Part shown: positions 1-64,000 of the stretch, in pieces | Layout: every line of letters begins with the position of its first letter | How positions within the stretch are numbered: the first letter of the stretch is position 1 | From: a virus | Taxonomy: Duplodnaviria; Caudoviricetes | Length of the DNA stretch: 64,000 bases | Reading direction: 5' to 3' (one strand) | IMG/VR virus record: IMGVR_UViG_3300032219_002765 | Span: 15,693 to 79,692 of that record | Position numbers and translations under genes: made by a program | Notes under the pieces: generated by a model | What the model was told of the DNA's origin: nothing | Databases searched by the model: none | The model's input: the letters and a program-made list of their open reading frames with translations, nothing else

Positions 1-493
1 TAGGAATATAAAGCATGTGCGCCAGACGATCGCACTCATAGAGATAATTTTCTCGCCAGATTCGAGCAGTTTCTCTTTTATCTTGAATATTAATTGAACG
101 GCTAACGTCGCCCAAAATTGTTTCTTGACGGCTCGATGCTCGTCCGGTTGCAAGTTCAGTTAAACGCTCAGCTTCTTCGCAACGTTCAATTTGCTGAACA
201 ATTTTGTCGTAATAAAATTCGCTGGGAATAGCGTTACTAGCTTCCATTAAACGGGCATAATCACCCGCTGGAACGGTGGCAATATTGTATCCGAGGTGAT
301 ATGCAACGCGACTAAAGTTAAAGTCATCTAAACGGTACCCAAAAACCTGAGCAGGATTCCTGGATAATTGATTTATTGCAGCGTAAACAACTTCCCTTTT
401 AGTAGCATCTGTCGTGTCAGGTTGAAAAACAACCCCCTGACCGGACAAATAACTCTGAATTTGTTCTAGCTCTTGCTGGGTTAACTGAGCCAT
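1..493 (-). CDS. Partial CDS running off the window start; possible head-completion/adaptor protein
   Basis: Not in the ORF track. Hand translation from ATG at 493 gives MAQLTQQELEQIQSYL...YECDRLAHMLYIP, open to the window edge. Function is inferred only from its position downstream of the capsid genes. Confidence 0.75.
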   Translation of the reverse strand, partial: MAQLTQQELEQIQSYLSGQGVVFQPDTTDATKREVVYAAINQLSRNPAQVFGYRLDDFNFSRVAYHLGYNIATVPAGDYARLMEASNAIPSEFYYDKIVQQIERCEEAERLTELATGRASSRQETILGDVSRSINIQDKRETARIWRENYLYECDRLAHMLYIP

Positions 494-573
494 AGCAATA
501 TTTGACTATGAACTTAGTCTAAATAAACCCTTTGGTTATATACGCTTTTAAAAAATAAAAAACTACTAATTAT

Positions 574-1011
574 TCACTCAACATAAACATGATCACCTTC
601 TAAAACAGAATCCCAATCAACACGAGTAATAGATTTAAGTTGCTCTAGTTTTGTAAACCGTTCACCAGGCATAGACTGCTGCAATTCTTTAATTTCAGTA
701 GCCGTTTTCAGTCCAACTCCTTTAAGAACTTGCGTCAGCAACTGAGGAGTGGCGCTATTGATGTTAACCCGGTTAAAAGCTTGAACTTCGGGCTTAACAA
801 TCTGCCTACCACGGCGTTGTTTAACGTCTTTTGCTTCTAGTTCGGCTTCTTTAACAATCTCGTCAATTTGATTGCGATGTGCAAAAAAGACTTTCCCTGT
901 AGTCAGGGACTTTACCATTTTATACTCGCCCTCGTCGTGTTCACTCAACACTTCGACTTTTACACCATTAGGGGTGTAAGTAAATTCTTTAACGGTAACA
1001 GCAGTCATCAT
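574..1011 (-). CDS. Helix-hairpin-helix (ComEA-like) DNA-binding protein
   Basis: C-terminal RVNINSATPQLL..VLKGVGLKTA..I....RFTKLEQL matches the HhH/ComEA pattern. Confidence 0.75.
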   Translation of the reverse strand: MMTAVTVKEFTYTPNGVKVEVLSEHDEGEYKMVKSLTTGKVFFAHRNQIDEIVKEAELEAKDVKQRRGRQIVKPEVQAFNRVNINSATPQLLTQVLKGVGLKTATEIKELQQSMPGERFTKLEQLKSITRVDWDSVLEGDHVYVE

Positions 1012-1052
1012 GTAGACAGTGCTCTGAGCTTATTTATAGCACGGATCAAAAG

Positions 1053-1076
1053 AAAAAACCCCCTCCGGAGAGGGGG
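1053..1076 (-). terminator. Intrinsic terminator after the capsid operon
   Basis: Minus strand reads CCCCCTC-TCCG-GAGGGGG followed by TTTTTT. Confidence 0.85.
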
Positions 1077-1100
1077 CTTGAACATTCCGCCTGAAGTTTA

Positions 1101-1964
1101 TCAGGAAGGAACAGTCGAGGTGTAAGCGTTGGACTCAATAAGACCAGCGGGCTGCAGAGCCAGATCATCACGCAGAGGTGCTTGGTCAGGAAGCAACCAG
1201 CAGACTTCGGCGATACCGAGAGCCTTGTTACGACCGGCAAGCTTGTTAGCACCAGCGCGGGGGTCATAGACACCAGAACCAAGACCAATACCGGAACCAG
1301 GAACGGTAGCGGTGCTGTAGAGACGATACTTAGTATCGGCTTTAACAGCTTGCATGTTGGCAGTGTTCCAGGCATCGCTGGAATTCCAGGAGCCGTTCTC
1401 GATGCGGTTGCTAGCGCCCACAAGGTTGGCAAAGAAACCGCTGGGGCTGGGAGCTGTGGTCAGACCTGAAGACAGGGCAGGACCAACGCCAAGAGCAGGA
1501 GCAGCTTGAGCACCAGCGATACCACTGGAGATCACGTCGCCGCCGTCAAGGCGAACGCTCACACGGTACACATAGGCACCAGAGGGAACGACGATACCGT
1601 CGGTGATGTCAGGGCGAACATCCTTATAAGCGTCAGGAGACGGAATAATGATGTCGGCAGCCCGGAACGGTTGGTTAGTGGAGTTCTGACCTGAACTGTA
1701 AGGTTGAGTGTAGTACTCAAGCTGGTTGGTGCTAGAGCTGGCCTGATAAGACAGGTCAACGTAGCCTACGGCTTGCTGGGCAACCCAGCCGGGACGGTAG
1801 ACAACGCCAACGGGACCGCCAACAGGCTGATTGCTGTAGGTCTCGTTAGTGCCGTTCTCGTTCTGAAACGAGAAGCTGCTTTCGCTGTGCCAGTAGCGAA
1901 GAACATTGACGTAGTTACCAGGATAAATCTTGGCAACTGCGATTTGCTGAGGGTTAGTAGCCAT
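1101..1964 (-). CDS. Virion structural protein (minor capsid/decoration-like)
   Basis: Directly follows the MCP with an AAGGAG SD, shares its high-GC codon style and terminator, and is S/G/A/P-rich and beta-like. Confidence 0.6.
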   Translation of the reverse strand: MATNPQQIAVAKIYPGNYVNVLRYWHSESSFSFQNENGTNETYSNQPVGGPVGVVYRPGWVAQQAVGYVDLSYQASSSTNQLEYYTQPYSSGQNSTNQPFRAADIIIPSPDAYKDVRPDITDGIVVPSGAYVYRVSVRLDGGDVISSGIAGAQAAPALGVGPALSSGLTTAPSPSGFFANLVGASNRIENGSWNSSDAWNTANMQAVKADTKYRLYSTATVPGSGIGLGSGVYDPRAGANKLAGRNKALGIAEVCWLLPDQAPLRDDLALQPAGLIESNAYTSTVPS

Positions 1965-1981
1965 CGTTAGTTATCTCCTTA

Positions 1982-3097
1982 TTAAACGTTAAAGGAGTAA
2001 GCGATGGTGGCGAAGTCAGCGTTCAGAAGTTCGAAACCTGCGTACAGGCTCCAAATCATCATGATGAAACGGCTGAAGTCGTCGTTATTGTTCAACAGAA
2101 CTTGAGCATTGTTACCGCCGATACCGACGCCAACAGCTTGAGGACCGAAGAACATACCAATGGCAGTGTCATAAGTGCCAGCGGTACCACCAATCGTTGC
2201 AGAAGCGGTTTGGGAAGGCATGTTGGTGGATTCGAAGAATCGCACACCTTCAAACACAAAACCGGTGGGCATAATCGGTTCGCCAGCCACGAAGGTGGCT
2301 TGACCGAAGCCCTGACCCATGTACAGCGCAGCGTTAGGCTGCATTGCGGACATGAGGGGGTTGATTTGACCGTTGCCGGGGTAACGAGCAACTTCGCGGA
2401 AGTCGCTGTTCTGGCGCAGGTGCATCAGGAAGGTGGGGTCCACCACGGCGCGGTAGAAACCGTCCTGATAAGTAGGAGTGTTGCGCTTGCGCAGGCTCTT
2501 CACCACGCGCAGCAAGTCATCCTTAACGTCGAACTTAGCTTGTTCGGCGTTGGTGTAGGTAAGACCACCAACGGCAAGGTTGCCGGGGTAGTAGTAACCA
2601 CCTTGGGAGTCAGAAGACTGACCTTTCGAAACAGCTTTCAGGAGTTCATTGATGAACACCCGATCGCGCCAACGACGATAATCGTCGAGCAGCGTCAGTG
2701 AGCCGATCGATTGGTGGAAAGCAGTCAGGTTGCCGGTATCCAGCAGAAGACGCTGCGCGGTGATCAGAGTCTCGCGAGCAATCTTAAAGGTGCTGGGCTG
2801 AGTCGGATCACTGGGATCTGCAGGGCCGGTGTACTCACGAAGAGTCACCAGCACCTTGTCCTTGACAATGTTCCGACTATTAGCTGTGCCGATTGTTTGT
2901 TCGGCGGTCCGTTCGCGGGACTCCTTAGAGCCAGGGTTTCCCCAGAAGCGATAACGGTCAAGCTGCACAGTCTGGCCGGGTTGTTTCGAAAAATCGTGAA
3001 CAACCACGGGTTCAGCCGCCATTTCTACGATATACGCAGGATGGGGACGGTAGAGTTCCGCACCAAGCAGCTTTGGAAAATCGTTGTCAACGAACAT
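1982..3097 (-). CDS. Major capsid protein
   Basis: 371 aa, downstream of portal and scaffold, strongly biased codons. The N-terminal DNDFPKLLGAELYRPHP and PGQTVQLDRYRFW segments resemble cyanophage HK97-fold MCPs (recalled, not searched). Confidence 0.85.
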   Translation of the reverse strand: MFVDNDFPKLLGAELYRPHPAYIVEMAAEPVVVHDFSKQPGQTVQLDRYRFWGNPGSKESRERTAEQTIGTANSRNIVKDKVLVTLREYTGPADPSDPTQPSTFKIARETLITAQRLLLDTGNLTAFHQSIGSLTLLDDYRRWRDRVFINELLKAVSKGQSSDSQGGYYYPGNLAVGGLTYTNAEQAKFDVKDDLLRVVKSLRKRNTPTYQDGFYRAVVDPTFLMHLRQNSDFREVARYPGNGQINPLMSAMQPNAALYMGQGFGQATFVAGEPIMPTGFVFEGVRFFESTNMPSQTASATIGGTAGTYDTAIGMFFGPQAVGVGIGGNNAQVLLNNNDDFSRFIMMIWSLYAGFELLNADFATIAYSFNV

Positions 3098-3179
3098 GCG
3101 CTGACGACCTCCAAAATACTACAAAGTAATAATAAGGGAAATTAATAACAACAGCACACCGTTTGTCGCATTTATAGCG

Positions 3180-3932
3180 TTAAATATTTTTTTGATTACT
3201 GCTGTTAATGCTGGGACTAAAGGAACGCACAATATTGCGGACTGACTCAGAACCTTGATGGTATACAGAGCCGTAATTGTATGCGTACCGAGACGATTTA
3301 CCGCGATAAACATACCGCAAAGGAGTAGACATTAAACCAGGAGATTGAGAACGAATGGTTTCAGTAAAAGTTTGACAGTATACAGGAGCGTTATAGACCC
3401 ATTCAGCACGATTCTGTGTGCCTTGCGAGCCTAATATATTGGTTAGAAGGCCACCTTCGTAATTACGGTGAGTAACTCCTCCACCAGTTGTTCCCTCAGC
3501 TGCTGTATTACTATCTGGCGTATTATATGGAGTGTATGCTTGGTCTGCCGGAGCTAAACCCCTGTAATACGTGTATTTTCCTGTATCGCGTAAACCATAA
3601 TTAGCTCCTTCAGAAGTTACAACTTTGGCGTTTGCAATTGTTGTTGTAAATAATCCTCTATACCCCGTGTAGGAACTTAAAGATCCACTAGGCAGATAAT
3701 CCGTATTTTCGTAATCAACCCAGTAACCAGATACTGCTTGAGGAACCGCACGCCACGCGGTTGTCGAATACCAAGAACCGCTATTCGGTGGCCCTGCTGT
3801 AATTACACCAAGATCAGCTCCGGTATCTCGAATACCAGAACTTAAAACAACGTAGCCCTCGTGGTTAGGCCCACTTTGAATACGGTGCGGACCGCTGTCG
3901 TATTTGTAATTGCTGAGAGGGCTATAAACCAC
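3180..3932 (-). CDS. Putative virion structural protein
   Basis: 250-aa S/T/G/Y-rich ORF in the head module. Confidence 0.55.
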   Translation of the reverse strand: MVYSPLSNYKYDSGPHRIQSGPNHEGYVVLSSGIRDTGADLGVITAGPPNSGSWYSTTAWRAVPQAVSGYWVDYENTDYLPSGSLSSYTGYRGLFTTTIANAKVVTSEGANYGLRDTGKYTYYRGLAPADQAYTPYNTPDSNTAAEGTTGGGVTHRNYEGGLLTNILGSQGTQNRAEWVYNAPVYCQTFTETIRSQSPGLMSTPLRYVYRGKSSRYAYNYGSVYHQGSESVRNIVRSFSPSINSSNQKNI

Positions 3933-3977
3933 GATAAATTCGCAGGCTTATACCCATTATAAGTTTTTAATCAAACT

Positions 3978-4163
3978 TCAATTTGTTTTAAGTTGTTCAA
4001 TTTTGTCATTAAGACCAATCATATCTATGCCGATATTGCCCATATCTTCGGCATAGGTTTGTTTCAAGGCTGCAAGTTCTGCTTCTAACTGCTGAATTTT
4101 TTCAGCATCAGCACTGGCAGAACTTTGACTGTTACGGCGACGACCACCAAGTGAGTTAGACAT
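3978..4163 (-). CDS. Small coiled-coil hypothetical protein
   Basis: 61 aa with heptad-like IQQLEAELAALKQ; co-oriented with neighbours. Confidence 0.6.
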   Translation of the reverse strand: MSNSLGGRRRNSQSSASADAEKIQQLEAELAALKQTYAEDMGNIGIDMIGLNDKIEQLKTN

Positions 4164-4226
4164 TTTTCAGGAGGTTTTCTTTTTCTCAGTGTACTTGCAG
4201 GCCTTCTCCTTCGCTTGCAAAAGGAA

Positions 4227-4895
4227 TTACTCAATAAGCAGGCCTGTTTCTATATTAACTAAACCTGTCCCAGAAAAATGCCCGAAGGAACTGATGTCCA
4301 ATTTCGGTGATTTTATAGAGCGCCACAAATGGACCATATTGTCAAATCGAATGTCGTCAATTAAAAGCCAACGAGGACGATTAAACGGTTTTAATCTTCT
4401 GCAAAGATGCAGGAAAGTTCGTTCAAACTCGTCATCTTTAGGTCCATCCAACATGATGAAATCTGCAGATTCAAGTAAATCTCTGTGTTTTTCAAATTCA
4501 GAAACATCTTTAAGATCCGAAAGATGTTGCGTAAGACGCCCGGAAATAAAATCTTGTTCGGCTAAAACAGTCCAATCAAAACTGCAATAATCGTATAAAT
4601 CAAAAGTACTTACAGTAGCTTCAGACTCACTGAAATCAAGCATTACTCTTGAAGAACATCCTCGGTAAGTACCAATATCAATTAACTTGTTTGGTTTTAA
4701 AGTTTTTACAAGACCAGCAAGAATGCGATAGTGCTCACCAGGAAAAATATTTGCGTACTCAAAATCAGGAATAATAGGTTCTGAAGCAGCAAACTTAATA
4801 GCTTCTGCAATCAACTCGTAATCTTTAAATTGTTGAGTAGCAAAGTCATCATCTAATGAGCAAAAAATGGACGGAATAACGTGACGAGCAATCAT
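4227..4895 (-). CDS. Class I SAM-dependent methyltransferase (Methyltransf_24-like, probable sugar O-methyltransferase)
   Basis: Motif I IDIGTYRGCS, plus FIMLDGPK and LLIDDI motifs. Confidence 0.8.
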   Translation of the reverse strand: MIARHVIPSIFCSLDDDFATQQFKDYELIAEAIKFAASEPIIPDFEYANIFPGEHYRILAGLVKTLKPNKLIDIGTYRGCSSRVMLDFSESEATVSTFDLYDYCSFDWTVLAEQDFISGRLTQHLSDLKDVSEFEKHRDLLESADFIMLDGPKDDEFERTFLHLCRRLKPFNRPRWLLIDDIRFDNMVHLWRSIKSPKLDISSFGHFSGTGLVNIETGLLIE

Positions 4896-4899
4896 AGAT

Positions 4900-4929
4900 A
4901 AAAAAAACCCCGTTCAATTATGAACGAGG
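4900..4929 (-). terminator. Intrinsic terminator after the scaffold gene
   Basis: Minus strand reads CCTCGTTCA-TAAT-TGAACGGGG followed by T8. Confidence 0.8.
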
Positions 4930-4963
4930 CTTCGTGGCTTTAGGGGCTAGTTACGAAACGTAA

Positions 4964-5878
4964 TCAGCTGGCATCCATGAACAAGAGCTTGCTGCGGAAC
5001 GCATCAGGACTCATTTGAGACAGATAACGCCAAGCTTGATCGGGGTTACGGTTCATGGTGTCCGTAAAACCGTTCCACTGGGTGTCGCTGTTTGCAGCAG
5101 GAGCACCAGCCATAGCCGAAGCAGGAACAGCGGGAAGCTGATCGTAACGGGGCTGATAAGATTGCTGCTCGCTGACATCAGCATCAACAGGATACACTTC
5201 GGTAAAGAACCGATTGGTGTAATCAGCAAGTTGATCGGGGTTTGTCAGAATCTGCTCCATGGCGGCGCCACGAGAGACAGCTGCATCAAGCACTTCATGC
5301 TGAGCAATCAGTGCATCTTCAAGAACAACAGAGTACTGGTTAAGGATTCCAGGAGCGTCAATACCGAAGTGATTAACGACGGCGACGGTTTCTGGGCTTA
5401 ACTGGGCTTTGGACTGCTGCTCCGTAGAAGTCGGATAAGAAGTCTGGGTTGTAGACTCGTTGTTGTACGAGGTCGGCTGAGCCGTAGGAGCCTGGTACAG
5501 ATAAGGCTGGGCCTGTAAACTCTGACTGTAAAGTTGAGTATCCTGCGGTGCCGTTTGATACTGCGGATACTGTGCTGCCTGGCTGGGGGACGGGGAGATC
5601 CGAGAAACCACCCGTTCCAAACTGCCCATCGCTGCTTCCCACGGGTTGGACGGGGAGGACGTTGACGGAAACTGGTTGTACTGGTTGCTGGTAGAAGGGA
5701 CCGTACCCTGTGTTGCCTGCGACGGCGCTTGCGGCATAGTTGCCGAAGGTGCCACCTGGGTATTGGCTACCCACTGGGGGTAGGCTGTTGAGCCCTGGTC
5801 TGCCGATGGAGCCGCCGAAGGGGCCGCTACCGCCGGGGATGCCGGGCTCGGGATCGAAGCTGGGATCTGCTGGCTCAT
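4964..5878 (-). CDS. Putative capsid scaffolding protein
   Basis: Disordered Q/P/S/A-rich N-half, helical acidic middle and short C-terminal helix; lies between portal and MCP. Confidence 0.6.
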   Translation of the reverse strand: MSQQIPASIPSPASPAVAAPSAAPSADQGSTAYPQWVANTQVAPSATMPQAPSQATQGTVPSTSNQYNQFPSTSSPSNPWEAAMGSLERVVSRISPSPSQAAQYPQYQTAPQDTQLYSQSLQAQPYLYQAPTAQPTSYNNESTTQTSYPTSTEQQSKAQLSPETVAVVNHFGIDAPGILNQYSVVLEDALIAQHEVLDAAVSRGAAMEQILTNPDQLADYTNRFFTEVYPVDADVSEQQSYQPRYDQLPAVPASAMAGAPAANSDTQWNGFTDTMNRNPDQAWRYLSQMSPDAFRSKLLFMDAS

Positions 5879-7607
5879 AGCTGCCCGAGTAAGTCAGTTC
5901 TTGCGCAAGGTGGTCAAACGTCCTATAAAGCAAGGGCGTTATGTTTAGCCGAGGGTCAGCCGCAAGCGGTTGATTCGGCGCAAGTGGATGTGGCGCTTGC
6001 AACATCTGATTTAATAATAATAGAAATTGTTGCATTGCGCCCTGTGTTTGCTGAATCATTCGGAAAGGAAATCCTTTCAACATCTCAGCACGCTCTGTAT
6101 CAGTTTTATCGGGGAATAAATATTTCAGAGCTTCGATGCTATCCACACCGAGTTCTTGGAGGTTTCGAACGACAATAGATTTCTGGTTAATGTCGTACGC
6201 CGTATCCTCATAAACATCCCCTTGGAACCGATAAGAAACCTCACGATCTCCGTCAGAAGGTAAGCCATAAACCCCGTTCGGGACTTTGTTTTGCTGCAAC
6301 GCAGACACCATTGCCGCGTCAATTTCGGTTTCGTATTTATTTATTTTTTTCTGGTATTTCTCTTGTGCTTCTTGAGTATTTTCTTTGGGCGGTTTGGGAG
6401 CTTCAAACCCCATTACCTGTATAAAACTTTCGCGGAAAATTTGTTCTTGATGGAAAATAATCATCTCCAACAAGCGACAAAAACCGTACGAAAGAAAACT
6501 TTTATTTTTACGAAGGGCCGTAGCTTGAGCCCGACCCATTAGACCTTTAATCTCCGTTGCAGTGGCACCTGCCGAAATAGAAATTTCGTCGACACCCCCT
6601 AACGCAGTACGTATTTCCTCTCTTAGCAAGAGCGAATAACGATTCATGTCCCCGTTAACCGGGTCGGGCGTCATATAGCCCACGCGGTCTGACGGCTCCA
6701 CGTTGGCAATAACGCGAGGCACACGCAGTCCGCCCATCAATGCGCTTGAACCAAAAGGTTCAGAAACACGAGTAGACGGAGTATCTCGTCCGCTAAATCC
6801 GCTTTGACTACTAATTGTGGGACGGAAAGTCCGATCAGAATCCGCAGCTTCGACAAGATCGCTGCGTGGTCGGGAACTGATCAGAGTGGGGTTACCAAAA
6901 AATTCAATATTTTTAGCAATATTCTGCATCATGCTGTCATGCAGCACGATTTGTTCCATGAAGGGTTCAAATTCCCCTTCCCCTTCCGTTCCGCTACTGT
7001 TTGGTTTATTTAAAACTTCAACAGCGGGAATAAAACCAAGTTCGTTTTTACGGCTATTTTTTGGAGTTAAAACAGTGCCTGGTTCTAACTCAAAACTAAG
7101 TTCACTGTTAGATTCAAACTCATTAATCTTATCTACAGTTATTGAAATACGAACGTAGCGTTTATTTTGCCCATAAGTATCGGCAGGCAACCCTAAAGTA
7201 GAATTTCTAACTTTATAACTGTAAATAATTACAACTTCTTCAATCTCACCGTTTACGTCGTGGTAAACACGGTACTGATGCTTCGAAAAAAAGTAAATTT
7301 GGTATTTTAATTTAGGATCAGGGCGAAAGTAAAATAAACCGCACCCGTCTATTAAAAAATTACGAATAATACTTGGAAAACGAATATCAATTTTGTTTAA
7401 AGACATCAAAGAGTCAATAAACTTATTCCTAGCTTTATAAGTATCCTGTTCGCAATAAAAAAGAACGCCTTTTTTAATCATAAGCAGCGTCATCTGCTGC
7501 AAATGGCTCAAAACCACCAGGGTGGCAGATTGTTTGCTTCGATCTTGCGTGCGAGAAGCTTCAAGAATCTCGCTAAAACGCTGACGAATGCTTAAATTGT
7601 CTGCCAT
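5373..7607 (-). CDS. Portal protein with a long G/P-rich C-terminal extension overlapping the scaffold gene
   Basis: 744 aa. The first ~575 aa are largely helical/globular and sit between TerL and scaffold/MCP; the last ~168 codons overlap 4964..5878 in another frame. Confidence 0.75.
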   Translation of the reverse strand: MADNLSIRQRFSEILEASRTQDRSKQSATLVVLSHLQQMTLLMIKKGVLFYCEQDTYKARNKFIDSLMSLNKIDIRFPSIIRNFLIDGCGLFYFRPDPKLKYQIYFFSKHQYRVYHDVNGEIEEVVIIYSYKVRNSTLGLPADTYGQNKRYVRISITVDKINEFESNSELSFELEPGTVLTPKNSRKNELGFIPAVEVLNKPNSSGTEGEGEFEPFMEQIVLHDSMMQNIAKNIEFFGNPTLISSRPRSDLVEAADSDRTFRPTISSQSGFSGRDTPSTRVSEPFGSSALMGGLRVPRVIANVEPSDRVGYMTPDPVNGDMNRYSLLLREEIRTALGGVDEISISAGATATEIKGLMGRAQATALRKNKSFLSYGFCRLLEMIIFHQEQIFRESFIQVMGFEAPKPPKENTQEAQEKYQKKINKYETEIDAAMVSALQQNKVPNGVYGLPSDGDREVSYRFQGDVYEDTAYDINQKSIVVRNLQELGVDSIEALKYLFPDKTDTERAEMLKGFPFRMIQQTQGAMQQFLLLLNQMLQAPHPLAPNQPLAADPRLNITPLLYRTFDHLAQELTYSGSYEPADPSFDPEPGIPGGSGPFGGSIGRPGLNSLPPVGSQYPGGTFGNYAASAVAGNTGYGPFYQQPVQPVSVNVLPVQPVGSSDGQFGTGGFSDLPVPQPGSTVSAVSNGTAGYSTLQSEFTGPALSVPGSYGSADLVQQRVYNPDFLSDFYGAAVQSPVKPRNRRRR

Positions 7608-7637
7608 GACCTGTTATCCGAGTTTTTCAGGCAGAGA

Positions 7638-7811
7638 TTACTTGCCCGAGTTTTCTTTATCAGCGCTACGTTTTACTTTAGCTTTTTTAGCCTTACGAAG
7701 AGCTTCGATCCGAGCCATTTTTTTGCTTTTGTCATCAGTTTCGCCGTTTTTACCGGTCTCTTCCTTTTTTTTGAAACGTTCCAGTAATTCCTTAGGCATT
7801 TGATTGGCCAT
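7638..7811 (-). CDS. Small Lys-rich basic protein (57 aa)
   Basis: Not in the ORF track. Hand translation: MANQMPKELLERFKKKEETGKNG...KRSADKENSGK*. It fills the gap before the portal gene. Confidence 0.7.
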   Translation of the reverse strand: MANQMPKELLERFKKKEETGKNGETDDKSKKMARIEALRKAKKAKVKRSADKENSGK

Positions 7812-8646
7812 TTGGCAGTAAATAGTTCTTTACTCGCTCTAGTTTAAACAGTTCTGGCGGTAAAAGCTCATGTGGGTACTGTTCCAGAATGTGATCTGCA
7901 CGACCTAGAGGATCTGTACCGCCTGCTGTTGCTTTATAAGCTTCTAAATGAGTTAACATTTCGTCGCTGTAGGCCGGAGCAACTGCATTCGGGATGTCAT
8001 CGAAACAATGAGAAAACGAAGTTACTTTACGCTTCATTCGCTCAGCATCTCCCATCCACGAAAAATGCCACCCGGCATCGCAGTCACCTAGAACAATGTC
8101 ATTCGGATTCATACGAATCTGAGAAGGAGTTTTTTCTAAATGTTCTGCTAGAACAACAGTTCCACAAGTCCAGTTATCTGGAGCTTTTGTCCCATCTCCT
8201 AAGGGATCTCGCACACGTAAATCAGCTCGACCATAAAACATTGGCATAGACAGACGCACACAGCGATCACGATGTGCTTGAGCTAAATCAACAGCTTCTA
8301 AAAGACGATCTGGTTTAGGAATTTCATCAACATCGCTGAAGAAAAATACTGAATCAGGTGGACACATCCTCATTCCGACACCTAAAGCATCCCTCTGTGC
8401 GTGTTCTCTTGACCAGGGAATGGAGCACTCCTCCACCGTGGGAAGCTCAACATGAAGAACTTGAATTTTTTCCTCGGGAAGTCCTAGCTCTCTAATTGTT
8501 TCTAAACACGTAAAAGGTTTAGGATCGCCACGAAACGTCCGATTACCGTCTGTAATAATAAAAGCATCAACTATATCTTTTAGAATATTAATACGCAGCT
8601 CTAGTAGCTCCTTTTCATCAAAATATAAAAAGCAGTCAAACAGCAC
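7792..8646 (-). CDS. Glycosyltransferase family 17-like (GnT-III/MGAT3-like)
   Basis: FDCFLYFDEKELLELR...TFRGDPKP, EHAQRD, FSDVDEIP and GWHFSW motifs are typical of GT17. Confidence 0.85.
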   Translation of the reverse strand: MLFDCFLYFDEKELLELRINILKDIVDAFIITDGNRTFRGDPKPFTCLETIRELGLPEEKIQVLHVELPTVEECSIPWSREHAQRDALGVGMRMCPPDSVFFFSDVDEIPKPDRLLEAVDLAQAHRDRCVRLSMPMFYGRADLRVRDPLGDGTKAPDNWTCGTVVLAEHLEKTPSQIRMNPNDIVLGDCDAGWHFSWMGDAERMKRKVTSFSHCFDDIPNAVAPAYSDEMLTHLEAYKATAGGTDPLGRADHILEQYPHELLPPELFKLERVKNYLLPNGQSNA

Positions 8647-8672
8647 GGAACTTTATTTCGACTGTCAGTATA

Positions 8673-9002
8673 TTAGCTCATCACGGCGGGGTTAGAACCG
8701 CCACCAGCACGAATGTTTACGCTCCCATTAGAAGGTCGATTTTGCTGCTTGTTTTTTGCAGACTCAATTAACTGACGTTTAACAGCTTCCAAATTATATG
8801 TATCTGATTCTGTTGCCGGGGCTGTACCTGTCTGAGGAGGAACAGCTCCACTCATGTAAGAATTGTCATCCTGCGAATCAAATTGATCCTCTTCCATAAA
8901 AGGACCGTCATAACGAATTTGATTATTTGAAGCAGAGGTCATAGCACCATAAGCTTTGCCAAAAAATTGACTAGCTTGGTCATAAGGAGATGCGAGGCCC
9001 AT
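8673..9002 (-). CDS. Hypothetical protein
   Basis: 109-aa co-oriented ORF. Confidence 0.6.
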   Translation of the reverse strand: MGLASPYDQASQFFGKAYGAMTSASNNQIRYDGPFMEEDQFDSQDDNSYMSGAVPPQTGTAPATESDTYNLEAVKRQLIESAKNKQQNRPSNGSVNIRAGGGSNPAVMS

Positions 9003-9046
9003 AAATCTGTTTATTTATTTACTAATAATAAACTGTAAAAGTAGTA

Positions 9047-9253
9047 TCAATCCATAATTTTATTAGCTATGAGAGCTTTGCTAATAAGGGCATCTTTTGT
9101 TTCATCAAGCAATTGCTGCATAAGCAAATATTGATCATTAGAAGAACTAGATAATTCTTGAGCAAAATCTGAAGACTCAGGTAATGCCCTTGAACGCCAA
9201 GTGGGGCGAGATGGTTTACCACCAAGTGATGTTAAAAGCGTAGTTAAGTCCAT
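9047..9253 (-). CDS. Hypothetical protein
   Basis: 68-aa co-oriented ORF. Confidence 0.55.
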   Translation of the reverse strand: MDLTTLLTSLGGKPSRPTWRSRALPESSDFAQELSSSSNDQYLLMQQLLDETKDALISKALIANKIMD

Positions 9254-9282
9254 AAAAAAACAGATTTGTAACTAGTCTACAT

Positions 9283-9501
9283 TTATTTTTTTAAGTTTTG
9301 TTCGATGTACTTAGAAGCTTTCCTACGAGCTTCCTTAGCTTTTTCTGTATTTTGAACCCGAGTTCCCACGGGTTTTGAACCTGAGGTAGCTTTTTTCTTA
9401 ATTTCGTCGGTTTCACGACGTTCTTCAGGCGTTAATGCAGCCCAAGCAGCCCGAGGTAAATAACGTTCGGTTCGACCTTTTTCGCGAGCTAAGTCAGCCA
9501 T
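9283..9501 (-). CDS. Basic protein resembling the C-terminal half of DUF5872-type proteins
   Basis: ERYLPRAAWAALTPEERRETDEIKKK...VQNTEKAK motif. Confidence 0.65.
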   Translation of the reverse strand: MADLAREKGRTERYLPRAAWAALTPEERRETDEIKKKATSGSKPVGTRVQNTEKAKEARRKASKYIEQNLKK

Positions 9502-9510
9502 ACAGTTATT

Positions 9511-9744
9511 TTACTTGTCTTTTTCATGCTCCTCTCGTGTTTGCCAATCTTCTTTTGTCCATTGGCTAAGACGATTGGAAGAAGATTTTTTACCAGAATA
9601 TTCTCCTCCCATATCCTTATAGTATTTAGTCGCTAACTGCATAGCTCGCGCACTATGTCCGCCTAATTTTGCTCGCGCTTTAGCTTTAGCGCGGGACCAT
9701 TTTTCAGGATCTCGTTTTTTAGCAATATCGTCAGCCATGATCAA
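9511..9744 (-). CDS. Basic protein resembling the N-terminal half of DUF5872-type proteins
   Basis: GGHSARAMQLATKYYKDMGGEY...LSQWTKEDWQT motif. Confidence 0.65.
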   Translation of the reverse strand: MIMADDIAKKRDPEKWSRAKAKARAKLGGHSARAMQLATKYYKDMGGEYSGKKSSSNRLSQWTKEDWQTREEHEKDK

Positions 9745-10025
9745 TAAAGCACATGACAGTGTTCAATAGTCGAGGTGCCGCTAATTTGCACAATAGAAAT
9801 AGGTATAATACCGTTAGTTGTAATATGATTTAAAGTAAAAGGAGTTTTAGAATCCGCTAAAACAACAACAAGTGATTTATCGGTTAACCTACTGCCATTT
9901 TCAACATAAATTGCTCTGGACGCCGCAAAAGTAATATTAGTTCCAGAAGGTGAAACAGAAAAACCGCTTGCATACGGGAGTGCGGCTGTCTGCCCGTATA
10001 CGGAACCAAATGCTCTAACGTCCAT
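9741..10025 (-). CDS. Small beta-rich virion protein (head-spike base-like)
   Basis: RAIYV..G..L.VVLAD....TL......IIPISIVQI..TST....VLY resembles RcGTA Rcc01079-like spike base proteins (recalled). Confidence 0.55.
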   Translation of the reverse strand: MDVRAFGSVYGQTAALPYASGFSVSPSGTNITFAASRAIYVENGSRLTDKSLVVVLADSKTPFTLNHITTNGIIPISIVQISGTSTIEHCHVLY

Positions 10026-10026
10026 T

Positions 10027-10266
10027 TTATTCGAGTGTTTCTAATAGTTTAGTCAAATATTCTACGGCTTTCTCAAGATCTTGTTTTCCGTTTTTATTTT
10101 CCCATCGCCACAGATATTTTTGTACATTTCCCCACAAAAAGCCTTGGTACTTTACTTCCCCCATACTAACCCTTATAACTTCAAAACATTCTAAACCAGA
10201 CTTTTTATAATAATCAGGTTGCACAGGATTATTACTAATCAAATGAGATGACTCCATGTGTTTCAA
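10027..10266 (-). CDS. DUF3310 / T7 gp1.7-like putative nucleotide kinase
   Basis: NPVQPDYY...ECFEVI...GFLWGNVQKYLWR...KNGKQDLEKAVEYL. Confidence 0.85.
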   Translation of the reverse strand: MKHMESSHLISNNPVQPDYYKKSGLECFEVIRVSMGEVKYQGFLWGNVQKYLWRWENKNGKQDLEKAVEYLTKLLETLE

Positions 10267-10729
10267 GCCTATGGCAATTCGAGCATAGTATACGGCACTT
10301 TGCTATTTCAGCATAAATTTTGTCGATGTTTCGACAAAGAAGTTTAGAAACGTCAAATAACTTTGTTGTTTGAATTTTATGAGCAAAGTCAAGAGCACAA
10401 GGATGTTCTTTGTATCCACATCGCTCACAACCTTTTTGCATTTTTATAAAATTTAAAATCTGTCGTCTTTCCTTATATTTGGTTTTATTGCTACTAGCAA
10501 TGGCTGCTTTAGATATTTTTTCAAAATTTTTATGAGCTTGAGGAGATAACCAACTTTCTTTGTAAAAACCATTTTCTAATATTTTAGATTTTTCATAAGT
10601 TCGAAATATATAACCGTCTTCACGTATATCTCCTTTTTTATAGGGAACTTGCGTTTCAGAATTTAATCGTTTTTTTGGATCATAAGTTCCTAAATAATTC
10701 TTACATTTAATAAACTTCATAAAACTCAA
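10235..10729 (-). CDS. HNH homing endonuclease
   Basis: CERCG...LDFAH...KCRILCSNCHR; AT-rich, overlaps both neighbours. Confidence 0.8.
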   Translation of the reverse strand: MSFMKFIKCKNYLGTYDPKKRLNSETQVPYKKGDIREDGYIFRTYEKSKILENGFYKESWLSPQAHKNFEKISKAAIASSNKTKYKERRQILNFIKMQKGCERCGYKEHPCALDFAHKIQTTKLFDVSKLLCRNIDKIYAEIAKCRILCSNCHRLETHGVISFD

Positions 10730-11649
10730 AAAACTAACATTTCCTCAACGGATAATAAGTCACCATGCTGCTCTTTTAAGCGAGCAGAGTACTTATTGTC
10801 GTCGTGTTGAATCAAACCGCAATCTAAAATTTTATAAATTCCATTATCTCCAACAACAGGAACACATCTTCGATGCTCGTGGTTAGGTGGGGGATTTTCA
10901 AAAGCAAGTCCCATGGAACTTCGATCAGCTATAGGCCAATTTCTAATTCCCGTTTTTATATAACTTTTTTCGGGATCGTAACTATCCGATCGAATATAAG
11001 TTTCCCCATCACGTTGATCCAAAATCATCCCGCAGTAATAAGGGCTTCCTAACTGCACAAAAAAATCAATTTCAAAATCAACAACCAATAATTTGGGAAC
11101 TGTAAAACCAATGTTATGCCAAACATTAGGTGTTTCTTTTGTCAAATACCATTTTTCGTAATTGCCAATGGGGATACGTTTATTGTCAAAATTTTCAAAC
11201 AATGCAAAACCCGGCTCTAAGTTGTAGCGGCTTAAAACAGGTTTCCACTTCATAAAATAATCAAAATTATCCCGACGAATCAAAACATCGTTTTCTTGAT
11301 AAATATAAAAATCTGCCTGCCTATTAAGGATGGCAAGCGCAAGATCGGTTTTATGCGCCCAAGTCAAATACCAATTTTGGTATTCAGGCGACGCTACTTT
11401 GACGTTAATTTTTAACTTATCGAACTGCTCAAGCACCGATTCCAGTGTCGGTACGTCTTCTTGAGCTTCGTAATTAACGTAAATATTAACACAGATTTCA
11501 TGCGGAAATTTTTGATACTCGTTTAGAACATTGATTAAAGAATTTAATCGTTGCAAGGGGTTATGGGCAGTAATTGCAACCCAAATTTTCTTAGACATAT
11601 CGCGAGGCTCGGCAGTGCCGAGAGACTGTTCGAACTTTAGTTGTTCCAC
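10726..11649 (-). CDS. Putative GT-A-fold glycosyltransferase-like protein
   Basis: N-terminal beta-alpha unit KIWVAITAH and DFYIYQENDVLI (EDD/DxD-like) motif. Confidence 0.5.
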   Translation of the reverse strand: MEQLKFEQSLGTAEPRDMSKKIWVAITAHNPLQRLNSLINVLNEYQKFPHEICVNIYVNYEAQEDVPTLESVLEQFDKLKINVKVASPEYQNWYLTWAHKTDLALAILNRQADFYIYQENDVLIRRDNFDYFMKWKPVLSRYNLEPGFALFENFDNKRIPIGNYEKWYLTKETPNVWHNIGFTVPKLLVVDFEIDFFVQLGSPYYCGMILDQRDGETYIRSDSYDPEKSYIKTGIRNWPIADRSSMGLAFENPPPNHEHRRCVPVVGDNGIYKILDCGLIQHDDNKYSARLKEQHGDLLSVEEMLVF

Positions 11650-11659
11650 GGAGGGAAAA

Positions 11660-13180
11660 TCAATACTCCACTGAAAACTGTCCTCTTCGTTGCAAATATT
11701 GAATCAGCCAGGTGTAAGCGTCCAGGAGGTCATCGTGTGACGTAGCCCCGACGTTGATCAACTGGTCAAACAAAGCGTCAAATTTTCGGTATTTATTGAA
11801 CGTGATTTTCTTGTTTTCTAGCAAACCTAAAGTCCCACGAAAGCGGGCAATTTTGTCGCCCCTAAAACCTTTAACTTCATGAATATGAAGATTGCCTAGT
11901 TCACGCTCGTTTACCAGAACCCGTCTTAAGTCAGCTGCCAGTGAAGCTTGGTACGCAACCGATTCAACAACCAAGGTAATAGTTGAATACGTCGGCAAAA
12001 ACGTACCGTCGTGATTTGTCAGAATTCCCCACTCCAACAACATATCGCACAGCAAATCAATCTTCTCTAAGTTTCCAATCGAGCGACACTGGTGCGCATC
12101 GATGATGTAATACTTGTCCTTCAGCCGTCCACCTAAAACAAACGCGGTGTAGTCACTCGTTTCGTTCTTACTTGCCGAGAGGTCAATGCCCACGGCTAAG
12201 GTGTCGAATTCGGTTACCACTTCGCCTTTAATCAACAGATCTGGCGACACAACCAGATCCGAAGTCATAACAGGTTGCTGCTGATACTGGAACGCAAACG
12301 CAACAGGATCAAGTTCTTTCTGACCTAGTAAGTACTCGACCGACCACTGAGCGGGCCAATAACTAACAGGCTCGCCCATGTTGTTGTAGGTAATGGCTTC
12401 CTGCGTAACTTGTTTCCAGCCTTTTTCAGGCACGAACATTGTTTTGTGGATATCCAAAGGATGAAATCGAGTACCCAGGCAAATTGAACGTCCGCCTTCA
12501 AAGATAATCGGCGCGATAACGGATGACCAGTTGTTGTTCATCTCTTCCCGAATGGTCGGGTTTTTAATGTCCGCGCTGGATTTAATAGGGTCATCCACGA
12601 TGACCAAGTGGGCGCGTTTAGAGGTAATAGAGCCCCGAAGGCCCGCAGCCCTGAGCGTAAATTCTTCGTCACCCACCCGTGGAATGCCGGCGTAGTCGAA
12701 GTCAATCGACCAACCGATATCCGACTGCATCCCTGCTTTTAGCTTGACCTTAGGGAAGATCTTGCGGTACTCAGGAGAGTCAATAATCTGTCTAATAATG
12801 CGACTTTTCGGAATAGCCGTAGCAATGTTGTACGAAACATAAATAATCTGCAACGGCATCTTAGCCGTCGTATGCCGCCCAATAATCCATGCAGTAAACA
12901 GGTTTAGTACAGTGCTCTTAGCGCTACCCCTAGGAGCAAGAATATCTAGGTTAGGTCCCGCTATGTCAATTAGATATTTATTTGATTCACCTGTTATCAA
13001 ATGGCTGTACCACTCCAACATATGTTTCTGAGGAGCTTTGTCAAGCAGCGTACAGAACGTATGAAAATCGCTGGTAGCTTTGGAGTATATAGTATCTACT
13101 ACAGTAGAAGTATCGTCAATAGCCCGAGCTGCTCGTAATTGTGCGCCACGGCGATATGCGAAAGTTTCTTTGCTAGGCAT
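11660..13180 (-). CDS. terL: Terminase large subunit
   Basis: Walker A APRGSAKST, Walker B LVIVDDP, and RNase H-like nuclease motifs IDLSAS..SDYTA and HDDLLDA. Confidence 0.92.
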   Translation of the reverse strand: MPSKETFAYRRGAQLRAARAIDDTSTVVDTIYSKATSDFHTFCTLLDKAPQKHMLEWYSHLITGESNKYLIDIAGPNLDILAPRGSAKSTVLNLFTAWIIGRHTTAKMPLQIIYVSYNIATAIPKSRIIRQIIDSPEYRKIFPKVKLKAGMQSDIGWSIDFDYAGIPRVGDEEFTLRAAGLRGSITSKRAHLVIVDDPIKSSADIKNPTIREEMNNNWSSVIAPIIFEGGRSICLGTRFHPLDIHKTMFVPEKGWKQVTQEAITYNNMGEPVSYWPAQWSVEYLLGQKELDPVAFAFQYQQQPVMTSDLVVSPDLLIKGEVVTEFDTLAVGIDLSASKNETSDYTAFVLGGRLKDKYYIIDAHQCRSIGNLEKIDLLCDMLLEWGILTNHDGTFLPTYSTITLVVESVAYQASLAADLRRVLVNERELGNLHIHEVKGFRGDKIARFRGTLGLLENKKITFNKYRKFDALFDQLINVGATSHDDLLDAYTWLIQYLQRRGQFSVEY

Positions 13181-13199
13181 ATCACTAAGTTGACAGTAT

Positions 13200-13208
13200 C
13201 GCTATATT
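13200..13208 (+). promoter_or_regulatory. CGC-TANNNT promoter-like -10 element (back-to-back with CGA-TACTGT on the minus strand at 13194-13202)
   Basis: CGCTATATT ends 26 nt before the GT4 start codon; the same motif recurs before many genes. Confidence 0.55.
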
Positions 13209-13234
13209 AGTCGTATCTGAACGATACTTCAGGA

Positions 13235-14407
13235 ATGGCTAAAATTCTTTGGTACGGCGACGCATGTTGTAATACAGGTTTTGCTCGTGTAACTCATAGT
13301 GTTCTAGAGCATCTGGCAAAAGAGCACGAAGTACACGTACTGGCAATTAACTACAGCGGCGACCCGCATGATTATCCGTTTAAAGCGTATCCGGCAGCGA
13401 ACGTACACTGCGGCGATCGTTTCGGTATTCCGCGTTTACCAGAACTCTTAAACAAAATTAAACCAGATGTCTTTATATGTCTGCAAGACATTTGGGTTTG
13501 TAATCAAGTGTGGGAACGATGCCAGTTCCTAAAAGACGAGTTGAAATTTAAATTCATCTGCTATTTCCCAATCGATAGCGAGATGTATTACAGCGATATG
13601 CTGCGCAACATTCCTGCGTGGGATATGGCGATTACCTTCACCATTAACTCCGCTCACAGGATCCTCAAGCACGGGATTAAAGCTGAACGACTAGGAGTTC
13701 TGCCTCACGGAGTAGATACGGGCAAATTTACGCCAATGGACCGAGGCGAAGCCCGCGATGCCCTAGGTCTGCCAAAGGATAAATTTATTGTCCTAAACGC
13801 CAATCGCAACCAACCGCGAAAACGGATTGATTTAACAATTCAGACATTCGCCAAATTTGCAGCGGATAAACCTGACACCATGCTCTACCTACACATGGGA
13901 GCAAAGGATATGGGTTGGGATGTCGTACCGTTGTTTGATCGCGAAATGAAAAAATACGATTTAGATAGTGCCAAACGATTAATCCTTACATCAAAAGATA
14001 TCAACTATATGGATGCTCCTTCTGACGAATTGTTAAACAAAATTTATAACAGTTGTGATGCCGGCATTAATACGGCAGATGGAGAAGGTTGGGGTTTAGT
14101 TCCTTTCGAACACGCAAGTTGCCGCAAACCTCAAGTAGTTCCGAATCACACAGCTTGTGCTGACATCTGGGAAGAAGCTGCTCTCTTGGTTGATATTGCC
14201 ACGTGGGTAACTGATAAAGATCTTGGTGTCGAACGCGGTTTAATCAACGTGAATCACGCTGTTGAGATGCTTAACAGACTGTATTACGACAAAGAGTTTT
14301 ACGACGAAATAGCTGATTGCTGCTACGCCGTAACTCAGCGTCCGGAATACCGCTGGGAAAACGTGGCTGCGGGCTTCTCGCAAGCCATTAAAGATTTAAT
14401 GGAGTGA
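13235..14407 (+). CDS. Glycosyltransferase family 4-like (GT-B)
   Basis: TGFARV, LPHGVD, NRNQPRKR and EGWGLVPFE motifs. Confidence 0.9.
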   Translation: MAKILWYGDACCNTGFARVTHSVLEHLAKEHEVHVLAINYSGDPHDYPFKAYPAANVHCGDRFGIPRLPELLNKIKPDVFICLQDIWVCNQVWERCQFLKDELKFKFICYFPIDSEMYYSDMLRNIPAWDMAITFTINSAHRILKHGIKAERLGVLPHGVDTGKFTPMDRGEARDALGLPKDKFIVLNANRNQPRKRIDLTIQTFAKFAADKPDTMLYLHMGAKDMGWDVVPLFDREMKKYDLDSAKRLILTSKDINYMDAPSDELLNKIYNSCDAGINTADGEGWGLVPFEHASCRKPQVVPNHTACADIWEEAALLVDIATWVTDKDLGVERGLINVNHAVEMLNRLYYDKEFYDEIADCCYAVTQRPEYRWENVAAGFSQAIKDLME

Positions 14408-14411
14408 TTCA

Positions 14412-15491
14412 ATGCAAACAACACATCGTTTTTATCACGCTCACAGCCAAGTACTTTTTCCTTTGCGAGTTCCTCAGGAAGGAATTCCTGACGTATACGA
14501 GCAAGCTCGCGCTCTAAATGGCGAATTTACTCGAATCTCAAAAGGTCTTCCGGAAGGTGCTGTAGCTAATTTCAGTCCATCAATTCAAAAACACAAAGGA
14601 AAAACTTACATCGCGTGGAGGTCACAAGCCGAACCATTTGGTTTTAAATACGACAATAATTATTTTTATCTGAATAATTCTCCCACAGAGATTTATATTG
14701 GAATTTTGCGGGACGATGACACTATTGTTGGAGCTAAAAAACTTCGGTCTAAACCTCACCGATTAAGTTACGAGGATCCCCGTCTTTTTGTGGGACCCGA
14801 TGACGAACTTTACGTGCAGTTTGTTGGGTCTACTTACGCAAGCCGATACAACAAAGGCGGCAAAAAATTATTCGACGATCCGAAAATTGTTGTTGCTTAT
14901 ATTGATGAGTTTTGCGAAGCAACTAATGCTGTAGTTCCGCCAATTGGAAAAAACAGGCAAAAGGGATCACCGGAAAAAAATTGGTGTTTCTTCAGCCATA
15001 AAGATGAACTGCGGTGCTTGTACTCAACCCGACCTATAACCATTGAGAGGGAAAACGGCAAAGCTATCGAGATTGATTCGTCAATCCTGGACGAAGTTAC
15101 GGGCGGCGCACCAACGTTTAATTCGCTAGCACCTATTAATCTAGGTTACGCTTATTTAACTTTTTATCACTGGAAACATACAGTATGTGACCGTAACGGT
15201 CAGTACTATCTGATATATCATCTAAGTGCTTATTTAATGGATAAAACTTTTACTAAGATTACCCACGCGGTGAGGAGACCTTTGTTCTCTGGTTCGTTAA
15301 ATGATCAACTTATTAGCTGGACTGATTATGTGGGAAACCCCGTATCGAAACAACCAGCTGTAATCCTACCTTTTGGTGCTTATATAGAAAGCACTAATTT
15401 AGTTATGGCTCTAGGTGTTAACGATGCGTTTATGGGTATCTTCCGTTGCCCATTAGAAGCCGTTATGCGGGAAATGCAGCCAGTCGACTAA
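14412..15491 (+). CDS. Five-bladed beta-propeller glycoside phosphorylase/transferase (GH130/GT91/GT108-like)
   Basis: YEDPRLF and EKNWCFF motifs, repeated beta-blade pattern, terminal ALGVND. Confidence 0.65.
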   Translation: MQTTHRFYHAHSQVLFPLRVPQEGIPDVYEQARALNGEFTRISKGLPEGAVANFSPSIQKHKGKTYIAWRSQAEPFGFKYDNNYFYLNNSPTEIYIGILRDDDTIVGAKKLRSKPHRLSYEDPRLFVGPDDELYVQFVGSTYASRYNKGGKKLFDDPKIVVAYIDEFCEATNAVVPPIGKNRQKGSPEKNWCFFSHKDELRCLYSTRPITIERENGKAIEIDSSILDEVTGGAPTFNSLAPINLGYAYLTFYHWKHTVCDRNGQYYLIYHLSAYLMDKTFTKITHAVRRPLFSGSLNDQLISWTDYVGNPVSKQPAVILPFGAYIESTNLVMALGVNDAFMGIFRCPLEAVMREMQPVD

Positions 15492-16018
15492 GACTTCTCT
15501 TCACGTTCAAGCGTGGACCATACCAGCAATGCAGAATCATCTAATAGATTTTGTATTGCTGGTTGACCGTCAAAAGTCTGCATTAACTCCCGAAGGCAAC
15601 GGTCCGCACCAGCTAATAAAAGCCCGCGTCGATCAAGACCATCTGAAATAGCTCGAACAGCTTGAATATGGGAACGAAGTTCTTTCTGTAGCGAAGCAAT
15701 TTTTGTTGCAGCTGTTGCGTAATCCAACATCCCCGTGGTCGTCATTTGACGCACGTTTTGAATATCTTGATTTAATCCGTCAATCTCACAAAGAAGAATT
15801 TTACGTAAATCCTCTTTAGGATATTTTTCTTGTATCCACGCAGTAATATCCGAAATACTGCCGGTGTACGACGGTTTTAAAAACCTAGCGTATAAATACG
15901 CCTCAATATCACTTGTAGCATTCTTAGCGTAATAAACAAAAGAATCTTTTTGCGATTTTTCTAAACTGGCTAGCCAACCTGCAACGGTTGCAGAGGTGCC
16001 GATTTCAGACTGAATCAT
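15488..16018 (-). CDS. Hypothetical helical protein (possible terminase small subunit)
   Basis: 176 aa, helical/coiled-coil. The TerS role is a guess from size and module context only. Confidence 0.55.
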   Translation of the reverse strand: MIQSEIGTSATVAGWLASLEKSQKDSFVYYAKNATSDIEAYLYARFLKPSYTGSISDITAWIQEKYPKEDLRKILLCEIDGLNQDIQNVRQMTTTGMLDYATAATKIASLQKELRSHIQAVRAISDGLDRRGLLLAGADRCLRELMQTFDGQPAIQNLLDDSALLVWSTLEREEKS

Positions 16019-16698
16019 CCGAAAGCTTGATGACCAGCTAAAGCCATGCCAGCTCCGAAACGTTTGAGTGCTAACTGCCCTTCGACCTGACCACGCTGGA
16101 GTGCAAGAGCATTACGTGTATCTTCTTGTCTCTCACTAATACGCAGATTGCTGGACATTAAGTCATTAACTTGTTTGTTCTTAGCTGTTTGAGCGGATAA
16201 ACCGGCCTGAGCAAGTCCTTGCGCTGTAGGGCTTAGTAGTGAAGTTTCTCCGGTTAATGTTTTTTCTTGTAACGATTGAACGGCTTCTCCGTATTGTTTA
16301 GCTAAAGCCGAAGCAACCTCAGGCCCCATCATTTCCGTGGCAAGCTTCGATTTACCTTGGAGATCTTGCAGACCCAAGACACTGCTTGCATACTGGGATG
16401 CGATACCTGCTTGTAAACCAGCTTGCGTCTGTTCTTTATTAGCTGCTTGTGTAAATTGATCGTAAGCTTGCTGCCCTAGAACTTTTGTTTGTGCTGCTTC
16501 AGTTCCCGTATAGGGAGCCATAAGCATTGCAAGTTCCTGACCAGCAATTGTTAAATTGGTATTACCGGGCGCTAATTGAGTTGAATATAAAGAAGCATAA
16601 TCGGTTTGATCGCCCCCGCCTTTGATGGCACCAAAAAGACTCCCTGCTCCGCCTAAAACGGAACCGATAGCAGTAACAGCAGCAAGTGGAATTGGCAT
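16015..16698 (-). CDS. Putative internal virion (ejection) protein
   Basis: N-terminal G/A-rich hydrophobic helix LAAVTAIGSVLGGAGSLFGAI followed by a Q/A-rich helical body, typical of podovirus pilot proteins. Confidence 0.6.
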   Translation of the reverse strand: MPIPLAAVTAIGSVLGGAGSLFGAIKGGGDQTDYASLYSTQLAPGNTNLTIAGQELAMLMAPYTGTEAAQTKVLGQQAYDQFTQAANKEQTQAGLQAGIASQYASSVLGLQDLQGKSKLATEMMGPEVASALAKQYGEAVQSLQEKTLTGETSLLSPTAQGLAQAGLSAQTAKNKQVNDLMSSNLRISERQEDTRNALALQRGQVEGQLALKRFGAGMALAGHQAFG

Positions 16699-16702
16699 TG
16701 TT

Positions 16703-17515
16703 TTACTTCAGGGTAAAGTTTTCAAAGGGCTTAAGAGCAGCACCATAAGCAGTACTTAAGGCTTGAGAAAAACCTTGGTTAGGTGTTAACGACAATGCAA
16801 TTGTTTGAGCAGTAGCAATTGTTTGTCGAGTGTTTGCTTCAATTTTTGCTTGCTCCAAAGCTTTCCACGCTTCGATATTCTTAATTTCTACTTGGCGTGC
16901 AGTATTTTCACGCGACTGCCGCATCGATAAAGCATTAGTAACGAGCATACGACGAATCGCATTTTCGGTATCAATGGCTGCGCGTCGTTGTACACGCTCA
17001 GGATCCAACTCTTTAACAATTTGAGTCCAGTAATCCTGAGGACCTTTTTCCTCACCTTGCTTTACCTTATCAGGATCAGTAGTACCGGGAAGCTTTCCAT
17101 CCGGTTTACCTTGACCATTCTCTCCTACCGGAGGAACTACTTTTCCTCCGCCAGGTTTAGAACCATCGCTCCCAGTATCGGTAGGCATATCTGTAGCTCC
17201 TTTAACTCGCGCCATATCCCCACGGAGGCGATCTTGAATAGCGCGAATACGAGCTTGCTCACGCGAATCATCAGTAGCCCGTGTGGGATCAACTTTTAGG
17301 AAAGAACCGGGAGATTGATAGCCGTAATTTTCCCCCGCATAATATGTGTCCAGACCTAGACCAGTGTCTCTTTTAGGATTCCCAATCTCTGTATTATTGC
17401 TGCTCCCACCAGGGAAAAGTTTGGGAATTTGAGTTGCAGCAGTCCCGATACCTGGAAAGGCTGCTTGGAGAAGAAGATCCTGTAATGCACCAAAATAACC
17501 TACAGATTCAGCCAT
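16703..17515 (-). CDS. Putative internal virion protein
   Basis: Low-complexity G/P/K linker plus coiled-coil; part of the same operon. Confidence 0.55.
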   Translation of the reverse strand: MAESVGYFGALQDLLLQAAFPGIGTAATQIPKLFPGGSSNNTEIGNPKRDTGLGLDTYYAGENYGYQSPGSFLKVDPTRATDDSREQARIRAIQDRLRGDMARVKGATDMPTDTGSDGSKPGGGKVVPPVGENGQGKPDGKLPGTTDPDKVKQGEEKGPQDYWTQIVKELDPERVQRRAAIDTENAIRRMLVTNALSMRQSRENTARQVEIKNIEAWKALEQAKIEANTRQTIATAQTIALSLTPNQGFSQALSTAYGAALKPFENFTLK

Positions 17516-17525
17516 GATTATTTCC

Positions 17526-18362
17526 TCAAACAGGTTTTGCTAGTTCAGCCAGCGTAGTGTTATTTTCATAACGCTCGCGAGCAACGACATCTTTTATAAC
17601 TTGATTCAACATACTAGATGCTGCGTTATAACCAGATTCTACTCGCTGACGCTGCACTGCACCAAGAGATCTTTCTCGTTCAGTAGCAACTTGAGCTTGA
17701 CTTGCTAGAGATTGAATTGCAACATCAAATTCACGATTTGCTTGTGTTTGACGAATAAAACGATTAGTTGCTTCCTCTTGTTGCTGACTTAAAACATCAG
17801 CACTGCGCTGAACAAACTCTTGAGGAGTTTCGGGTTCAGGTAATTCCGCTTGACCTAATGCACGCAAGATAGCGTTTACATTGCGAGTTTTATATAATTG
17901 ATCTGCATAATATTGCTGATACGCCATCCCCGTTTCTGGAGATATTAAATATTTACTAGCCCCAGTAGGCGCAACGGTGGCATAATTAGTGGGACTTAGA
18001 TTACCAGCAGCAGAATTAGCTAATTTTTCAGCAAAAAAATTAGCTCCCGTAGCTGTAGCAAAACCGCCAAGGCTAGCTAACAGTCCGCCACCCCCACCGC
18101 CCTGCGCAGCAGCCACAATAGGAGCCGCAATACCAGCTGCGGCTGCAGGGGGAATTGCTGAAGCCAGCATTGATTCAATGTTCGTTACAGAAGGAACAAC
18201 TGTTTTTATAGCACCTTGCTTAACGAGATTTTCATACACATCTGGGTTATTTAAATATTTGCCAAAGATCTGAGAAGCCTTCGCAGTATCTCCACCCAAC
18301 TCCGAAACAAGCTTATTAAAAAGCCCGCTTAAGCTTTCAACTTGATTAATACCGCGTGCCAT
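17526..18362 (-). CDS. Putative internal virion protein
   Basis: A/G-rich hydrophobic segment with GGGGGG and a Q-rich coiled-coil C-terminus. Confidence 0.55.
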   Translation of the reverse strand: MARGINQVESLSGLFNKLVSELGGDTAKASQIFGKYLNNPDVYENLVKQGAIKTVVPSVTNIESMLASAIPPAAAAGIAAPIVAAAQGGGGGGLLASLGGFATATGANFFAEKLANSAAGNLSPTNYATVAPTGASKYLISPETGMAYQQYYADQLYKTRNVNAILRALGQAELPEPETPQEFVQRSADVLSQQQEEATNRFIRQTQANREFDVAIQSLASQAQVATERERSLGAVQRQRVESGYNAASSMLNQVIKDVVARERYENNTTLAELAKPV

Positions 18363-18595
18363 CAGGAACTTGCCGGGTTATCAAACGATGTGCCGGATAA
18401 CGGCTTCTTTGTATAGTTTACATCGTTAGGGTTAGCTTGCGGGAAAATACCAGCAAGTTTCTGCTCAGCAGATTGGTAAGCAGCAGTTTGCGGAAAATTA
18501 GATTCCAGATACATAGATAAAAATGACACTGGATCAAGATCAGGCGCTCCCCGTCTAACGTCGCGTTCTTGTAACTGCTGCTGACGTATGTTCAT
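18362..18595 (-). CDS. Hypothetical protein
   Basis: 77-aa coupled ORF. Confidence 0.55.
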   Translation of the reverse strand: MNIRQQQLQERDVRRGAPDLDPVSFLSMYLESNFPQTAAYQSAEQKLAGIFPQANPNDVNYTKKPLSGTSFDNPASS

Positions 18596-18598
18596 CGA

Positions 18599-19102
18599 TC
18601 AACCCAACTCTTGATAACGTTCAGACGCAGGGATCGAAGAAGTATTCGGAGCATTTAATACTGAATACTGACCGCCGAAGTTCGGAAGGTCATACTCCAG
18701 GGGCCGCTGCCGACTTAGATATTCACCACTTTCGTATGAATCTTCGTTTTGATTCTGAATAAACTCAATAAACATCTGCATCAATTGCGGATTATTGAGC
18801 AAAACATGAATCAGTTCTTCAACTTCTTCTACATCACTGGGGTTAGTAACACCAGCTTGTAACCGGCGCCCAAGATCAACTCGCGCTTCAGGCTGAGTAT
18901 TTGCAGGATAAGAATTTAACGAACGAGTAGCTCCGGTCTGAATGCCTTCACCCTCATGACCTGGAACAGGTGGGGCAGCGCGGTGGAAATTGCGGATCAC
19001 CACGGAGACCATGGGAGCTGCGGCAGCTTGTTCAGCAGGAGTCCGGGGGACAGGAAGACCCAGAATGCGAGCCGCTAATTCATAATCCTGAGGCGAGAAC
19101 AC
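18599..19102 (-). CDS. Hypothetical protein
   Basis: 167-aa co-oriented ORF. Confidence 0.6.
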   Translation of the reverse strand: MFSPQDYELAARILGLPVPRTPAEQAAAAPMVSVVIRNFHRAAPPVPGHEGEGIQTGATRSLNSYPANTQPEARVDLGRRLQAGVTNPSDVEEVEELIHVLLNNPQLMQMFIEFIQNQNEDSYESGEYLSRQRPLEYDLPNFGGQYSVLNAPNTSSIPASERYQELG

Positions 19103-19400
19103 CAGAACACACTGCTACCGATGTTTCTAGTTTAGGCGCAATCTGTAGAATATCGCCAGGTTGAACTTCTAAACTTAAACAAATACGCTCTATAACATCA
19201 GGAGACGGTATATATTTTTCGTCTGCGTATATTTTTCGTGTTGTAGTAGGCGAAAGAGCAGAAATTTTACTTAATTTGAACGATGAGACTCCACGGTGAT
19301 CCAATAACTCCCGCAAACGATTGACCAAACGACCGTAAGTTGTATAAGAGGAGTAAAACGGCATTTTATTAACAGTATATTGAGTTGTTTTATTGATCAT
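19080..19400 (-). CDS. XRE/Cro-C1-type HTH transcriptional regulator
   Basis: NRLRELLDHRGVSSFKLSKISALSPTT..KI...PSPDVIERICLSLEVQPGDIL; the true start may be MPFY. Confidence 0.85.
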   Translation of the reverse strand: MINKTTQYTVNKMPFYSSYTTYGRLVNRLRELLDHRGVSSFKLSKISALSPTTTRKIYADEKYIPSPDVIERICLSLEVQPGDILQIAPKLETSVAVCSGVLASGL

Positions 19401-19726
19401 AATTCGTTTATTAAGAAAGATTCGTCCAGACCAGCGTTCTTAATCATAAAATTGCAGGCTTGAGCAGCTTTTTTAAAGTATTCAGTCCGGGGTATACCCT
19501 GTGTATCTGCCATAGCGGCGACATTACAGACCAAAGGACGGTCTTCGTAGATCGAACATCGGTTATCAATCAGCTTTTCGCAAGCACCAAACGCATCAGT
19601 CTCATAAGGAAAACTTTTAAATAACGCTTTTAACAAAAGATTATCTTGTTGATCAATAGTGGCCAAGATGAGACCGACATGACGGCAACAGAGGCCGCAT
19701 TCAGTACAGGGAAATCCTTCAGACAT
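19397..19726 (-). CDS. YkgJ-family Cys-cluster (CxxCxxCC) protein
   Basis: FPCTECGLCC...C..L..NRCSIYEDRPLVC. Confidence 0.85.
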   Translation of the reverse strand: MSEGFPCTECGLCCRHVGLILATIDQQDNLLLKALFKSFPYETDAFGACEKLIDNRCSIYEDRPLVCNVAAMADTQGIPRTEYFKKAAQACNFMIKNAGLDESFLINEL

Positions 19727-19728
19727 AC

Positions 19729-20496
19729 CTAAAAACCTAGGTTTTTGCTTCTTACGAAATGTAAATCGTAAGTTGTAAAATCAAGAGGAATATTCGGATT
19801 ATTAAAAGGCGTTCTGTACACCTCCCCTTCGACGTGAGATTGCCACGCGGGATTCCACTTAGCGTGTAAGTACTCCTTGTTGAGTTCGTGAGCCCTATGA
19901 ATACCCGCAGCAAGTTCAGGTTCAGTACGCCAGGTCTGGCTTCCATCGTCGTAGTTTCCGCTCTTCTCCCCGTGGTAATAAGGAATGCCGACCGTCAGAT
20001 GCCGCTTAAGCTCTCGATGCTTGAACCTCATCCCGTAATCCATGTCCTCGCAGTACCCCGGATACAAGTTTTCATCAAACAGACCGAAGTTCTGAACGAC
20101 CCAATCTTTGATAAGAAAGATATCCCAACTTCCGTTCTCGCCATGAACAATCCCCGTCTCTGCGTCGCTGGCGTGTGCGACCATAGCGTCTAGAAAACCG
20201 GGCGTGAACATAATGTCGTGGTTAACGATCAACCAATAAGGAGATCGCATAAACGATTTAATAATTAAATTCCATGCTCCTGGGCAACCTAGGTTTGCAG
20301 GTAAGTGACAGACCGTTATTTTCTTAACGTGCTTATGCGGTACTTTTTGCAGAAGGTCTAACTCTTCTGTTAGTTCTCCTCGTCCGTTGTTGTTAAAGAC
20401 AACAAAGTTATCCACAGGGTAATCAATGCTGTATAAAAGCCTATAAACCCAATGAGGACCGTTAACACAAGCTGTACCAATAACGGGAATGCTCAT
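19729..20496 (-). CDS. Glycosyltransferase family 2-like
   Basis: NLGCPGAWN, LIVNHDIMF and GLFDENLYPGYCEDMDY motifs. Confidence 0.85.
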   Translation of the reverse strand: MSIPVIGTACVNGPHWVYRLLYSIDYPVDNFVVFNNNGRGELTEELDLLQKVPHKHVKKITVCHLPANLGCPGAWNLIIKSFMRSPYWLIVNHDIMFTPGFLDAMVAHASDAETGIVHGENGSWDIFLIKDWVVQNFGLFDENLYPGYCEDMDYGMRFKHRELKRHLTVGIPYYHGEKSGNYDDGSQTWRTEPELAAGIHRAHELNKEYLHAKWNPAWQSHVEGEVYRTPFNNPNIPLDFTTYDLHFVRSKNLGF

Positions 20497-20540
20497 ACCC
20501 AGTCTAAAGCTGGTAACATATTAACACTGAGATCTGGGCA

Positions 20541-21242
20541 ATGACGACGTACTTCTGGGGTCCTGAGCAATCTCTGATCGTACCCACGCCGGAAGTGGCG
20601 TTCCTGATGCACGATGACGATTCAGGTCGTTGTCAGATGCACCAAGTAGGAATCCCTGAACTGCCAATTATCGAGTGGGCTAAGCAGTTCGGATCAAAAG
20701 ACAAAAATTTTATTGATTGTGGCGCACACATGGGCGCGTACTCCATCTTGTTAGCAGATAGTTTTAAAGGAGTTTATTCGTTTGAAGCGCAGCGTCGAAC
20801 GTATATGCAGTTATGTGGAAACATTTTTATTAATGAAAAAGCGAACATAACTCCCTACCACAACGCAGTAACCGATTTAGTACATTCACACGCAAACGTA
20901 GTTCTATCCGTTGTGTCCGAAGACGGAGGCGGATCGACAATCAGGCAAACGAAGCAAAAAGTACTAAATACAGAGTTAGTTAAAACTACAGATATTGATC
21001 ACCATCGTATTAATGATGTTGGTTTAATTAAGTTAGATATAGAAGGTAACGAATTAGCTGCACTTAAAGGCGCAGAAAAAACATTAGAGCGCTCAGGGTA
21101 TCCACCGATAATTTTTGAAGCGAACAACGATGACTGGTATGCAGAAGAGAAGGAAGAACTTTTCAAATATTTAACTAAGTTAAATTATAAAATCGTTGAA
21201 ATTCGTCCGTACGAAAACATGTTTGCCGCTTTTAGTAGCTAG
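20541..21242 (+). CDS. FkbM-family methyltransferase
   Basis: FIDCGAHMGAYS, FEAQ, IKLDIEGNE..ALKGA and IIFE motifs. Confidence 0.9.
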   Translation: MTTYFWGPEQSLIVPTPEVAFLMHDDDSGRCQMHQVGIPELPIIEWAKQFGSKDKNFIDCGAHMGAYSILLADSFKGVYSFEAQRRTYMQLCGNIFINEKANITPYHNAVTDLVHSHANVVLSVVSEDGGGSTIRQTKQKVLNTELVKTTDIDHHRINDVGLIKLDIEGNELAALKGAEKTLERSGYPPIIFEANNDDWYAEEKEELFKYLTKLNYKIVEIRPYENMFAAFSS

Positions 21243-21410
21243 CTTGCGCCCACAGCTCTTACCAATTACTGCTAGTAGAACGCGCTCGTTATAAGACTCA
21301 TGAGACTCAATATGAAACAACACCGTTTTACCTGTTTTCAAAATCTTAAATAATTTATACATTGCCCCGTTCTTTCGATGCGCTACAGTAAGCTGACGCT
21401 AGAAAATTAA

Positions 21411-22037
21411 ATGAGTTACCTAAATCACAACCTGCCGACATTTACTTGCTATATCCGAAACGAATTTCTATACAATCACAAGGAAGGACATGGGGATGTA
21501 ACGTTGTGTGACGTGCACTCTGTAGCATCCCTGGAGAAGCGCGTCCCCCTGTTTGAAGTGTTTCTAGAAAATGGTGTTAATTGGACGCGACGCCCAATCC
21601 ACGCCTTGTGCTGGAAACCCGATGCCCCTAAACCAGAACTAAATCAGTGCATCTGGTGGGATTGTTTTTCTCCGTATATTGACGTACAAGTTAGAGCACG
21701 ACTTTCTAATTTGCGTGCGCAATTAATTAACTTTAAAGGTGAGAAAAACGAGGGTATCTACATGTTCACCCTTGACTGGTCTTGGGAGTCTAAATCAATT
21801 CTCAATACTAACTTCAGTGAGACGCCCGAACACAAGTGTGCACACTTCTTTCGGATGGATGACGGTAATTTTTATGCGTATCCAAACAACCGAATTATTT
21901 GGTATGACGATGCGTGGCTTAAAAACAGAATTGAAAAAAATCCTGGATATGAAATTGATCTCACTGAGTACAGTGTTGAGAATTCTCGCAAGATAGAAAC
22001 GTCAGATCACTTTCTATACGAAACAACTGTCACGTAA
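21411..22037 (+). CDS. Conserved aquatic-phage hypothetical protein
   Basis: YLNHNLP...IRNEFLY...WDCFS...DGNFYAYPNNRIIW pattern recalled from cyanophage/pelagiphage hypotheticals. Confidence 0.7.
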   Translation: MSYLNHNLPTFTCYIRNEFLYNHKEGHGDVTLCDVHSVASLEKRVPLFEVFLENGVNWTRRPIHALCWKPDAPKPELNQCIWWDCFSPYIDVQVRARLSNLRAQLINFKGEKNEGIYMFTLDWSWESKSILNTNFSETPEHKCAHFFRMDDGNFYAYPNNRIIWYDDAWLKNRIEKNPGYEIDLTEYSVENSRKIETSDHFLYETTVT

Positions 22038-22905
22038 TAGGAAGAATGTAATTATAAAAAGTACTACTTAAATTCTGCTCCCAGCTGTTTGCAGGCAACT
22101 CAATAACATTTGACAATTTTATATTACTTAAAACACTAAATGCAGGGCGCAGAATAAGTGATCCGTAGTCCTCAGTAGTCGTTGGTTCCACGGTGCCCAG
22201 CGTGGTGTACAACTTGGACTTCTGCATAACATTTCGGATGTTTACAGCGAAGTCATACCAGCTCATCGCCGGAGCTTCCCCGTAATGAAATAAACCATTT
22301 GCATTCGATTCAATCAAACGCCAACACACCAAAGCCAATGCAGTTGCCGACGTGGGGCGCCCAATCTGATCATTAATAATTGAAAGATCTTTTCCTCTGA
22401 CTAACGAGTCAAAGATCGTTTTAAAGAAATTTTTCCGAAATTCACTATAAATCCAACTCGTTCGAAGTATACAATAAGCGGTTGATTGCATAATATCCTG
22501 GATAGCTCGTTCACCTTGTAACTTGGTGTGCCCGTAATAATTAATAGGATTCGGAGAAGCATCAGTCTCATACGGAGTCGACGCCGTGCCATCGAAGACA
22601 TAATCTGTTGAAATGTGTAAAAGTTTTGATCCGGTAAATCCGCACGCCCAAGCCAGGCAAGTGGGGCCGCCGTGATTTGCTGTCAAAGCAGCATTCTTAT
22701 CTGTCTCAGCTTGGTCTACATTTGTATACGCTGCCGCATTAATAACCCACGCAGGTTCATGTTGCAGAACGTAATCACAGATTTTTGACCCGTCGTAAAA
22801 ATCAAGTTCAAATCTAGAAGGTATTAGAAGTTCAACATCATCCGGTTTCGAACGAAGTAAGTGCTTACCCAGCTGTCCGCTAGCGCCAAAAACCAGAACC
22901 TTCAT
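22030..22905 (-). CDS. rfbD: dTDP-4-dehydrorhamnose reductase
   Basis: GASGQLG Rossmann motif, INAAAYTNVD, HISTDYVFDG, catalytic YGHTK and DQIGRPT. Confidence 0.92.
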   Translation of the reverse strand: MKVLVFGASGQLGKHLLRSKPDDVELLIPSRFELDFYDGSKICDYVLQHEPAWVINAAAYTNVDQAETDKNAALTANHGGPTCLAWACGFTGSKLLHISTDYVFDGTASTPYETDASPNPINYYGHTKLQGERAIQDIMQSTAYCILRTSWIYSEFRKNFFKTIFDSLVRGKDLSIINDQIGRPTSATALALVCWRLIESNANGLFHYGEAPAMSWYDFAVNIRNVMQKSKLYTTLGTVEPTTTEDYGSLILRPAFSVLSNIKLSNVIELPANSWEQNLSSTFYNYILPIT

Positions 22906-22939
22906 AACCGATCGGAACTGGCATCATGTTACCAGTTTT

Positions 22940-23398
22940 TCAGTGCTCAGGAAGTAAAAACAGGGTAATCCCTGCCTCTTTAAGCAAATCTACAGAAGTA
23001 GAGAAACTGTCTTTCCATCGGTCTGGGATGGGGCGATCTGGTGCCACGATGCGACTGACGCCAGCTTGCATGAGAAGCGTGCAGCAACTCGCACATGGGA
23101 GGAAAGGCCAGATATAAATCCATGCGTCTTCCAGACTTACGCCGTGGCGAGACGCCTGCGCAACAATATTGGCCTCCGCGTGCACAGTCCGCAAGAGCTT
23201 TGCTTCACGATTTTCTAGGTGAATCTGCGTGTCAGCGATCCCACGAGGAAATCCGTTGTACCCCGTGGCCAAAATCCTTCGATCACGTACCGCTACAGCC
23301 CCAACCTGGGTTGAGGGGTCTTTACTCCACAAGGAGATATGTTGCGCTAAATCAAGAAAACGTTGATCCCAATCCATTAACACTCGTACAGACTGCAC
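22940..23398 (-). CDS. dCMP deaminase
   Basis: SKDPSTQVGAV, TGYNGFP, VHAEAN and PCASC zinc motifs. Confidence 0.92.
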   Translation of the reverse strand: MQSVRVLMDWDQRFLDLAQHISLWSKDPSTQVGAVAVRDRRILATGYNGFPRGIADTQIHLENREAKLLRTVHAEANIVAQASRHGVSLEDAWIYIWPFLPCASCCTLLMQAGVSRIVAPDRPIPDRWKDSFSTSVDLLKEAGITLFLLPEH

Positions 23399-23425
23399 TA
23401 AACTAAAGAAAAACTAACAGAGATA

Positions 23426-24211
23426 ATGAGTTGGCTTGACGATGCAGTTAAAAAAGTTCGAATGGCGGGAGAAGATCCCCTTATAAAGGCTCTTCTCGGA
23501 ACTACAGCTATTGGAGCGTTAACGGACAAAATTCCTGTTGCACTTAACCCTCTAAAAACTCGCACACCAACAACTTCATTAGGAAAATTGGGTAAAGGAG
23601 TTAACCCATTTAATCCTTCTAACGCTGCAATGCTAGGTGTCGGGGCACTAGCGCGTCAATTTTTGTCTCCTGATGATGCGCAACGTGTTGAAATGTTTGG
23701 TTGGGGGCCACAGGTAGGTATACTTTGGAATACCATACACGCAGGTGCCCTTAACGCTTCCGAAGATCAAGAGCTACAAAAGGCTAGAACTCAATATCTG
23801 CAGAGAGCTAACGCAGAAGTAGCCGCAAAAACAAACTTAGGTGCACCTACTCCCGCACCAATCGCTGGTAACCGAGTAGATGCTGCCACACCGCAGATCG
23901 GAAACCGCCAAGCAGCGCCGGTTCAAGCTCCCATCGTACCCCAGTTCACAGAAGCGTCTCTGCAAGCGGCAAACGCGGGCTACGAAGCACCTAGGAACGT
24001 ACCTTTGAGTCAGTTTTACGGCGCACAGCAAGCACTGGGTCGTGAACTAGAGCAAACAGGTGAGCTGCAACGTCGCCTGAGAGAAAGTGGCGGTGGTTCA
24101 GGCATGACGGACGAGGCACTCATGGCCTGGGCACAAAAAAATCCCGGACTTGCGTACCGGGAATTGGTTAACAGGGAGTCTCGCTCCGGTATTCGCCCGA
24201 CAGCCGACTAA
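23426..24211 (+). CDS. Hypothetical protein (possibly virion-associated)
   Basis: 261-aa ORF with an A/P/Q-rich linker. Confidence 0.65.
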   Translation: MSWLDDAVKKVRMAGEDPLIKALLGTTAIGALTDKIPVALNPLKTRTPTTSLGKLGKGVNPFNPSNAAMLGVGALARQFLSPDDAQRVEMFGWGPQVGILWNTIHAGALNASEDQELQKARTQYLQRANAEVAAKTNLGAPTPAPIAGNRVDAATPQIGNRQAAPVQAPIVPQFTEASLQAANAGYEAPRNVPLSQFYGAQQALGRELEQTGELQRRLRESGGGSGMTDEALMAWAQKNPGLAYRELVNRESRSGIRPTAD

Positions 24212-24450
24212 TGCCTGGCAAAAGCCACGCGGGATGCACTCTCGTCTGAGGCTAAGTACGTAATTCCTGGTGCCCACTCTTCGCGTTTACCGGTGTTGTC
24301 GCACTGAACAACGTAAAAAAGTGATTTAACACCCTTCTTATTTGTTTTTGTAACAAAATCCACGACGGTACCTTTTTTATTTGGGAGTTCTAAGCCCGCT
24401 GAAGGCTTTTTCTTTGCGACAACATCACCGATCTTAAATTTGGTCTTCAT
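24208..24450 (-). CDS. Small SH3-like hypothetical protein
   Basis: KFKIGDVV...KGTVV...FYVVQCD pattern. Confidence 0.6.
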   Translation of the reverse strand: MKTKFKIGDVVAKKKPSAGLELPNKKGTVVDFVTKTNKKGVKSLFYVVQCDNTGKREEWAPGITYLASDESASRVAFARH

Positions 24451-24515
24451 AAAGTGCCTGGTAATTTTAAAAATGTCTAAAGGGCGCTGGCCTAACTCTT
24501 ACTGAACAGAAACCG

Positions 24516-24884
24516 CTAACCATCAGAAGTGTACACAGGACACTCTGCAGCAAAATCATCCCCGGCTTCCGGAAAATCAAAGCCACAGCCAGATGACATC
24601 ATATGAGCACAGGAGTCACACGTAACTGAAGGAGTCTCAGTACGAGGAGTAGTGCACGCAACAGAGTGAACTTTAAGTTTGTCAATTAAGTAATTGATCA
24701 GCCGTTTATTTTCAACAGCTTCTTCAAAAAACTGTTCGCTGACTTCGTGGCTTGTGTGCCGTTGATTGCATGATTGGCACTCTTTACGGCGCCGACGACT
24801 CTCTCTGGTAACCCTGGACTCAATTGTTATACAATTTTTCTCCTTACAAGAGGGACATTGATCGCGTATTTCAAAAGCCATCAA
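24516..24884 (-). CDS. NrdR-like zinc-ribbon protein
   Basis: CPSC...TIESR....RRRKECQSC.QRHTSHE plus a C-terminal CxxC...C...C cluster; lacks an ATP cone. Confidence 0.7.
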   Translation of the reverse strand: MMAFEIRDQCPSCKEKNCITIESRVTRESRRRRKECQSCNQRHTSHEVSEQFFEEAVENKRLINYLIDKLKVHSVACTTPRTETPSVTCDSCAHMMSSGCGFDFPEAGDDFAAECPVYTSDG

Positions 24885-25051
24885 TTATTCTCTTTCTTAC
24901 AAGCTGCGTACTCGTTTAAACATTCGTTTAAAGCTAGAACATAATCAGCAAAAGCCACGTGGGTATTCACGGCCTGCTTGTTTGGAGGAACCAGAGGAAA
25001 AGATTCGTTCCACCAGGCGCAAAAAAGTTCAGTGAGTTCTTCAGAAGTCAT
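24881..25051 (-). CDS. Small cyanophage-type hypothetical protein (56 aa)
   Basis: Hand translation MTSEELTELFCAWWNESFPLVPPNKQAVNTHVAFADYV...; coupled to both neighbours. Confidence 0.7.
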   Translation of the reverse strand: MTSEELTELFCAWWNESFPLVPPNKQAVNTHVAFADYVLALNECLNEYAACKKENN

Positions 25052-25137
25052 GGGATTAGTTTTTTAGCGAGACAAAATAAACCAACGTTAACAAGAATAT
25101 ATCCAAAAAATAATTCACAAGCTGTTGTCCAAGTCAT
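25048..25137 (-). CDS. 29-aa membrane peptide
   Basis: MTWTTACELFFGYILVNVGLFCLAKKLIP*; ATGA overlaps at both ends. Confidence 0.55.
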   Translation of the reverse strand: MTWTTACELFFGYILVNVGLFCLAKKLIP

Positions 25138-25376
25138 TCTTTTTCCATTTCAGCAGCGAGCACTGCTGCAGACCGCAGCATTGTGCTTAGTTTAATTGGC
25201 TTCATATCACGCCCATTGGCATAACGAATGCACCAGCGCACACCCATGGAGATGTTGCCGTCCCCTAGACGCCGAGCAGCCTCAATTTCTTCACGAGACA
25301 AACGTATGTTGACTGTAAAGTTAAGACCTTTGTTACGGGCTGCACGGTCTTTTGTAAAGTCGTTAGCGTTAGCCAT
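25134..25376 (-). CDS. Ribbon-helix-helix-like DNA-binding protein
   Basis: TVNIRLSREEIEAARRLGDGNISMGVRWCI. Confidence 0.6.
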   Translation of the reverse strand: MANANDFTKDRAARNKGLNFTVNIRLSREEIEAARRLGDGNISMGVRWCIRYANGRDMKPIKLSTMLRSAAVLAAEMEKE

Positions 25377-25620
25377 GTGCCTCCAGCTCGTCGGCGATCA
25401 TAAAAAGTTGGTTACTTGACCAATTAACTCCGGTTGATTCAATGTGCCCAGGCCACGGGCTTGTCTCACGTAAATGATCCGCAGCATAGCGAAGGGCGGC
25501 AACAGCAGCGGCCATGTGCTGAGAGTTTAGTTCGTAGAACTGGTCATCCAGTGCATCCAGCACTGCCTGCGCGGCGGTGGACAAGACCTTTTTCGTGGCG
25601 TCAGGAAAATGGTCAGTCAT
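25369..25620 (-). CDS. Small cyanophage hypothetical protein (AAQAV family)
   Basis: STAAQAVLDA...AALRYAA...IADELE; paralogue of 26024..26233. Confidence 0.7.
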   Translation of the reverse strand: MTDHFPDATKKVLSTAAQAVLDALDDQFYELNSQHMAAAVAALRYAADHLRETSPWPGHIESTGVNWSSNQLFMIADELEAHG

Positions 25621-25835
25621 TGGGCAACGTTTTCCAATAGTTTTTGCGCTGCTTCTAACAGCAATGGAAATTCCTCGGGATCCACTTCAATCACTTGGTC
25701 TTCTTGCTGTAAACGCAAAAAGTACCCACCGTCAGGGTCGCCAGCAAGTTGCACCCGAACGGCGCTGTGATGTAGTGGAAACGTATCAGTTTGAAAAACA
25801 GCAACGTCTGTGAAAATCATGCGATATTCAGCCAT
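25617..25835 (-). CDS. Hypothetical protein
   Basis: Coupled start/stop overlaps. Confidence 0.65.
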   Translation of the reverse strand: MAEYRMIFTDVAVFQTDTFPLHHSAVRVQLAGDPDGGYFLRLQQEDQVIEVDPEEFPLLLEAAQKLLENVAQ

Positions 25836-26031
25836 TGGGCAATGCCTCCAAAGTGATCAGGCGAGACACGGTTTCAAACGCTTTGATAGCTTCCATAGCC
25901 TCAGACAATTCCTCTGCTGCACCGTAAACACTATTGCAGGCAAGTAGTGCATCGGCTGCTGCTACGTGTCGAGCAAGCTTGGCGTAGATCAAGGCGTAAT
26001 TAGGTGGTGTCATTGTTAGTGATTCAATCAT
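25828..26031 (-). CDS. Hypothetical protein
   Basis: Coupled start/stop overlaps. Confidence 0.6.
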   Translation of the reverse strand: MIESLTMTPPNYALIYAKLARHVAAADALLACNSVYGAAEELSEAMEAIKAFETVSRLITLEALPNG

Positions 26032-26233
26032 TGAATTGCTCCAGTTCGTTGGCGATGGCTAGAAGTTCATAACGTATTTTGTTTTGCCTGAGGTTAGTCG
26101 ACAAAGGGGTTACTTGAGTCGCAACAGTTCGCAGAGCGGCGGCGACTACTTGATTTGGAGTTAGCCAGTGGTTTGTTTCGTAATGGTTTACAGCATTTGC
26201 AACTGCCTGCGCGGCGGGGGAGAGGTTAGTCAA
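26024..26233 (-). CDS. Small cyanophage hypothetical protein (AAQAV family)
   Basis: Start moved to the TTG at 26233 (MTNLSPAAQAV), which overlaps the upstream stop. Confidence 0.7.
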   Translation of the reverse strand: MTNLSPAAQAVANAVNHYETNHWLTPNQVVAAALRTVATQVTPLSTNLRQNKIRYELLAIANELEQFND

Positions 26234-26426
26234 TTGGAAGCTCCTCGTAAGAAAGAAATGCAACCCACTCAAGTACCTCAACTAAAGCTGGATACTTTCG
26301 ATGAAACTCTTCAGCAGCAGCAATGTTAAGAGCCTTGACACCGTGCTCAAAGTCACTCTGAAGAGCGTCATTGATTCTGTCGTCAAGTTCTTTGATCAGT
26401 TGCTGGCGTGGGGAGAGGTCAGTCAT
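26226..26426 (-). CDS. Hypothetical protein
   Basis: Start moved to the ATG at 26426 (MTDLSPRQQ), coupled to the upstream stop. Confidence 0.65.
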   Translation of the reverse strand: MTDLSPRQQLIKELDDRINDALQSDFEHGVKALNIAAAEEFHRKYPALVEVLEWVAFLSYEELPID

Positions 26427-26769
26427 TGGGCAATGCCTCCAGTGCGCGGCGAATGGTGTCCCCGAGTCCATTGAGATGAAGACAGTCGCTGGACTCAGCT
26501 TCATCCAACGCATAAAGCGCCTGCTCCTTCAAGCTTGGCGGCTTGGGGCGGCGGGCGGCGCGGAGTTGAGGGTCCAAGCACCAGCCAGTGTTTATTTCTT
26601 TGCTCAGCCACCAACAACACGCCTCCAGCTCCTGGTCGGCACCCCAGCGGGCGGCTTGGGTGGCAATGTGATCCTCAAGTTGAATGTGTTTGACCTTGCT
26701 CTTATACCAGTCTTGGCGCCACTTATCTTGAAGCTCAAGCGGTGGGGTAATTGGGTGTTGGTTAGTCAT
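26419..26769 (-). CDS. Cyanophage hypothetical protein
   Basis: HPITPP.EL...W...IATQAARWGADQELEACC...LRAARRPKPPSLKEQAL pattern recalled from cyanophages. Confidence 0.75.
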   Translation of the reverse strand: MTNQHPITPPLELQDKWRQDWYKSKVKHIQLEDHIATQAARWGADQELEACCWWLSKEINTGWCLDPQLRAARRPKPPSLKEQALYALDEAESSDCLHLNGLGDTIRRALEALPND

Positions 26770-26968
26770 TCCAATGACGCAGGACGCCTGCGCAGATAAG
26801 GGTGTTGGTGATCATGTAAGTACCTAGAATCAACAACCGTACAAAAGCCACTTGATCAGCCACGCGGTTATGGTGGTGCGCTTTTTCTCCGAGAGCTTTA
26901 GCGATAATCCGCCACAACCGCGACGACAAAGAAGCAAGCGGGAGCCCAGTTGATTGAGACTTGCTCAT
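26762..26968 (-). CDS. Small membrane protein
   Basis: WRIIAKALGEKA...ADQVAFVR..I...Y.ITN..I.AGVLRHWN pattern recalled from cyanophages. Confidence 0.65.
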   Translation of the reverse strand: MSKSQSTGLPLASLSSRLWRIIAKALGEKAHHHNRVADQVAFVRLLILGTYMITNTLICAGVLRHWND

Positions 26969-26977
26969 CAGAAAAAG

Positions 26978-27023
26978 TTGATGCTTGAAAAAAGGAGGTG
27001 TTGATGCTTGAAAAAAAGAGGTG
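26978..27023. repeat. Tandem 23-bp direct repeat at the tRNA-Leu 3' end
   Basis: TTGATGCTTGAAAAAAGGAGGTG (26978-27000) and TTGATGCTTGAAAAAAAGAGGTG (27001-27023), one mismatch. Confidence 0.9.
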
Positions 27024-27104
27024 TCACGGGCGGGATTTGAACCCGCAAGAGCAATGCCCGACGCATTTTAAGTGCGTTTCGTATACCGATTCCGACACCG
27101 TGAC
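27022..27104 (-). tRNA. tRNA-Leu (TAA)
   Basis: Cloverleaf: acceptor GTCACGG/CCGTGAC, anticodon arm ACGCA-CTTAAAA-TGCGT, long variable arm, T-arm GCGGG-TTCAAAT-CCCGC. CCA is not fully encoded. Confidence 0.92.
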
Positions 27105-27105
27105 A

Positions 27106-27181
27106 TGGTGCGCGTCGTCAGGATCGAACTGACCTACCGCGAATTATGAGTTCGCTGCCTTCACCAGATGGCTAGACGCGC
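27106..27181 (-). tRNA. tRNA with CAT anticodon (elongator Met or Ile2)
   Basis: Acceptor GCGCGTC/GACGCGC, anticodon arm GCGAA-CTCATAA-TTCGC, T-arm GTCAG-TTCGATC-CTGAC, encoded CCA. Lacks initiator features. Confidence 0.92.
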
Positions 27182-27194
27182 TCAAGGCTCCAAA

Positions 27195-27488
27195 TTAACT
27201 CAGATCGTCCGATAAAAGCGCTTTGTCGTTTTTCTTTGATTTTCCTCTGGTAGCTAAGTGTGCATTGAGTACGTTTACCCGAGAAGAGCACCTGTAATTG
27301 CAATAAGGACCTTTGCGATCAGGGTTTTGCTGTTTAGCAGCGACCCATTTACGCAATTTATGACCCTTTAAAACAAACAAAGAAGCGCAGACGGGGCAAA
27401 CGGCGTGTAAGAAGCGATTTTCCACGGGGTAGAGAAGGAACGTTACCAGTAAACCATGCGCTTTAGCGCACTGCAAGCCTTCAGACAA
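27195..27488 (-). CDS. Cys-containing (zinc-finger-like) hypothetical protein
   Basis: CPVC...PYCNYRC. Confidence 0.55.
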   Translation of the reverse strand: MSEGLQCAKAHGLLVTFLLYPVENRFLHAVCPVCASLFVLKGHKLRKWVAAKQQNPDRKGPYCNYRCSSRVNVLNAHLATRGKSKKNDKALLSDDLS

Positions 27489-27511
27489 AAATCAAGTGTA
27501 TTTTTTGAGTC

Positions 27512-27829
27512 TCAAAGTGGATCTTGCGCAAGAGCAGCCTGCCGAGCACGGGCGTAGCAGTAGCTGATGCCTTTATTCCGCTCAACAGTGCTGGGCTTGG
27601 CTAGATCCCAGACAGCTTTGCAGCGCTCATAATAATTTTCCTGCACTTTAACGTTCTCATTGAAAAAAGTGGTCTGAGAAAGCAGCCCACCTACAGCGCC
27701 TACACAAATTATTGTGCCGATACCGGCAAGACCTGCGACGGTACCGACAGCTAGGACTTTCCACAGCTGCCAAACGGCAACGGTCGGAATCAGATGAGAC
27801 GATTTGAGATCAAGTGGAGGTCGGGTCAA
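27512..27829 (-). CDS. Membrane-anchored hypothetical protein
   Basis: Hydrophobic N-terminal helix; preceded by TGCTATGAT (27856-27864). Confidence 0.6.
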   Translation of the reverse strand: MTRPPLDLKSSHLIPTVAVWQLWKVLAVGTVAGLAGIGTIICVGAVGGLLSQTTFFNENVKVQENYYERCKAVWDLAKPSTVERNKGISYCYARARQAALAQDPL

Positions 27830-27919
27830 GGTCTGATGTGATCTGGAACGAACACATCATAGCACTCTGTGCGCTCAGTCAACCAAAAGCTTCTCGGACG
27901 GGAGCTATAGGAGAAAAAC

Positions 27920-28249
27920 CTATACGCCCCGGATAATGTGTCCGTACTTCCCTTGCATCTCCTTAATGCGCCTCTGAAAATTTGGACTCTGAAGTGCTTT
28001 ATTCATCCGATCTTGAGCTGCAGGATCTTCCTGATCAAAACGAAGATTCGCATCAGGAACGCCAATTTCAAAACTAGGAGAACCAGCAACTAGATAATTG
28101 TCTAAAAACTCAACGGGAGTAGGAAGCGCGTTTGGTACATTCATACTTCCTTGAGCCTCTGGACTGTAACCGCGACCGGGAGGCAGCGCAGAAGTTGCGC
28201 CGGGCAAACTAGGACTAGCAGCTAATAACTGCCCGATGTTTTCGTACAT
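27920..28249 (-). CDS. Hypothetical protein
   Basis: 109-aa P-rich ORF. Confidence 0.6.
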   Translation of the reverse strand: MYENIGQLLAASPSLPGATSALPPGRGYSPEAQGSMNVPNALPTPVEFLDNYLVAGSPSFEIGVPDANLRFDQEDPAAQDRMNKALQSPNFQRRIKEMQGKYGHIIRGV

Positions 28250-28316
28250 GATTAGAACCCTATAAAAATATTTTACTAGTTTTTACTTGTATTAATGATA
28301 AATGCCTTTTATCGAG

Positions 28317-29129
28317 TTAACGAGTATACGGAAGTTTTCCTCTCAGGAAAGACTTAGCCATGTACTCCAGTTCGTTACCAGCTTTATCTACAACGCCAGA
28401 ATCAGCAAGGACTTTACTGGCGGCGATACCAGCAGCAAGTCCTAATCCAGCAGCTCCGGCAGGTCCACGCATCCGTGTGGCAGCAGGAATAGCTCGACTC
28501 AACAATGCACTGGCGCTAACCGCAGCGGCAGGTGCGGCTACCCGAGCAACATCTTCGACAGCAGCCGCAGGAATTCGCCGACTTCCCTGCTGAGCAATAA
28601 AACTATTTAACAAATTCAAAGCTTGCCGTTCAGGAGCGTATTCAGTAAAACGATGTAGTTCAGGAATATCAGCCATCCCAGGTCCGGTAGCCCGAATCGT
28701 TGCACCAGGACGATAAGGATTGTTTCCTAGTTGTAACCCAGGGATACTTAACTGACCTGGAGCCACGCGGGAAGCTAAAGCGTTAATTTCTTCAGCAATG
28801 GGTACATTAACCGGAACAGGGTCAAAAGCTATAAACGGTTGTCCTCTGCGGAAATTTTGTGGGTTTCCAGCTCGTGTAAAAAGGTTACCTTGAAAATATT
28901 CTGCGTTTGCAGGCGTGGGAGTTATCTTTGGTGGGTACAAGGGAAGATCTAACTGCCCTGGAGTTCGAGTAACTGCTTGACTTAAAGCTTCAATTTCAGC
29001 TGCGACGTTTGCAGGAATCGGGTCATAGGCAATAAAAGGTTGGCGCCGACCCGAAAAATTTTGAGGATTTCCTGCTCGGGTAAACAAATTACCCTGCAGT
29101 ACGTCGTTCAAAAGCGCTGAAGGATCCAC
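28317..29129 (-). CDS. Repeat-containing hypothetical protein with QGNLF and QL[D/S][L/I]P motifs
   Basis: Internal duplication of aa 12-64 and aa 80-131; first gene of the leftward block. Confidence 0.7.
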   Translation of the reverse strand: MDPSALLNDVLQGNLFTRAGNPQNFSGRRQPFIAYDPIPANVAAEIEALSQAVTRTPGQLDLPLYPPKITPTPANAEYFQGNLFTRAGNPQNFRRGQPFIAFDPVPVNVPIAEEINALASRVAPGQLSIPGLQLGNNPYRPGATIRATGPGMADIPELHRFTEYAPERQALNLLNSFIAQQGSRRIPAAAVEDVARVAAPAAAVSASALLSRAIPAATRMRGPAGAAGLGLAAGIAASKVLADSGVVDKAGNELEYMAKSFLRGKLPYTR

Positions 29130-29149
29130 TTTAAGTCTAAAAAGCAGTC

Positions 29150-29600
29150 TTGACCTCGAATTATTCTACTCGAACAACGCAAACGGAAAAAAATTTTTAG
29201 GTCTCCCACGAGGGAAAAAAATTTTAAAAAAGGCATCCTACCCCGTTCTGGGGTGGCAAAACTCAGTTTTTGAGTCATTTCGGAGGATAAAACCCGATTT
29301 TTAGCCCCGCGTGGAAAATGTCAGTTTATTAACATACAGGAGGTTTCGCCCCACTTTACCCGCAAGATTATGAAAGTGTTCTCGCCCACCCCGTCGATCA
29401 AAGCGCGTATATAAAAAAAAGGGCGTTTTGCGGGCAGATTGCGGCCAAGTTTGTTACACATAGCGCCAGGGGTTAGTTATATCGGGGTCCTATCACGTTT
29501 TTCCACAGGCAAACATTTAGTTTTATGTAGTTTTACACTTAGTGGGGCACGTTACAACTTTTTAAGTTTGCTTGACAAAGCGGCCGAGCCCATGGTATTT
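29150..29600. other. Divergent non-coding control region (candidate origin/terminus)
   Basis: The coding strand switches here. Contains multiple A/T tracts, short hairpins and DnaA-box-like TTTTCCACA (29499-29507) and TTTTCCACG (minus strand, 29310-29318). Confidence 0.55.
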
Positions 29601-29601
29601 G
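29572..29601 (+). promoter_or_regulatory. Sigma70-type promoter
   Basis: TTGACA-N18-TATTTG with an upstream TG (extended -10). Confidence 0.55.
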
Positions 29602-29963
29602 CGCGAGCGGGCGCGGGCGCGGTTCCGTTACTAGGTGAGCTCGATGCGCAGTGTGCCAATCAAATCACTGACACAAATCTATTGACGGGCGAACCACCCT
29701 GCGAATACCTTTATGGAGTCGGAGGCGAGAGCCCCGGCCGAACCTAGACAACCGAACCAACCCGCGACGGCCGAACGGGCCCCGCGCCTGTCCCTGATGG
29801 TAGGGAGTACCTCCCCGAAGTGTAGGGAATGGCAGGCATGGTGTGCCCCAACGTGAGCGGCGGGAAAGGTAAGGTCTCTAGGTTTGCGAACCTTGACAAC
29901 AGAATAAGTGTAAGCAAGTAGGGAGCCGTGAGGTAACCGAAACGTACTGCGCTTGTTCTTTAA

Positions 29964-29969
29964 TATAAT
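29964..29969 (+). promoter_or_regulatory. -10 element for the early transcript / structured RNA
   Basis: Perfect TATAAT; a start about 5-7 nt downstream coincides with the 5' strand of the first helix. Confidence 0.55.
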
Positions 29970-29973
29970 TCCC

Positions 29974-30470
29974 ATACAGTGTGGACAATGCAGCTGAACC
30001 TAAGTAGGCCATTGGATAAGCACTCTCCACTGTATGTCAGCGGGCATCTTGTCTTTAACTAAGGCAAAGTAGCGACGCTAAACGTCAGCAACTCTCGTCA
30101 GGTTGCAGCTGAATACAACCCTTGTCTGGTTGCAGTTAGTTACAGTTGCCGCAGATTCTATGTCCAGCGTACCTGTGTCTAATGCAGATACGCTGGCCAC
30201 TGGACACTAGTACTTCACCACGGCGTTTCCGTGCGATGGCAGGACTAGTTATCAGCCAGTGATTCATTCTGTGCACTGTAACTAACTGTATGCCTGGCAA
30301 TTTGTTTTAAGTTTCCTCAGAGAAGTTTACTCTGAGCGGTTGCAGATCTGCTGTAACTTGTCAACAGGCAGGATCAATTAAAGATCACATTGGATCATAT
30401 ATGATCATGAGACTTCAGACTCTCTCCTGCTGAGTTTAACTAACTCAGCCCGAGGGATTCATTCTCTCAC
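29974..30470 (+). ncRNA. Candidate large structured RNA / structured early leader
   Basis: Nested helices: 29974-85/30026-35; 30131-46/30275-90 (16 bp, one G-U); 30164-71/30189-96; 30198-203/30256-61; 30206-11/30244-49; 30219-23/30229-33. Hairpins at 30316-36 and 30429-49. No credible ORF. Confidence 0.6.
30372..30407. repeat. Four helically phased GATCA sites
   Basis: GATC at 30372, 30383, 30393 and 30403; 30393-30406 is a perfect 14-bp palindrome. Confidence 0.85.
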
Positions 30471-30500
30471 CCTTCCACTTTGTTTCAACAGGTGTTAATC

Positions 30501-30746
30501 ATGACTGCTACACAAGTGTTACATTATTGCGCATCAAACGATCGCAACGGCAACCCTCAACGTTGCTACGTTCTAGTTGATGCTGACGGCAACAAGTTAG
30601 CTGCCTGGGATGAGGGATACGAAGGCCATCATGCTGTGCCCGATGTATGGCGGGATGCTGCATACGCTGCAGAGCGTATCAATTGCAGCATGACATGGTA
30701 TCGTAAGATGTTACGCACACTGCCTACATATCCTTTCTCACTGTAA
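30501..30746 (+). CDS. Early hypothetical protein
   Basis: Start moved to the ATG at 30501 (TTAATC-ATG context). Confidence 0.7.
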   Translation: MTATQVLHYCASNDRNGNPQRCYVLVDADGNKLAAWDEGYEGHHAVPDVWRDAAYAAERINCSMTWYRKMLRTLPTYPFSL

Positions 30747-30770
30747 TTAACTCACTCACTCTTTAACATC

Positions 30771-31094
30771 ATGTCCCTCACAATCAAGACTAACAACGTG
30801 CCACGTGAAACATTCTGTGGCATGTTAGCTGACATGTTTGTCGGCGAGGCTAAGGCTAATAAACTGCGTGAGCAGTTTGATTATCTAACTGATGAGGAGT
30901 TTGAAGTAACCGACTTCATACAGTATCGCGGTTACTTCTATTCTATGGGTGACTTTATGCGTACAGAATCTAATGCTAGTCATGACCTATCTGGCTGGGA
31001 TGGTTATGCATCAGATAGTTTCTTCAGTGGGGTATGTATTAAGTTTTACGATAGTCCGTATGGTGAAGTTATAGTCGGCACATATTACTGCTGA
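30771..31094 (+). CDS. Early conserved phage hypothetical protein
   Basis: TNNVPR...FDY...YRGYFY...WDGY.SDSFFSG pattern. Confidence 0.8.
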   Translation: MSLTIKTNNVPRETFCGMLADMFVGEAKANKLREQFDYLTDEEFEVTDFIQYRGYFYSMGDFMRTESNASHDLSGWDGYASDSFFSGVCIKFYDSPYGEVIVGTYYC

Positions 31095-31108
31095 TACATA
31101 TAACTAAC

Positions 31109-31152
31109 GGGAACGCTTAGTGTGAGCGGGGGATCGAATCCCTAGCGTTCCT
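31109..31152 (+). ncRNA. tRNA-like mini-element 1
   Basis: GGAACGCT/AGCGTTCC stem enclosing a T-arm-like GGGG-ATCGAAT-CCCT; intergenic. Confidence 0.45.
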
Positions 31153-31203
31153 ATTGCCCTTCACTTAAATGTGTAGGGCTTTGTTCTATACCTACATCAC
31201 ATC

Positions 31204-31551
31204 ATGCGAGTGATCGAACAGCAAATGCTGGATGCAATCCGCGATCATAAAGATTGGCGGCTAAGCAATACCAGCGTTCAGTGTACACAATTTGTACACA
31301 GCGATAGAGTTATCGACAGGATCACAGTGTATCTGCATAACAGCGCGATCGCAGTGATTACTCCCACGGATGTAACTGTCTGCGATTGTGGTTATCAGAC
31401 ACCTACAACTAAGTCGCGACTTAATGTAATACTGCGCGAGCTATGTGGCGCTGGTATTTATCAGAAGAATCATACATGGTTTGCATCTGCATTAGAAGAA
31501 ACTGACTGGGAGATTGAATCTAACAGCCGTCATTGTTTCGTACGAGGTTAA
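31204..31551 (+). CDS. Early conserved cyanophage hypothetical protein
   Basis: MRVIEQQM..AI...W...NT.V...VYLHN..IA...GYQTPTTKSRLN pattern. Confidence 0.8.
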   Translation: MRVIEQQMLDAIRDHKDWRLSNTSVQCTQFVHSDRVIDRITVYLHNSAIAVITPTDVTVCDCGYQTPTTKSRLNVILRELCGAGIYQKNHTWFASALEETDWEIESNSRHCFVRG

Positions 31552-31555
31552 CCAA

Positions 31556-31720
31556 ATGGCTTACTACATTCAACGGCGCGAAGGTGGCAAGATCGAAACT
31601 ATTGACGAGATTGATGATAGGAGGGAGGCATACAAAGTGGTCAGGGAATATAACATTTCCGATCAAAGTGCGTTCCATTATGTATCAATCCGTGCATGTA
31701 AGTCATGGGCAAACCGCTAA
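31556..31720 (+). CDS. Early hypothetical protein
   Basis: Start moved to the ATG at 31556 (MAYYIQRR...ETIDE), after GAGG. Confidence 0.7.
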   Translation: MAYYIQRREGGKIETIDEIDDRREAYKVVREYNISDQSAFHYVSIRACKSWANR

Positions 31721-31771
31721 CGCGGGCCGCCGCACAGTTTACTTTAGTGTACACACATTCTCTTTAACATC

Positions 31772-32032
31772 ATGACCAAACGCAAAACAGTTAGTGTTGC
31801 TTACCTGAGAGATTGGGTCAATGAACGACTCACGTCGGACCACTTAACGCCAGAGCATAAACGTGGGCTGGCAAATGCACTAGATCAAGTGTTACATAAC
31901 ACTGGAAACTACAACGGATTTGGCTACATTTACTGTGACGATGAGCGCCCATGCTTACCAGATAAAGTAGGCGCTGAGGCTTGCAATCCCAACTGGACTG
32001 AGTATCACGAAACCCGTCGCTTCTATTACTAA
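31772..32032 (+). CDS. Early conserved phage hypothetical protein
   Basis: RKTVSV...N..L...LDQVLHNTGNYNGFGY; AACATC-ATG start. Confidence 0.8.
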   Translation: MTKRKTVSVAYLRDWVNERLTSDHLTPEHKRGLANALDQVLHNTGNYNGFGYIYCDDERPCLPDKVGAEACNPNWTEYHETRRFYY

Positions 32033-32036
32033 CACC

Positions 32037-32258
32037 ATGACTATTAACAACACCGTATCTACTTTTAACCCTGAAACTGTGCGGGAAGCCTATGCTCAAG
32101 AGATACTAGATGGAATGGATTACAAGACAATGGAACGTTTCGTTTATGACACTTTGTGTGACAACTTAACCTCTTATTCTAATGAACAACTAAAGACTGA
32201 GATTGTGGAGTGTTACGGTGAAGAATGGTTTGCATCTTTAATCACAAACAACAACTAA
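32037..32258 (+). CDS. Early acidic helical protein
   Basis: 13 D/E versus 4 K/R; AACACC-ATG start. Confidence 0.75.
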   Translation: MTINNTVSTFNPETVREAYAQEILDGMDYKTMERFVYDTLCDNLTSYSNEQLKTEIVECYGEEWFASLITNNN

Positions 32259-32262
32259 CATC

Positions 32263-32475
32263 ATGAAATACACATTTCGCCGCCACGATGGTCGTGGCAA
32301 ACGTTGGTCAGTCTATGCTGCTCGTTTTATTACAGATGTAGGCACAACGTATGCACTCGAATGGTTTGATACATACGAGGATGCAAATCAAGCAGCTGAT
32401 GAGATGAAAGCAGATGGCAGATTCCGTGGAATCTCTATCTACTCACGCAGCCAAGAGACTGCAAACTTTAACTAA
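32263..32475 (+). CDS. Early hypothetical protein
   Basis: AACATC-ATG start. Confidence 0.7.
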   Translation: MKYTFRRHDGRGKRWSVYAARFITDVGTTYALEWFDTYEDANQAADEMKADGRFRGISIYSRSQETANFN

Positions 32476-32489
32476 CACAACTACACATC

Positions 32490-32753
32490 ATGGAAGTTTC
32501 ATTCCCGCTAACTCTTACAGAGCAACAACTGTACATTTTGCAGGATCTAGCTAAAGATCACTATCGAACGCTACAGAATCTAATCGGTATGCTAATTACT
32601 GACGGCATACAAAGTTACAAATACAGTCACGACTATTGCGTTAAAAAACGCGCCGAAGATCGTGAAGGTGACAAAGAGTTTCAACAGTATAGCGAGGAGG
32701 AGATTGATACTATCTTTTCTTCTCTCCCTTTTCTCTCTACACAATCACACTAA
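32490..32753 (+). CDS. Early hypothetical protein
   Basis: ACACATC-ATG start. Confidence 0.7.
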   Translation: MEVSFPLTLTEQQLYILQDLAKDHYRTLQNLIGMLITDGIQSYKYSHDYCVKKRAEDREGDKEFQQYSEEEIDTIFSSLPFLSTQSH

Positions 32754-32756
32754 ATC

Positions 32757-33026
32757 ATGATTAACACTGAACTGGACTACACTTACAAGACTGCACATTA
32801 TCCCAACACAGTTAGTTGGTACCGCGAACTTGTTTATCTTGGTGATGAACTTGTGGGTGAGATCTGCGAACCTACTGAGTCCACGTCGCGAGCAAAGATC
32901 TACAACGTACGCAAATATATACCGCTACAGGTTACTGACGGCAACGTTGGTATCAGCAAAGTCATTAAATCATATGCAACAGTGTATGAATGTAAAGAGT
33001 ACATCAACAACGGAGGAATCAAATGA
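32757..33026 (+). CDS. Early hypothetical protein
   Basis: TAAATC-ATG start; coupled to the next gene. Confidence 0.7.
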   Translation: MINTELDYTYKTAHYPNTVSWYRELVYLGDELVGEICEPTESTSRAKIYNVRKYIPLQVTDGNVGISKVIKSYATVYECKEYINNGGIK

Positions 33027-33220
33027 TTGACTTCACTAATGTCGTGGACTACCTAACAGTTACATGGCAAAACTGTGATGATCCTTTGGATACATACCAG
33101 CTTGCCGAGCAAATAATCGACCGCATTACATCAGACAACCCCTCTATGAATGAAATTGACGAGATTATTGATGAACTTAACGCCGAATATCGTTTAGTAA
33201 GTAAGCATGATGAATACTAA
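33023..33220 (+). CDS. Early highly acidic protein
   Basis: 16 D/E versus 3 K/R in 65 aa; GGAGG SD. Confidence 0.7.
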   Translation: MIDFTNVVDYLTVTWQNCDDPLDTYQLAEQIIDRITSDNPSMNEIDEIIDELNAEYRLVSKHDEY

Positions 33221-33458
33221 TCATGTACCTCATACCACGGAGGCTGTTCTAGATCTTATACCGCCCGATTCACTGTTAGCTGCTATCAGATACAATATAT
33301 CAGGGTTTTACTCTGACGATTGGGAAGCACGGCATCAATTAGCCGGTAACTCTTTGTGTCTATATGTGTTTCAAACGCATGGGCAACAATCTAAAGTTGG
33401 GCAAGCTGCACAACAACTGTTTGATCTGATTAACAAACCCTGCACTAAACCCCAATGA
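33207..33458 (+). CDS. Early hypothetical protein
   Basis: Overlapping, coupled ORF. Confidence 0.6.
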   Translation: MMNTNHVPHTTEAVLDLIPPDSLLAAIRYNISGFYSDDWEARHQLAGNSLCLYVFQTHGQQSKVGQAAQQLFDLINKPCTKPQ

Positions 33459-33616
33459 CTCACATGAAAGCTCAGACTAAGCTCAACCTATTTTTGAGCT
33501 TGTTTGTTATGTTCATCGTACTTTCTTGTTCTACTACTACATTTGCAGCAAGTGCAATCTTTCTCGCACTTAGTTTTGCTTGTTTGTTTCTTGATCATCT
33601 ATTCCCCCACGCTTGA
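33455..33616 (+). CDS. Early small membrane protein (53 aa)
   Basis: Not in the ORF track; ATGA-coupled; two hydrophobic helices LFLSLFVMFIVLS and AIFLALSFACLFL. Confidence 0.6.
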   Translation: MTHMKAQTKLNLFLSLFVMFIVLSCSTTTFAASAIFLALSFACLFLDHLFPHA

Positions 33617-33622
33617 CTAACA

Positions 33623-33838
33623 ATGGACATCTTACCTTGCAGCTCTATTGACATTACCAACTTTATAGGAGCGCTACTCGTTAACGAGAATGGTGGCGAA
33701 TTCTATTGCACCAGAATTAAATTCTCTTTAAACGATAACATCATCTTGATAGAACTTAGCGAAGAACGTGGTGGGCAACCGTATGCTTCTATCCCATTTA
33801 AAAATCTAAATAAACATAACTGGTCAGTTCAATTCTGA
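33623..33838 (+). CDS. Early hypothetical protein
   Basis: CTAACA-ATG start. Confidence 0.65.
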   Translation: MDILPCSSIDITNFIGALLVNENGGEFYCTRIKFSLNDNIILIELSEERGGQPYASIPFKNLNKHNWSVQF

Positions 33839-33848
33839 CCTTGCGGGT

Positions 33849-33880
33849 AAGTAATTGTACAAGTAACTGTACAAGTAAAC
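33849..33880. repeat. Tandem 12-bp repeat
   Basis: AAGTAATTGTAC, AAGTAACTGTAC, then a partial AAGTAAAC; intergenic. Confidence 0.8.
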
Positions 33881-33905
33881 CATCACACAGTTTCACACAA
33901 ACACA

Positions 33906-34130
33906 ATGAACTACTACTTCATCGAAGTCACCGATACATTTGGTGGCGAAGCAAACTACAGCTGGGTTAACAAGTACTGCGTCGAAGCTACTGACAAGAC
34001 AGCAGTACGTAGAGCCAAGAAAGCTATTGGCTGGAACGGCATACGGTGTGATCGAGAAGACTGTGGGGAATACATAAAGTTAATCCCACGCGGTATGTGT
34101 CAGGTAGCGTTCATTCAAATGGAGTCCTAA
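33906..34130 (+). CDS. Early conserved phage hypothetical protein
   Basis: YFIEVTDTFGGEANYSWV pattern. Confidence 0.75.
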   Translation: MNYYFIEVTDTFGGEANYSWVNKYCVEATDKTAVRRAKKAIGWNGIRCDREDCGEYIKLIPRGMCQVAFIQMES

Positions 34131-34177
34131 ATTACTACTTGCTTCGCAAGGCCCGAATCACCTAACGCACACAACAA

Positions 34178-34387
34178 ATGAATTACTACAAGATTAAAGT
34201 ACAGATTGAATCTAATAACGGTGAAGAACTACAAATGGAAACACATAGAAACTTCACCGAAAATCGAAAAGCTCACGTCTTTGCTAGCGGATTTGCTGCT
34301 GGTTTTGCGATGGCATACGATGGCGCCATTTTAAACATGCAAATTGAGCAAATAGAGGATGATAGTAGGCAACAAACCTTATATTAG
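34178..34387 (+). CDS. Early hypothetical protein
   Basis: ACAACAA-ATG start. Confidence 0.7.
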   Translation: MNYYKIKVQIESNNGEELQMETHRNFTENRKAHVFASGFAAGFAMAYDGAILNMQIEQIEDDSRQQTLY

Positions 34388-34429
34388 TTCTATAGCTACA
34401 GGAAACGGGAGGAAAATTACGTTAAGTAA

Positions 34430-34458
34430 TTGAGAACTATAAAAGATTTATATATAAG
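34430..34458 (+). promoter_or_regulatory. Sigma70-type promoter
   Basis: TTGAGA-N17-TATAAG in the intergenic gap. Confidence 0.5.
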
Positions 34459-34575
34459 ACAGGCTTGCCGAGCTAGCGTATTAAATTACTGTATACATCT
34501 GTGGTTACACTAACGCAAAACTTAAACTTTGCGGAGGTGATTCCACAGGTGGTGCGGTACACTTGATAAGATTGC

Positions 34576-34776
34576 TTGGTTTATTTCAATCCCGTGTTCT
34601 CAACTTCATCAACTGCATTAGCTAAGCAATTTGATGTTTTCGCGAAAAAGCCGAAAACTGGCTGGGCTTACTACCAAACAATCGAAGCCAACACGCCAGA
34701 GGAAGCTAAATCCAAGGTTATAGCCGAAAATTCTGATATACAGAACTATAAATTGGCGGTTTACCCTAAACGCTGA
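34576..34776 (+). CDS. Hypothetical protein
   Basis: YQTIEANTPEEAK motif; start uncertain. Confidence 0.55.
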   Translation: MVYFNPVFSTSSTALAKQFDVFAKKPKTGWAYYQTIEANTPEEAKSKVIAENSDIQNYKLAVYPKR

Positions 34777-34826
34777 CTGTATCCTTTAATTTCAGCCCCT
34801 GTATCATTAGATATGGGCTGATGTAC

Positions 34827-34896
34827 CGGAACGTCTGATGACCGTTGCGTATTGCGCAACGCGCAACGCGAGTAGGGTTTGATTCCCTCGGTTCCG
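34827..34896 (+). ncRNA. tRNA-like mini-element 2
   Basis: CGGAAC/GTTCCG stem enclosing GTC-TGAT-GAC, GTTGCG-TATTG-CGCAAC and a T-arm-like GGG-TTTGATT-CCC; preceded by a hairpin at 34792-34821. Confidence 0.4.
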
Positions 34897-34991
34897 ATTT
34901 ACGCGCAGATATAGAGCCTGTATGGTGGTATAGTAGGCACAGGCGGCACAGAGCCTTTAACGTGGTGCGATCACATCCAAATCAAAACCCC

Positions 34992-35417
34992 ATGGCCATC
35001 AAAACAACAGAGCTTGTGGCGCTAGCTGCCACGGCGGCAGAGGCTTACGATGAATGCGACACAGCTTTAACGGAGTTAAATCAATCCTTTGGAGTAGTGT
35101 ACGAAGCAACTAAAGACAATTTGTTGCGCGATGTAACCATTGCGTCAACACAAGGATTGGATCTTTCTGTATTCTCCGGAGAAGAAAGCCGCTTTAAGTT
35201 CCCTACTTACAACACAAACATTGTCGTAAGAATTACACGCAAACCAACTCCACACGTAAAGCTGGATAAACTACTCAGTGAAGTAGAGCAGCTAGAAAAG
35301 AGGTTAAAACTAGCTAAAACACGACTTAAAAACACTGCGGAAGAATTGGTGATTGCCGGTGAGTGTGATGAGACTATAGAGAAAATTGTACTAGCTTTTA
35401 CCAGATTGCGTAAATAG
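34992..35417 (+). CDS. Coiled-coil hypothetical protein
   Basis: Start moved to the ATG at 34992 (MAIKTTEL). Confidence 0.7.
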   Translation: MAIKTTELVALAATAAEAYDECDTALTELNQSFGVVYEATKDNLLRDVTIASTQGLDLSVFSGEESRFKFPTYNTNIVVRITRKPTPHVKLDKLLSEVEQLEKRLKLAKTRLKNTAEELVIAGECDETIEKIVLAFTRLRK

Positions 35418-35518
35418 AACAGTTTCAGTTTACTTGCTGTACTGCATTCAATAAGGTATAGTTGCTTGGGCTTAACGCCGCGAAGCAAGCCTCATCACTT
35501 TGTTTTTAACTAACTCAA

Positions 35519-36736
35519 ATGACTTCACATTATCTTCTGTCCTGTTCAATCTCCGCAGATGTACGTCAAAGCGTACAAATCAAATTCGATGATCTAAAAC
35601 TTCCAGTTTCTGTAATCGAAACTCTGCAACGGAATAACACAGTCAGCCTGCGCCCCAATCTCTCAAATGCACTTAAAGCAGAGCTTGATTCGCTTCGTAT
35701 TATGCAGCGTGAACTGTATGACAGCTATTGCATTCATTACGGCGACGCTCACTTTGTCACTGCTTCCTACTTTTATTCTGCTAAAACACTGATTAAACAA
35801 ATTAGAGATAGTGCAACTGAAGCTAACGATCGCTTGAAAGACTTGTGGGAATCGGAATATAACTCTTGGCAGGAGACTGCTGAGGGAATTCTGAAGCCAT
35901 TGTTTGTTGATTCAGACGAATTTAAATTGGCATTTAGTGCTTACATGAAATTCTTCCCTACAAAAGAAGAATACAAGACTCCGATTCGTGTTTCAGTCTT
36001 AGGGCCATTGCCTGCTTCAATGGAGAGAGTAGAAAAACCAGTAGAGGGCGATATCGATTCATTGATTGCATACGAAAATCAAATCAACACACAGCAAGTG
36101 TTGGAAGCAGCTCGTAACAACGCAGCTGATAAAGCTTTGATGATTAGTGCTGAGCTGCTAGATGATTTGGATGCTCGTTCATCGACTAAGGTTGGTCGCC
36201 AACAAACGGGTGGAGACAAGAAACGAGGGAGCTGGCAAATCACTGCTCAGAAACTGAAACTAATCAGCGACAGTGTTCCAGGGTTTGACAATCTAACTTC
36301 ACTCGCTGATCGCCTACTTCAAGCAGGCGTAGACATCCAATCGACTGAACGAATTACCCGGAATAAAGGTGCTGATGATTTCCACGAGGTTCAAGATCTA
36401 ATTAGGTCAGAGTTGGAAACAATCTGTGATCAAAGAGATAACTCTAAAGGACTAGAAACTCTTAAGCAATCTCTTTCACTCTCAAACAACTATAAGACTC
36501 TATGTGAACGAATTAAAACAACTGAGAATGCAAGTGCTCTCAATTTACTGATTAAAAATGCAAACCTAGAGTTGGATATCTATGCTCAACGATCCAAACA
36601 ACTGAACAAACTTATCAATCAACGTAAAGAATTTATTGGTGTTGCCGGTGAAAATCTAGATGATCTTATTTCAACAATTGTTGAAAGCGAAACTGAGGAG
36701 TTTGAAATGGCAACGGATTCAGAGGTTGACTTCTAA
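35519..36736 (+). CDS. Helical protein upstream of the AAA/VWA pair (DUF3150-like)
   Basis: 405 aa, mostly helical; the AYMKFFPTKEEY..PIRV motif and context recall DUF3150 partners of AAA/VWA modules (inference). Confidence 0.65.
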   Translation: MTSHYLLSCSISADVRQSVQIKFDDLKLPVSVIETLQRNNTVSLRPNLSNALKAELDSLRIMQRELYDSYCIHYGDAHFVTASYFYSAKTLIKQIRDSATEANDRLKDLWESEYNSWQETAEGILKPLFVDSDEFKLAFSAYMKFFPTKEEYKTPIRVSVLGPLPASMERVEKPVEGDIDSLIAYENQINTQQVLEAARNNAADKALMISAELLDDLDARSSTKVGRQQTGGDKKRGSWQITAQKLKLISDSVPGFDNLTSLADRLLQAGVDIQSTERITRNKGADDFHEVQDLIRSELETICDQRDNSKGLETLKQSLSLSNNYKTLCERIKTTENASALNLLIKNANLELDIYAQRSKQLNKLINQRKEFIGVAGENLDDLISTIVESETEEFEMATDSEVDF

Positions 36737-36966
36737 TGAAACGCTTACTGTACACAATCGAATCGACCAAAGGTTTCTTAGCAGACATTGAACGTTACAC
36801 AGATAACATTTTAGATGCTGTAACTTTTGTTGATTTTGATAATGCAGCTCATCGACTTGCGCAAGTGAACGATTTGCTGGTCGAACCATGCTGGATTGTG
36901 GCTAAGTATGTACCTTTCCCAAGGCCAATTGCGGTTTGTTTAAACACTCATTCTTCCCAAAAATGA
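36736..36966 (+). CDS. Hypothetical protein
   Basis: Coupled on both sides. Confidence 0.65.
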   Translation: MKRLLYTIESTKGFLADIERYTDNILDAVTFVDFDNAAHRLAQVNDLLVEPCWIVAKYVPFPRPIAVCLNTHSSQK

Positions 36967-38153
36967 AAGACACTTTATTCACCAAGCTTCAAAATTTCCG
37001 AGGAGCACTTAACAACTCTGCACTTGAACGTGAACACATTATCGATGGTCTTTTAGCAACACTTTTGAGCAAACAAAATGCGTTTTTGTTGGGTGTTCCC
37101 GGTACAGGTAAGTCAGATCTTGTTAGAAGTATTTGTAGAGGAATTATCGGAGCAAATTACTTCGGTTATTTACTGACTCCAACAACGGATCCTTCTGAAG
37201 TGTTTGGTCCTGTTGCTGTAACTAAACTCCTCAAAGATGAATACACACGCGACATAGAAGGTTACTTACCTAGCAGCCACATTGGATTTCTGGATGAACT
37301 CTTTAGAGGGAGTTCGGCAATTTTAAATTCATTACTAACTTTGCTAAATGAACGCACATTTAATAACGGCAAGGACTTAGTTGAAACCCCGATTCAGTCC
37401 ATCGTTTCCGCTACAAACAGTTGGCCCGATGAGGAATCTCTACAGGCATTTGCCGATAGGTTCCTATTCCGTCCCACAGTGGATCTTCTCCGTAAACCAG
37501 TATCAAAACGAAAACTAGACGAGTGGGCACTCGGTATTACTGAGCGTCCACAAGTTGGTGAACATATAACACTTGCGGAACTGCAAGAACTTCAAGAATC
37601 TGCTCAAACGATTGAAATTTCAGAAGAATTTCTTGATCGATTCAGTAGTGTCTGGGAGATGCTTGCCAACCGTAACATTTTTATTAGTGATCGTCGCCGC
37701 GTACAAGTGCTTAAGTTTTTAAAAGCTTGGGCAATAGTTCAGGGTGACGATAAGCTCTACCCAGAACATATGCATAACAGTTTGATACACATTGTTTATC
37801 AGACTAAAGAAGATCAGGAGGTAATCTTAGAAGTATTAGATCACGAGGTTCCCACGGCGGATCATGTTTTCAATGACGCTAAGCGGGCAGCAGCTGGAAT
37901 AGTAACTGAATATACAAATCTGCAGCATAAATTCCAGGCAAAAGGACTAGGAGAGTTAAATGAGTTTGTTACCTTATTGAAGAAATATCACAAAGATATG
38001 ACAACTGTACGAGATAAAGTCAGTGAGATACTTGACGGAACTCGATTCCGAATGTCAATTACTACTAGGTCTAAAGGCGTAAAACTTCAGCAAAATTTAC
38101 AAAATAACTGTAATACACTTACACGAGCTATTAGTGACATTAGTAAAGAGTAA
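36963..38153 (+). CDS. MoxR/RavA-like AAA+ ATPase
   Basis: Walker A GVPGTGKS, TTDPSEVFGP, Walker B FLDELFR, LNERTF and DRFLFR; start moved to MKDT. Confidence 0.9.
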   Translation: MKDTLFTKLQNFRGALNNSALEREHIIDGLLATLLSKQNAFLLGVPGTGKSDLVRSICRGIIGANYFGYLLTPTTDPSEVFGPVAVTKLLKDEYTRDIEGYLPSSHIGFLDELFRGSSAILNSLLTLLNERTFNNGKDLVETPIQSIVSATNSWPDEESLQAFADRFLFRPTVDLLRKPVSKRKLDEWALGITERPQVGEHITLAELQELQESAQTIEISEEFLDRFSSVWEMLANRNIFISDRRRVQVLKFLKAWAIVQGDDKLYPEHMHNSLIHIVYQTKEDQEVILEVLDHEVPTADHVFNDAKRAAAGIVTEYTNLQHKFQAKGLGELNEFVTLLKKYHKDMTTVRDKVSEILDGTRFRMSITTRSKGVKLQQNLQNNCNTLTRAISDISKE

Positions 38154-38157
38154 TCAA

Positions 38158-39708
38158 ATGAACCTCACAACGCATTCCGAGATTATTCGTTTAATTGCTA
38201 ACGAACCTCTAACTCTTTCATGCTCAGCTTTAGCAGATTTTTTGTGGGAAGACTTTATTAGGGATGCACGTCCCTCAGTAACTTATTTAATTGATTCCTA
38301 TAACATCAAACAGTTATCTCGTTTTGGCAAAGAATTATTTGAAAGATTATATAACGGTGACAACGTTAATTGGTTGGTAACTGAAGATGACTACGAAGAT
38401 TATTTCAGAAAGATGTGTGACGGAGATACCACAGCAGTGCCACGCGGGTTTAAACCGGAGAACAGTATCTGGTATGCGATTATGGGGGACTTAAGTCAAG
38501 CGGCTGCGTGGCCAACCCTGCTTCATAGGAGCATCGGTGATCAATTTAATGCGGGTAATAATGCCGTTAATATCCTTAACGAACTCTCAAAAGTTATTAC
38601 TGAAGCTATTGAGCAAGGTCAATTTGACGTACAGCTCTTGACTGACGCTGGTAAAAAACTAAGAGAGCTACGGGAACAGTTCCAAGAAGCTCAAGCAAAG
38701 GGTGATAGGACGAAAGCAGAGAAACTACGGAGAGAAGGAAAAGCTTTGGCTCAAGAGATATCTGATGCGGTAGAAAAAGCGAGGGATAAAATTCAAAGCC
38801 AGTCACATAAAATTATTGATAAGGCTCTTGAAAATTGTCAGGAAACAAATGATGCTGTTGAAGCACTGCATGGAAGTCAAGCAGGTTCGGGATCACATTC
38901 ACTAGACCTACAGGAAAAGAAAGATTTAGCAAAGAGCTTAAGCTATAACAAACAACTTCAACAATTAATTAAAAAGTTAGGTGCTCTCCGCCGTGTTTGG
39001 CAAGAACGGAAACGAGCAAGAAAAATTACAGACAAATATGAATCTATTACAGGAGCAAAATTTAGCGATGATGTTCCGAAAGCTTTCTCTAGTGAAATTG
39101 CATTAGCTGGTACTGATCAAGGTCGTGCGCTCTTTGCCCTCAAATATTCTCAAAAAACTCTTTTAACAAAAGATTTTACGGCACACCGTAAGGATATTGG
39201 CAAAGGACCGATAGTTATGTACATTGATGTATCTGGTTCTATGGGAGGAGAACCTGAAATTTGGAGCAAAGCTATTGCATTTGTTATTGCCGAGCAAGCT
39301 CTTAAAGAGAAACGTAGTGTACAAATATATTTATTCGATACACAAATTGAAGATTCAGTCACACTTAGTGCTGACCGGAAGAATAATCTAGAACTACTCG
39401 ACTTTGTTGGTACCTGGACACTCGGCGGAGGTACTAGCTTTAACGCGGTGCTCGCCCACGCTTTAGATAAAGCTGACATTAAAAAGAGAGCAGATGTTTT
39501 GATGATTACTGATGGACACAGTGAAGTACACGATAATTTTATTGCTCGTTTAAATAAGTTCAAACAAACTATTGGGGTGCAGTGGAACACAATTTGTATA
39601 AATTCTTCAACACCTGCTGTCTGTAAAAGGTTCAGTGATGAACTTTACTCCGTAAACTTAAAGAATCAAAATGATACAGTTGATGTCATACAGAGGTGTC
39701 TGCGCTAG
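38158..39708 (+). CDS. VWA-domain protein (ViaA/CoxE-like)
   Basis: MIDAS DVSGSM, GGGTSF and MITDG; start moved to MNLTT. Confidence 0.88.
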   Translation: MNLTTHSEIIRLIANEPLTLSCSALADFLWEDFIRDARPSVTYLIDSYNIKQLSRFGKELFERLYNGDNVNWLVTEDDYEDYFRKMCDGDTTAVPRGFKPENSIWYAIMGDLSQAAAWPTLLHRSIGDQFNAGNNAVNILNELSKVITEAIEQGQFDVQLLTDAGKKLRELREQFQEAQAKGDRTKAEKLRREGKALAQEISDAVEKARDKIQSQSHKIIDKALENCQETNDAVEALHGSQAGSGSHSLDLQEKKDLAKSLSYNKQLQQLIKKLGALRRVWQERKRARKITDKYESITGAKFSDDVPKAFSSEIALAGTDQGRALFALKYSQKTLLTKDFTAHRKDIGKGPIVMYIDVSGSMGGEPEIWSKAIAFVIAEQALKEKRSVQIYLFDTQIEDSVTLSADRKNNLELLDFVGTWTLGGGTSFNAVLAHALDKADIKKRADVLMITDGHSEVHDNFIARLNKFKQTIGVQWNTICINSSTPAVCKRFSDELYSVNLKNQNDTVDVIQRCLR

Positions 39709-39753
39709 CTGATACTACAATTATTTGACTGCACTCTTCGACACCACCAGTAA

Positions 39754-39984
39754 ATGGATCCTCAACAAGAAATTTTAAAGATACTCGAAGAGTATTCGCT
39801 GCGTCGAAAAGTTAAAGTAGGCACTTTAAATGATCCTACAGATAAAGATCCCACATTTGGAGATTTGTTTTTTGATGTAACTTCTAATACACTTCACTAC
39901 TGTCAAGGAAGGATTAATGGGCAGCCACGGTGGGTTAAAGTTGAAGACGAGCAATCTAAGCACATTCTCAGGAAGCTTCAGTGA
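39754..39984 (+). CDS. Hypothetical protein
   Basis: 76-aa ORF. Confidence 0.6.
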   Translation: MDPQQEILKILEEYSLRRKVKVGTLNDPTDKDPTFGDLFFDVTSNTLHYCQGRINGQPRWVKVEDEQSKHILRKLQ

Positions 39985-40433
39985 GTCAATTAATGAGACT
40001 TGAATGCGCTCAAACTGTCGCAGAACTCAGGCACAAATACGACCCTCAAAATATAAACTTTGAAAGTTTAGGTAAGTGGATATTTAATTGTCTTTCGATA
40101 TCGCTTAACAACACTAAATATGAATCTAAACCGGAAACTTTATATTTAGATTGTTTATTGAATTATCACCCTCAGTTGCTTTTATTCAGCATTTATAAAA
40201 AACCTAATGTGGACATGACTTCTGGGGAAGATGACGGATGTTCCTATGACGTGTCAATCTTTGGCGGGCCTCATTTTAAACAATTATTCGGCATAGCAAG
40301 TTTAGTTCAGTTAAAAAGTTTAATTTGGCTTTCATCTGCCGATGTTACTGACGTTAGTAATTCCATTCGAGAAGAAATACATGACTGGTGTAACAATATT
40401 GAAGAAATTTTCCATGCTTTACAAGCTATATAG
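39981..40433 (+). CDS. Hypothetical protein
   Basis: 150-aa coupled ORF. Confidence 0.6.
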   Translation: MSQLMRLECAQTVAELRHKYDPQNINFESLGKWIFNCLSISLNNTKYESKPETLYLDCLLNYHPQLLLFSIYKKPNVDMTSGEDDGCSYDVSIFGGPHFKQLFGIASLVQLKSLIWLSSADVTDVSNSIREEIHDWCNNIEEIFHALQAI

Positions 40434-40525
40434 TAAGCTACAGCATAGAAAGATTAAGAAACTGCTTGCTTGCTTGCTTTTCATGCAAAGTCCTTTCTAT
40501 CTTGAGTTGGTCATTTCTTTCTGAC

Positions 40526-41338
40526 ATGAACTTTCAATTCTGCCTCAAGGGAACGCCAATTGACCAAAACGAAGCTGCTGCTTTGTTAACGGCAACAAGG
40601 GGCGCCAACAAAAAGCCACTCGATATTGAACTGTCCAATCTTTTGGATTTCAATACCGTAGACAGTAAAAAATTATTTGAGTTAGCTGTCGAGAACAACA
40701 ACCAAGCTTTGGCTTCATTGGCTTGGAAAGTATCCGTCGATCAAAAACAAGATCGTCCGCAACTGCAACAAACACAAATTGCACTGCCAAAAAAAATTAA
40801 ACAAGTTGTTAGCACTTCAGCTGACACCAGTATCGATAATCTTATCGACAAGATGGCTCAGTCCACGTCGCACCCCTTTGTGGGAGCGGCAATGCTTTTA
40901 AAAGCTGCTAACGATAAAGAGTGGATTACTCTTCGGGAAACAGCTTTAAGTTTCGCAAACACTATGTGGGCTGTCCCTACCGTCTCACGTAATTCGCGAT
41001 TTTTTCGCGGCTTAACTTTGAACAAAGGTAAGCTTACAACGCTGGATTTAAGTTCCGGGGTTCCTCGGCGCCAAACTTTCCACGTGTCACCGCTCTACAT
41101 CAGCCTCCGGGAGGGCTTGGTCTTCTGTATCAAAGAAGGTCTTGTAGAACAACGTCGGATGCTTTCGACGGGCTGCACGGATAAGAGCAGGGTCGTTTCC
41201 ACGGCGATCTCTCAGATGAAACGCATGTATTACAAAGTGCGTTTAACCAACAAAGGCCGTGAACTGTGCAGCCATTGGGGTGATATCGAGTACTACATCG
41301 CACAACAATTTGCTGCGCAAGTGGATCGAGCACACTGA
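40526..41338 (+). CDS. Hypothetical protein with a C-terminal winged-helix-like segment
   Basis: Ends YYKVRLTNKGRELC (wing-like); start moved to MNFQF. Confidence 0.65.
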   Translation: MNFQFCLKGTPIDQNEAAALLTATRGANKKPLDIELSNLLDFNTVDSKKLFELAVENNNQALASLAWKVSVDQKQDRPQLQQTQIALPKKIKQVVSTSADTSIDNLIDKMAQSTSHPFVGAAMLLKAANDKEWITLRETALSFANTMWAVPTVSRNSRFFRGLTLNKGKLTTLDLSSGVPRRQTFHVSPLYISLREGLVFCIKEGLVEQRRMLSTGCTDKSRVVSTAISQMKRMYYKVRLTNKGRELCSHWGDIEYYIAQQFAAQVDRAH

Positions 41339-41363
41339 GCCAACAACCTAAAAGTAGAGTAAA

Positions 41364-41395
41364 GTGCGTCATCAAAAGGTGGCGCACATTTTTTT
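41364..41395 (+). terminator. Intrinsic terminator
   Basis: GTGCGTCATC-AAAA-GGTGGCGCAC followed by ATTTTTTT. Confidence 0.8.
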
Positions 41396-41404
41396 ATCTT
41401 AAAA

Positions 41405-43297
41405 ATGAACTTAATTTTTGTTGACTCTAACGATAAATGTGCAGAAGTTTTACCTGCTTTATATAAATACGAAAAGATTGTTTTAGACACAGAAACAACA
41501 GGATTAGACAGCTGGATAGCAAAAGTTCGTTTAATCCAAATATGTTCTGCTTCAGTAGAGGATATAGACGACCCTGTTTACGTGTTTGATGTTTTTAAAA
41601 TCGACACTACGGAACTAAGCAAATATATCGAATCGAGATCCACGCTGGTTGCACATAACGCAAACTTCGATCTTCAGTTTTTACAATCCATAAATTGCGA
41701 TTTTAAAAACAAAATCTTTTGTACCTACGTTGCTGAACGTGTTCTCCGTGCTGGTTTTAAAGAGAAGCGGATAGCTCCGCAAACTAAGAAGCCATATTTT
41801 GCTGACGTTTCTTGTGGTTTAAAAGCTGTTGCACAGCGTCGACTGGAAATTGAACTGTCGAAAGAAGAACAAGTTTCAGATTGGAGTGCCGAAATTCTCA
41901 CTGAAAGCCAATTAACTTATGCCGCTAAGGATGTAAAAATTCTTCCATTAATTGCTAAACAACAGTATGAAGAATTAAAAGAGGAAAATCTCCTCGGCCT
42001 TTACTCCATTGAAAGTAAATGTATACGGCCTGTTTCGCAAATGTGCAGGCGAGGTTTTAGTGTTGATGTTACTAAATTAAAACAACTTAAATTTAAAATA
42101 GAAAATGAATTAAGCATAAAAACAGAACACTTTATAAAAGAACTTGATCGGCGATTGCCTGATGATAGGAAGCTTCCAAGAACAGTTGCGAACGAAATTG
42201 CTATCGGTAAAAAACTCAAAAAAGAATTCAACCCTAGTTCTACTAGACAGTTAGTTTGTGCTTTTAAAGATTGCGGTATCGAATTGCCTCTTGACGGCAA
42301 CACAAATAATCCGACTTTAAATCAAGTTGCGCTAGCTGAGTTTGACAGCGAAGATCCCACGCTGTTGCTTTATAGAGAAAGAGCGAAGATAGAAACTCGG
42401 CTAGAGCATGTGACAAAATTAATTGACAATATAAATCCTGTATCCCGCAGGATACACTCTGGTTACAATCAGTGCGGCGCAAACTCAGGTCGATTTACGA
42501 GCAGCGGTGCACCTAAAGTTGCTAAAACGAAACAAAAAACGGTTTTCGGAATAAATATCCAGCAAGTTCCTAGATCAAAAGACTTCAGAGAAACTTTTGT
42601 CGCTGCACCAGGATATAAGTTAGTGATCTGTGACTGGGCTCAAATTGAACTTCGGCTAGGGGCTGAGCTTATTGGTATACCTCAGATGAAGCAAGCTTTT
42701 ATAGATGACATAGATTTACACACGTTGACAGCAAGTTTAATTTATAAGAAGGACATACAGCAAGTAACGAAAGAAGAACGCCAAGACGGTAAAACGCTTA
42801 ATTTTGCTCTGTTATACGGAATGGGTTATAGAAAGTACAAAACATATGCCGCGCAAAGTGGCAAAATAATTAGTCTCTCAGAGGCTAAGGTTGCCCATAC
42901 AGCGTTTCACACTGCGTACCCACGGTTGAGGCAGTGGCACATGGAAAGAGCTGCTTTAGTTGCAGACGGTTGGACATATACGCGAACTGTTTGCGGTAGA
43001 CGAAGACTATTAAGTTACGATGATGCAACTATGATGTGTAGCGCAAACACATTAATACAAGGATCAGGTGCAGACATACTTAAAATAGCTATAGCAAACT
43101 TAAGCGAACATCTAAATGATGATGCTTATTTAATTGCGTGCGTGCATGATGAACTGGTCCTGGAAGTTAAGGAGCAGTTAGCGGAACACTATAAAGAACT
43201 TCTAGAAAAAACTATGGTGCAAGCGGCGGAAAGTATACTAACCTCTGTTCCTGCCTCTGCTGATGCCAGCGTGGGAAATTCCTGGGCCGCTAAATAA
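41405..43297 (+). CDS. polA: DNA polymerase family A (3'-5' exonuclease + polymerase, no 5'-3' exonuclease)
   Basis: Exo motifs DTETTG, HNANFD, YAAKD; pol motifs DWAQIELR, KTLNFALLYG, VHDE. Confidence 0.95.
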   Translation: MNLIFVDSNDKCAEVLPALYKYEKIVLDTETTGLDSWIAKVRLIQICSASVEDIDDPVYVFDVFKIDTTELSKYIESRSTLVAHNANFDLQFLQSINCDFKNKIFCTYVAERVLRAGFKEKRIAPQTKKPYFADVSCGLKAVAQRRLEIELSKEEQVSDWSAEILTESQLTYAAKDVKILPLIAKQQYEELKEENLLGLYSIESKCIRPVSQMCRRGFSVDVTKLKQLKFKIENELSIKTEHFIKELDRRLPDDRKLPRTVANEIAIGKKLKKEFNPSSTRQLVCAFKDCGIELPLDGNTNNPTLNQVALAEFDSEDPTLLLYRERAKIETRLEHVTKLIDNINPVSRRIHSGYNQCGANSGRFTSSGAPKVAKTKQKTVFGINIQQVPRSKDFRETFVAAPGYKLVICDWAQIELRLGAELIGIPQMKQAFIDDIDLHTLTASLIYKKDIQQVTKEERQDGKTLNFALLYGMGYRKYKTYAAQSGKIISLSEAKVAHTAFHTAYPRLRQWHMERAALVADGWTYTRTVCGRRRLLSYDDATMMCSANTLIQGSGADILKIAIANLSEHLNDDAYLIACVHDELVLEVKEQLAEHYKELLEKTMVQAAESILTSVPASADASVGNSWAAK

Positions 43298-43798
43298 ATG
43301 GAATTATTAGAAATCCCTAAAAACCCTGAAAAAGAAATATTTACTGTCAAACACGACGGTAAATATTTTGCTGTTATTACAGGAGATATAAGTATCTACG
43401 TAAGCCCAAAAGAATTTGATTCGCCTTTAGCGGCAAGTAACCACGCGAGAACTTTAAAACGGCAAAACGAAATAGTTGTAAATATTAAGAAACAAGAAAA
43501 ATCAAGCACAGCTAAAAATGCAGCTACAATAGCTAAGAAAAATAAATTTTATACCGAAGCCGAAATGGCCTCGCAAACTAAGCTGTCATTTCGCGAAATC
43601 TGGCTAATCGTAAGTCCGGAAGGCTTATATGCTAGTAACATTTTGACTGACAATAAAGTAGTTAAATACGAAAAAGATAAAGATAAAGCACAAATGTTTA
43701 AAACTTACGAAGACGCTTACATAAACTTAAATACTTTAAACATGGTAATCTGCTGTGGGCATAAGCTGCGTAGATTTTTCAAACGTATCGAAAATTAA
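43298..43798 (+). CDS. Hypothetical protein
   Basis: 166 aa, coupled to polA. Confidence 0.65.
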   Translation: MELLEIPKNPEKEIFTVKHDGKYFAVITGDISIYVSPKEFDSPLAASNHARTLKRQNEIVVNIKKQEKSSTAKNAATIAKKNKFYTEAEMASQTKLSFREIWLIVSPEGLYASNILTDNKVVKYEKDKDKAQMFKTYEDAYINLNTLNMVICCGHKLRRFFKRIEN

Positions 43799-43839
43799 AT
43801 AGAGGGCATTATAATCAGAGGAGATACGCTCTTAAATTA

Positions 43840-45426
43840 ATGGCGCGGCGATATAACTTAAATTTTGCTGGTCAAAATTTTGGCTTTGATTTACCAACTG
43901 TAACTGACGCACAAGGAAATGTTCAAACAGAATCCGTTTTAGCGGATTACTTTCCAGAGTTAAAGCTTACATACGCTCCTAAGGGTTCACGCGGTGGGAG
44001 ACTTGGATCCTCGTCAAATCAAACCACGACAGACTTTGCGATAAGGCAGCGGGAGGCAGCTAGTGCAGGGGCCACAGGGGGTGTTCCTCCTAATACAGCT
44101 GCTCCTACTACTCCCACTACTCCTGCTGCTCCTGTTGCTCCTGTTGCTCCTGCTGCGGCTAAAGCACCAGCGTTTAACTACGGAACATTTTCATTAGACG
44201 AATACAATAAAGCTTTAGAACCATATAATGCTCAAAGTAGAATTTCAGAAGCTCGGAGAAGTTTAGGGCTTGGTGATGCGGATGCACCCTACCTCGGATT
44301 GCTTGCTGCATCAAACGTAGACGAAGATGTTTCAAAATTCTCTGAAAGCGAAAAAAATTATGCTTTATCTTTAGCAAAAGCAGCAAAAGCTGGTGGTGAC
44401 TCAGCTTTTAGTCCGGCAGATTTAGGTAAAGTTGAATCTACTTTAGGTGCGTTCCAGAAACTAAATCCACGTGAATTCTTTAAACCAGGAGAAACTGAGC
44501 TTCGTACGGGAAGTTTCTTAGCTCGGACAAATCTGGGAGGATATTCTTACCAGGACTTTTTATCAGGAAAAGCTGCTCCTGCGGTAACATCACGCGAACA
44601 ATACAAAGCACCAGCAGCAGCTCAAACAACGCTACCTGCTGCCACGCAAAGAACTGCACGTGAAAACGATATTAATTCGTTATATAAAACTGTACTTGGA
44701 CGCGATGCAGATCCTGAAGGGTTAAAGAACTATTCCTCATCTTCGATGAGTTTGAATGATGTTCTCAGTCAGATTTCACAATCGCCTGAAAATAAGAAAA
44801 AACAAATTGGTGACTTATATAAAACTATTTTAAACCGAGAAGTTGATCCAGAAGGATTATCTCAATATTCTGAGCGAGATGCGCGAGCAGCTGGTGGTTT
44901 TACTTCTGAAGAACTTGAAAGCATCTCTCAAGATCTTCGCAACAGTACTGAATATAAAAATAGAGGTTTAAGTGCACGCCCAACCTTTAAATCATCTGCA
45001 GAATATGACAGCGGATTACAAAGCGGAAACTTTAACTCTCCTGAAAGAATTGGTGAAGCTCGTAAAACTTTAGGTTTAGGCGAAAGCGATAGCCCTTATT
45101 TAGGTTTATTAGCAGCGGCTAACACTGATTCTGATCCTAACGACTTTACTCAAGAAGAAGCTGACTACGCTAGAGAACTTGCACGTCGTGCTCAAACTAG
45201 TGGCGATAAACGTTTTGCAGGTCAAAATCTGGATCAGATTTATTCAGTAATTGATAAAGCAAACGCAGCAGATAAAAATATATTTAAAGACAATGAGAAA
45301 GAATTACGTTCAGGTCAGTTCTTATCTGGCACAGGTCAAACCGGTTTTCTCTTAGGAGACTACTTAAAATCAGTTGGCAAAACTACGTCAGGTGGAAACC
45401 AGAACACTGTATCGTTCTATAAGTAA
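43840..45426 (+). CDS. Repeat protein: two ~107-aa repeats flanking two DUF4214-like motifs
   Basis: RI.EARR.LGLG....PYLGLLAA repeats at 44239-44563 and 45046-45366; LYKTVLGRDADPEGL and LYKTILNREVDPEGL between them. Confidence 0.7.
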   Translation: MARRYNLNFAGQNFGFDLPTVTDAQGNVQTESVLADYFPELKLTYAPKGSRGGRLGSSSNQTTTDFAIRQREAASAGATGGVPPNTAAPTTPTTPAAPVAPVAPAAAKAPAFNYGTFSLDEYNKALEPYNAQSRISEARRSLGLGDADAPYLGLLAASNVDEDVSKFSESEKNYALSLAKAAKAGGDSAFSPADLGKVESTLGAFQKLNPREFFKPGETELRTGSFLARTNLGGYSYQDFLSGKAAPAVTSREQYKAPAAAQTTLPAATQRTARENDINSLYKTVLGRDADPEGLKNYSSSSMSLNDVLSQISQSPENKKKQIGDLYKTILNREVDPEGLSQYSERDARAAGGFTSEELESISQDLRNSTEYKNRGLSARPTFKSSAEYDSGLQSGNFNSPERIGEARKTLGLGESDSPYLGLLAAANTDSDPNDFTQEEADYARELARRAQTSGDKRFAGQNLDQIYSVIDKANAADKNIFKDNEKELRSGQFLSGTGQTGFLLGDYLKSVGKTTSGGNQNTVSFYK

Positions 45427-45440
45427 AGTTAAAAAATTAT

Positions 45441-45992
45441 ATGATCGCTGAGTACACTTTGTTGTTGAAGAAGGGTGCTCAGAATTTTTTCTTACGTGTA
45501 AAAGCTTGCGATACTACCCACGCGCAAGCACAAGCTTCAGATATTTGTCGAGCTTTAGGGGCTGAAGAATTTCAACTTACATACGGTAATAGACATAAAA
45601 AGAAACTCTCAAAACTATTTGAAGATTTAGCGTTTAATAACTTTACGCATAAATCATGCTGCATATGGGAAGGTTCATTTACAAACAATGTGCCTTGTAT
45701 TTATATATTTGGTAAACGAATTTATGTTCGAGATTTAATTGTTAAATATTTAGATATACCAAAAGATAAACACAATCCAAAACCAAGTTGTAAATGTAAA
45801 AGTTGTATAAACCCATATCATTTTGAGTATCGTTTGTATAAAAATGAGAAGCTGGGTTGCGGAGACACCATGTTGCTCCTAGCGTACCGAGGCCAAGGCA
45901 CAAGCGTTTCGCAAATTGCCAAGGCTCTAAACGTCCACCGATCAACAATTTACCGCAAACTAAAAAATGAACGTTTTTCTTCTAGGTCTTAG
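45441..45992 (+). CDS. Degenerate HNH (His-Me finger) domain fused to a C-terminal HTH
   Basis: CCIWEG...PSCKCKSCINPYHF followed by GTSVSQIAKALNVHRSTIYRKL. Confidence 0.7.
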   Translation: MIAEYTLLLKKGAQNFFLRVKACDTTHAQAQASDICRALGAEEFQLTYGNRHKKKLSKLFEDLAFNNFTHKSCCIWEGSFTNNVPCIYIFGKRIYVRDLIVKYLDIPKDKHNPKPSCKCKSCINPYHFEYRLYKNEKLGCGDTMLLLAYRGQGTSVSQIAKALNVHRSTIYRKLKNERFSSRS

Positions 45993-46611
45993 GGTCACAG
46001 CATCCGCACAAGAGGATGAGGGCGTCTTAAACGTCTTGACTGAATCACTACCTTCAAGTGATAAACGAGTTAAAACTAAAGTTCAGCTTCTTCAGCAAAA
46101 AGATCACTATGTTGGGAAACTATTAGGTGATCTAAAGGAGGAACAGACTGTATTAGCTATAGGTCCTACAAGGCCAACTCCGGACGGAATTCTTCAAATG
46201 CAACCAATTTTGGTTGTAACAAAAGATAATTTTGAAGATCTTCTGGCAGTTAACTTATTTGTAGCTACGGGAGGTCTAGGTCCGAAAGCAGAAGAGGTAG
46301 AGCTTAGCGACACGACTGTAACTAATCGTTCACTTGCATGGCAGACAGAAAACTCCGAAACTGCTTGGTTTAAACTGACAGCGTGGGGCGAACTGTCAAA
46401 ACAACTTTCTGATCTTGCTCCGGGAACACCAACCATTGCTATTGGAAAAGTTTCGACAAGCGAAAAAGACGAAAAATTCTACCTAAACTACAACGTGGAC
46501 AAGATCCTTTACTTGCCCAAATCAAACAAAACTGCACCTAAAAAAGCCGCTGATCCTGAAAAAGGTAAAGTTGCTGCAGCTGCTCTCGGTTCTATTGATT
46601 TCTCTCTCTGA
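45967..46611 (+). CDS. ssb: Single-stranded DNA-binding protein with tandem OB folds
   Basis: Second half NLFVATGGLG...TAWFKLTAWGELS..L..L.PG....AIGKV matches the SSB OB fold; the first half is a similar fold. Confidence 0.7.
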   Translation: MNVFLLGLRVTASAQEDEGVLNVLTESLPSSDKRVKTKVQLLQQKDHYVGKLLGDLKEEQTVLAIGPTRPTPDGILQMQPILVVTKDNFEDLLAVNLFVATGGLGPKAEEVELSDTTVTNRSLAWQTENSETAWFKLTAWGELSKQLSDLAPGTPTIAIGKVSTSEKDEKFYLNYNVDKILYLPKSNKTAPKKAADPEKGKVAAAALGSIDFSL

Positions 46612-46625
46612 TTTAGGTACTAACT

Positions 46626-47447
46626 ATGGTGTTTATTGCTGGCCAATTTTCTGAAGACGAAATTCTCTGTAATGTTCCTCCGCATACTTTGAGAATTGAT
46701 TTACAAGCTCGCCGTTGGAAATCTGATGTAGATTCCGACAGCGCTATCGTTGACCGCAACGATAATGGAATTCCAATTGAGTTTGTGCTCTTAGGTTTTA
46801 GCCCATTTTTTGGCAATCTTGGAATGCGCAATCAAGAGGAGTTTCTTCGCATTGCTTACATTGGAGTCAGCCCTAACCACAGGTTGCTTCCACCGCGATG
46901 TGTAACTACATCGATGATTTCCGGTAAATCTTCGCAGAAAAACTTTATTAGTTATTTCCAAACTTTGTATAACAATCGTATTAACTGTGCATCAGTTATT
47001 ACAGCTACTAAGTTTGTAACTAAAAGTTTTAACGAACGGGATCCCGTAACGGGTGCTGACGGAGCAAAGATTAACTTTAATGCTCTTGAATTTACAGATC
47101 GTCCTGTTTCCTCAGACGAAGAAACTAAACTAATTACTGACATCGATGACTGGATTTTGGGTAAAGGACCGGGGCTCATCTCCTCCGCCCTCAAGTCTCA
47201 TATTCCTGGATCGGATTTGGTTGAGCTACCACTTGGCGAAGACCACACGGAGATTAAAGCGCAATTCGCTTCATCCAGACCACCATCGCAAGAGCGGACC
47301 TTTGCTGCGAGTGCGCCTCCTGCTAAGGCTCTTAAGTCTGCTGTGGTGGATGATGCTAGTGAATCAAGTGATACTCCTACCCCAAAACCTAAAAAAGCTG
47401 TTCAACTCACCGAAGAACAAGCAAAAGCCTTAGGGTTGGATTTCTAA
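46626..47447 (+). CDS. Putative ssDNA-binding/annealing protein
   Basis: Beta-rich core and a disordered tail ending LGLDF; next to the SSB gene (inference). Confidence 0.55.
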   Translation: MVFIAGQFSEDEILCNVPPHTLRIDLQARRWKSDVDSDSAIVDRNDNGIPIEFVLLGFSPFFGNLGMRNQEEFLRIAYIGVSPNHRLLPPRCVTTSMISGKSSQKNFISYFQTLYNNRINCASVITATKFVTKSFNERDPVTGADGAKINFNALEFTDRPVSSDEETKLITDIDDWILGKGPGLISSALKSHIPGSDLVELPLGEDHTEIKAQFASSRPPSQERTFAASAPPAKALKSAVVDDASESSDTPTPKPKKAVQLTEEQAKALGLDF

Positions 47448-47495
47448 GGTAGACTTTTACCACCTCCCATTAAGGGGAGACGGGAAAGGATGAAT

Positions 47496-47523
47496 GAGGC
47501 GACCTCAAAGTCGCCTTTTTTTT
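47496..47523 (+). terminator. Intrinsic terminator
   Basis: GAGGCGAC-CTCAAA-GTCGCCTT followed by a T-run. Confidence 0.8.
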
Positions 47524-47530
47524 GTACATC

Positions 47531-47932
47531 ATGAAAAACAAAACAGCTCGTATAAAACTCGACGGGATTTGGTCCACTCTGTATTTAGAGCCCATATCCC
47601 CACACATCTGGAACTTAGGGATTAGCGTCAACAAATCTAAACGAGCGACAAATGATTGGTATTCTGGAAGAAAAAATAAAAGATCAAGACGTGTTACTTC
47701 ACAACAACCTGTAGGTTCTTTCCAGCATTTGCTTGCAGCTTTTGTTTTACTTAAAAAACTTTTAAAGGAACTTCCAACGGATCATCATGTTTACACACAA
47801 CCAGAATCAACTCGGTCAGCATTACTTTCTCGTTACATACAACGTCTAGGATTTACTCAGTCTCTAGCGGATGGTCAACAATTTTGGGTGTTAACAGCTG
47901 ATCGAAGGAAGGAAGTTCTATTTGATTGCTGA
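47531..47932 (+). CDS. Hypothetical protein
   Basis: Start moved to the ATG at 47531 (TACATC-ATG). Confidence 0.6.
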   Translation: MKNKTARIKLDGIWSTLYLEPISPHIWNLGISVNKSKRATNDWYSGRKNKRSRRVTSQQPVGSFQHLLAAFVLLKKLLKELPTDHHVYTQPESTRSALLSRYIQRLGFTQSLADGQQFWVLTADRRKEVLFDC

Positions 47933-48131
47933 CACACCACTTAACTAAACAAGTAAATAAACGACTGTGCATTTGTTGTTGGCGATAAACAGAATCAAAG
48001 ATACTTAAAAGTTTATCCTTATCAAGCTTTTTAGCCTCAAGCATGACCCGTTGATGAGTAAACCGCTGCTCAGGGGTCTCCCATTCCATGTCGATCACGG
48101 GGTGCGTAATTATTGTGTTAACTATACTCAC
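47853..48131 (-). CDS. nblA: NblA-like phycobilisome degradation protein
   Basis: TPEQRF...KKLDKDKLLSIFDSVYRQQQMHSRLFTCLVKW aligns by eye with the NblA pattern LSLEQxF...MSxxQ..xLYxQ...Y..LLK; alternative start MEW at 48089. Confidence 0.6.
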   Translation of the reverse strand: MSIVNTIITHPVIDMEWETPEQRFTHQRVMLEAKKLDKDKLLSIFDSVYRQQQMHSRLFTCLVKWCVSNQIELPSFDQLLTPKIVDHPLETE

Positions 48132-48193
48132 TAAACGCTGGACGGCTCTAAAAAAAATCGCTAAGCTTTGACGTACCGAGGCCCCTTAAAACT

Positions 48194-48733
48194 TTGTCAG
48201 AATTTTATAGTATTCCAAAAGGTGTAACGCACGCTCTAATTAAACATTCATTTATTTCTGGTTCAGTCCTAGTTCCCCACGATCCTCTTGGTGTTCTTAG
48301 CGATCAATTGCGATCGCACAACTTGACAGTTACCCGTAACGAAAATGAAGAAAATTTAACTAATCCTGTTTGGTGGGTCTCAGAAAAATCAAAAAAATAC
48401 GACTGGGTTATTTCCAGCACAATGGGTTTATCTAACTATACAGAGTACATCCTTGAGTATGGGATGCAAGTAGCTACAGCGGGAATTGCTGTTTTAGATC
48501 GTTTATCTTTTATAGAGCCTGTTGCCCGGAGGCGGAATTTTCTCCTAGCCAATAAGCTTTCCAACATGATCGTTCTGAGCCCACGTCCAAAATTCAGGGC
48601 TTTGGGGTCGACAAAAGATTCCGTGACCAGCTGTTGGTTTCTTTTCCAACGACCAGAAAATTGGTGCGATGGCACTCAGGTGACATTCGGTTTAGATTGG
48701 GACCGCGTTGAGCCTCTTCCTCCGCTCGAATAA
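48194..48733 (+). CDS. DNA amino-methyltransferase-like protein with degenerate catalytic motifs
   Basis: FYxxP, RLSFIEP..RR.F, RPKF and DSVTSCWF are retained; EPxxGxG is replaced by VPHDPLG and TNPPF by SSTM. Confidence 0.7.
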   Translation: MSEFYSIPKGVTHALIKHSFISGSVLVPHDPLGVLSDQLRSHNLTVTRNENEENLTNPVWWVSEKSKKYDWVISSTMGLSNYTEYILEYGMQVATAGIAVLDRLSFIEPVARRRNFLLANKLSNMIVLSPRPKFRALGSTKDSVTSCWFLFQRPENWCDGTQVTFGLDWDRVEPLPPLE

Positions 48734-49092
48734 TGACATCAAGATCACAAAAATTTGAAGTGTTTCAAAAATCAATTTTGGAGCAGCTTATCCAAACAAA
48801 CATCAAGCTCGACAAGGTGTGCGCTTTGTTGGTCTCCAACCAACTATTACAAGAATGTATATCTCCGGAAGGGGAAATTCGCACTGCACAAGACTGCGCG
48901 GAAATTGTAAGCGAAAGTTTCTGCGCAGGTATGTGTCTTAACGAAGAGTTAAGCGATCGGAGTAAGGAATTTGATTACCAAAAATCTGAATTTTTTATTG
49001 ATGATGACAACAACGATGAGCTAGATGATTCAAAAGACGACGATGAAGGCAATGATAGTACTCCTTCTCGATTCCCAGCAATGAAATTTTAA
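48733..49092 (+). CDS. Acidic hypothetical protein
   Basis: D/E-rich C-terminus; coupled. Confidence 0.65.
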   Translation: MTSRSQKFEVFQKSILEQLIQTNIKLDKVCALLVSNQLLQECISPEGEIRTAQDCAEIVSESFCAGMCLNEELSDRSKEFDYQKSEFFIDDDNNDELDDSKDDDEGNDSTPSRFPAMKF

Positions 49093-49130
49093 AAATAAAC
49101 GCTAGTATTTGATTAATTCGACACAATTTA

Positions 49131-49910
49131 GTGTCTCAAACACGATTAACTTTAAACGGACTTAGGCACTACAACTGCGCTGGAGTACCTAAACCCCTAC
49201 CTTCCGTTACAAGTGTTTTATCTGCCACGCAGACGGAAGAAACACGCGCAAAATTAGCGCACTGGAATATCCTGAATCCAGGAGTTGCAGACAAAGCAGC
49301 TGAAAGGGGAAATTGGATTCATAACGCTGCTGAGAACTGGATAAGGGGTTTACAGGTACATCCGCCAAAGGAATATGAACCCTACTGGACGGATATGCCC
49401 GAAAAATTGGAAGAATTACTTGGGAACGGTAAAGTCCTGTGGTCGGAAAAACCCTACAACCAACCACAATGGTCAAACTTTACTGGTGAAGATGGCGTAG
49501 GGCGCATACATTATTACGATGAAAATACTGGGCATGGCTACGCTGGTTGTTGCGACATTATCTATATAGATCAAAACGGCGAAACAATTTTAGGTGACTT
49601 TAAAACATCAGTAGGTCCGTATAGTTATAAATTTCCTAGAGCTAATTCAGGCATAGACGATAAACTTAAAAAAGCTTTAATCTCTGGTGTATTTAAACTT
49701 AAAAAAACTCAACTTCAGCTTGCTGCTTATAAACTCGCCGCCGAAAAATGTTTAGGGATTAAAATTGATAAGACGCAAATAATCGTTTCTACGGCAATAC
49801 CTGAGTTCTCAGTTCAAGTTTTTACTTTTTCCAAAAACGACGTTGAAAAACACGAAGTTCAGTGGCTGGAAGTAGTTAAAAAATTCTATGAGGCTCAGCC
49901 GCAGAATTAA
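49131..49910 (+). CDS. PD-(D/E)xK exonuclease
   Basis: LPSVTSVL, RGNWIH, SE, YAGCCD, GDFKTS and QLAAY motifs. Confidence 0.88.
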   Translation: MSQTRLTLNGLRHYNCAGVPKPLPSVTSVLSATQTEETRAKLAHWNILNPGVADKAAERGNWIHNAAENWIRGLQVHPPKEYEPYWTDMPEKLEELLGNGKVLWSEKPYNQPQWSNFTGEDGVGRIHYYDENTGHGYAGCCDIIYIDQNGETILGDFKTSVGPYSYKFPRANSGIDDKLKKALISGVFKLKKTQLQLAAYKLAAEKCLGIKIDKTQIIVSTAIPEFSVQVFTFSKNDVEKHEVQWLEVVKKFYEAQPQN

Positions 49911-49949
49911 GGATTTCTCCGGTGGCTACGCTGGGGGCGGTGTGCCACA

Positions 49950-52703
49950 ATGTCTGGGCAGGAGCAAGCAATGCAGTTTCATTTCAGTGTCAATCAGGAA
50001 GTACGTAAGTACGTAAGCCCCAAAACAGGCAAAATTCCGACTGGCGGAAATTTTAAAAGTTTTAATGAGAATTGGGAAAAGTTAACTCAAGGTACAGCTG
50101 AAATAGCTGAAATAGTACAGCACGGGTATGGTCTATGTGCGTGGCATCTTGTTAACGGAAAACGAACTAAAAATGAAACAGGTTGTATACAAGCCGGTTT
50201 ATTAATTATTGACATTGATAATCAAGCAGACGGAAAAGATAGCGAGGGGAACAAAATACAGAAACAAGAATTAAATGCAGAACAAGCAAAGCAATTAGAT
50301 ATTTGTAAAAACTATTTAAGCTTTGCTTATTACTCCCCAAGTCATACAGAAGAGTGGCCGAGATTTCGTTTGGTTTTTGGTTTAGAAAAACCCGTTATTG
50401 ATACTGGATTTTATCAGTGGTTTACTCGTCAAATCTCCGCACAAATTCCAGGATCTGATATACGCGCAACACAAGTACCCAATTTATTTTACGGTGCTAA
50501 AAAGGGCACAGATCTTATTTATACTTCTGAAAATTATATACCGGTTGAAAAAATTGATGAAGCTTACCAAATTTATTTAAAATTACCTAGAGAGAATACA
50601 GCTAAAGAGGCGGCATCTGAGGCTCTCTTAGCAGAAGTCTCTCCCACAGGAGTCGATCTAGAACGCTTGGTCAGCGCAGCCGTGCGTCGAATCCTCGACG
50701 GTGAGGAGGTGACGGATAGGTCCTTCGCTATGGCCTCAGCGTTTAACGAAATTATTGGTTGGTGCAACTGGCTAAACGATGCTGGGCTACCCGTCAGGAA
50801 GGCACCCCTTGACATAGCGAACCAAGTGTTCGAGAATATCTACGAGTACGCCCCCGAACTAGACAGCAAATTTGATCGAATCCTCAGCAGCATCTCAGAT
50901 CCAAAGAGCCTCCAACCAGCTTTGTCTCTCGTGTCTGAAGACGGAGACTGTGCCATTTGGAAAAAGATAAAGTTCATTAATAAGGACATTTTTGAAGCAA
51001 ATTGTCCTGACAATGTACGGACAGAAATTGCTAACAACAAACCTAAACCAGTTAATTCAATACTGAGTTTTGACGATCCTACTTCACCATCAACAACAAC
51101 TTCTTTTACAACAACACAAACTGCACCTATGCCTAGCTCTACTCCGTCAACACCGGCACAATTGATTCAAATTCAATCCAAGAACAAACAGTTTTCGGAA
51201 AACGATATCGCAGATGTAATTGTTAATAATTACGGAGATAAATTTTTATTCGATTCAAATTTAGATGAATTTTTTGCTTACGACGAAGATGAAGGAGTTT
51301 GGTATATAAATGATGAACAACATATCAAAAGACGTATTGTAAAAACACTAGATACATTTATTACAGCTGGAGTGTTGCCTCGTTATAACTCCTCCACTGT
51401 CAGCTCAGTTTTTCATATCCTTAAAGCTAAATTGCTTAAGTCCATTAACGGCGGAAGAAGTTCCATATGGCAAGCCGGTCGTGGGTTGATAGCCTTTAAA
51501 AATGGTGTGTTCAACGCAAATACTCAGCAATTTACACCTGGAAATCAAAAAGATTTATATTTTCAAACAAAGCTTTCTTACGTTTACGACTCTACAGCAT
51601 CTTGTACTGAGTTCATAAAATGGCTTAGCTGGGCGGTTGAACCCGACAAGGTGATCATTATCCGAGCTTTCTGCCGGGCAGTCTTGACGGGCTACACAAC
51701 GGGCGAAAAATTCCTTCACTTAATAGGAGCTGGCGGTTCGGGTAAGTCCACGCTGCAGCAGATCCTCATTGCTCTTGCCGGCTTTACGGGCACTCATACA
51801 AGCGACTTAGAAACGATTGAGACGAATCGTTTCGAAGCTCACAGCTTGATCGGTAAAAGACTTTTGCTACTAACGGACGAAGCATCTTTTAGTAAAAGAT
51901 TGGACACTCTTAAGAAATTGACTTCGGCTTCGGATACGTTACGGGCTGAACGCAAATATGGAACTCAAGTTATAAATTTCAAGCCTGAACTTCTGGTTTC
52001 AATTGCTTCAAACGAACACATAAGTTCTTCAGATATAAGTTCTGGTTTGGAGCGCAGAAGGCTCACTATTGTCATGAACAATGTTGTGCCTGCCTCACAA
52101 CGACGTAATCTGATCAGCGTTTACAACGATAGAGTCGAAGGCGAGCTGGCTCCAGAGCTTCCTGGCGTAGCAGCGTGGGCACTCGACATGCCTTTTGAAG
52201 AAATGCGAGAGGTAATGGCCAACCCAGTAAAGTTTTGCCCTCAGCTCAACGCAACCAACCTGGAAGCTCTTGTGTTCAATAACCCAATTTGTGCTTGGTT
52301 AGCAGAATGCACTCTGTATGCGCCCAATTCGCTTACCACGCTGGGTGGTGGTGCTTTTCGACCCAGTATTGACGAACAGGAGAGGGGTTTATTTGTAAAA
52401 AATGCTTACACGGAACTGTATGCTTCGTACGTTAACTTTGCGAAATCAAACGGATACAAAGCCAGCGCAAAGCCTCGTTTTGTTGACCGTCTTAAAGAAA
52501 CGGTAAACAATGTTTTAAAAGTTCCTCATATCGAACCAAAGTTTATCAACGGTAAAGCTGTAGTTCGTGGGTTAAGGTTAAAGCCTTATGATCCTTCGAC
52601 AGATCGTTCCGCTAGTGGTGACATGCGCTTGCCTTCACCTATAGAATACGCCTCGAACCCAACTGTCTGGGAACAGGCGTTCACAACTCACGACAAACCT
52701 TAG
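49950..52703 (+). CDS. Primase-polymerase (AEP) fused to a D5/P4-type SF3 helicase
   Basis: N-terminal IIDID and YSPSH..RFRLVF; C-terminal GAGGSGKST, LLTDE and SIASN; start could be 49971. Confidence 0.9.
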   Translation: MSGQEQAMQFHFSVNQEVRKYVSPKTGKIPTGGNFKSFNENWEKLTQGTAEIAEIVQHGYGLCAWHLVNGKRTKNETGCIQAGLLIIDIDNQADGKDSEGNKIQKQELNAEQAKQLDICKNYLSFAYYSPSHTEEWPRFRLVFGLEKPVIDTGFYQWFTRQISAQIPGSDIRATQVPNLFYGAKKGTDLIYTSENYIPVEKIDEAYQIYLKLPRENTAKEAASEALLAEVSPTGVDLERLVSAAVRRILDGEEVTDRSFAMASAFNEIIGWCNWLNDAGLPVRKAPLDIANQVFENIYEYAPELDSKFDRILSSISDPKSLQPALSLVSEDGDCAIWKKIKFINKDIFEANCPDNVRTEIANNKPKPVNSILSFDDPTSPSTTTSFTTTQTAPMPSSTPSTPAQLIQIQSKNKQFSENDIADVIVNNYGDKFLFDSNLDEFFAYDEDEGVWYINDEQHIKRRIVKTLDTFITAGVLPRYNSSTVSSVFHILKAKLLKSINGGRSSIWQAGRGLIAFKNGVFNANTQQFTPGNQKDLYFQTKLSYVYDSTASCTEFIKWLSWAVEPDKVIIIRAFCRAVLTGYTTGEKFLHLIGAGGSGKSTLQQILIALAGFTGTHTSDLETIETNRFEAHSLIGKRLLLLTDEASFSKRLDTLKKLTSASDTLRAERKYGTQVINFKPELLVSIASNEHISSSDISSGLERRRLTIVMNNVVPASQRRNLISVYNDRVEGELAPELPGVAAWALDMPFEEMREVMANPVKFCPQLNATNLEALVFNNPICAWLAECTLYAPNSLTTLGGGAFRPSIDEQERGLFVKNAYTELYASYVNFAKSNGYKASAKPRFVDRLKETVNNVLKVPHIEPKFINGKAVVRGLRLKPYDPSTDRSASGDMRLPSPIEYASNPTVWEQAFTTHDKP

Positions 52704-52711
52704 GCAATCAA

Positions 52712-53323
52712 ATGAACAACAAAACTCTTTTTTGGGGAATTCTTGGCGTTGGATGCGGCGGTGTAATAGGCACTGCTGTATTCTCCCCCCTAAATATGTC
52801 TACGGCTATTGCGGCTGCTGGGGGCGCCTTGGCTGGAGCCTCCGTAACAATTGAACATCGTCGTAAGAAAGAAACTGAAACTGTCGAAGCTGTCAAAGTG
52901 GCAAAAAGTTTTAATTATTTATACGAATCGAATCGTGGACTTGTAAACCCACAGCAGCTTTCGTTTAATTCAGATATCCCTGTAGACAAAGCAGAAGTTT
53001 TTCTGGGTGCTTTAGCGGAATCTCAAGGTGGACAACGAATTGAAACAGAAACAGGAGTTGTTTACAAATTCCCTCACCCTCAGAATGTCTTGGATCGACT
53101 GGCTGAGAACGCCACCGCGTGGGTAGAAGATCAGAAAAAACCGCTAGAGCAAGAGAATCTTATTTTAAAACAACAGTTGAATGCTTTTCAAGCAGTTATA
53201 AATTCAAACAAAACTACTTATGAACCGACAGTTACTCAAAACCCCATAAACTCTTTTATTCCAAACCCAAGCACATTAAATAAATCTAAAGAAACTATCG
53301 GTGCTTGGTCAAATCTTCTATAG
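52712..53323 (+). CDS. Membrane protein
   Basis: Two N-terminal G/A-rich hydrophobic helices, then a soluble domain and coiled-coil. Confidence 0.7.
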   Translation: MNNKTLFWGILGVGCGGVIGTAVFSPLNMSTAIAAAGGALAGASVTIEHRRKKETETVEAVKVAKSFNYLYESNRGLVNPQQLSFNSDIPVDKAEVFLGALAESQGGQRIETETGVVYKFPHPQNVLDRLAENATAWVEDQKKPLEQENLILKQQLNAFQAVINSNKTTYEPTVTQNPINSFIPNPSTLNKSKETIGAWSNLL

Positions 53324-53350
53324 TAAGAGAACGCAGCGTACGGCGAACTT

Positions 53351-53378
53351 AAGGCCGGGCCTAATCAAGCCCGGCTTT
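53351..53378. terminator. Hairpin between convergent gene blocks (possible bidirectional terminator)
   Basis: AAGGCCGGGC-CTAATCAA-GCCCGGCTTT. Confidence 0.7.
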
Positions 53379-53385
53379 CGCTTGT

Positions 53386-53565
53386 CTAGCCTTGTATAGA
53401 AGACTCTTTACCGCCTGGGTTTACGGCACCGTGCCCAGGAATAATAGCGTTAGTGATGCGCTCAACCAACCCCGGACTGTCCTTCATCACGCGACCTGCA
53501 TAGCGAGATGCAGTGCGGGGCATTACGGAGGGGTCACTCAAAATCTGGGGGCCAGCAAAACGCAT
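53386..53565 (-). CDS. Small hypothetical protein (59 aa)
   Basis: Not in the ORF track; hand translation MRFAGPQILSDPSVMPRTASRYAGRV...IQG*. Confidence 0.6.
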   Translation of the reverse strand: MRFAGPQILSDPSVMPRTASRYAGRVMKDSPGLVERITNAIIPGHGAVNPGGKESSIQG

Positions 53566-53567
53566 CT

Positions 53568-53699
53568 TCAGGTCCTCGGAAAAGCTTCTTGGTAACGTAA
53601 CCGACGTGTAATTTCAGTCGGTGTAATCCCAGTCATTTTATAGGCATCTAAGCCTAAACGCTGACCGGCCATACGAATAGGAAAGTCGGAATCCCTCAT
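53568..53699 (-). CDS. Small hypothetical protein (43 aa)
   Basis: Not in the ORF track; MRDSDFPIRMAGQRLG...FPRT*, ATGA-coupled to the upstream gene. Confidence 0.55.
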   Translation of the reverse strand: MRDSDFPIRMAGQRLGLDAYKMTGITPTEITRRLRYQEAFPRT

Positions 53700-54190
53700 T
53701 TTCCTTTCTGTAGTTTAGCTTTAGATAAAGCTAAAAGATTATTTGCCATGTTATGTGAATTTGAAAGATAATCCATATTAGCTGTACGTGTATTTAAAAA
53801 GTTTTGATTGGCAACAGCAAGAGCTTGACGCATCCGCATACGTTGCTCAGGAGTTTCTTGCTTCATCGACAGCAAATAATCAGCCTGACTCATGTCATCA
53901 GGACTGTCTTTAATCGGGACATTGCGTTGGTTATAACCAGCAACACCAGTTAACTCAGTGCTTTTTTTAATATTTCCTTCTGCGTATTCGACTGGTCCCA
54001 CGGGGGGACGGCTGTAAGAACCTCGATCATGTTCAATCTGCGAAGCAATGCGGCTGGCATTATCCAACTGCATCACACGGCGCACACCTAACTGAGGTTC
54101 GCGGTTGTATCCCCCCAAACCAGGAGGAAACATCAATCCCCCTATTTGTTCGGGAGCTTTACCGTTCCCAGTTCCAGGCACAATTGCCAT
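53696..54190 (-). CDS. Hypothetical protein
   Basis: 164-aa coupled ORF. Confidence 0.65.
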   Translation of the reverse strand: MAIVPGTGNGKAPEQIGGLMFPPGLGGYNREPQLGVRRVMQLDNASRIASQIEHDRGSYSRPPVGPVEYAEGNIKKSTELTGVAGYNQRNVPIKDSPDDMSQADYLLSMKQETPEQRMRMRQALAVANQNFLNTRTANMDYLSNSHNMANNLLALSKAKLQKGK

Positions 54191-54414
54191 TATTGATCGC
54201 TCCGATTAGCGGACTTAGATCTAACCCTTATGTTAGCAGGACTATTATCTAAAGGATTATGGTTTTTGTGATCCACATCTTTTCCGTCACCTTTGTGAAC
54301 TTTGCCTTTTTTTGCTAAATGACGGCGAGCTTGATTTCGAGCAGCGCGACGTTTAATCTGCTCAGGCGAACCGTGATAATCTTCGTATTCTTTTTTGTAA
54401 TCACGATCCGCCAT
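54190..54414 (-). CDS. Small basic HNH protein
   Basis: RDYKKEY...RAARNQARR...GDGKDVDHK.....DNS..N.RV.SKSANRS. Confidence 0.8.
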   Translation of the reverse strand: MADRDYKKEYEDYHGSPEQIKRRAARNQARRHLAKKGKVHKGDGKDVDHKNHNPLDNSPANIRVRSKSANRSDQ

Positions 54415-54428
54415 AAATTTATAAACTT

Positions 54429-54662
54429 TTAACTAATTGTAGGCGAAGGAAATAGCCACGGTTTGCCGTGTCGTGGATCTGCCGATTTAATTCGGTCATA
54501 ATCTCGAACAAACTCCGCAAGATCTTGTTCATACTGTTGAAATAACCCCGTATAACAACAGTTTTCAGGTGTGTAAAACTCATAAAGTTCCTCCATAAAA
54601 TCTATTTTTCTCTGTTCCCAGTTTACGTCCCAGGTGGAAAGGATAGCCTGATGGTCAAACAT
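54429..54662 (-). CDS. Hypothetical protein
   Basis: FMEELYE.Y......YTGLFQ pattern recalled from cyanophages. Confidence 0.6.
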   Translation of the reverse strand: MFDHQAILSTWDVNWEQRKIDFMEELYEFYTPENCCYTGLFQQYEQDLAEFVRDYDRIKSADPRHGKPWLFPSPTIS

Positions 54663-54683
54663 AAACAGAAGTTTGTAAAGAAA

Positions 54684-54899
54684 CTAAAAGAGCTGAAACA
54701 AGTCATCCAAAAGGGCACAAATAAGCGCACTGCGATACGCCATCATTCGTGCAAGTTCTCTGGTTTCTAAATCCCCTAAAGGATTAGAGTCCTCATCCCA
54801 ATTGAATGTTTTTTCATCCGCTCGTTGCTGAGCGCAACGCTCTATATTCTGCCAGTCAACTGTAAGTGCTTGCTTTACAAGTTTTTTGCGACTAGTCAT
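54684..54899 (-). CDS. Hypothetical protein
   Basis: ATGA-coupled to the endolysin. Confidence 0.6.
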   Translation of the reverse strand: MTSRKKLVKQALTVDWQNIERCAQQRADEKTFNWDEDSNPLGDLETRELARMMAYRSALICALLDDLFQLF

Positions 54900-56143
54900 T
54901 TTAAAGCTTTAATAAACCAACCAGAGCTTTCTCCCTCAACCATCCAGCGAGGTTTTAAGTTCAATTTAGAGTATAACTTTTTAGCGCCATTTGTGCTGAG
55001 GTATCCTCCGTTAATAAGATCTAAATCGCCAAACGGATCATTAACTACATAACTTTTATTATCTTCAGAACGCCCAATGACACAAATCCAGTGACCGCCC
55101 CCGGTTGGGCTCGTCACAGATCCTTTATGAAGAATCCCAATAGGGACCGCGATTCCTTTATCTAGTTGAGCGTCAATATCCTTCCACGAGCCTTTTTGAC
55201 AAAATTCGGCTCTGACTCCGTAATCTTCTAGAGCTTCTAACTGTGCTGCTGCTGACGTAGTGTCGCCATGTTTAAACACAGTTGCTATATATTTATCATC
55301 GTTATCAATGCTGTTGGGTTTTAATCCCTTAAGCATCATGGCGCAAGAGCTAGAAAAACAAGTCCGCAAAGGATCACGGACGTTATCTCGCTGAGAATAA
55401 TAAGGAATATTTAAAACTTTTTCGACAGGAACTGATGGAGAAGATTCTTGTGGGACAGATAAAGATTTGGGATCGTTAATAATCTTCCAATGGCTGGGGT
55501 AAAGCCACCAGTCTTGATCGGGTTGAGACTCAAGCCGAATCCTGTAGTCGACTTCTCCGGGAACCATTGTGATTGTACGCCACTCATGGGCAGCTCCCTT
55601 AGGGACAAAGACTTTTTCTTCAGCAGAAAGAGTGGTAGCTTGCTCAGGCTTACGTTTTAGCCACGTATCCTGTTTTGCCAAGATTGAAGTAGCCAAGAGC
55701 GGATGTACAGCTTTGGTTAAAAATAACTCTTTTTCTCGCCGACGGCGGTTTGCGAGACCTTCGTTAACATTTCCATTAACTTTAGTCCACTTTAACAGCT
55801 CTGACGCAACTATACAGCGATCAACGTCATCATTTAGCAACTTTAACAACGTTGATTGTTTAAACGCATTAACCCCAACATTATATGTAAAACTTACTAA
55901 AGCATCAAATTCACTCTGACTAACTCTAAGTTTAATTAATTCTGAAACTGAGCTTTCAAAATACTGCAAAGTACGCAGAAGAAATTCTTCCGCTTGCTCT
56001 TTACTGATTGTTAGACCAGGGCCAATCTGGGCACCCGTGGTGCCGTATCCTATAGTCCAGACTCCGGCTTCGCATTGGTACGAAGTTAAGCGCAGACCTT
56101 CAAAACTTTTAATTAAATTGACCCCCGCAGGGGAAATTTTCAT
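54896..56143 (-). CDS. Endolysin: GH24 lysozyme + SH3-like linker + C39-like cysteine peptidase
   Basis: IKSFEGLRL..YQCEAGVWTIGYG and GLANRRRREKELF (GH24); PYYSQRD..RTCFSSSCAM and GGGHW (C39-like); start moved to MKISP. Confidence 0.88.
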   Translation of the reverse strand: MKISPAGVNLIKSFEGLRLTSYQCEAGVWTIGYGTTGAQIGPGLTISKEQAEEFLLRTLQYFESSVSELIKLRVSQSEFDALVSFTYNVGVNAFKQSTLLKLLNDDVDRCIVASELLKWTKVNGNVNEGLANRRRREKELFLTKAVHPLLATSILAKQDTWLKRKPEQATTLSAEEKVFVPKGAAHEWRTITMVPGEVDYRIRLESQPDQDWWLYPSHWKIINDPKSLSVPQESSPSVPVEKVLNIPYYSQRDNVRDPLRTCFSSSCAMMLKGLKPNSIDNDDKYIATVFKHGDTTSAAAQLEALEDYGVRAEFCQKGSWKDIDAQLDKGIAVPIGILHKGSVTSPTGGGHWICVIGRSEDNKSYVVNDPFGDLDLINGGYLSTNGAKKLYSKLNLKPRWMVEGESSGWFIKALK

Positions 56144-56580
56144 TAGGTGCTCGTAACGCAAATACCGACTCGGTACTCACAACCACTACGGCCTTTAAGT
56201 TGAATATAAGTGTAATAAGTGCCCGAAGTATTAATAGTGGTTGTAGTAGTGGAAGTTGCTCTTGTACTAAATTTAGACGGATTAGCGGTCAGAACTTCAG
56301 TACCAGCCGAGTTAAGAACAACAACAGGACCGCAAGAATTTTGATTACGAATATCAACGCGCAGAATACCTGTTGCGTTAACAGTTAATTTGTAAACATC
56401 TGAAATACCATATATGCCGTCGGCTGCATACTCGCGGTTTTCGGATGTAACTACAACCACGCCGCTGGAATCTAGTGTTCGGCGTTGATCAAAGTGAGTG
56501 GACTCCGTGCGACGGGTAGGATCCGTGATACCGCTGTTAATGACGGAATCCAGTTCAAGGTTTTTTGTGTACTGGGCCAC
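56143..56580 (-). CDS. Beta-sandwich (PPC-like) protein
   Basis: DVYKLTV...G.LRVDI...SGTYYTYIQ...CEYRV pattern. Confidence 0.55.
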   Translation of the reverse strand: MAQYTKNLELDSVINSGITDPTRRTESTHFDQRRTLDSSGVVVVTSENREYAADGIYGISDVYKLTVNATGILRVDIRNQNSCGPVVVLNSAGTEVLTANPSKFSTRATSTTTTTINTSGTYYTYIQLKGRSGCEYRVGICVTST

Positions 56581-56688
56581 GCCGATACAATCATTCGATA
56601 CTTATATTTTAATCAGAAAATACGTTATGTTTACGTCTTAAAATCAATTAAAATTTATTTAGCTAATCAGGGGTACAGAATTGTGGGT

Positions 56689-56952
56689 GTGGAAACTATT
56701 GTTGCTATATTCACAGCGGGTTTAGGCTTTCTTACTTGGAATCACTCACAAAAACAAACCATATTAAACGATCGATTTAACTCAATAAAAAAACGTCTAG
56801 AAGATACTGAAGACAAAATAAATGAGTTTCCAAAAATATACGCTTTAAAATCTGATTTAAATCTTGGTTTGTCTGAAATTAAAGATAGGCTTAATCACAT
56901 TAACGATAAATTAGATCAACTAATAATGACTAAATTGCATGAAAAACTCTAA
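56689..56952 (+). CDS. Membrane-anchored coiled-coil protein (lysis-associated?)
   Basis: Start moved to the GTG at 56689; single TM helix followed by a coiled-coil. Confidence 0.65.
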   Translation: METIVAIFTAGLGFLTWNHSQKQTILNDRFNSIKKRLEDTEDKINEFPKIYALKSDLNLGLSEIKDRLNHINDKLDQLIMTKLHEKL

Positions 56953-57253
56953 TTATAATATTTGGTTTGCTTTAAGTTATGAACTGGTAAACACAGTTTC
57001 TCAGCAATACCCAAAATTAAAACAAAATAAAATTGTTAGATTACTACTAGAGTATTGTAAACCAGACTGGATTTTCTGGAAAGTAGAAACAAGTTTAAAT
57101 CAAGTTGACAAACAAGTAGAAGCCATAAAAAAAGAGTGGGAAAAAAATAAAGCTCCTAAGTATACAATTATTGAGCATGAACCCGACGGATCAAAAGCAC
57201 AAGAACTATTAGGAGGAGCAATGGAAATAAAAAGTAATTTTATTCAAAATTAA
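56939..57253 (+). CDS. Hypothetical protein
   Basis: 104-aa coupled ORF. Confidence 0.6.
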   Translation: MKNSNYNIWFALSYELVNTVSQQYPKLKQNKIVRLLLEYCKPDWIFWKVETSLNQVDKQVEAIKKEWEKNKAPKYTIIEHEPDGSKAQELLGGAMEIKSNFIQN

Positions 57254-57260
57254 TTAGACT

Positions 57261-57461
57261 GTGTACACAAGGTATTTAACTGCCATGGAACAATTTATTG
57301 CTCACATCCAACAACTTCTTATTGTTCTTCTTGCCACGCACGCCGTAGCTGTGGCCATCGTCAACATCACTCCGACTCCAAAAGACGATGAAACAGTAGT
57401 TAAAATTTATAAAGTAATCGAAGTATTAGCTGGCATAATTACTAAATTAGCTAAAAAGTAA
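57261..57461 (+). CDS. Holin-like small membrane protein
   Basis: Hydrophobic helices flanking TPTPKDD and a basic C-terminus; near the endolysin. Confidence 0.55.
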   Translation: MYTRYLTAMEQFIAHIQQLLIVLLATHAVAVAIVNITPTPKDDETVVKIYKVIEVLAGIITKLAKK

Positions 57462-57467
57462 TTTAAA

Positions 57468-57854
57468 TTATTGCAAGTGTGCTGGGAGCTTTAAAGGTTC
57501 CTGGCACGCTTTCGCGTATTCACGTGCCGCAACACTGGATTCATGGTTATAACTTAACCATTCCCAAATTGCTAGTTCGCGATCTTCGTTCCAAAACGTC
57601 TGAGATCGAAACCAGAGCAGCCAATCCGCGTCTGATTTTGCCAAGTTACAAGTAGGGCAGCACGCTAAAAGATTGTCTCTTTTTGTTGAGCCGCCTTTAG
57701 CTCTAGGTATTATATGATCTAATGTATGTGCTCGATCGGAACCGCAATACGCACACAAATTTTCCCACGCATCAAGAATATCTTTCCTAAATCTCTTTCG
57801 GGCAGTTCGACGTTGTAAACACTGAAGATTAAAAACTAAATCCGACTCGCTCAC
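57468..57854 (-). CDS. HNH endonuclease (McrA-like, short)
   Basis: CAYCG..TLDHIIPRAKGG..RDNLLACCPTCNLAK. Confidence 0.88.
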   Translation of the reverse strand: MSESDLVFNLQCLQRRTARKRFRKDILDAWENLCAYCGSDRAHTLDHIIPRAKGGSTKRDNLLACCPTCNLAKSDADWLLWFRSQTFWNEDRELAIWEWLSYNHESSVAAREYAKACQEPLKLPAHLQ

Positions 57855-57884
57855 AAAAAGTGTGCGGGGTTGTCTTTATTTTAG

Positions 57885-58250
57885 CTAAGTAATCTGTTTG
57901 CTTAACAATTTTGGTGATGTACGTTGAATAAATGAAATGTGATGTCCCTCTGAATCAAAGCATTCGGCCAAGTATTTACACGCTTTCTCTGGATCGGTTG
58001 TTTCACCGCAAGTGAAGGCATCTACAGCGGCAAATTCACATTCCGGCCAAGTGTGTATGCTGATGTGGGATTCAGCTAACAAGGCAAATCCCGTAATACC
58101 TTGAGGAGAAAATACGTGAGTACGAACTTCAAGTAAAGTCGCACCTGCAATTTCAGCAGCTTCAATCAGCGCTTGTCGGACAAAAGCTTCATCATTGAGT
58201 TTATCCGAGTTGCCGCGATAAAGTTCTAAAACGCAGTGCTTACAATCCAA
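57885..58250 (-). CDS. speD: S-adenosylmethionine decarboxylase proenzyme
   Basis: [28 protein letters not shown] and DAFTCG; intact ES self-cleavage site. Confidence 0.92.
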
Positions 58251-58318
58251 CGAAGTTGCTCAGAAACCCTATTAATTTTACGTGACTAGCGCTAATCTGA
58301 GTTACTTTCTAAACGAAC

Positions 58319-59200
58319 ATGAGTAAGGTATCCGTCCAGTGGCTTACACAAGATAAAGATTTATTTGAGTTTGATTGGTTAACATCTTTATTAGAAGGAA
58401 CTACAGATCAAGTTTTAGTAGCCGATAATGTATCACAGTTACAACTAGATAAAAAAGTACTTTTGATATGTAACCATGCGGTTCCTTACCGACCGTTTTT
58501 AGACGCACTTAGGCAAAACAATAGTTCATATGGAATAATTCTTTTGTCTGATGAAAATTTATTAGAGCCATGCGAATGGCTGCATGACCCAGCGTGTAAG
58601 TTTTTGTTTCGAAATTATTTACACCCACTTTATATTCGGCACCCAAAAGTAACTGTGTTTGGACTTGGCTACAAACGTAATTTTCTGACACATTGTTTGA
58701 CAATCCCGGTTGAAGAGCGCTCTACCTTATGGAGCTTTGCGGGAACTCCTCACGGTGAAAGAAGCGCAGTATTAGATCTGTTTAAAGATTTAAAACCTAA
58801 CGAAGTACACGCATGTTCTGGCTTTGGAGCAGACGACGGAATCTCGACGGAAGATTATGTATCAATGTTAAACGACAGTCAATTTGCCCTATGTCTGCTT
58901 GGTCAGGAAAGTGCAGACACATTTCGCTTATATGAAGCTTTAGAAGCTGGTTGTATTCCAGTAACTATAAATAGGTCAAATCAGTTCGACATCCGGCCTT
59001 CGTACTGGCACGGTGTTTTTTACGGGGAGACAGATTTACCTTTTATTGCCGAAGATAGTTGGGAGAAAGCTAAAGAAAAAATGATTCACATTATTGAAAA
59101 TAATGAAACTGCAGCGGTTCAAAAGAACTGCACAGAGTTTTGGAACAAATGGAAAACTGTGTGGCGCACACAGCTTCATCATAATTTTTCAAAAATATAA
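58319..59200 (+). CDS. Exostosin/GT47-like glycosyltransferase
   Basis: WSFAG...R, Y...L..SQFALCLLG...TFRLYEALEAGCIPV. Confidence 0.8.
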   Translation: MSKVSVQWLTQDKDLFEFDWLTSLLEGTTDQVLVADNVSQLQLDKKVLLICNHAVPYRPFLDALRQNNSSYGIILLSDENLLEPCEWLHDPACKFLFRNYLHPLYIRHPKVTVFGLGYKRNFLTHCLTIPVEERSTLWSFAGTPHGERSAVLDLFKDLKPNEVHACSGFGADDGISTEDYVSMLNDSQFALCLLGQESADTFRLYEALEAGCIPVTINRSNQFDIRPSYWHGVFYGETDLPFIAEDSWEKAKEKMIHIIENNETAAVQKNCTEFWNKWKTVWRTQLHHNFSKI

Positions 59201-59215
59201 ATTTTACTTTATATA

Positions 59216-59545
59216 TTAAGTTTGGCTCTCAAAAAAAGCTAAAAGATCATAAAATTCTGTACTAGTTACTTCTTCGCCTAGGAACAACCATGTAGCGCAA
59301 TAAAGTTCAGAGTATTCTTCCCACGCTTTACAAGCATCTGGACGGGAAATTTCGTAGCCCTCGTCGGCAAATTTTTTGACAATTTTATCTACGTCATTTG
59401 TAAACGAAAGCAAACGATGATTCTCATCTTTAAACACAAGTTTTTTTAACATGGCGTTACGTAGTGAAGTACAAATAAACGCAGGGCAATCCCAAACTTC
59501 GGGGCGGGATGCGTTTAATGCAGTTACCCTAGCTGCACCCTGCAT
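59216..59545 (-). CDS. Hypothetical protein
   Basis: True start may be MLKK at 59452; C-terminal AWEEYSE.YCATWL is the convincing part. Confidence 0.55.
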   Translation of the reverse strand: MQGAARVTALNASRPEVWDCPAFICTSLRNAMLKKLVFKDENHRLLSFTNDVDKIVKKFADEGYEISRPDACKAWEEYSELYCATWLFLGEEVTSTEFYDLLAFFESQT

Positions 59546-59601
59546 AATGTAGTGTAGCCGTAAAGTTAATACTTAAACTCAGCAGCAGGCGTGTTTACTA
59601 C

Positions 59602-61998
59602 TCACCTGGCGCGGCTGTAAGCGAAAGGCGATTGCGCAAAAGCCGCAAATATGTAAGTGCCAGCCGATTGATTCACAAAAGCATCTGTTCCTCGGACTTT
59701 AAACCCGTTAGAAAGGATATCAATTGAATATGCAGAAGCGCCGGTTACTTCTGCTCCTGCATCTTGAGCCTGCAAAAAACTATTAGTTAAATTGTAACCA
59801 GGGCGAAGCGCGTCATACATGCCCCATCCATTTGCACCGCCGTCAGATCGTTTAGTAAGTATCCACCGTGGACGCATTTCGGTATACACAAACGGCCCAT
59901 CTGCGCTGCCGTTGCCGGTGTAGCTGCCAAAAGAAGAGTACCCGGATACTGGGGCGAAGGCGTAACAAACTTGATCCTTGCCATCGTAGAAGTTAGAGGA
60001 TCCACCAGAACGGATTGAAAATACTGTGGAAGTTGGCGAGGTATTGTTCCAAAGGTTATTCGCCGCGCTTGCGTTAGTGCCGTTGAGGTAGAGAAAGTTT
60101 CCGTTGCCCAGGCTTGCGTGATAAACCTGCCAATTGTTTGCTTGGTTCCTTTCCTTAACCAGCAAAAGCTGCGGTGCTACGCCAAGTCCGTGACCGATAG
60201 TCTGTGACGTGTTATTTCCTACGGTGTAAGTGACCACCGAAAACCCAGCACTAGCATTAGCTCTCACCTGAGAAGTGATGCTGCCTGCTGTGTTGGTGAC
60301 TGTTGATGTCCCGGCGTCCCAGGCCCAGGCAACCATACTGCCGCTATTTACGCCACCGGTAGAGCCAACGCTGAATCCATTAGACGTAAAAGCAGTAAGA
60401 CCATTAGCATCTGAAGCCTCTGCATTGGTTACGTTTGGATGCAAGTAATTTGTTGCCCCACGCACTGCGTCATAAAGCTGATGGTAGTCGCCAGCATTTC
60501 GTACTTTTAACCAAACAAGATCCGGGCTAAAATTTAACTGCGTTATTGTTTGTGACGATGGAGTATTGCCTGTGTAAAGTACAACGTCCATCGCACTAGA
60601 ACCCTTGGCGACTACTGGGGTCGGCAAAAGTGTATCGACGATTGGGCGATGATTAGCCGGTGGTGTATAAGCCCAAGCGCGTTGACCGAAGTTCCACACA
60701 TGCGTCCCGCCGTTATAAGGCGACCCTGCAAAACAGAACGCCCCAGACAGTCCTGAGTACGCCTGGCCCTGGCTGCTGCCGTTTTTGTAAAACGTCACTG
60801 TCCCGGCATCCATGTCCATCGCAATGCCAATAATATCGCCTGTGGTATAGCTTGCGCCGTAGCTTACGGAGACATTGTTGTTCTCCTTCTGGCCACTGGA
60901 CATGTACGCATAGCCCTGGCTAAAGAAACCGACGTGGGGGTTCGAATTGGTGACATAATCAGCCTGCGAGGCACTGAGTATTCCAATACGATCCGTGCCA
61001 CTGGTTGCCACCTTTACTGTGCACTCCGCGTACCACTTGCCAGAAGACAATGCGAACGTGCTCCGCCTGCACCCGTGTTGGCTAGAGGAGCTGACGACGT
61101 ACTCCAGGTTCCCGTCTTTCAGGTCTACCGACGCTCCGTTATTTTTGTCGTTGAAATTAACGCAGCAATAATTTCCCCTCACTTCACCGCCCGCACCTGT
61201 ATCCGTGCCATAACTAGTAGGGGTATCTGTGAGACTGTCGTTGTTTGCACCAGCTGTAACGGAGAAGTTGTTAACTGTCCACGTGTTTCCGTTGCCTGAT
61301 GTATCAGTGCCAAGAGCAGCAGTGGTACTGTTATCGGAGAAGGAAAGCTTGAAGCCGTTTGTTCCGTAGCTACCTCCATATGTCTTAGGTTGCAGCTCAC
61401 CGTTTAAATCTGTAGTTGTAAATGATGTTGGGGTAAGTGCTTGACCGTCGATGAAGTGGATGTCGGCTAGATACCCACTGAAATACTGTCCAGACAGTTG
61501 GCTTCTACCGATGCTATGTGGATCAGCAGCGTTAAATTGCGGCGTTGCATTTTGAGGTGGATAGGAAGCAGAACTAAAGTTAGTTACCTGTGTCCCATTG
61601 ATATAGATTTTATGTCTATCGGCTGCCGTTGCCTGTGTTGTATCCATTACAACAAGAAGATGATACCAAGCGCCTGGATCCCGATAAATTGGCGTTGTTG
61701 TGATTGTGTACCCAGTACCTCCAATCCTTATCTCACCAGAAAGTTCATCGCTAGGAGTGAAATAAAATTCATACCTATCGCTTGAACTATTTGCGGCACT
61801 CAATATGTTTTGATAACCTACTCCAAGAACAGACCGCTTGACCCAACACGAAAGACTCCAGGTCTGCCTATTACCAGCAGATGCAGGTGTACGGCCTAAA
61901 TACGAAGAATCCCCGGAATTAAAACGAAGGGATCTGCTTATCTGGTAGGCACCACTTGCTGAAGTAAGAAGTAATTGCTTACCAGCAGTTAAACTCAT
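59602..61998 (-). CDS. Tail fibre/receptor-binding protein with LamG-like and SPRY-like domains
   Basis: SRSLRFNS..S.YL.RT, WYHLLV..DTT and GKWYAE...IGIAMDMDAG; C-terminal DILSNGFK..YIFAAFA. Confidence 0.8.
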   Translation of the reverse strand: MSLTAGKQLLLTSASGAYQISRSLRFNSGDSSYLGRTPASAGNRQTWSLSCWVKRSVLGVGYQNILSAANSSSDRYEFYFTPSDELSGEIRIGGTGYTITTTPIYRDPGAWYHLLVVMDTTQATAADRHKIYINGTQVTNFSSASYPPQNATPQFNAADPHSIGRSQLSGQYFSGYLADIHFIDGQALTPTSFTTTDLNGELQPKTYGGSYGTNGFKLSFSDNSTTAALGTDTSGNGNTWTVNNFSVTAGANNDSLTDTPTSYGTDTGAGGEVRGNYCCVNFNDKNNGASVDLKDGNLEYVVSSSSQHGCRRSTFALSSGKWYAECTVKVATSGTDRIGILSASQADYVTNSNPHVGFFSQGYAYMSSGQKENNNVSVSYGASYTTGDIIGIAMDMDAGTVTFYKNGSSQGQAYSGLSGAFCFAGSPYNGGTHVWNFGQRAWAYTPPANHRPIVDTLLPTPVVAKGSSAMDVVLYTGNTPSSQTITQLNFSPDLVWLKVRNAGDYHQLYDAVRGATNYLHPNVTNAEASDANGLTAFTSNGFSVGSTGGVNSGSMVAWAWDAGTSTVTNTAGSITSQVRANASAGFSVVTYTVGNNTSQTIGHGLGVAPQLLLVKERNQANNWQVYHASLGNGNFLYLNGTNASAANNLWNNTSPTSTVFSIRSGGSSNFYDGKDQVCYAFAPVSGYSSFGSYTGNGSADGPFVYTEMRPRWILTKRSDGGANGWGMYDALRPGYNLTNSFLQAQDAGAEVTGASAYSIDILSNGFKVRGTDAFVNQSAGTYIFAAFAQSPFAYSRAR

Positions 61999-62729
61999 GA
62001 GATAGTACCAGAACCGTAATTAAGGTTAGTAACAACGTTAATCCGACCAGGATTAACAACGTAGTACCCGAACATATCCACGCCGCTGGCAGTAGTTGTG
62101 AGGGTAGGTGCAGTATTGCTAACAAAGCTCCAAGCACCGCTATAAGTCAGTAAACGAGTGCCGGCGCTGTCTTGACGAATAACCAAAGCACCACACTGAC
62201 CACCGCTGGCGTTAACAGGGCTAGCTAAGGTCGAAGAAGCTGCGGTCAGCGTAATCTCAAAGTTATCTTTTGTACCGAAATTAAGCGTAATAACACCCGA
62301 ACCAAGCAGACCGCTAGGAACGCCAAAAGTCTGTGACTGAGTGAACGCAGGGCCAGAAATCGGGCCGCCGACCTTATCATATTTATTGCCAACTGCACTC
62401 AGAGCTGCGTTGCCAGAAGCTTGCGCAGTAGCAGCACTTGCAAGTGCAGCGTTACCAGAAGCTAAAGCAGCGTTGCCGGACGCAAGAGCCTGATTCGCTG
62501 TGGTCTGAGCAGCACCATCAATACCTAGTGTGTCCCCGACAAAAATGAGTCCACTAGCAGCAGGAGCCAGCGACACATTAACAGTAACTGTACCGCCAGT
62601 AAGCGCACCGCCGCCATCTAAGCCACTACCTGCAACAATACTACCTGCAGTAGCGCCGACAACATTATCGCCAAGCGGAAGCTCGGAGGTAACTCCACTA
62701 ACAACAACTAATGGGCGACGATTTGCCAT
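61995..62729 (-). CDS. Tail fibre-associated structural protein
   Basis: ASGNAAL repeats, KYDKVGG and a C-terminal QDSAGTRLLTY..WSF baseplate-type motif. Confidence 0.7.
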   Translation of the reverse strand: MANRRPLVVVSGVTSELPLGDNVVGATAGSIVAGSGLDGGGALTGGTVTVNVSLAPAASGLIFVGDTLGIDGAAQTTANQALASGNAALASGNAALASAATAQASGNAALSAVGNKYDKVGGPISGPAFTQSQTFGVPSGLLGSGVITLNFGTKDNFEITLTAASSTLASPVNASGGQCGALVIRQDSAGTRLLTYSGAWSFVSNTAPTLTTTASGVDMFGYYVVNPGRINVVTNLNYGSGTIS

Positions 62730-62757
62730 AACGACCTCCTGTTATTTAAGTATAGCC

Positions 62758-63261
62758 TCAGTCGTAAAGAACAACGGGAGGTTCGATCTCAACTTGCAAT
62801 TCAGATGCACTAAGAGCTTGGCCAACGTTAACTAAAGCTGAGTAACCACCCGAAGCCGTAATGGTTCCAGACGCTGTGCTAAACCGAGTCAACTGGCCAG
62901 TGTACTTAGATAAAAAGTAGTACTGACCGGGAACCAAAGCAGTCTCGCCAGTAAGGTTGGCCGAGCTGAGCACAACTGTGTCATCAAGGGTTACAGACAC
63001 GCTGGCCAAAGATGCCGCAGCATTAGCCGTAATGCCGATGACGTTGTACTGTTCGGCAGCAACGCCACTAGCAGCGCTAGCAGGCAGTACATATGTACCG
63101 CTAACATACACAACTTGGCCCTGGATTAATGTGGCACCAGCAGTAAAGTTTTGAGTCTTGACAGCGCTGGTTGTTACACCAGCGCCATTAATTAGCCACA
63201 CTTGCTGACCGGCCGGCGTAAAATCCGTGTACTGACGGTTAAAAATTGCGCGAGTCGTCAT
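62758..63261 (-). CDS. Virion structural protein (tail/cement-like)
   Basis: GQVVYVSG...IGI...LVPGQYYFLS..G motif. Confidence 0.65.
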   Translation of the reverse strand: MTTRAIFNRQYTDFTPAGQQVWLINGAGVTTSAVKTQNFTAGATLIQGQVVYVSGTYVLPASAASGVAAEQYNVIGITANAAASLASVSVTLDDTVVLSSANLTGETALVPGQYYFLSKYTGQLTRFSTASGTITASGGYSALVNVGQALSASELQVEIEPPVVLYD

Positions 63262-63266
63262 AGTGA

Positions 63267-63767
63267 TCAGACTCCGGAGGGTGTGACGCCAGACGGATTA
63301 ACGGGAGCAGGAGGATTTAAAGGGGGCCAAACTGGATAACCAGAGCCAGTGATATAAGTAGCTAGCTCGTCAGTCGTTGTCGTCGCTTGAATATCGCCGA
63401 CTTTCTGAGCAGCAGCTCCGCGAATCTCTTGACGCCACGTGACGATGGTGGGGTCGGCAGGAGTTCCGTCATCAATCTGCCGCACAATCTGCCAATCAGA
63501 CGGAAATAGCAGAGTGTATGCTGTCTGACTGGTCTGACCGGTCCACCCAGAAACTAAAACACCGTGATCCTTAGGTATTAACGTACCGCTAGCCGTATAA
63601 CCCCAATAAAAACGTTGATCGTAATACGGGGGATCGGGAACTTCTGTAATTCCTGCTGCTGCACGTTCGTCAGGTGTAGCTAGACGCAGCCAGTTTGCAG
63701 GATATAACGTACCATTTGCTTCAAACGGTACATCAAGGGCTAAAGGTTGGCCGTTTAAAACAAACAT
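63267..63767 (-). CDS. Tail fibre assembly chaperone-like protein
   Basis: YPANWLRLATPDER.A.GITE, YDQRFYW and LFPSDWQIVR...WRQEIR motifs. Confidence 0.75.
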   Translation of the reverse strand: MFVLNGQPLALDVPFEANGTLYPANWLRLATPDERAAAGITEVPDPPYYDQRFYWGYTASGTLIPKDHGVLVSGWTGQTSQTAYTLLFPSDWQIVRQIDDGTPADPTIVTWRQEIRGAAAQKVGDIQATTTTDELATYITGSGYPVWPPLNPPAPVNPSGVTPSGV

Positions 63768-63831
63768 CGTCGACTCTGTTTTATTAAATTCTAACTGTTA
63801 ACCGCGCAAGCGTACAGCACGTATTTACTTG

Positions 63832-64000
63832 TCACCTGGCGCGAGCGTATTGAAGGGGCGACTCAGCAAATGCTGCGTATATCAGTGTTGCTCCGTTGAC
63901 ATTGGTTCCACCCACACCTTTGCGCAACTTGAAACCGTTTGACAAGAAGTCAACACCGTTGTTGCCATCATCAGCAGTTTCCGCTAAAGATTGGTCTGCA
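63832..64000 (-). CDS. C-terminus of a second LamG-type tail fibre (truncated by the window end)
   Basis: Hand translation ...VDFLSNGFKLRKGVGGTNVNGATLIYAAFAESPLQYARAR*, paralogous to the end of 59602..61998. Confidence 0.85.
   Translation of the reverse strand, partial: ADQSLAETADDGNNGVDFLSNGFKLRKGVGGTNVNGATLIYAAFAESPLQYARAR

Follow-up and report, generated by a model that had tools for sequence, protein, structure and literature searches.

An uncultured phage, from a clade that is sister to the Synechococcus phage S-EIV1 clade, carries seven core enzyme genes scattered through its morphogenesis module, and these are best explained as a clade-defining, phage-encoded toolkit for glycan assembly in the cytoplasm. 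The most plausible target of this toolkit is the virion itself, a reading to which we assign a probability of about one half. The genome is a 79.7-kb IMG/VR phage with a CheckV completeness of 99%, and its portal protein is 42% identical to that of S-EIV1. The window is the whole stretch of this genome that was analysed (64,000 nucleotides), and all positions are given within it. ORFs were found at 9/9 of the positions for which an earlier note had named candidate glycan enzymes. These genes and the structural landmarks around them are as follows.

1982-3097: MCP
4227-4895, minus strand: probable class I SAM methyltransferase, accessory, between a scaffold-like gene and gene e
5373-7607: portal
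7792-8646, minus strand: GT17-like glycosyltransferase (Pfam PF04724), core, directly upstream of the portal gene
10726-11649, minus strand: GT-A-fold glycosyltransferase (AlphaFold model), core, directly downstream of TerL
11660-13180: TerL
13235-14407, plus strand: GT4 (GT-B) glycosyltransferase (Pfam Glyco_transf_4 and Glycos_transf_1), core
14412-15491, plus strand: GH130-type five-bladed propeller (predicted fold), beta-mannoside phosphorylase or mannosyltransferase-like, core
19729-20496, minus strand: GT2 glycosyltransferase (Pfam PF00535), core, heading a long minus-strand operon
20541-21242, plus strand: FkbM-family methyltransferase (Pfam PF05050, TIGR01444), near-core, divergent from GT2
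22030-22905, minus strand: RmlD, dTDP-4-dehydrorhamnose reductase (TIGR01214 equivalog), accessory
58319-59200, plus strand: GT47/exostosin-like glycosyltransferase (PF03016), core but evolving fast, bordering the variable tail-fibre region
59602-61998: tail fibre

Families were assigned by Pfam gathering scores and NCBIfam cut-offs, and folds were predicted from AlphaFold models compared through Foldseek and VIA. Eight of the nine candidate enzymes are real: six pass curated thresholds, and two, the GT-A protein and the propeller, are recognized by predicted fold only. The remaining member of the nine-enzyme set proposed earlier, the methyltransferase at 4227-4895, scored below threshold against Methyltransf_24 (23.2 against 26.3, E 1.4e-4). 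The GT17-like protein matched PF04724 (MGAT3-type) at 59.8 bits against a gathering score of 26 (E 3e-16), in a partial alignment that pairs only residues 2-114 with positions 75-189 of the 348 in the profile; searches of NCBIfam and of PDB sequences gave nothing for it. The activity that marks MGAT3-type enzymes is the transfer of beta-1,4-GlcNAc onto mannose acceptors. Both GT4 domains, Glyco_transf_4 and Glycos_transf_1, lie above cut-off (31.4 and 36.4 bits), and the best NCBIfam similarities of this protein, far below cut-off, are to the small-molecule transferases MshA and mannosylglucosylglycerate synthase. GT2 reached 27.9 bits with PF00535 (cut-off 23.3), and FkbM exceeded the cut-offs of PF05050 (51.4 bits) and TIGR01444 (71.7 bits). 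The GT47-like protein matched Exostosin_GT47 (PF03016) at 47.4 bits versus 33.4, over profile positions 159-261 of 293, and also RXYLT1_C (31.6 bits). RmlD scored 271 bits in Pfam and 265 bits with the TIGR01214 equivalog (cut-off 224); among the enzymes, only RmlD and FkbM reached any bacterial cut-off in the NCBIfam scan.

The GT-A protein gave no sequence match in Pfam, NCBIfam, PHROG or PDB and falls into no sequence-defined GT family. Its AF2 model (pLDDT 84) has a Rossmann-like GT-A fold, with about 200 residues aligned to SpsA, LH3, WrtF and RmlT (VIA Z 11.5), an rmsd of 3.6-4.0 over 195-208 residues to 1h7l, 8one and 9omm, and 392 Foldseek matches at E<=1e-3, every one of them a GT-A enzyme. 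In this model, an invariant E119-N120-D121 appears to follow a beta-strand, where a DxD motif, which binds metal and nucleotide sugar, would be expected. All 233 homologs are annotated as 'hypothetical' and lie on contigs of <=87 kb, and the family appears to be specific to the phage lineage, being found on phage-sized contigs only. For the propeller, the AF2 model (pLDDT 80) shows a five-bladed GH130-type fold. Foldseek returned GH130/MPT matches at E 1e-13 to 1e-8 and TM 0.5-0.72 (0.6-0.7 to 7fir, 9erg and 6q4x), and, among the matches listed, the first 44 ranks are all GH130 or Leishmania MPT chains. Its fold neighbours include beta-1,2-mannobiose phosphorylase, mannoside synthase and the Leishmania MPT mannosyltransferases. 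The protein is not a member of PF04041 by sequence, with no Pfam match at E<=0.01 and no PDB profile match; in its nearest Atlas clusters, which are 76-98% viral, just 13-40% of members carry PF04041. An invariant E121-D122-P123-R124 is present, plus several invariant Arg, Lys and His residues. In propellers of the GH130/GT108 group, phosphorylases, hydrolases and transferases are told apart by the catalytic Asp and the basic residues that bind phosphate.

The core set comprises GT17, GT-A, GT4, the GH130-like propeller, GT2, FkbM and the GT47-like enzyme. Wherever a related contig extends far enough to include them, these seven genes are syntenic, as they are in all three comparison relatives, G001-G003 (two complete genomes and one that is 84% complete), and the block l-k-propeller-GT4-TerL-GTA-GT17-portal-e-MCP is unbroken in all loci spanning it. 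The GT17-like gene is present in 78/81 portal loci (median identity 78%), and GT4 is 68-96% identical in all loci reaching its position. GT2 occurs on 137 viral contigs, with 76-81% identity in G001-G003, and FkbM adjoins it in 58/80 loci. The GT47-like gene is 48-52% identical in the same three relatives and 47-54% identical on 17 contigs. Core-set dN/dS values range from 0.02 to 0.13: 0.02-0.05 for the glycosyltransferases and the propeller (GT17, GT-A and GT4, each 0.04; propeller, 0.03; GT2, 0.02-0.05) and 0.07-0.13 for FkbM, compared with 0.04-0.06 for portal, TerL and MCP. The core enzymes are under strong purifying selection, the same as structural genes. The earlier note had claimed a dispersed multi-enzyme glycan system inside the morphogenesis module and had suggested looking across related genomes for patchy or decaying genes; seven of the nine are neither, and a toolkit of this kind is real.

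The sister clade provides a contrast. S-EIV1 (KJ410740) shares the backbone of the phage studied here (TerL, 51%; portal, 42%; MCP, 68%), together with proteins a, b, c and k and the primase. However, in S-EIV1 and in 80/80 loci of its clade, the same head block has no GT17, GT-A gene, GT4-propeller cassette or protein e. A GT4 homolog (40% identical) lies at a different place in the S-EIV1 genome, which has no homolog of GT2, FkbM or GT47.

As had been claimed, the glycan genes are interleaved with those of MCP, portal, TerL and the tail fibre, but they do not all stand singly: GT4 and the propeller are paired, and GT2, FkbM and RmlD are neighbours. GT2, GT-A and GT17 run in the same direction as the packaging and head genes. 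GT4 opens a cassette of two antisense genes that lies between gene k (a TerS candidate) and TerL; this cassette, FkbM and GT47 are antisense, each behind its own conserved GCTAnnnT -10-like element. The motif GCTANNNT occurs upstream of 20/132 genes versus 4.1 expected, clustered at -27 to -34, and is kept before GT17, GT4, FkbM and GT47 in relatives. Three of the promoter-like elements are given below.

8670-8677, minus strand: GCTAATAT, promoter-like -10 element before GT17, at -29, conserved in G001-G003
13201-13208, plus strand: GCTATATT, promoter-like element with TTGACA upstream, before the GT4-propeller cassette, identical at -34 in G001-G003
58291-58298, plus strand: GCTAATCT, promoter-like element before GT47, with a matching element at -30 in G001 and G002

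Several glycan genes have such a conserved promoter-like motif of their own, but the motif is not specific to glycan genes, because it also precedes replication and tail genes. Its presence before replication genes likewise means that late timing of the glycan genes is not established.

RmlD and the 4227 methyltransferase are swappable accessories. RmlD is absent from G001-G003 and was found in only 4 or 5 of 80 GT2 loci; in relative L101, it is 77% identical, with flanking genes at 96-99%. Its dN/dS is 0.16, and its dS is ~3-4 times that of the flanks. The methyltransferase gene occurs in 11 portal loci, and in a divergent subclade its homolog is placed directly after GT2. RmlC (PF00908) is absent from the genome, and Pfam scans of the larger ORFs returned no RmlA or RmlB and no NTP-transferase or dehydratase. 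The earlier note's proposal of a complete pathway to a glycan with rhamnose and O-methyl groups is unsupported because these two accessory genes occur in only some relatives.

Two candidate acceptor proteins are encoded near MCP.

1101-1964, minus strand: protein c, candidate acceptor, encoded just after MCP
3180-3932, minus strand: protein e, flanked by MCP and the scaffold-like gene, candidate acceptor or candidate decoration protein

The S/T-rich C-terminal tail of protein c, ES[SNT]x[YF]TSTxP[SA], is kept in 34/34 loci of the enzyme-bearing clade and is absent from all S-EIV1-clade homologs, a single clade-level contrast in a candidate virion protein. Protein e (250 aa; S/T/Y/G-rich, with 22% S+T) is conserved in 65 loci (~65% identity, dN/dS 0.04-0.07). 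S-EIV1 and 80 loci of its clade lack a homolog, and Pfam, PHROG and PDB gave no match. MCP has no C-terminal extension. The proteins named earlier as S/T-rich targets are indeed enriched, but only moderately (14-22% S+T). The clade appears to have gained protein e and the protein c tail along with the enzymes, judging from one evolutionary contrast between clades that differ in most genes.

If the virion is the target, soluble enzymes would take nucleotide sugars from the host (GDP-Man, UDP-sugars and, where RmlD is present, dTDP-Rha) and build a short oligosaccharide directly on virion proteins, in the cytoplasm and late in infection, with methyl capping in some strains. The S/T-rich C-terminal tail of protein c, protein e and the tail fibres next to GT47 may serve as acceptors, and the glycan may form an outer coat on the particle that gives protection, altered adsorption or a strain-specific surface chemistry. 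A virion target would fit where the genes lie, the solubility of the enzymes, the lack of genes for export and the S/T-rich structural features that were apparently gained alongside. Transferase genes lie within or beside the structural operon, as in virion glycosylation of the mycobacteriophage type, and no membrane segment or signal peptide was detected in any enzyme (maximum Kyte-Doolittle 19-residue mean, 1.45). We tentatively suggest, as something short of an even bet, that a globally widespread clade of picocyanobacterial phages uses the seven core enzymes to build a complex hetero-oligosaccharide on its own capsid, fibres or both, containing mannose and, in some strains, methyl groups or rhamnose.

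The main rival, which we consider unlikely, is remodelling of the host envelope, whereby the transferases would extend or alter lipid-linked LPS, O-antigen or exopolysaccharide intermediates that are exported by the host's own flippase or ABC transporter, blocking superinfection or the adsorption of progeny to debris. The transferases of LPS and O-antigen synthesis are likewise soluble, judged by their sequences, and could pass their products to host exporters, a point against the virion. RmlD is a classic O-antigen pathway enzyme, the turnover of RmlD and the methyltransferases looks like serotype diversification, and the combination of GT4 enzymes and an FkbM-type methyltransferase resembles the synthesis of polymannan O-antigens that are capped by methylation and depend on an ABC transporter. 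E. coli O8/O9a WbdA-D make a methyl-capped polymannan O-antigen of this transporter-dependent kind. Moreover, T4-like cyanophages keep GT17, GH130 and Rml genes in LPS-type islands, and the GT17 and GH130 genes there are usually read as host-surface genes, again against the virion (PMC12801897). However, Pfam scans of the enzymes, their neighbours and the larger ORFs revealed no initiating polyprenyl-phosphate transferase, flippase (Wzx), Wzy polymerase or ABC exporter, the components expected of a gene cluster for O-antigen or surface polysaccharide. The genes are core and syntenic in the packaging/head block, not in a hypervariable island; the enzymes are distant from all bacterial equivalogs, with the GT-A family apparently phage-only; and rebuilding an envelope in the late lytic phase would have little time to take effect.

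Some other cytoplasmic product is improbable. The enzymes could make or reshape a soluble glycoconjugate or oligosaccharide, for example a compatible solute or a store of mannosides, or could glycosylate host proteins in a metabolic takeover, and the GH130-like enzyme could be catabolic, as a phosphorylase. Most GH130 enzymes are phosphorylases, which release mannose-1-phosphate, and the small-molecule likenesses of GT4, far below cut-off as they are, point the same way. Such a product would nonetheless leave the morphogenesis-block position and the clade-level co-gain of structural features unexplained; the set has no accompanying sugar-nucleotide or transport genes, and a set of five distinct transferases with methylation suggests a defined hetero-oligosaccharide, not a storage polymer. 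Hypermodification of DNA, with the glycan placed on modified phage bases to evade restriction as in T-even phages and others whose hydroxymethyl-pyrimidines are glycosylated, is very improbable. GT2 and FkbM do adjoin a conserved dCMP deaminase, several replication-module proteins have no assignable function, and phages with several DNA glycosyltransferases exist, at least as Pyle et al. 2024 are cited in PMC12619734. On the other hand, the earlier note saw no hydroxymethyl-base synthase in the window, and we found that the thymidylate-synthase-family hydroxymethylase (PF00303) and ThyX (PF02511) are absent across the 99%-complete genome, with control genomes positive; the dCMP or dUMP hydroxymethylase of T-even-type DNA glycosylation is thus lacking. 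Most of the enzymes lie in the head/packaging module, not in that for nucleotide metabolism, and a set of seven, with a GH130 propeller and a methyltransferase among them, exceeds known DNA glycan systems.

In chloroviruses, soluble glycosyltransferases of the virus and two O-methyltransferases make the capsid glycans (PMC9614988). Like the enzymes of PBCV-1 (A064R, A061L, A075L, A111/114R; PMC9614988, PMC11571054), those described here are virus-encoded, mostly soluble cytoplasmic transferases without signal peptides, mix GT-A and GT-B folds and are dispersed in the genome, not placed in one operon. Methyltransferases, which O-methylate terminal rhamnose in PBCV-1, and variation of the glycan between strains are further likenesses. 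However, PBCV-1 is a giant virus of eukaryotes whose major capsid protein carries N-linked glycans, and the function of its enzymes was shown biochemically, whereas we infer that of the phage enzymes. No sequence relationship between the two sets was found: when the GT47-like protein was compared with PDB sequences by phmmer, exostosin-1 alone matched, and only marginally (E 0.06), with no hit to A075L. If virion glycosylation is correct, the system would be the phage equivalent of capsid glycosylation in chloroviruses, and the swappable methyltransferase and RmlD modules would create strain-specific virion 'serotypes'.

Some glycosylating mycobacteriophages also encode an O-methyltransferase. 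Che8, Corndog and Myrna (Freeman et al. 2023, as cited in PMC12619734 and PMC11256854) are, like the present phage, tailed phages with their own glycosyltransferases. As cited in PMC12619734, their glycans sit on the C-termini of capsid and tail-tube proteins, that is, on C-terminal extensions of virion proteins; here, protein c has its clade-specific tail. By these second-hand accounts, those mycobacteriophages have two to four enzymes in one cassette, whereas seven core enzymes are dispersed here, and the families differ, being GT17, GT47-like, GH130-like and a lineage-specific GT-A fold in the present case. In further contrast, the host here is a cyanobacterium, and MCP has no such extension.

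The LPS/cell-wall islands of T4-like cyanophages (S-H68, S-SCSM2R, P-SSM2; PMC12801897) come from phages of the same host group and have GT17, GT2, GT4, GH130 'MGP', Rml enzymes and epimerases among the shared families, with a putative target in both cases. Those islands are large and contiguous, include nucleotide-sugar synthesis and occupy variable genome regions, whereas the genes here are scattered through the core morphogenesis block and conserved clade-wide, with the accessory RmlD as the only nucleotide-sugar gene. The GT17 proteins of the two groups are only 24% identical. Within the literature searched, no role in phage virions was reported for GT17-like, GT47-like or GH130-like enzymes. 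Gordonia phage GMA2 provides an independent case of the gene position, with a GT17-like gene directly after a terminase gene and an ORF of 573 aa where the portal gene would lie.

The record from which the window is taken (bases 15693-79692 of a single 79,692-bp IMG/VR virus sequence) is 99% complete by CheckV. PHROG and Pfam searches placed the following landmarks in the window, together with a family-A DNA polymerase, a primase and an endolysin.

1982-3097, minus strand, major capsid protein (MCP)
5373-7607, minus strand, portal
11660-13180, minus strand, large terminase (TerL)
59602-61998, minus strand, tail-fibre or virion structural protein

Synechococcus phage S-EIV1 is the sole portal-related isolate (42% identity), and no close sequenced relative was found when 20 kb was compared with the phage collection by megablast. 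The S-EIV1 group has been detected in freshwater and marine samples alike (10.1101/655167; PMC5332604).

Open reading frames are present at all nine positions at which an earlier note on this DNA had placed glycan-building enzymes. Six of the products exceed curated Pfam thresholds, namely GT17 (7792-8646), GT4 (13235-14407), GT2 (19729-20496), FkbM (20541-21242), RmlD (22030-22905) and exostosin/GT47 with RXYLT1_C (58319-59200); RmlD and FkbM also exceed NCBIfam cut-offs. For the two family-less ORFs, structures were predicted using alignments of 18 relatives. The first (10726-11649) is predicted to have a GT-A fold (pLDDT 84) that matches SpsA, the LH3 glycosyltransferase domain, WrtF and RmlT (VIA Z 11.5, ~200 residues); all 392 significant Foldseek matches are GT-A enzymes, and a viral structure library returned GT-A proteins of phages and giant viruses. 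The second (14412-15491) is predicted to be a GH130-type five-bladed propeller (pLDDT 80), with structural matches to beta-1,2-mannobiose phosphorylase, mannoside synthase and the GDP-Man-dependent Leishmania MPTs (E 1e-13 to 1e-9, TM 0.5-0.7); an Atlas lead is consistent with this fold. The methyltransferase at 4227-4895 falls under its threshold (23.2 bits vs 26.3). By sequence, no link to solved structures was found for the GT-A protein, the propeller or two head-block proteins, c (1101-1964) and e, nothing meaningful for GT17, and only a marginal exostosin-1 match for GT47. With nine real ORFs, six Pfam passes and two predicted folds, the earlier family calls were therefore essentially right. 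The genes are also dispersed as described, though not strictly interleaved singly: GT4 is paired with the propeller in an antisense cassette, and GT2, FkbM, a gene of unassigned function and RmlD are neighbours.

The dispersed glycan toolkit is real, ancient and selected. A portal search recovered 368 related IMG/VR stretches, and among the best 80 of these each locus that extends over the positions has the gene order l - k - propeller (antisense) - GT4 (antisense) - TerL - GT-A - i - (h) - GT17 - portal - f - (methyltransferase) - e - MCP - c - b - a, where single letters denote other genes of the block and f is scaffold-like. GT17 is present in 78 of 81 portal loci. In whole-genome comparisons with three relatives, two of them complete (86 and 82 kb) and the third 84% complete, GT17, GT-A, GT4, the propeller, GT2, FkbM and GT47 were found in each, all syntenic, at 48-81% identity. 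GT2 was found in 137 viral contigs, and GT47, which evolves faster, was recovered in 17. Against close relatives, dN/dS is 0.03-0.04 for GT17, GT-A, GT4 and the propeller, 0.02-0.05 for GT2 and 0.07-0.13 for FkbM, compared with 0.04-0.06 for portal, TerL and MCP. Seven of the nine genes are therefore not patchy and decaying across relatives, a pattern that the earlier note had said would count against its proposal. Moreover, the 233 homologs of the GT-A protein are all unannotated and all on phage-sized contigs, and apart from RmlD and FkbM no enzyme lies near a bacterial equivalog in NCBIfam. The enzymes are old genes of phages rather than recent host LPS genes.

A second portal search, with S-EIV1, gave at least 597 contigs. 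All 80 of the S-EIV1-clade loci examined retain k-TerL-portal-MCP-c-b-a, and none of the 80 carries GT17, the GT-A gene, the GT4-propeller cassette, the methyltransferase or protein e; in S-EIV1 itself the sole counterpart is a GT4 homolog (40%) at another place in the genome. The present clade is thus defined by its gain of the toolkit, which is set into a packaging and head block that is conserved in other respects. For example, the antisense GT4-propeller cassette (13235-15491) lies between TerL and gene k (15488-16018), which may encode the small terminase, and this arrangement is kept clade-wide. Since k is directly upstream of TerL in the S-EIV1 clade, the cassette splits a normally adjacent pair.

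Two structural features, protein e and a C-terminal tail on protein c, were gained in the same clade as the enzymes. Protein e (3180-3932) matches no known family; it has 250 residues, 22% of them Ser or Thr, is rich in Tyr and Gly, and is ~65% identical among loci with a dN/dS of 0.04-0.07. The 8-10 residue tail of protein c, ES[SNT]x[YF]TSTxP[SA], is kept in all 34 loci and occurs in none of the S-EIV1-clade homologs; the protein also has an additional internal S/T-rich insertion. In mycobacteriophages, according to work cited in PMC12619734, glycans are carried on C-terminal extensions, an arrangement echoed by the clade-specific tail. The joint gain of enzymes and candidate acceptors is still a single evolutionary contrast, and most genes differ between the two clades compared.

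The two accessory enzymes behave differently from this core. RmlD is missing from all three long relatives; of 80 GT2 loci just 4 or 5 have it, each time in the FkbM/dCMP-deaminase slot. In one close relative (L101:6001-6873) it is 77% identical to the copy in the window, against 96-99% for the flanks, and its dS of 0.86 is three to four times higher than that of the flanks (0.21-0.31), which points to cassette exchange by recombination. The same slot of that relative also carries a 537-aa ORF (L101:7673-9286) for which no family was found. A single genome-contig search, in reach of close relatives only, yielded for RmlD just a 35% match in a Neisseriaceae MAG, and hence no clue to a host. The 4227 methyltransferase is present in 11 portal loci, and in a divergent subclade its homolog directly follows GT2, with or without FkbM; nine loci have a GT47-like copy near GT2. 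No RmlC is present in the genome, and Pfam scans of the larger ORFs elsewhere in the genome found neither RmlA nor RmlB. The genome thus does not specify the complete pathway for an O-methylated rhamnose glycan that had been proposed. The core glycan would be built from host nucleotide sugars, with rhamnose and some of the methylation seemingly added as decorations that vary from strain to strain.

As to the target, glycosylation of virion proteins is the best supported, with a probability of roughly 0.5; of the earlier interpretation, the toolkit stands, the methyl-rhamnose pathway does not, and the virion target is a prediction. Neither a hydrophobic segment nor a signal peptide is present in any of the nine enzymes. 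In chloroviruses, soluble virus-encoded transferases and sugar O-methyltransferases act in the cytoplasm on the capsid protein (PMC9614988; PMC11571054), and the predicted set of soluble transferases with methyltransferases in the present genome would have just this arrangement. Remodelling of the host envelope is the main rival, if a doubtful one. O-antigen transferases are likewise soluble by sequence, and in T4-like cyanophages a GT17 (24% identical) and GH130 occur in LPS-type islands that are usually read as host-surface genes (PMC12801897); against this, no initiating polyprenyl-phosphate transferase, flippase, polymerase or ABC exporter turned up in Pfam scans. DNA glycosylation of the T-even type might be suspected from the conserved dCMP deaminase that adjoins GT2 and FkbM, but the genome has neither a thymidylate-synthase-family hydroxymethylase nor ThyX, and this is therefore unlikely.

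If virion proteins are indeed the target, glycan-coated particles could be common in plankton; a coat would bear on adsorption, decay, grazing and particle stickiness, and on how phage 'auxiliary' sugar genes are read. To our knowledge, the only viruses shown to glycosylate their virions with enzymes of their own are a few mycobacteriophages and giant viruses of eukaryotes. The present toolkit differs from known virus-encoded machinery in enzyme families, enzyme number, dispersed core-gene layout and host group. An abundant aquatic clade, sister to S-EIV1 and with hundreds of IMG/VR contigs, has seven glycan enzymes as core genes within its morphogenesis module. Among the papers searched, none ties S-EIV1-like phages to glycosylation. 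The sister clade without the genes provides a natural comparison, with proteins c and e as two candidate acceptors, and the swappable decorators (RmlD and two methyltransferases) predict strain-specific glycan differences. Gordonia phage GMA2, an unrelated actinophage, has a GT17-like ORF (L098:3971-4774; 24% identity over 214 aa) directly after a terminase gene and a 573-aa ORF that occupies the portal position, and is an independent case of such a gene in a head module.

The promoter-like element GCTANNNT is upstream of 20 of 132 genes (4.1 expected), concentrated at -27 to -34. Relatives only ~50-80% identical at the protein level have it at an unchanged distance ahead of GT17, GT4, FkbM and GT47, and most likely it represents a genuine -10-type element (GC plus TAnnnT). 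The motif is real and conserved, and from it the antisense glycan genes can be seen to have separate predicted promoters. Because the primase, further replication genes and tail genes also have it upstream, it does not establish the late timing once suggested, and was rejected as a glycan-specific or late-specific signal.

Several variable sites were seen in relatives. Ten candidate ORFs in variable slots, considered as extra glycan genes, were LAGLIDADG endonucleases, a fibre chaperone domain or without match. In many relatives, ORFs for LAGLIDADG homing endonucleases lie next to or within the MCP gene (L041:14802-15632, L028:14271-15266), between gene e and MCP (window equivalent ~3100-3180); the MCP match in these loci begins ~1.1-1.8 kb farther away from gene e, suggestive of a capsid gene that holds an intron or intein. 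Similarly, in L006, L055, L081 and L082 the TerL match begins ~1.5 kb after GT4, with an extra 300-aa ORF (L082:4547-5449), and the annotated TerL of S-EIV1 (54080-56620) is 2541 bp vs 1521 bp here, an indication that the terminase gene has taken up a mobile element (intein, intron or homing endonuclease). Several relatives have an extra 292-369-aa ORF without a Pfam family between GT17 and portal (L044:9103-9981, L024:1549-2625, L021:8689-9798), where the gap in this genome is just 185 bp.

Within the window, the portal frame overlaps a scaffold-like ORF (4964-5878) by ~500 nt in a different frame (5373-5878), and the C-terminal 170 residues of the portal are G/P/S-rich with a basic end, KPRNRRRR. 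Adjacent tRNA-Leu(TAA) and tRNA-Met(CAT) genes lie on the minus strand at 27020-27181. After the DNA polymerase genes, a 528-aa DUF4214-domain protein (43840-45426) is encoded that is missing from all three long relatives. The replication block opens with an ATPase (phrog_19600) and, after it, a 524-aa VWA-domain protein (36936-39708), a pair kept in relatives at 64-77% identity.

Follow-up and report, generated by a model that had tools for sequence, protein, structure and literature searches.

The region at positions 29964–30470 of the window, which a preliminary description had singled out as a highly structured RNA of about 500 nt, is probably part of a modular, untranslated leader of the early transcript that is ca. 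0.75 to 0.9 kb long, is read from the plus strand and is antiterminated through boxA in the style of an rRNA operon. The window is the 64-kb stretch of DNA that was analysed, comprising bases 15693–79692 of a 79.7-kb IMG/VR virus record (completeness estimate, 99%). In the leader, tandem promoter-like sites are followed by a hairpin with a GNRA loop, a boxA, a GC-rich rod, a second boxA, folded domains and then the early genes. The element is conserved, folds into helices that covary, carries words identifiable as boxA, and holds a constant position ahead of early genes. The reading as an rRNA-style antiterminated leader was adopted because this layout matches that of a bacterial rrn operon and because phage T7 offers a precedent. 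The features of the region are as follows.

29329–29357, plus strand: P0, a conserved promoter-like block recognised by alignment of upstream regions; TTAACA, 17 nt and CACTTT in the window, which is weak, and TTGACA, 17 nt and TATTTT in the relative L005
29572–29601, plus strand: P1, promoter-like; TTGACA, 18 nt and TATTTG, with the TTGAC and GTGGTA parts kept in relatives
29682–29711, plus strand: P2, promoter-like; TTGACG, 18 nt and TACCTT, conserved in relatives
29718–29738, plus strand: 5′ hairpin, GAGA-looped, where a boxB would stand, ending 1 nt before boxA-1
29739–29886, plus strand: GC-rich irregular rod of ca. 150 nt, delimited by independent folds, covariation and strand comparison
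29740–29752, plus strand: boxA-1, GAACCTAGACAAC, matching the picocyanobacterial spacer boxA at 12 of 13 positions
29888–29900, plus strand: boxA-2, GAACCTTGACAAC, matching the picocyanobacterial 16S–23S spacer boxA at 13 of 13 positions and followed by the D4-like word AGAATAAG
29901–29959, plus strand: hairpin capped by a GUGA tetraloop, with the basal helix AGAAUAAG/CUUGUUCU
29964–29969, plus strand: TATAAT, within an A/T-rich linker that separates two covarying RNA hairpins and lies 3′ of both boxA copies
29973–30036, plus strand: variable 5′ domain, closed in the window by CAUACAGUG/CACUGUAUG
30036–30120, plus strand: start of the core, a hairpin with a conserved UUUAACUA loop, covarying stems, a GACG...CGUC helix and the first two CUUGUC words
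30122–30300, plus strand: domain C, a three-way junction closed by a helix of ca. 31 bp, delimited by independent folds and covariation
30316–30336, plus strand: hairpin CUCAGAG/CUCUGAG, whose sequence varies; 5 of its 7 pairs are changed on both sides, in a part where the alignment is rough
30345–30406, strand not assigned: GATC array, with GATCA at 30372, 30383, 30393 and 30403
30418–30469, plus strand: terminal stem UCUCUC/GAGGGA, enclosing a covarying hairpin at 30429–30449
30501–30746, plus strand: first early gene, 81 aa, without a Pfam family

The leader lies within a gene-free interval (29130–30500) that separates a leftward from a rightward gene block. The leftward block, which includes two tRNA genes, ends at 29129; these genes, for tRNA-Leu(TAA) and tRNA-Met(CAT), are on the minus strand at 27020–27181, and the control region lies 2.5 kb to their right. 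The rightward genes begin with an ATG at 30501, exactly where the first gene had been predicted to start, extend for more than 20 kb and include Kyano_Gp96, an AAA+ ATPase, PolA and a primase. Judged by PolA, the nearest cultured phages are Pseudanabaena phages, with an identity of only 28%, and BLAST of the flagged region against 50,697 phage records returned no match. The leader belongs to a clade of uncultured freshwater viruses that resemble cyanophages, and its exact boxA variant makes a picocyanobacterium (Synechococcus, Cyanobium or Vulcanococcus) the likely host of this lineage.

Relatives were collected in several ways. The product of the first gene, used as a query, led to 10 viral loci; a 29-nt pattern taken from the upstream block with the strongest conservation was matched by 16 viral and 37 metagenome contigs, and a pattern combining both strands of the big closing helix by 22 viral contigs, ca. 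10 of which were new; a loose scan with a 3′-end pattern returned mostly chance matches and few new members. The same element was found ahead of early genes in more than 40 uncultured viral and metagenome contigs, at 46 to 90% identity to the window. Thirty distinct full-length copies were 46 to 86% identical to the window, and a further copy (L077) reached 90%. The order of the landmarks was constant, small early genes followed on the same strand in every copy with enough sequence, and the distance from the leader to the first start codon was 25 to 60 nt, while the identity of the first gene varied among relatives. At the 5′ domain (window 29973–30036), near-identical flanks carry different forms, at least three of which are unrelated; leader modules thus appear to be exchanged by recombination. 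Extra folded modules are present in some leaders (L006, L007, L011 and L042, ca. 200 nt; L026, ca. 450 nt), where they sit between the positions matching window 30056 and 30120 or within domain C.

The boxA of the cyanobacterial 16S–23S spacer has been printed as GAACCTTGAAAA (10.1101/2021.01.08.426015). When prokaryote genomes were scanned with boxA and the adjoining D4 word, the rrn spacers of many cyanobacteria were returned. The C variant GAACCTTGACAAC is carried by Synechococcus CS-1330 and UW140, Vulcanococcus limneticus and many Prochlorococcus, and cmscan of those genomes showed it flanked by the spacer tRNAs on one side and the 23S gene on the other. In the 64-kb window only two boxA copies occur at one mismatch or fewer, both of them in the leader and both nearly invariant across relatives. 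The word after boxA in the relatives, CTGAATAAG, resembles the host D4 word CTGCATAGG, and the host spacer boxA is likewise preceded by a hairpin with a GAGA loop. Apart from boxA, no similarity was found between the host rrn leader or spacer and the phage leader; an 8-mer, TAGGTCAC, that the leader and the host spacer have in common was dismissed as a chance-level match. In the spacer before the second gene (window 30752–30770), CACTCTTTAAC resembles the boxA-like GCACTCTTTGAA of the host rrn leader, which lies upstream of 16S (L187 and L243); CACTCTTTAAC is not conserved in the relatives and may be a chance occurrence.

boxA-1 also supplies the 5′ strand for the helix at the base of the GC rod and is base-paired in the predicted rod. 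The block that forms the rod (29739–29886) is the most conserved part of the element, with ca. 80% identity in BLAST hits and a mean column identity of 74%, and it folds as an irregular rod of ca. 150 nt in most homologues. In the relative L073 precisely this segment is missing and boxA is present only once, which indicates that the rod is an optional module between the boxA copies. Elsewhere the rod was not found: the search gave it in the leader context only and in no prokaryote genome. Its interpretation as a MITE with a target-site duplication was rejected as the main reading, the flanking "repeats" being boxA. A mimic of 6S RNA, a rod of ca. 180 nt with a large central bubble, was also discarded, since the GC rod has only small internal loops and gave no Rfam hit. 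A hammerhead ribozyme, whose core is similar to CUGAUGG...GAAG, was dismissed as well, as U4 and A9 of its core are absent in the window and the relatives and there was no Rfam hit.

The RNA appears to start near 29717, behind the conserved tandem TTGAC promoter-like sites. The predicted P2 start at ca. 29717 adjoins the first hairpin. In the relatives, this hairpin (29718–29738) has GAGA, GCAA, GAAA or GCGA loops and varying stems, or its place is taken by hairpins of other sequence. The basal helix of the hairpin at 29901–29959 shows compensatory changes (AGAAUAAG/CUUGUUCU, AGAAUAGG/CCUAUUCU and AAAUAGUUAGC/GCUAACUGUUU), and its loop is GUGA, GCGA or GCAA on altered closing pairs. Since GNRA loops are meaningful only on plus-strand RNA, they are evidence of plus-strand transcription through these upstream hairpins. 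Together with the greater stability of the rod and of the whole element on the plus strand, the two hairpins argue for a start upstream of 29740. P0, P1 and P2 are regarded as putative promoters. A simple sigma-70 consensus scan of the window called none of P0, P1, P2 and the TATAAT; P0 of L005 scores as a consensus promoter and stands just past a strong terminator that ends the preceding operon. Upstream of P1, all relatives have, at the place of window 29400–29447, a run of eight A residues followed by two or three direct repeats of TTGCGGGCAG(G), a block that proteins might bind, for example as an origin, a packaging site or an operator. Directly after P1, at window 29603–29625, lies an alternating purine-pyrimidine GC/GT tract, which exceeds 100 nt in some relatives (upstream regions of L014, L023 and L024) and could adopt Z-DNA.

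The strong folding that had been predicted for the flagged region was borne out: the plus strand of 29974–30500 folds with −186.1 kcal/mol (z −7.54), and none of 100 dinucleotide shuffles was as stable. The minus strand gave a z-score of −5.46. For the leaders of L005 and L012, z-scores of −11.5 and −8.1 were obtained, and both strands of L012 fold equally well. The helices proposed earlier are present in the sequence, namely the arms of the first helix, ATACAGTGTGGA (29974–29985) and TCCACTGTAT (30026–30035), the 16-nt arms at 30131–30146 and 30275–30290, which are complementary with one G-U, and the pairs CCAGCGTA/TACGCTGG, CACTGG/CCAGTG, ACTAGT/ACTAGT and CACGG/CCGTG. The recurrence of GGTTGCAG is partly upheld, as the copies at 30101, 30128 and 30338 exist and the third is not kept in relatives. 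The CAGCTG loop palindromes, considered as kissing CAGCUG loops, are not conserved among relatives. That the RNA falls outside the known Rfam families was confirmed by the lack of a match in Rfam 15 at the gathering threshold; a covariance search of Rfam 15 up to E = 10 found nothing in 26500–31000, and elsewhere only tRNAs and chance-level matches. The shuffle z-scores and the lack of an Rfam match thus indicate that the dense structure is real and uncatalogued.

Comparison with homologues, which had been proposed as a check, showed that homologues exist and that their helices carry compensatory changes. Covariation was evaluated on MAFFT alignments built without structural information, onto which, for domain C, the window's own fold of 30118–30304 was projected. 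In domain C, 79.5% of the cells were in standard pairs, as compared to 31 to 38% when the 3′ partners were slid by 1 to 3 columns; 33 of the 68 pairs were changed on both sides, and there were 130 compensatory cells versus 60 in shuffles. The pairing and compensation values were reached by none of 500 shuffles. When homologues were folded independently, 23 of 24 gave the shape of domain C, with two hairpin arms inside the closing helix, and L006 adds a third arm. The arm formed by 30206–30223 and 30229–30249 has double changes at 13 of its 17 pairs, and in place of the hairpin at 30164–30196, L011, L021 and L035 have hairpins whose sequences are unrelated to it. The closing helix joins 30122–30155 with 30268–30300 through ca. 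31 pairs, 19 of which are contiguous in the window fold; its core, GUUAGUUACAG/CUGUAACUAAC, is nearly invariant and its outer part covaries. With at least ca. 20 bp between distant flanks, as in RNase III processing stems, the predicted helix is a candidate for such a stem. For the GC rod, 97.3% of the consensus was paired versus 29 to 40% after sliding, 9 pairs were changed on both sides, and again none of 500 shuffles reached the observed values.

Several lines of evidence assign the RNA to the plus strand: boxA, the GNRA loops on covarying stems, the differences in stability between strands and the GC-rod consensus. The consensus energy of the rod was −52.5 kcal/mol on the plus strand versus −35.2 kcal/mol on the minus strand, and for the whole element the plus strand was the more stable one in 27 of the 30 homologues (mean difference, 26.5 kcal/mol). 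The G-U mismatches that had been taken as evidence of polarity turned out not to be informative, as G-U versus A-C counts on the core helices were without strand bias. Since these counts are unbiased and L012 is strand-neutral, the polarity of the core is deduced from its continuity with the upstream part and the genes.

The conserved core comprises 435 nt (30036–30470). CUUGUC occurs in it at 30048, 30121 and 30357, at helix junctions or on the 5′ strands of hairpins, and is invariant across relatives; 3 of the 11 copies in the window are in the 800-nt leader, where 0.14 would be expected. The related AUGUC is present at 30034 and 30159. At the position of window 30068–30120, L061, L005 and similar leaders have GCGACGCAACGGUAGUCGUCACCGU, which can form an H-type pseudoknot (GACG/CGUC and ACGG/CCGU); in the window, the GACG at the corresponding place has two possible CGUC partners. 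Three of the GATC sites, at a spacing of 10 to 11 nt, are kept unchanged in every relative. The genome shows no depletion of GATC (266 found versus 259 expected), and the array is the densest cluster of the window; it could act at the RNA or the DNA level.

At the 3′ end, GAGGGA of the terminal stem can alternatively pair with downstream UCCCUC, UCUCUC or CCCUC. The alternatives UCUCUC/GAGGGA and GAGGGA/UCCCUC are possible in all copies, and the arms are invariant, so that they offer no covariation by which a switch could be judged. In many relatives this second pairing gives a terminator-like hairpin with a U-tract behind it; in about half of them the hairpin precedes UUUGUUGU and is scored as a terminator. 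The L005 leader ends in a called terminator hairpin, GAGGGATTCATCCCTC followed by TTTGTTGT, and no intrinsic terminator was called at the end of the leader in the window. A pyrimidine-purine-pyrimidine triple helix at this end was rejected, the strand sequences being unfit for it. The 3′ strand of the closing helix of domain C, CTGTAACTAAC, is found again at, or immediately behind, the stop codons of early genes (window 30741–30751 and 32466–32476; L005, ca. 2676 and ca. 2958; L014; L038), where it opens a conserved spacer of ca. 35 nt that ends in GATCATG. With one mismatch or fewer, 8 copies were found in the window versus 1.0 expected, and in 304 kb of related loci there are ca. 14 copies outside the leader versus ca. 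0.3 expected, while the complement is almost confined to the leader. This word may be a junction, translation or processing signal that is mimicked or paired by the leader.

The extent and the start of the RNA differ from those first proposed. The conserved RNA runs from ca. 29717, and the flagged 500 nt are its 3′ two-thirds. The TATAAT at 29964 is present as described, and an RNA of ca. 500 nt beginning at ca. 29974 from this hexamer would agree with its perfect sequence and with the presence, in most relatives, of a TAnAAT-like hexamer 7 to 10 nt before the first helix even where the flanks differ. We nevertheless regard this start as improbable. The TATAAT has no −35 element at 16 to 18 nt and was passed over by the consensus scan, the hairpin at 29901–29959 and both boxA copies upstream of it make sense only if they are transcribed, and L073, which lacks the TATAAT element, retains P1, P2, boxA and the core. 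Relatives have TAnAAT-like sequences in most cases, or CATAAC, at this position, and relatives such as L073 lack the hexamer and have other 5′ modules. As the hexamer falls inside the larger RNA, a main start at 29974 is without support, and the TATAAT is possibly the −10 of a secondary promoter, and at most a secondary start. A "split promoter", in which TTGACA at 29893 and the TATAAT would be joined by cruciform extrusion, was rejected since the spacing is unfit and the TTGACA belongs to boxA. The GNRA tetraloops and the presence of boxA, an RNA signal, also make a single-stranded DNA structure, suggested earlier as one possibility, unlikely. A DNA-level role of another kind, as an origin or packaging site with the phased GATC as a methylation-sensitive protein site and with the RNA structure secondary or serving as a pre-primer like ColE1 RNA II, is the least probable of the readings, and in our view very improbable. 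The element does occupy the main control region, with the leftward block on one side and the rightward block on the other, it has the densest GATC cluster of the window with 10- to 11-bp phasing and three invariant sites, the run of eight A residues and the TTGCGGGCAG repeats lie upstream, and the phage encodes a Pol I-family polymerase. However, compensatory changes, GNRA loops and boxA reflect selection on RNA, the GATC array spans only ca. 60 of ca. 800 nt, the phage has its own primase, and a Dam-type methylase was absent among the 20 proteins scanned, a subset of its genes. The GATC array, the A run and the upstream repeats may still act as DNA, though they make up just a small share of the conserved sequence. 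What stands of the first description is a real, large, structured plus-strand RNA that heads the early unit and is not in Rfam; its size and its start had to be revised.

Another reading, which overlaps in part with the antiterminated leader and which we consider unlikely, though less so than a start at ca. 29974 or a DNA-level role, is that the core or the whole RNA is an ornate non-coding RNA cut from the early transcript, acting in trans as a scaffold, sponge or decoy, with boxA serving only its bulk production. The core might then, as a tentative proposal, represent a large ornate phage RNA of a new class, which an rRNA-style cassette would produce in quantity within minutes of infection and which would be freed by cleavage at its long closing helices; it could be, for example, a multivalent sponge for RNA-binding proteins through CUUGUC and GAUCA, or an anti-defence decoy. 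Such RNAs, namely GOLLD, ROOL and OLE, exist in phages and bacteria (PMC12286853). Like them, the leader RNA is large, multi-domain and phage-associated and combines variable with constant parts. Its modular build with optional inserts of 200 to 450 nt, its GNRA loops, the contrast between stems that covary freely and a closing helix, junction and loop nucleotides that do not change, the repetition of invariant CUUGUC and of GAUCA, a long closing helix suited to excision and the terminator-like end in many relatives would all be in keeping with an RNA of this kind. In contrast to GOLLD, ROOL and OLE, whose covariance models gave no match to it, the leader RNA is joined to an operon at its 5′ end and has no conserved self-complementary loops; the palindromic loops proposed for self-assembly are not conserved. 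Moreover, the element is always directly upstream of early genes, on the same strand and 25 to 60 nt from the first start codon, and the window has no clean terminator.

For the boxA-antiterminated early leader, the following course of events was hypothesised. Host RNA polymerase would initiate upstream of 29740, and boxA in the RNA would recruit NusB/NusE and the remaining Nus factors in the way known from rrn transcripts. Thus modified, the polymerase would quickly cross the folded RNA and the terminator-like end hairpin and enter the early genes. The core would be the cargo, with a role in cis, such as processing, stability or the gating of read-through or of translation of the first gene; for the core, we clearly favour a role in cis over one in trans. 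That boxA serves antitermination in cyanobacteria is an assignment made by analogy with Escherichia coli. To our knowledge, cyanobacteria lack Rho, and therefore the benefit of boxA would have to be read-through of intrinsic terminators, elongation speed or RNA folding. boxA leaves the conservation of the intricate core unexplained.

The leader resembles an rrn operon, with its tandem P1 and P2 promoters, boxB-boxA, Nus complex and RNase III stems, in that it likewise has tandem promoter-like sites and is a long, untranslated, GC-rich folded RNA with a domain closed by a helix between distant flanks. With the rrn operon and the boxB-boxA-D4 arrangement of the cyanobacterial spacer it shares a GNRA hairpin followed by boxA, a D4-like word and an identical 13-mer. 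Unlike in rrn operons, the cargo is neither rRNA nor tRNA, protein genes follow, and boxA is present twice, flanking the optional rod.

Antitermination through boxA at phage early promoters is textbook knowledge for T7 and lambda. In the early region of T7, the host promoters A1 to A3 are followed by boxA, and the early RNA contains RNase III sites. The cyanophage-like leader is similar to these systems, including lambda nut and HK022 put, in having a host antitermination signal right behind early promoters for host RNA polymerase; in T7, the boxA antitermination element lies downstream of the early host promoters (PMC3709561). It differs in that the leaders of T7 and lambda are short and have no conserved multi-domain RNA of ca. 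0.8 kb, in that put of HK022 is ca. 70 nt and likewise without such an RNA, and in that the host here is cyanobacterial. A literature search found no description of such a boxA leader in cyanophages. The present case would extend boxA control by phages to hosts with a different boxA, and it joins to boxA a large RNA family of ca. 0.8 kb, multi-domain and supported by covariation, that no Rfam family matches.
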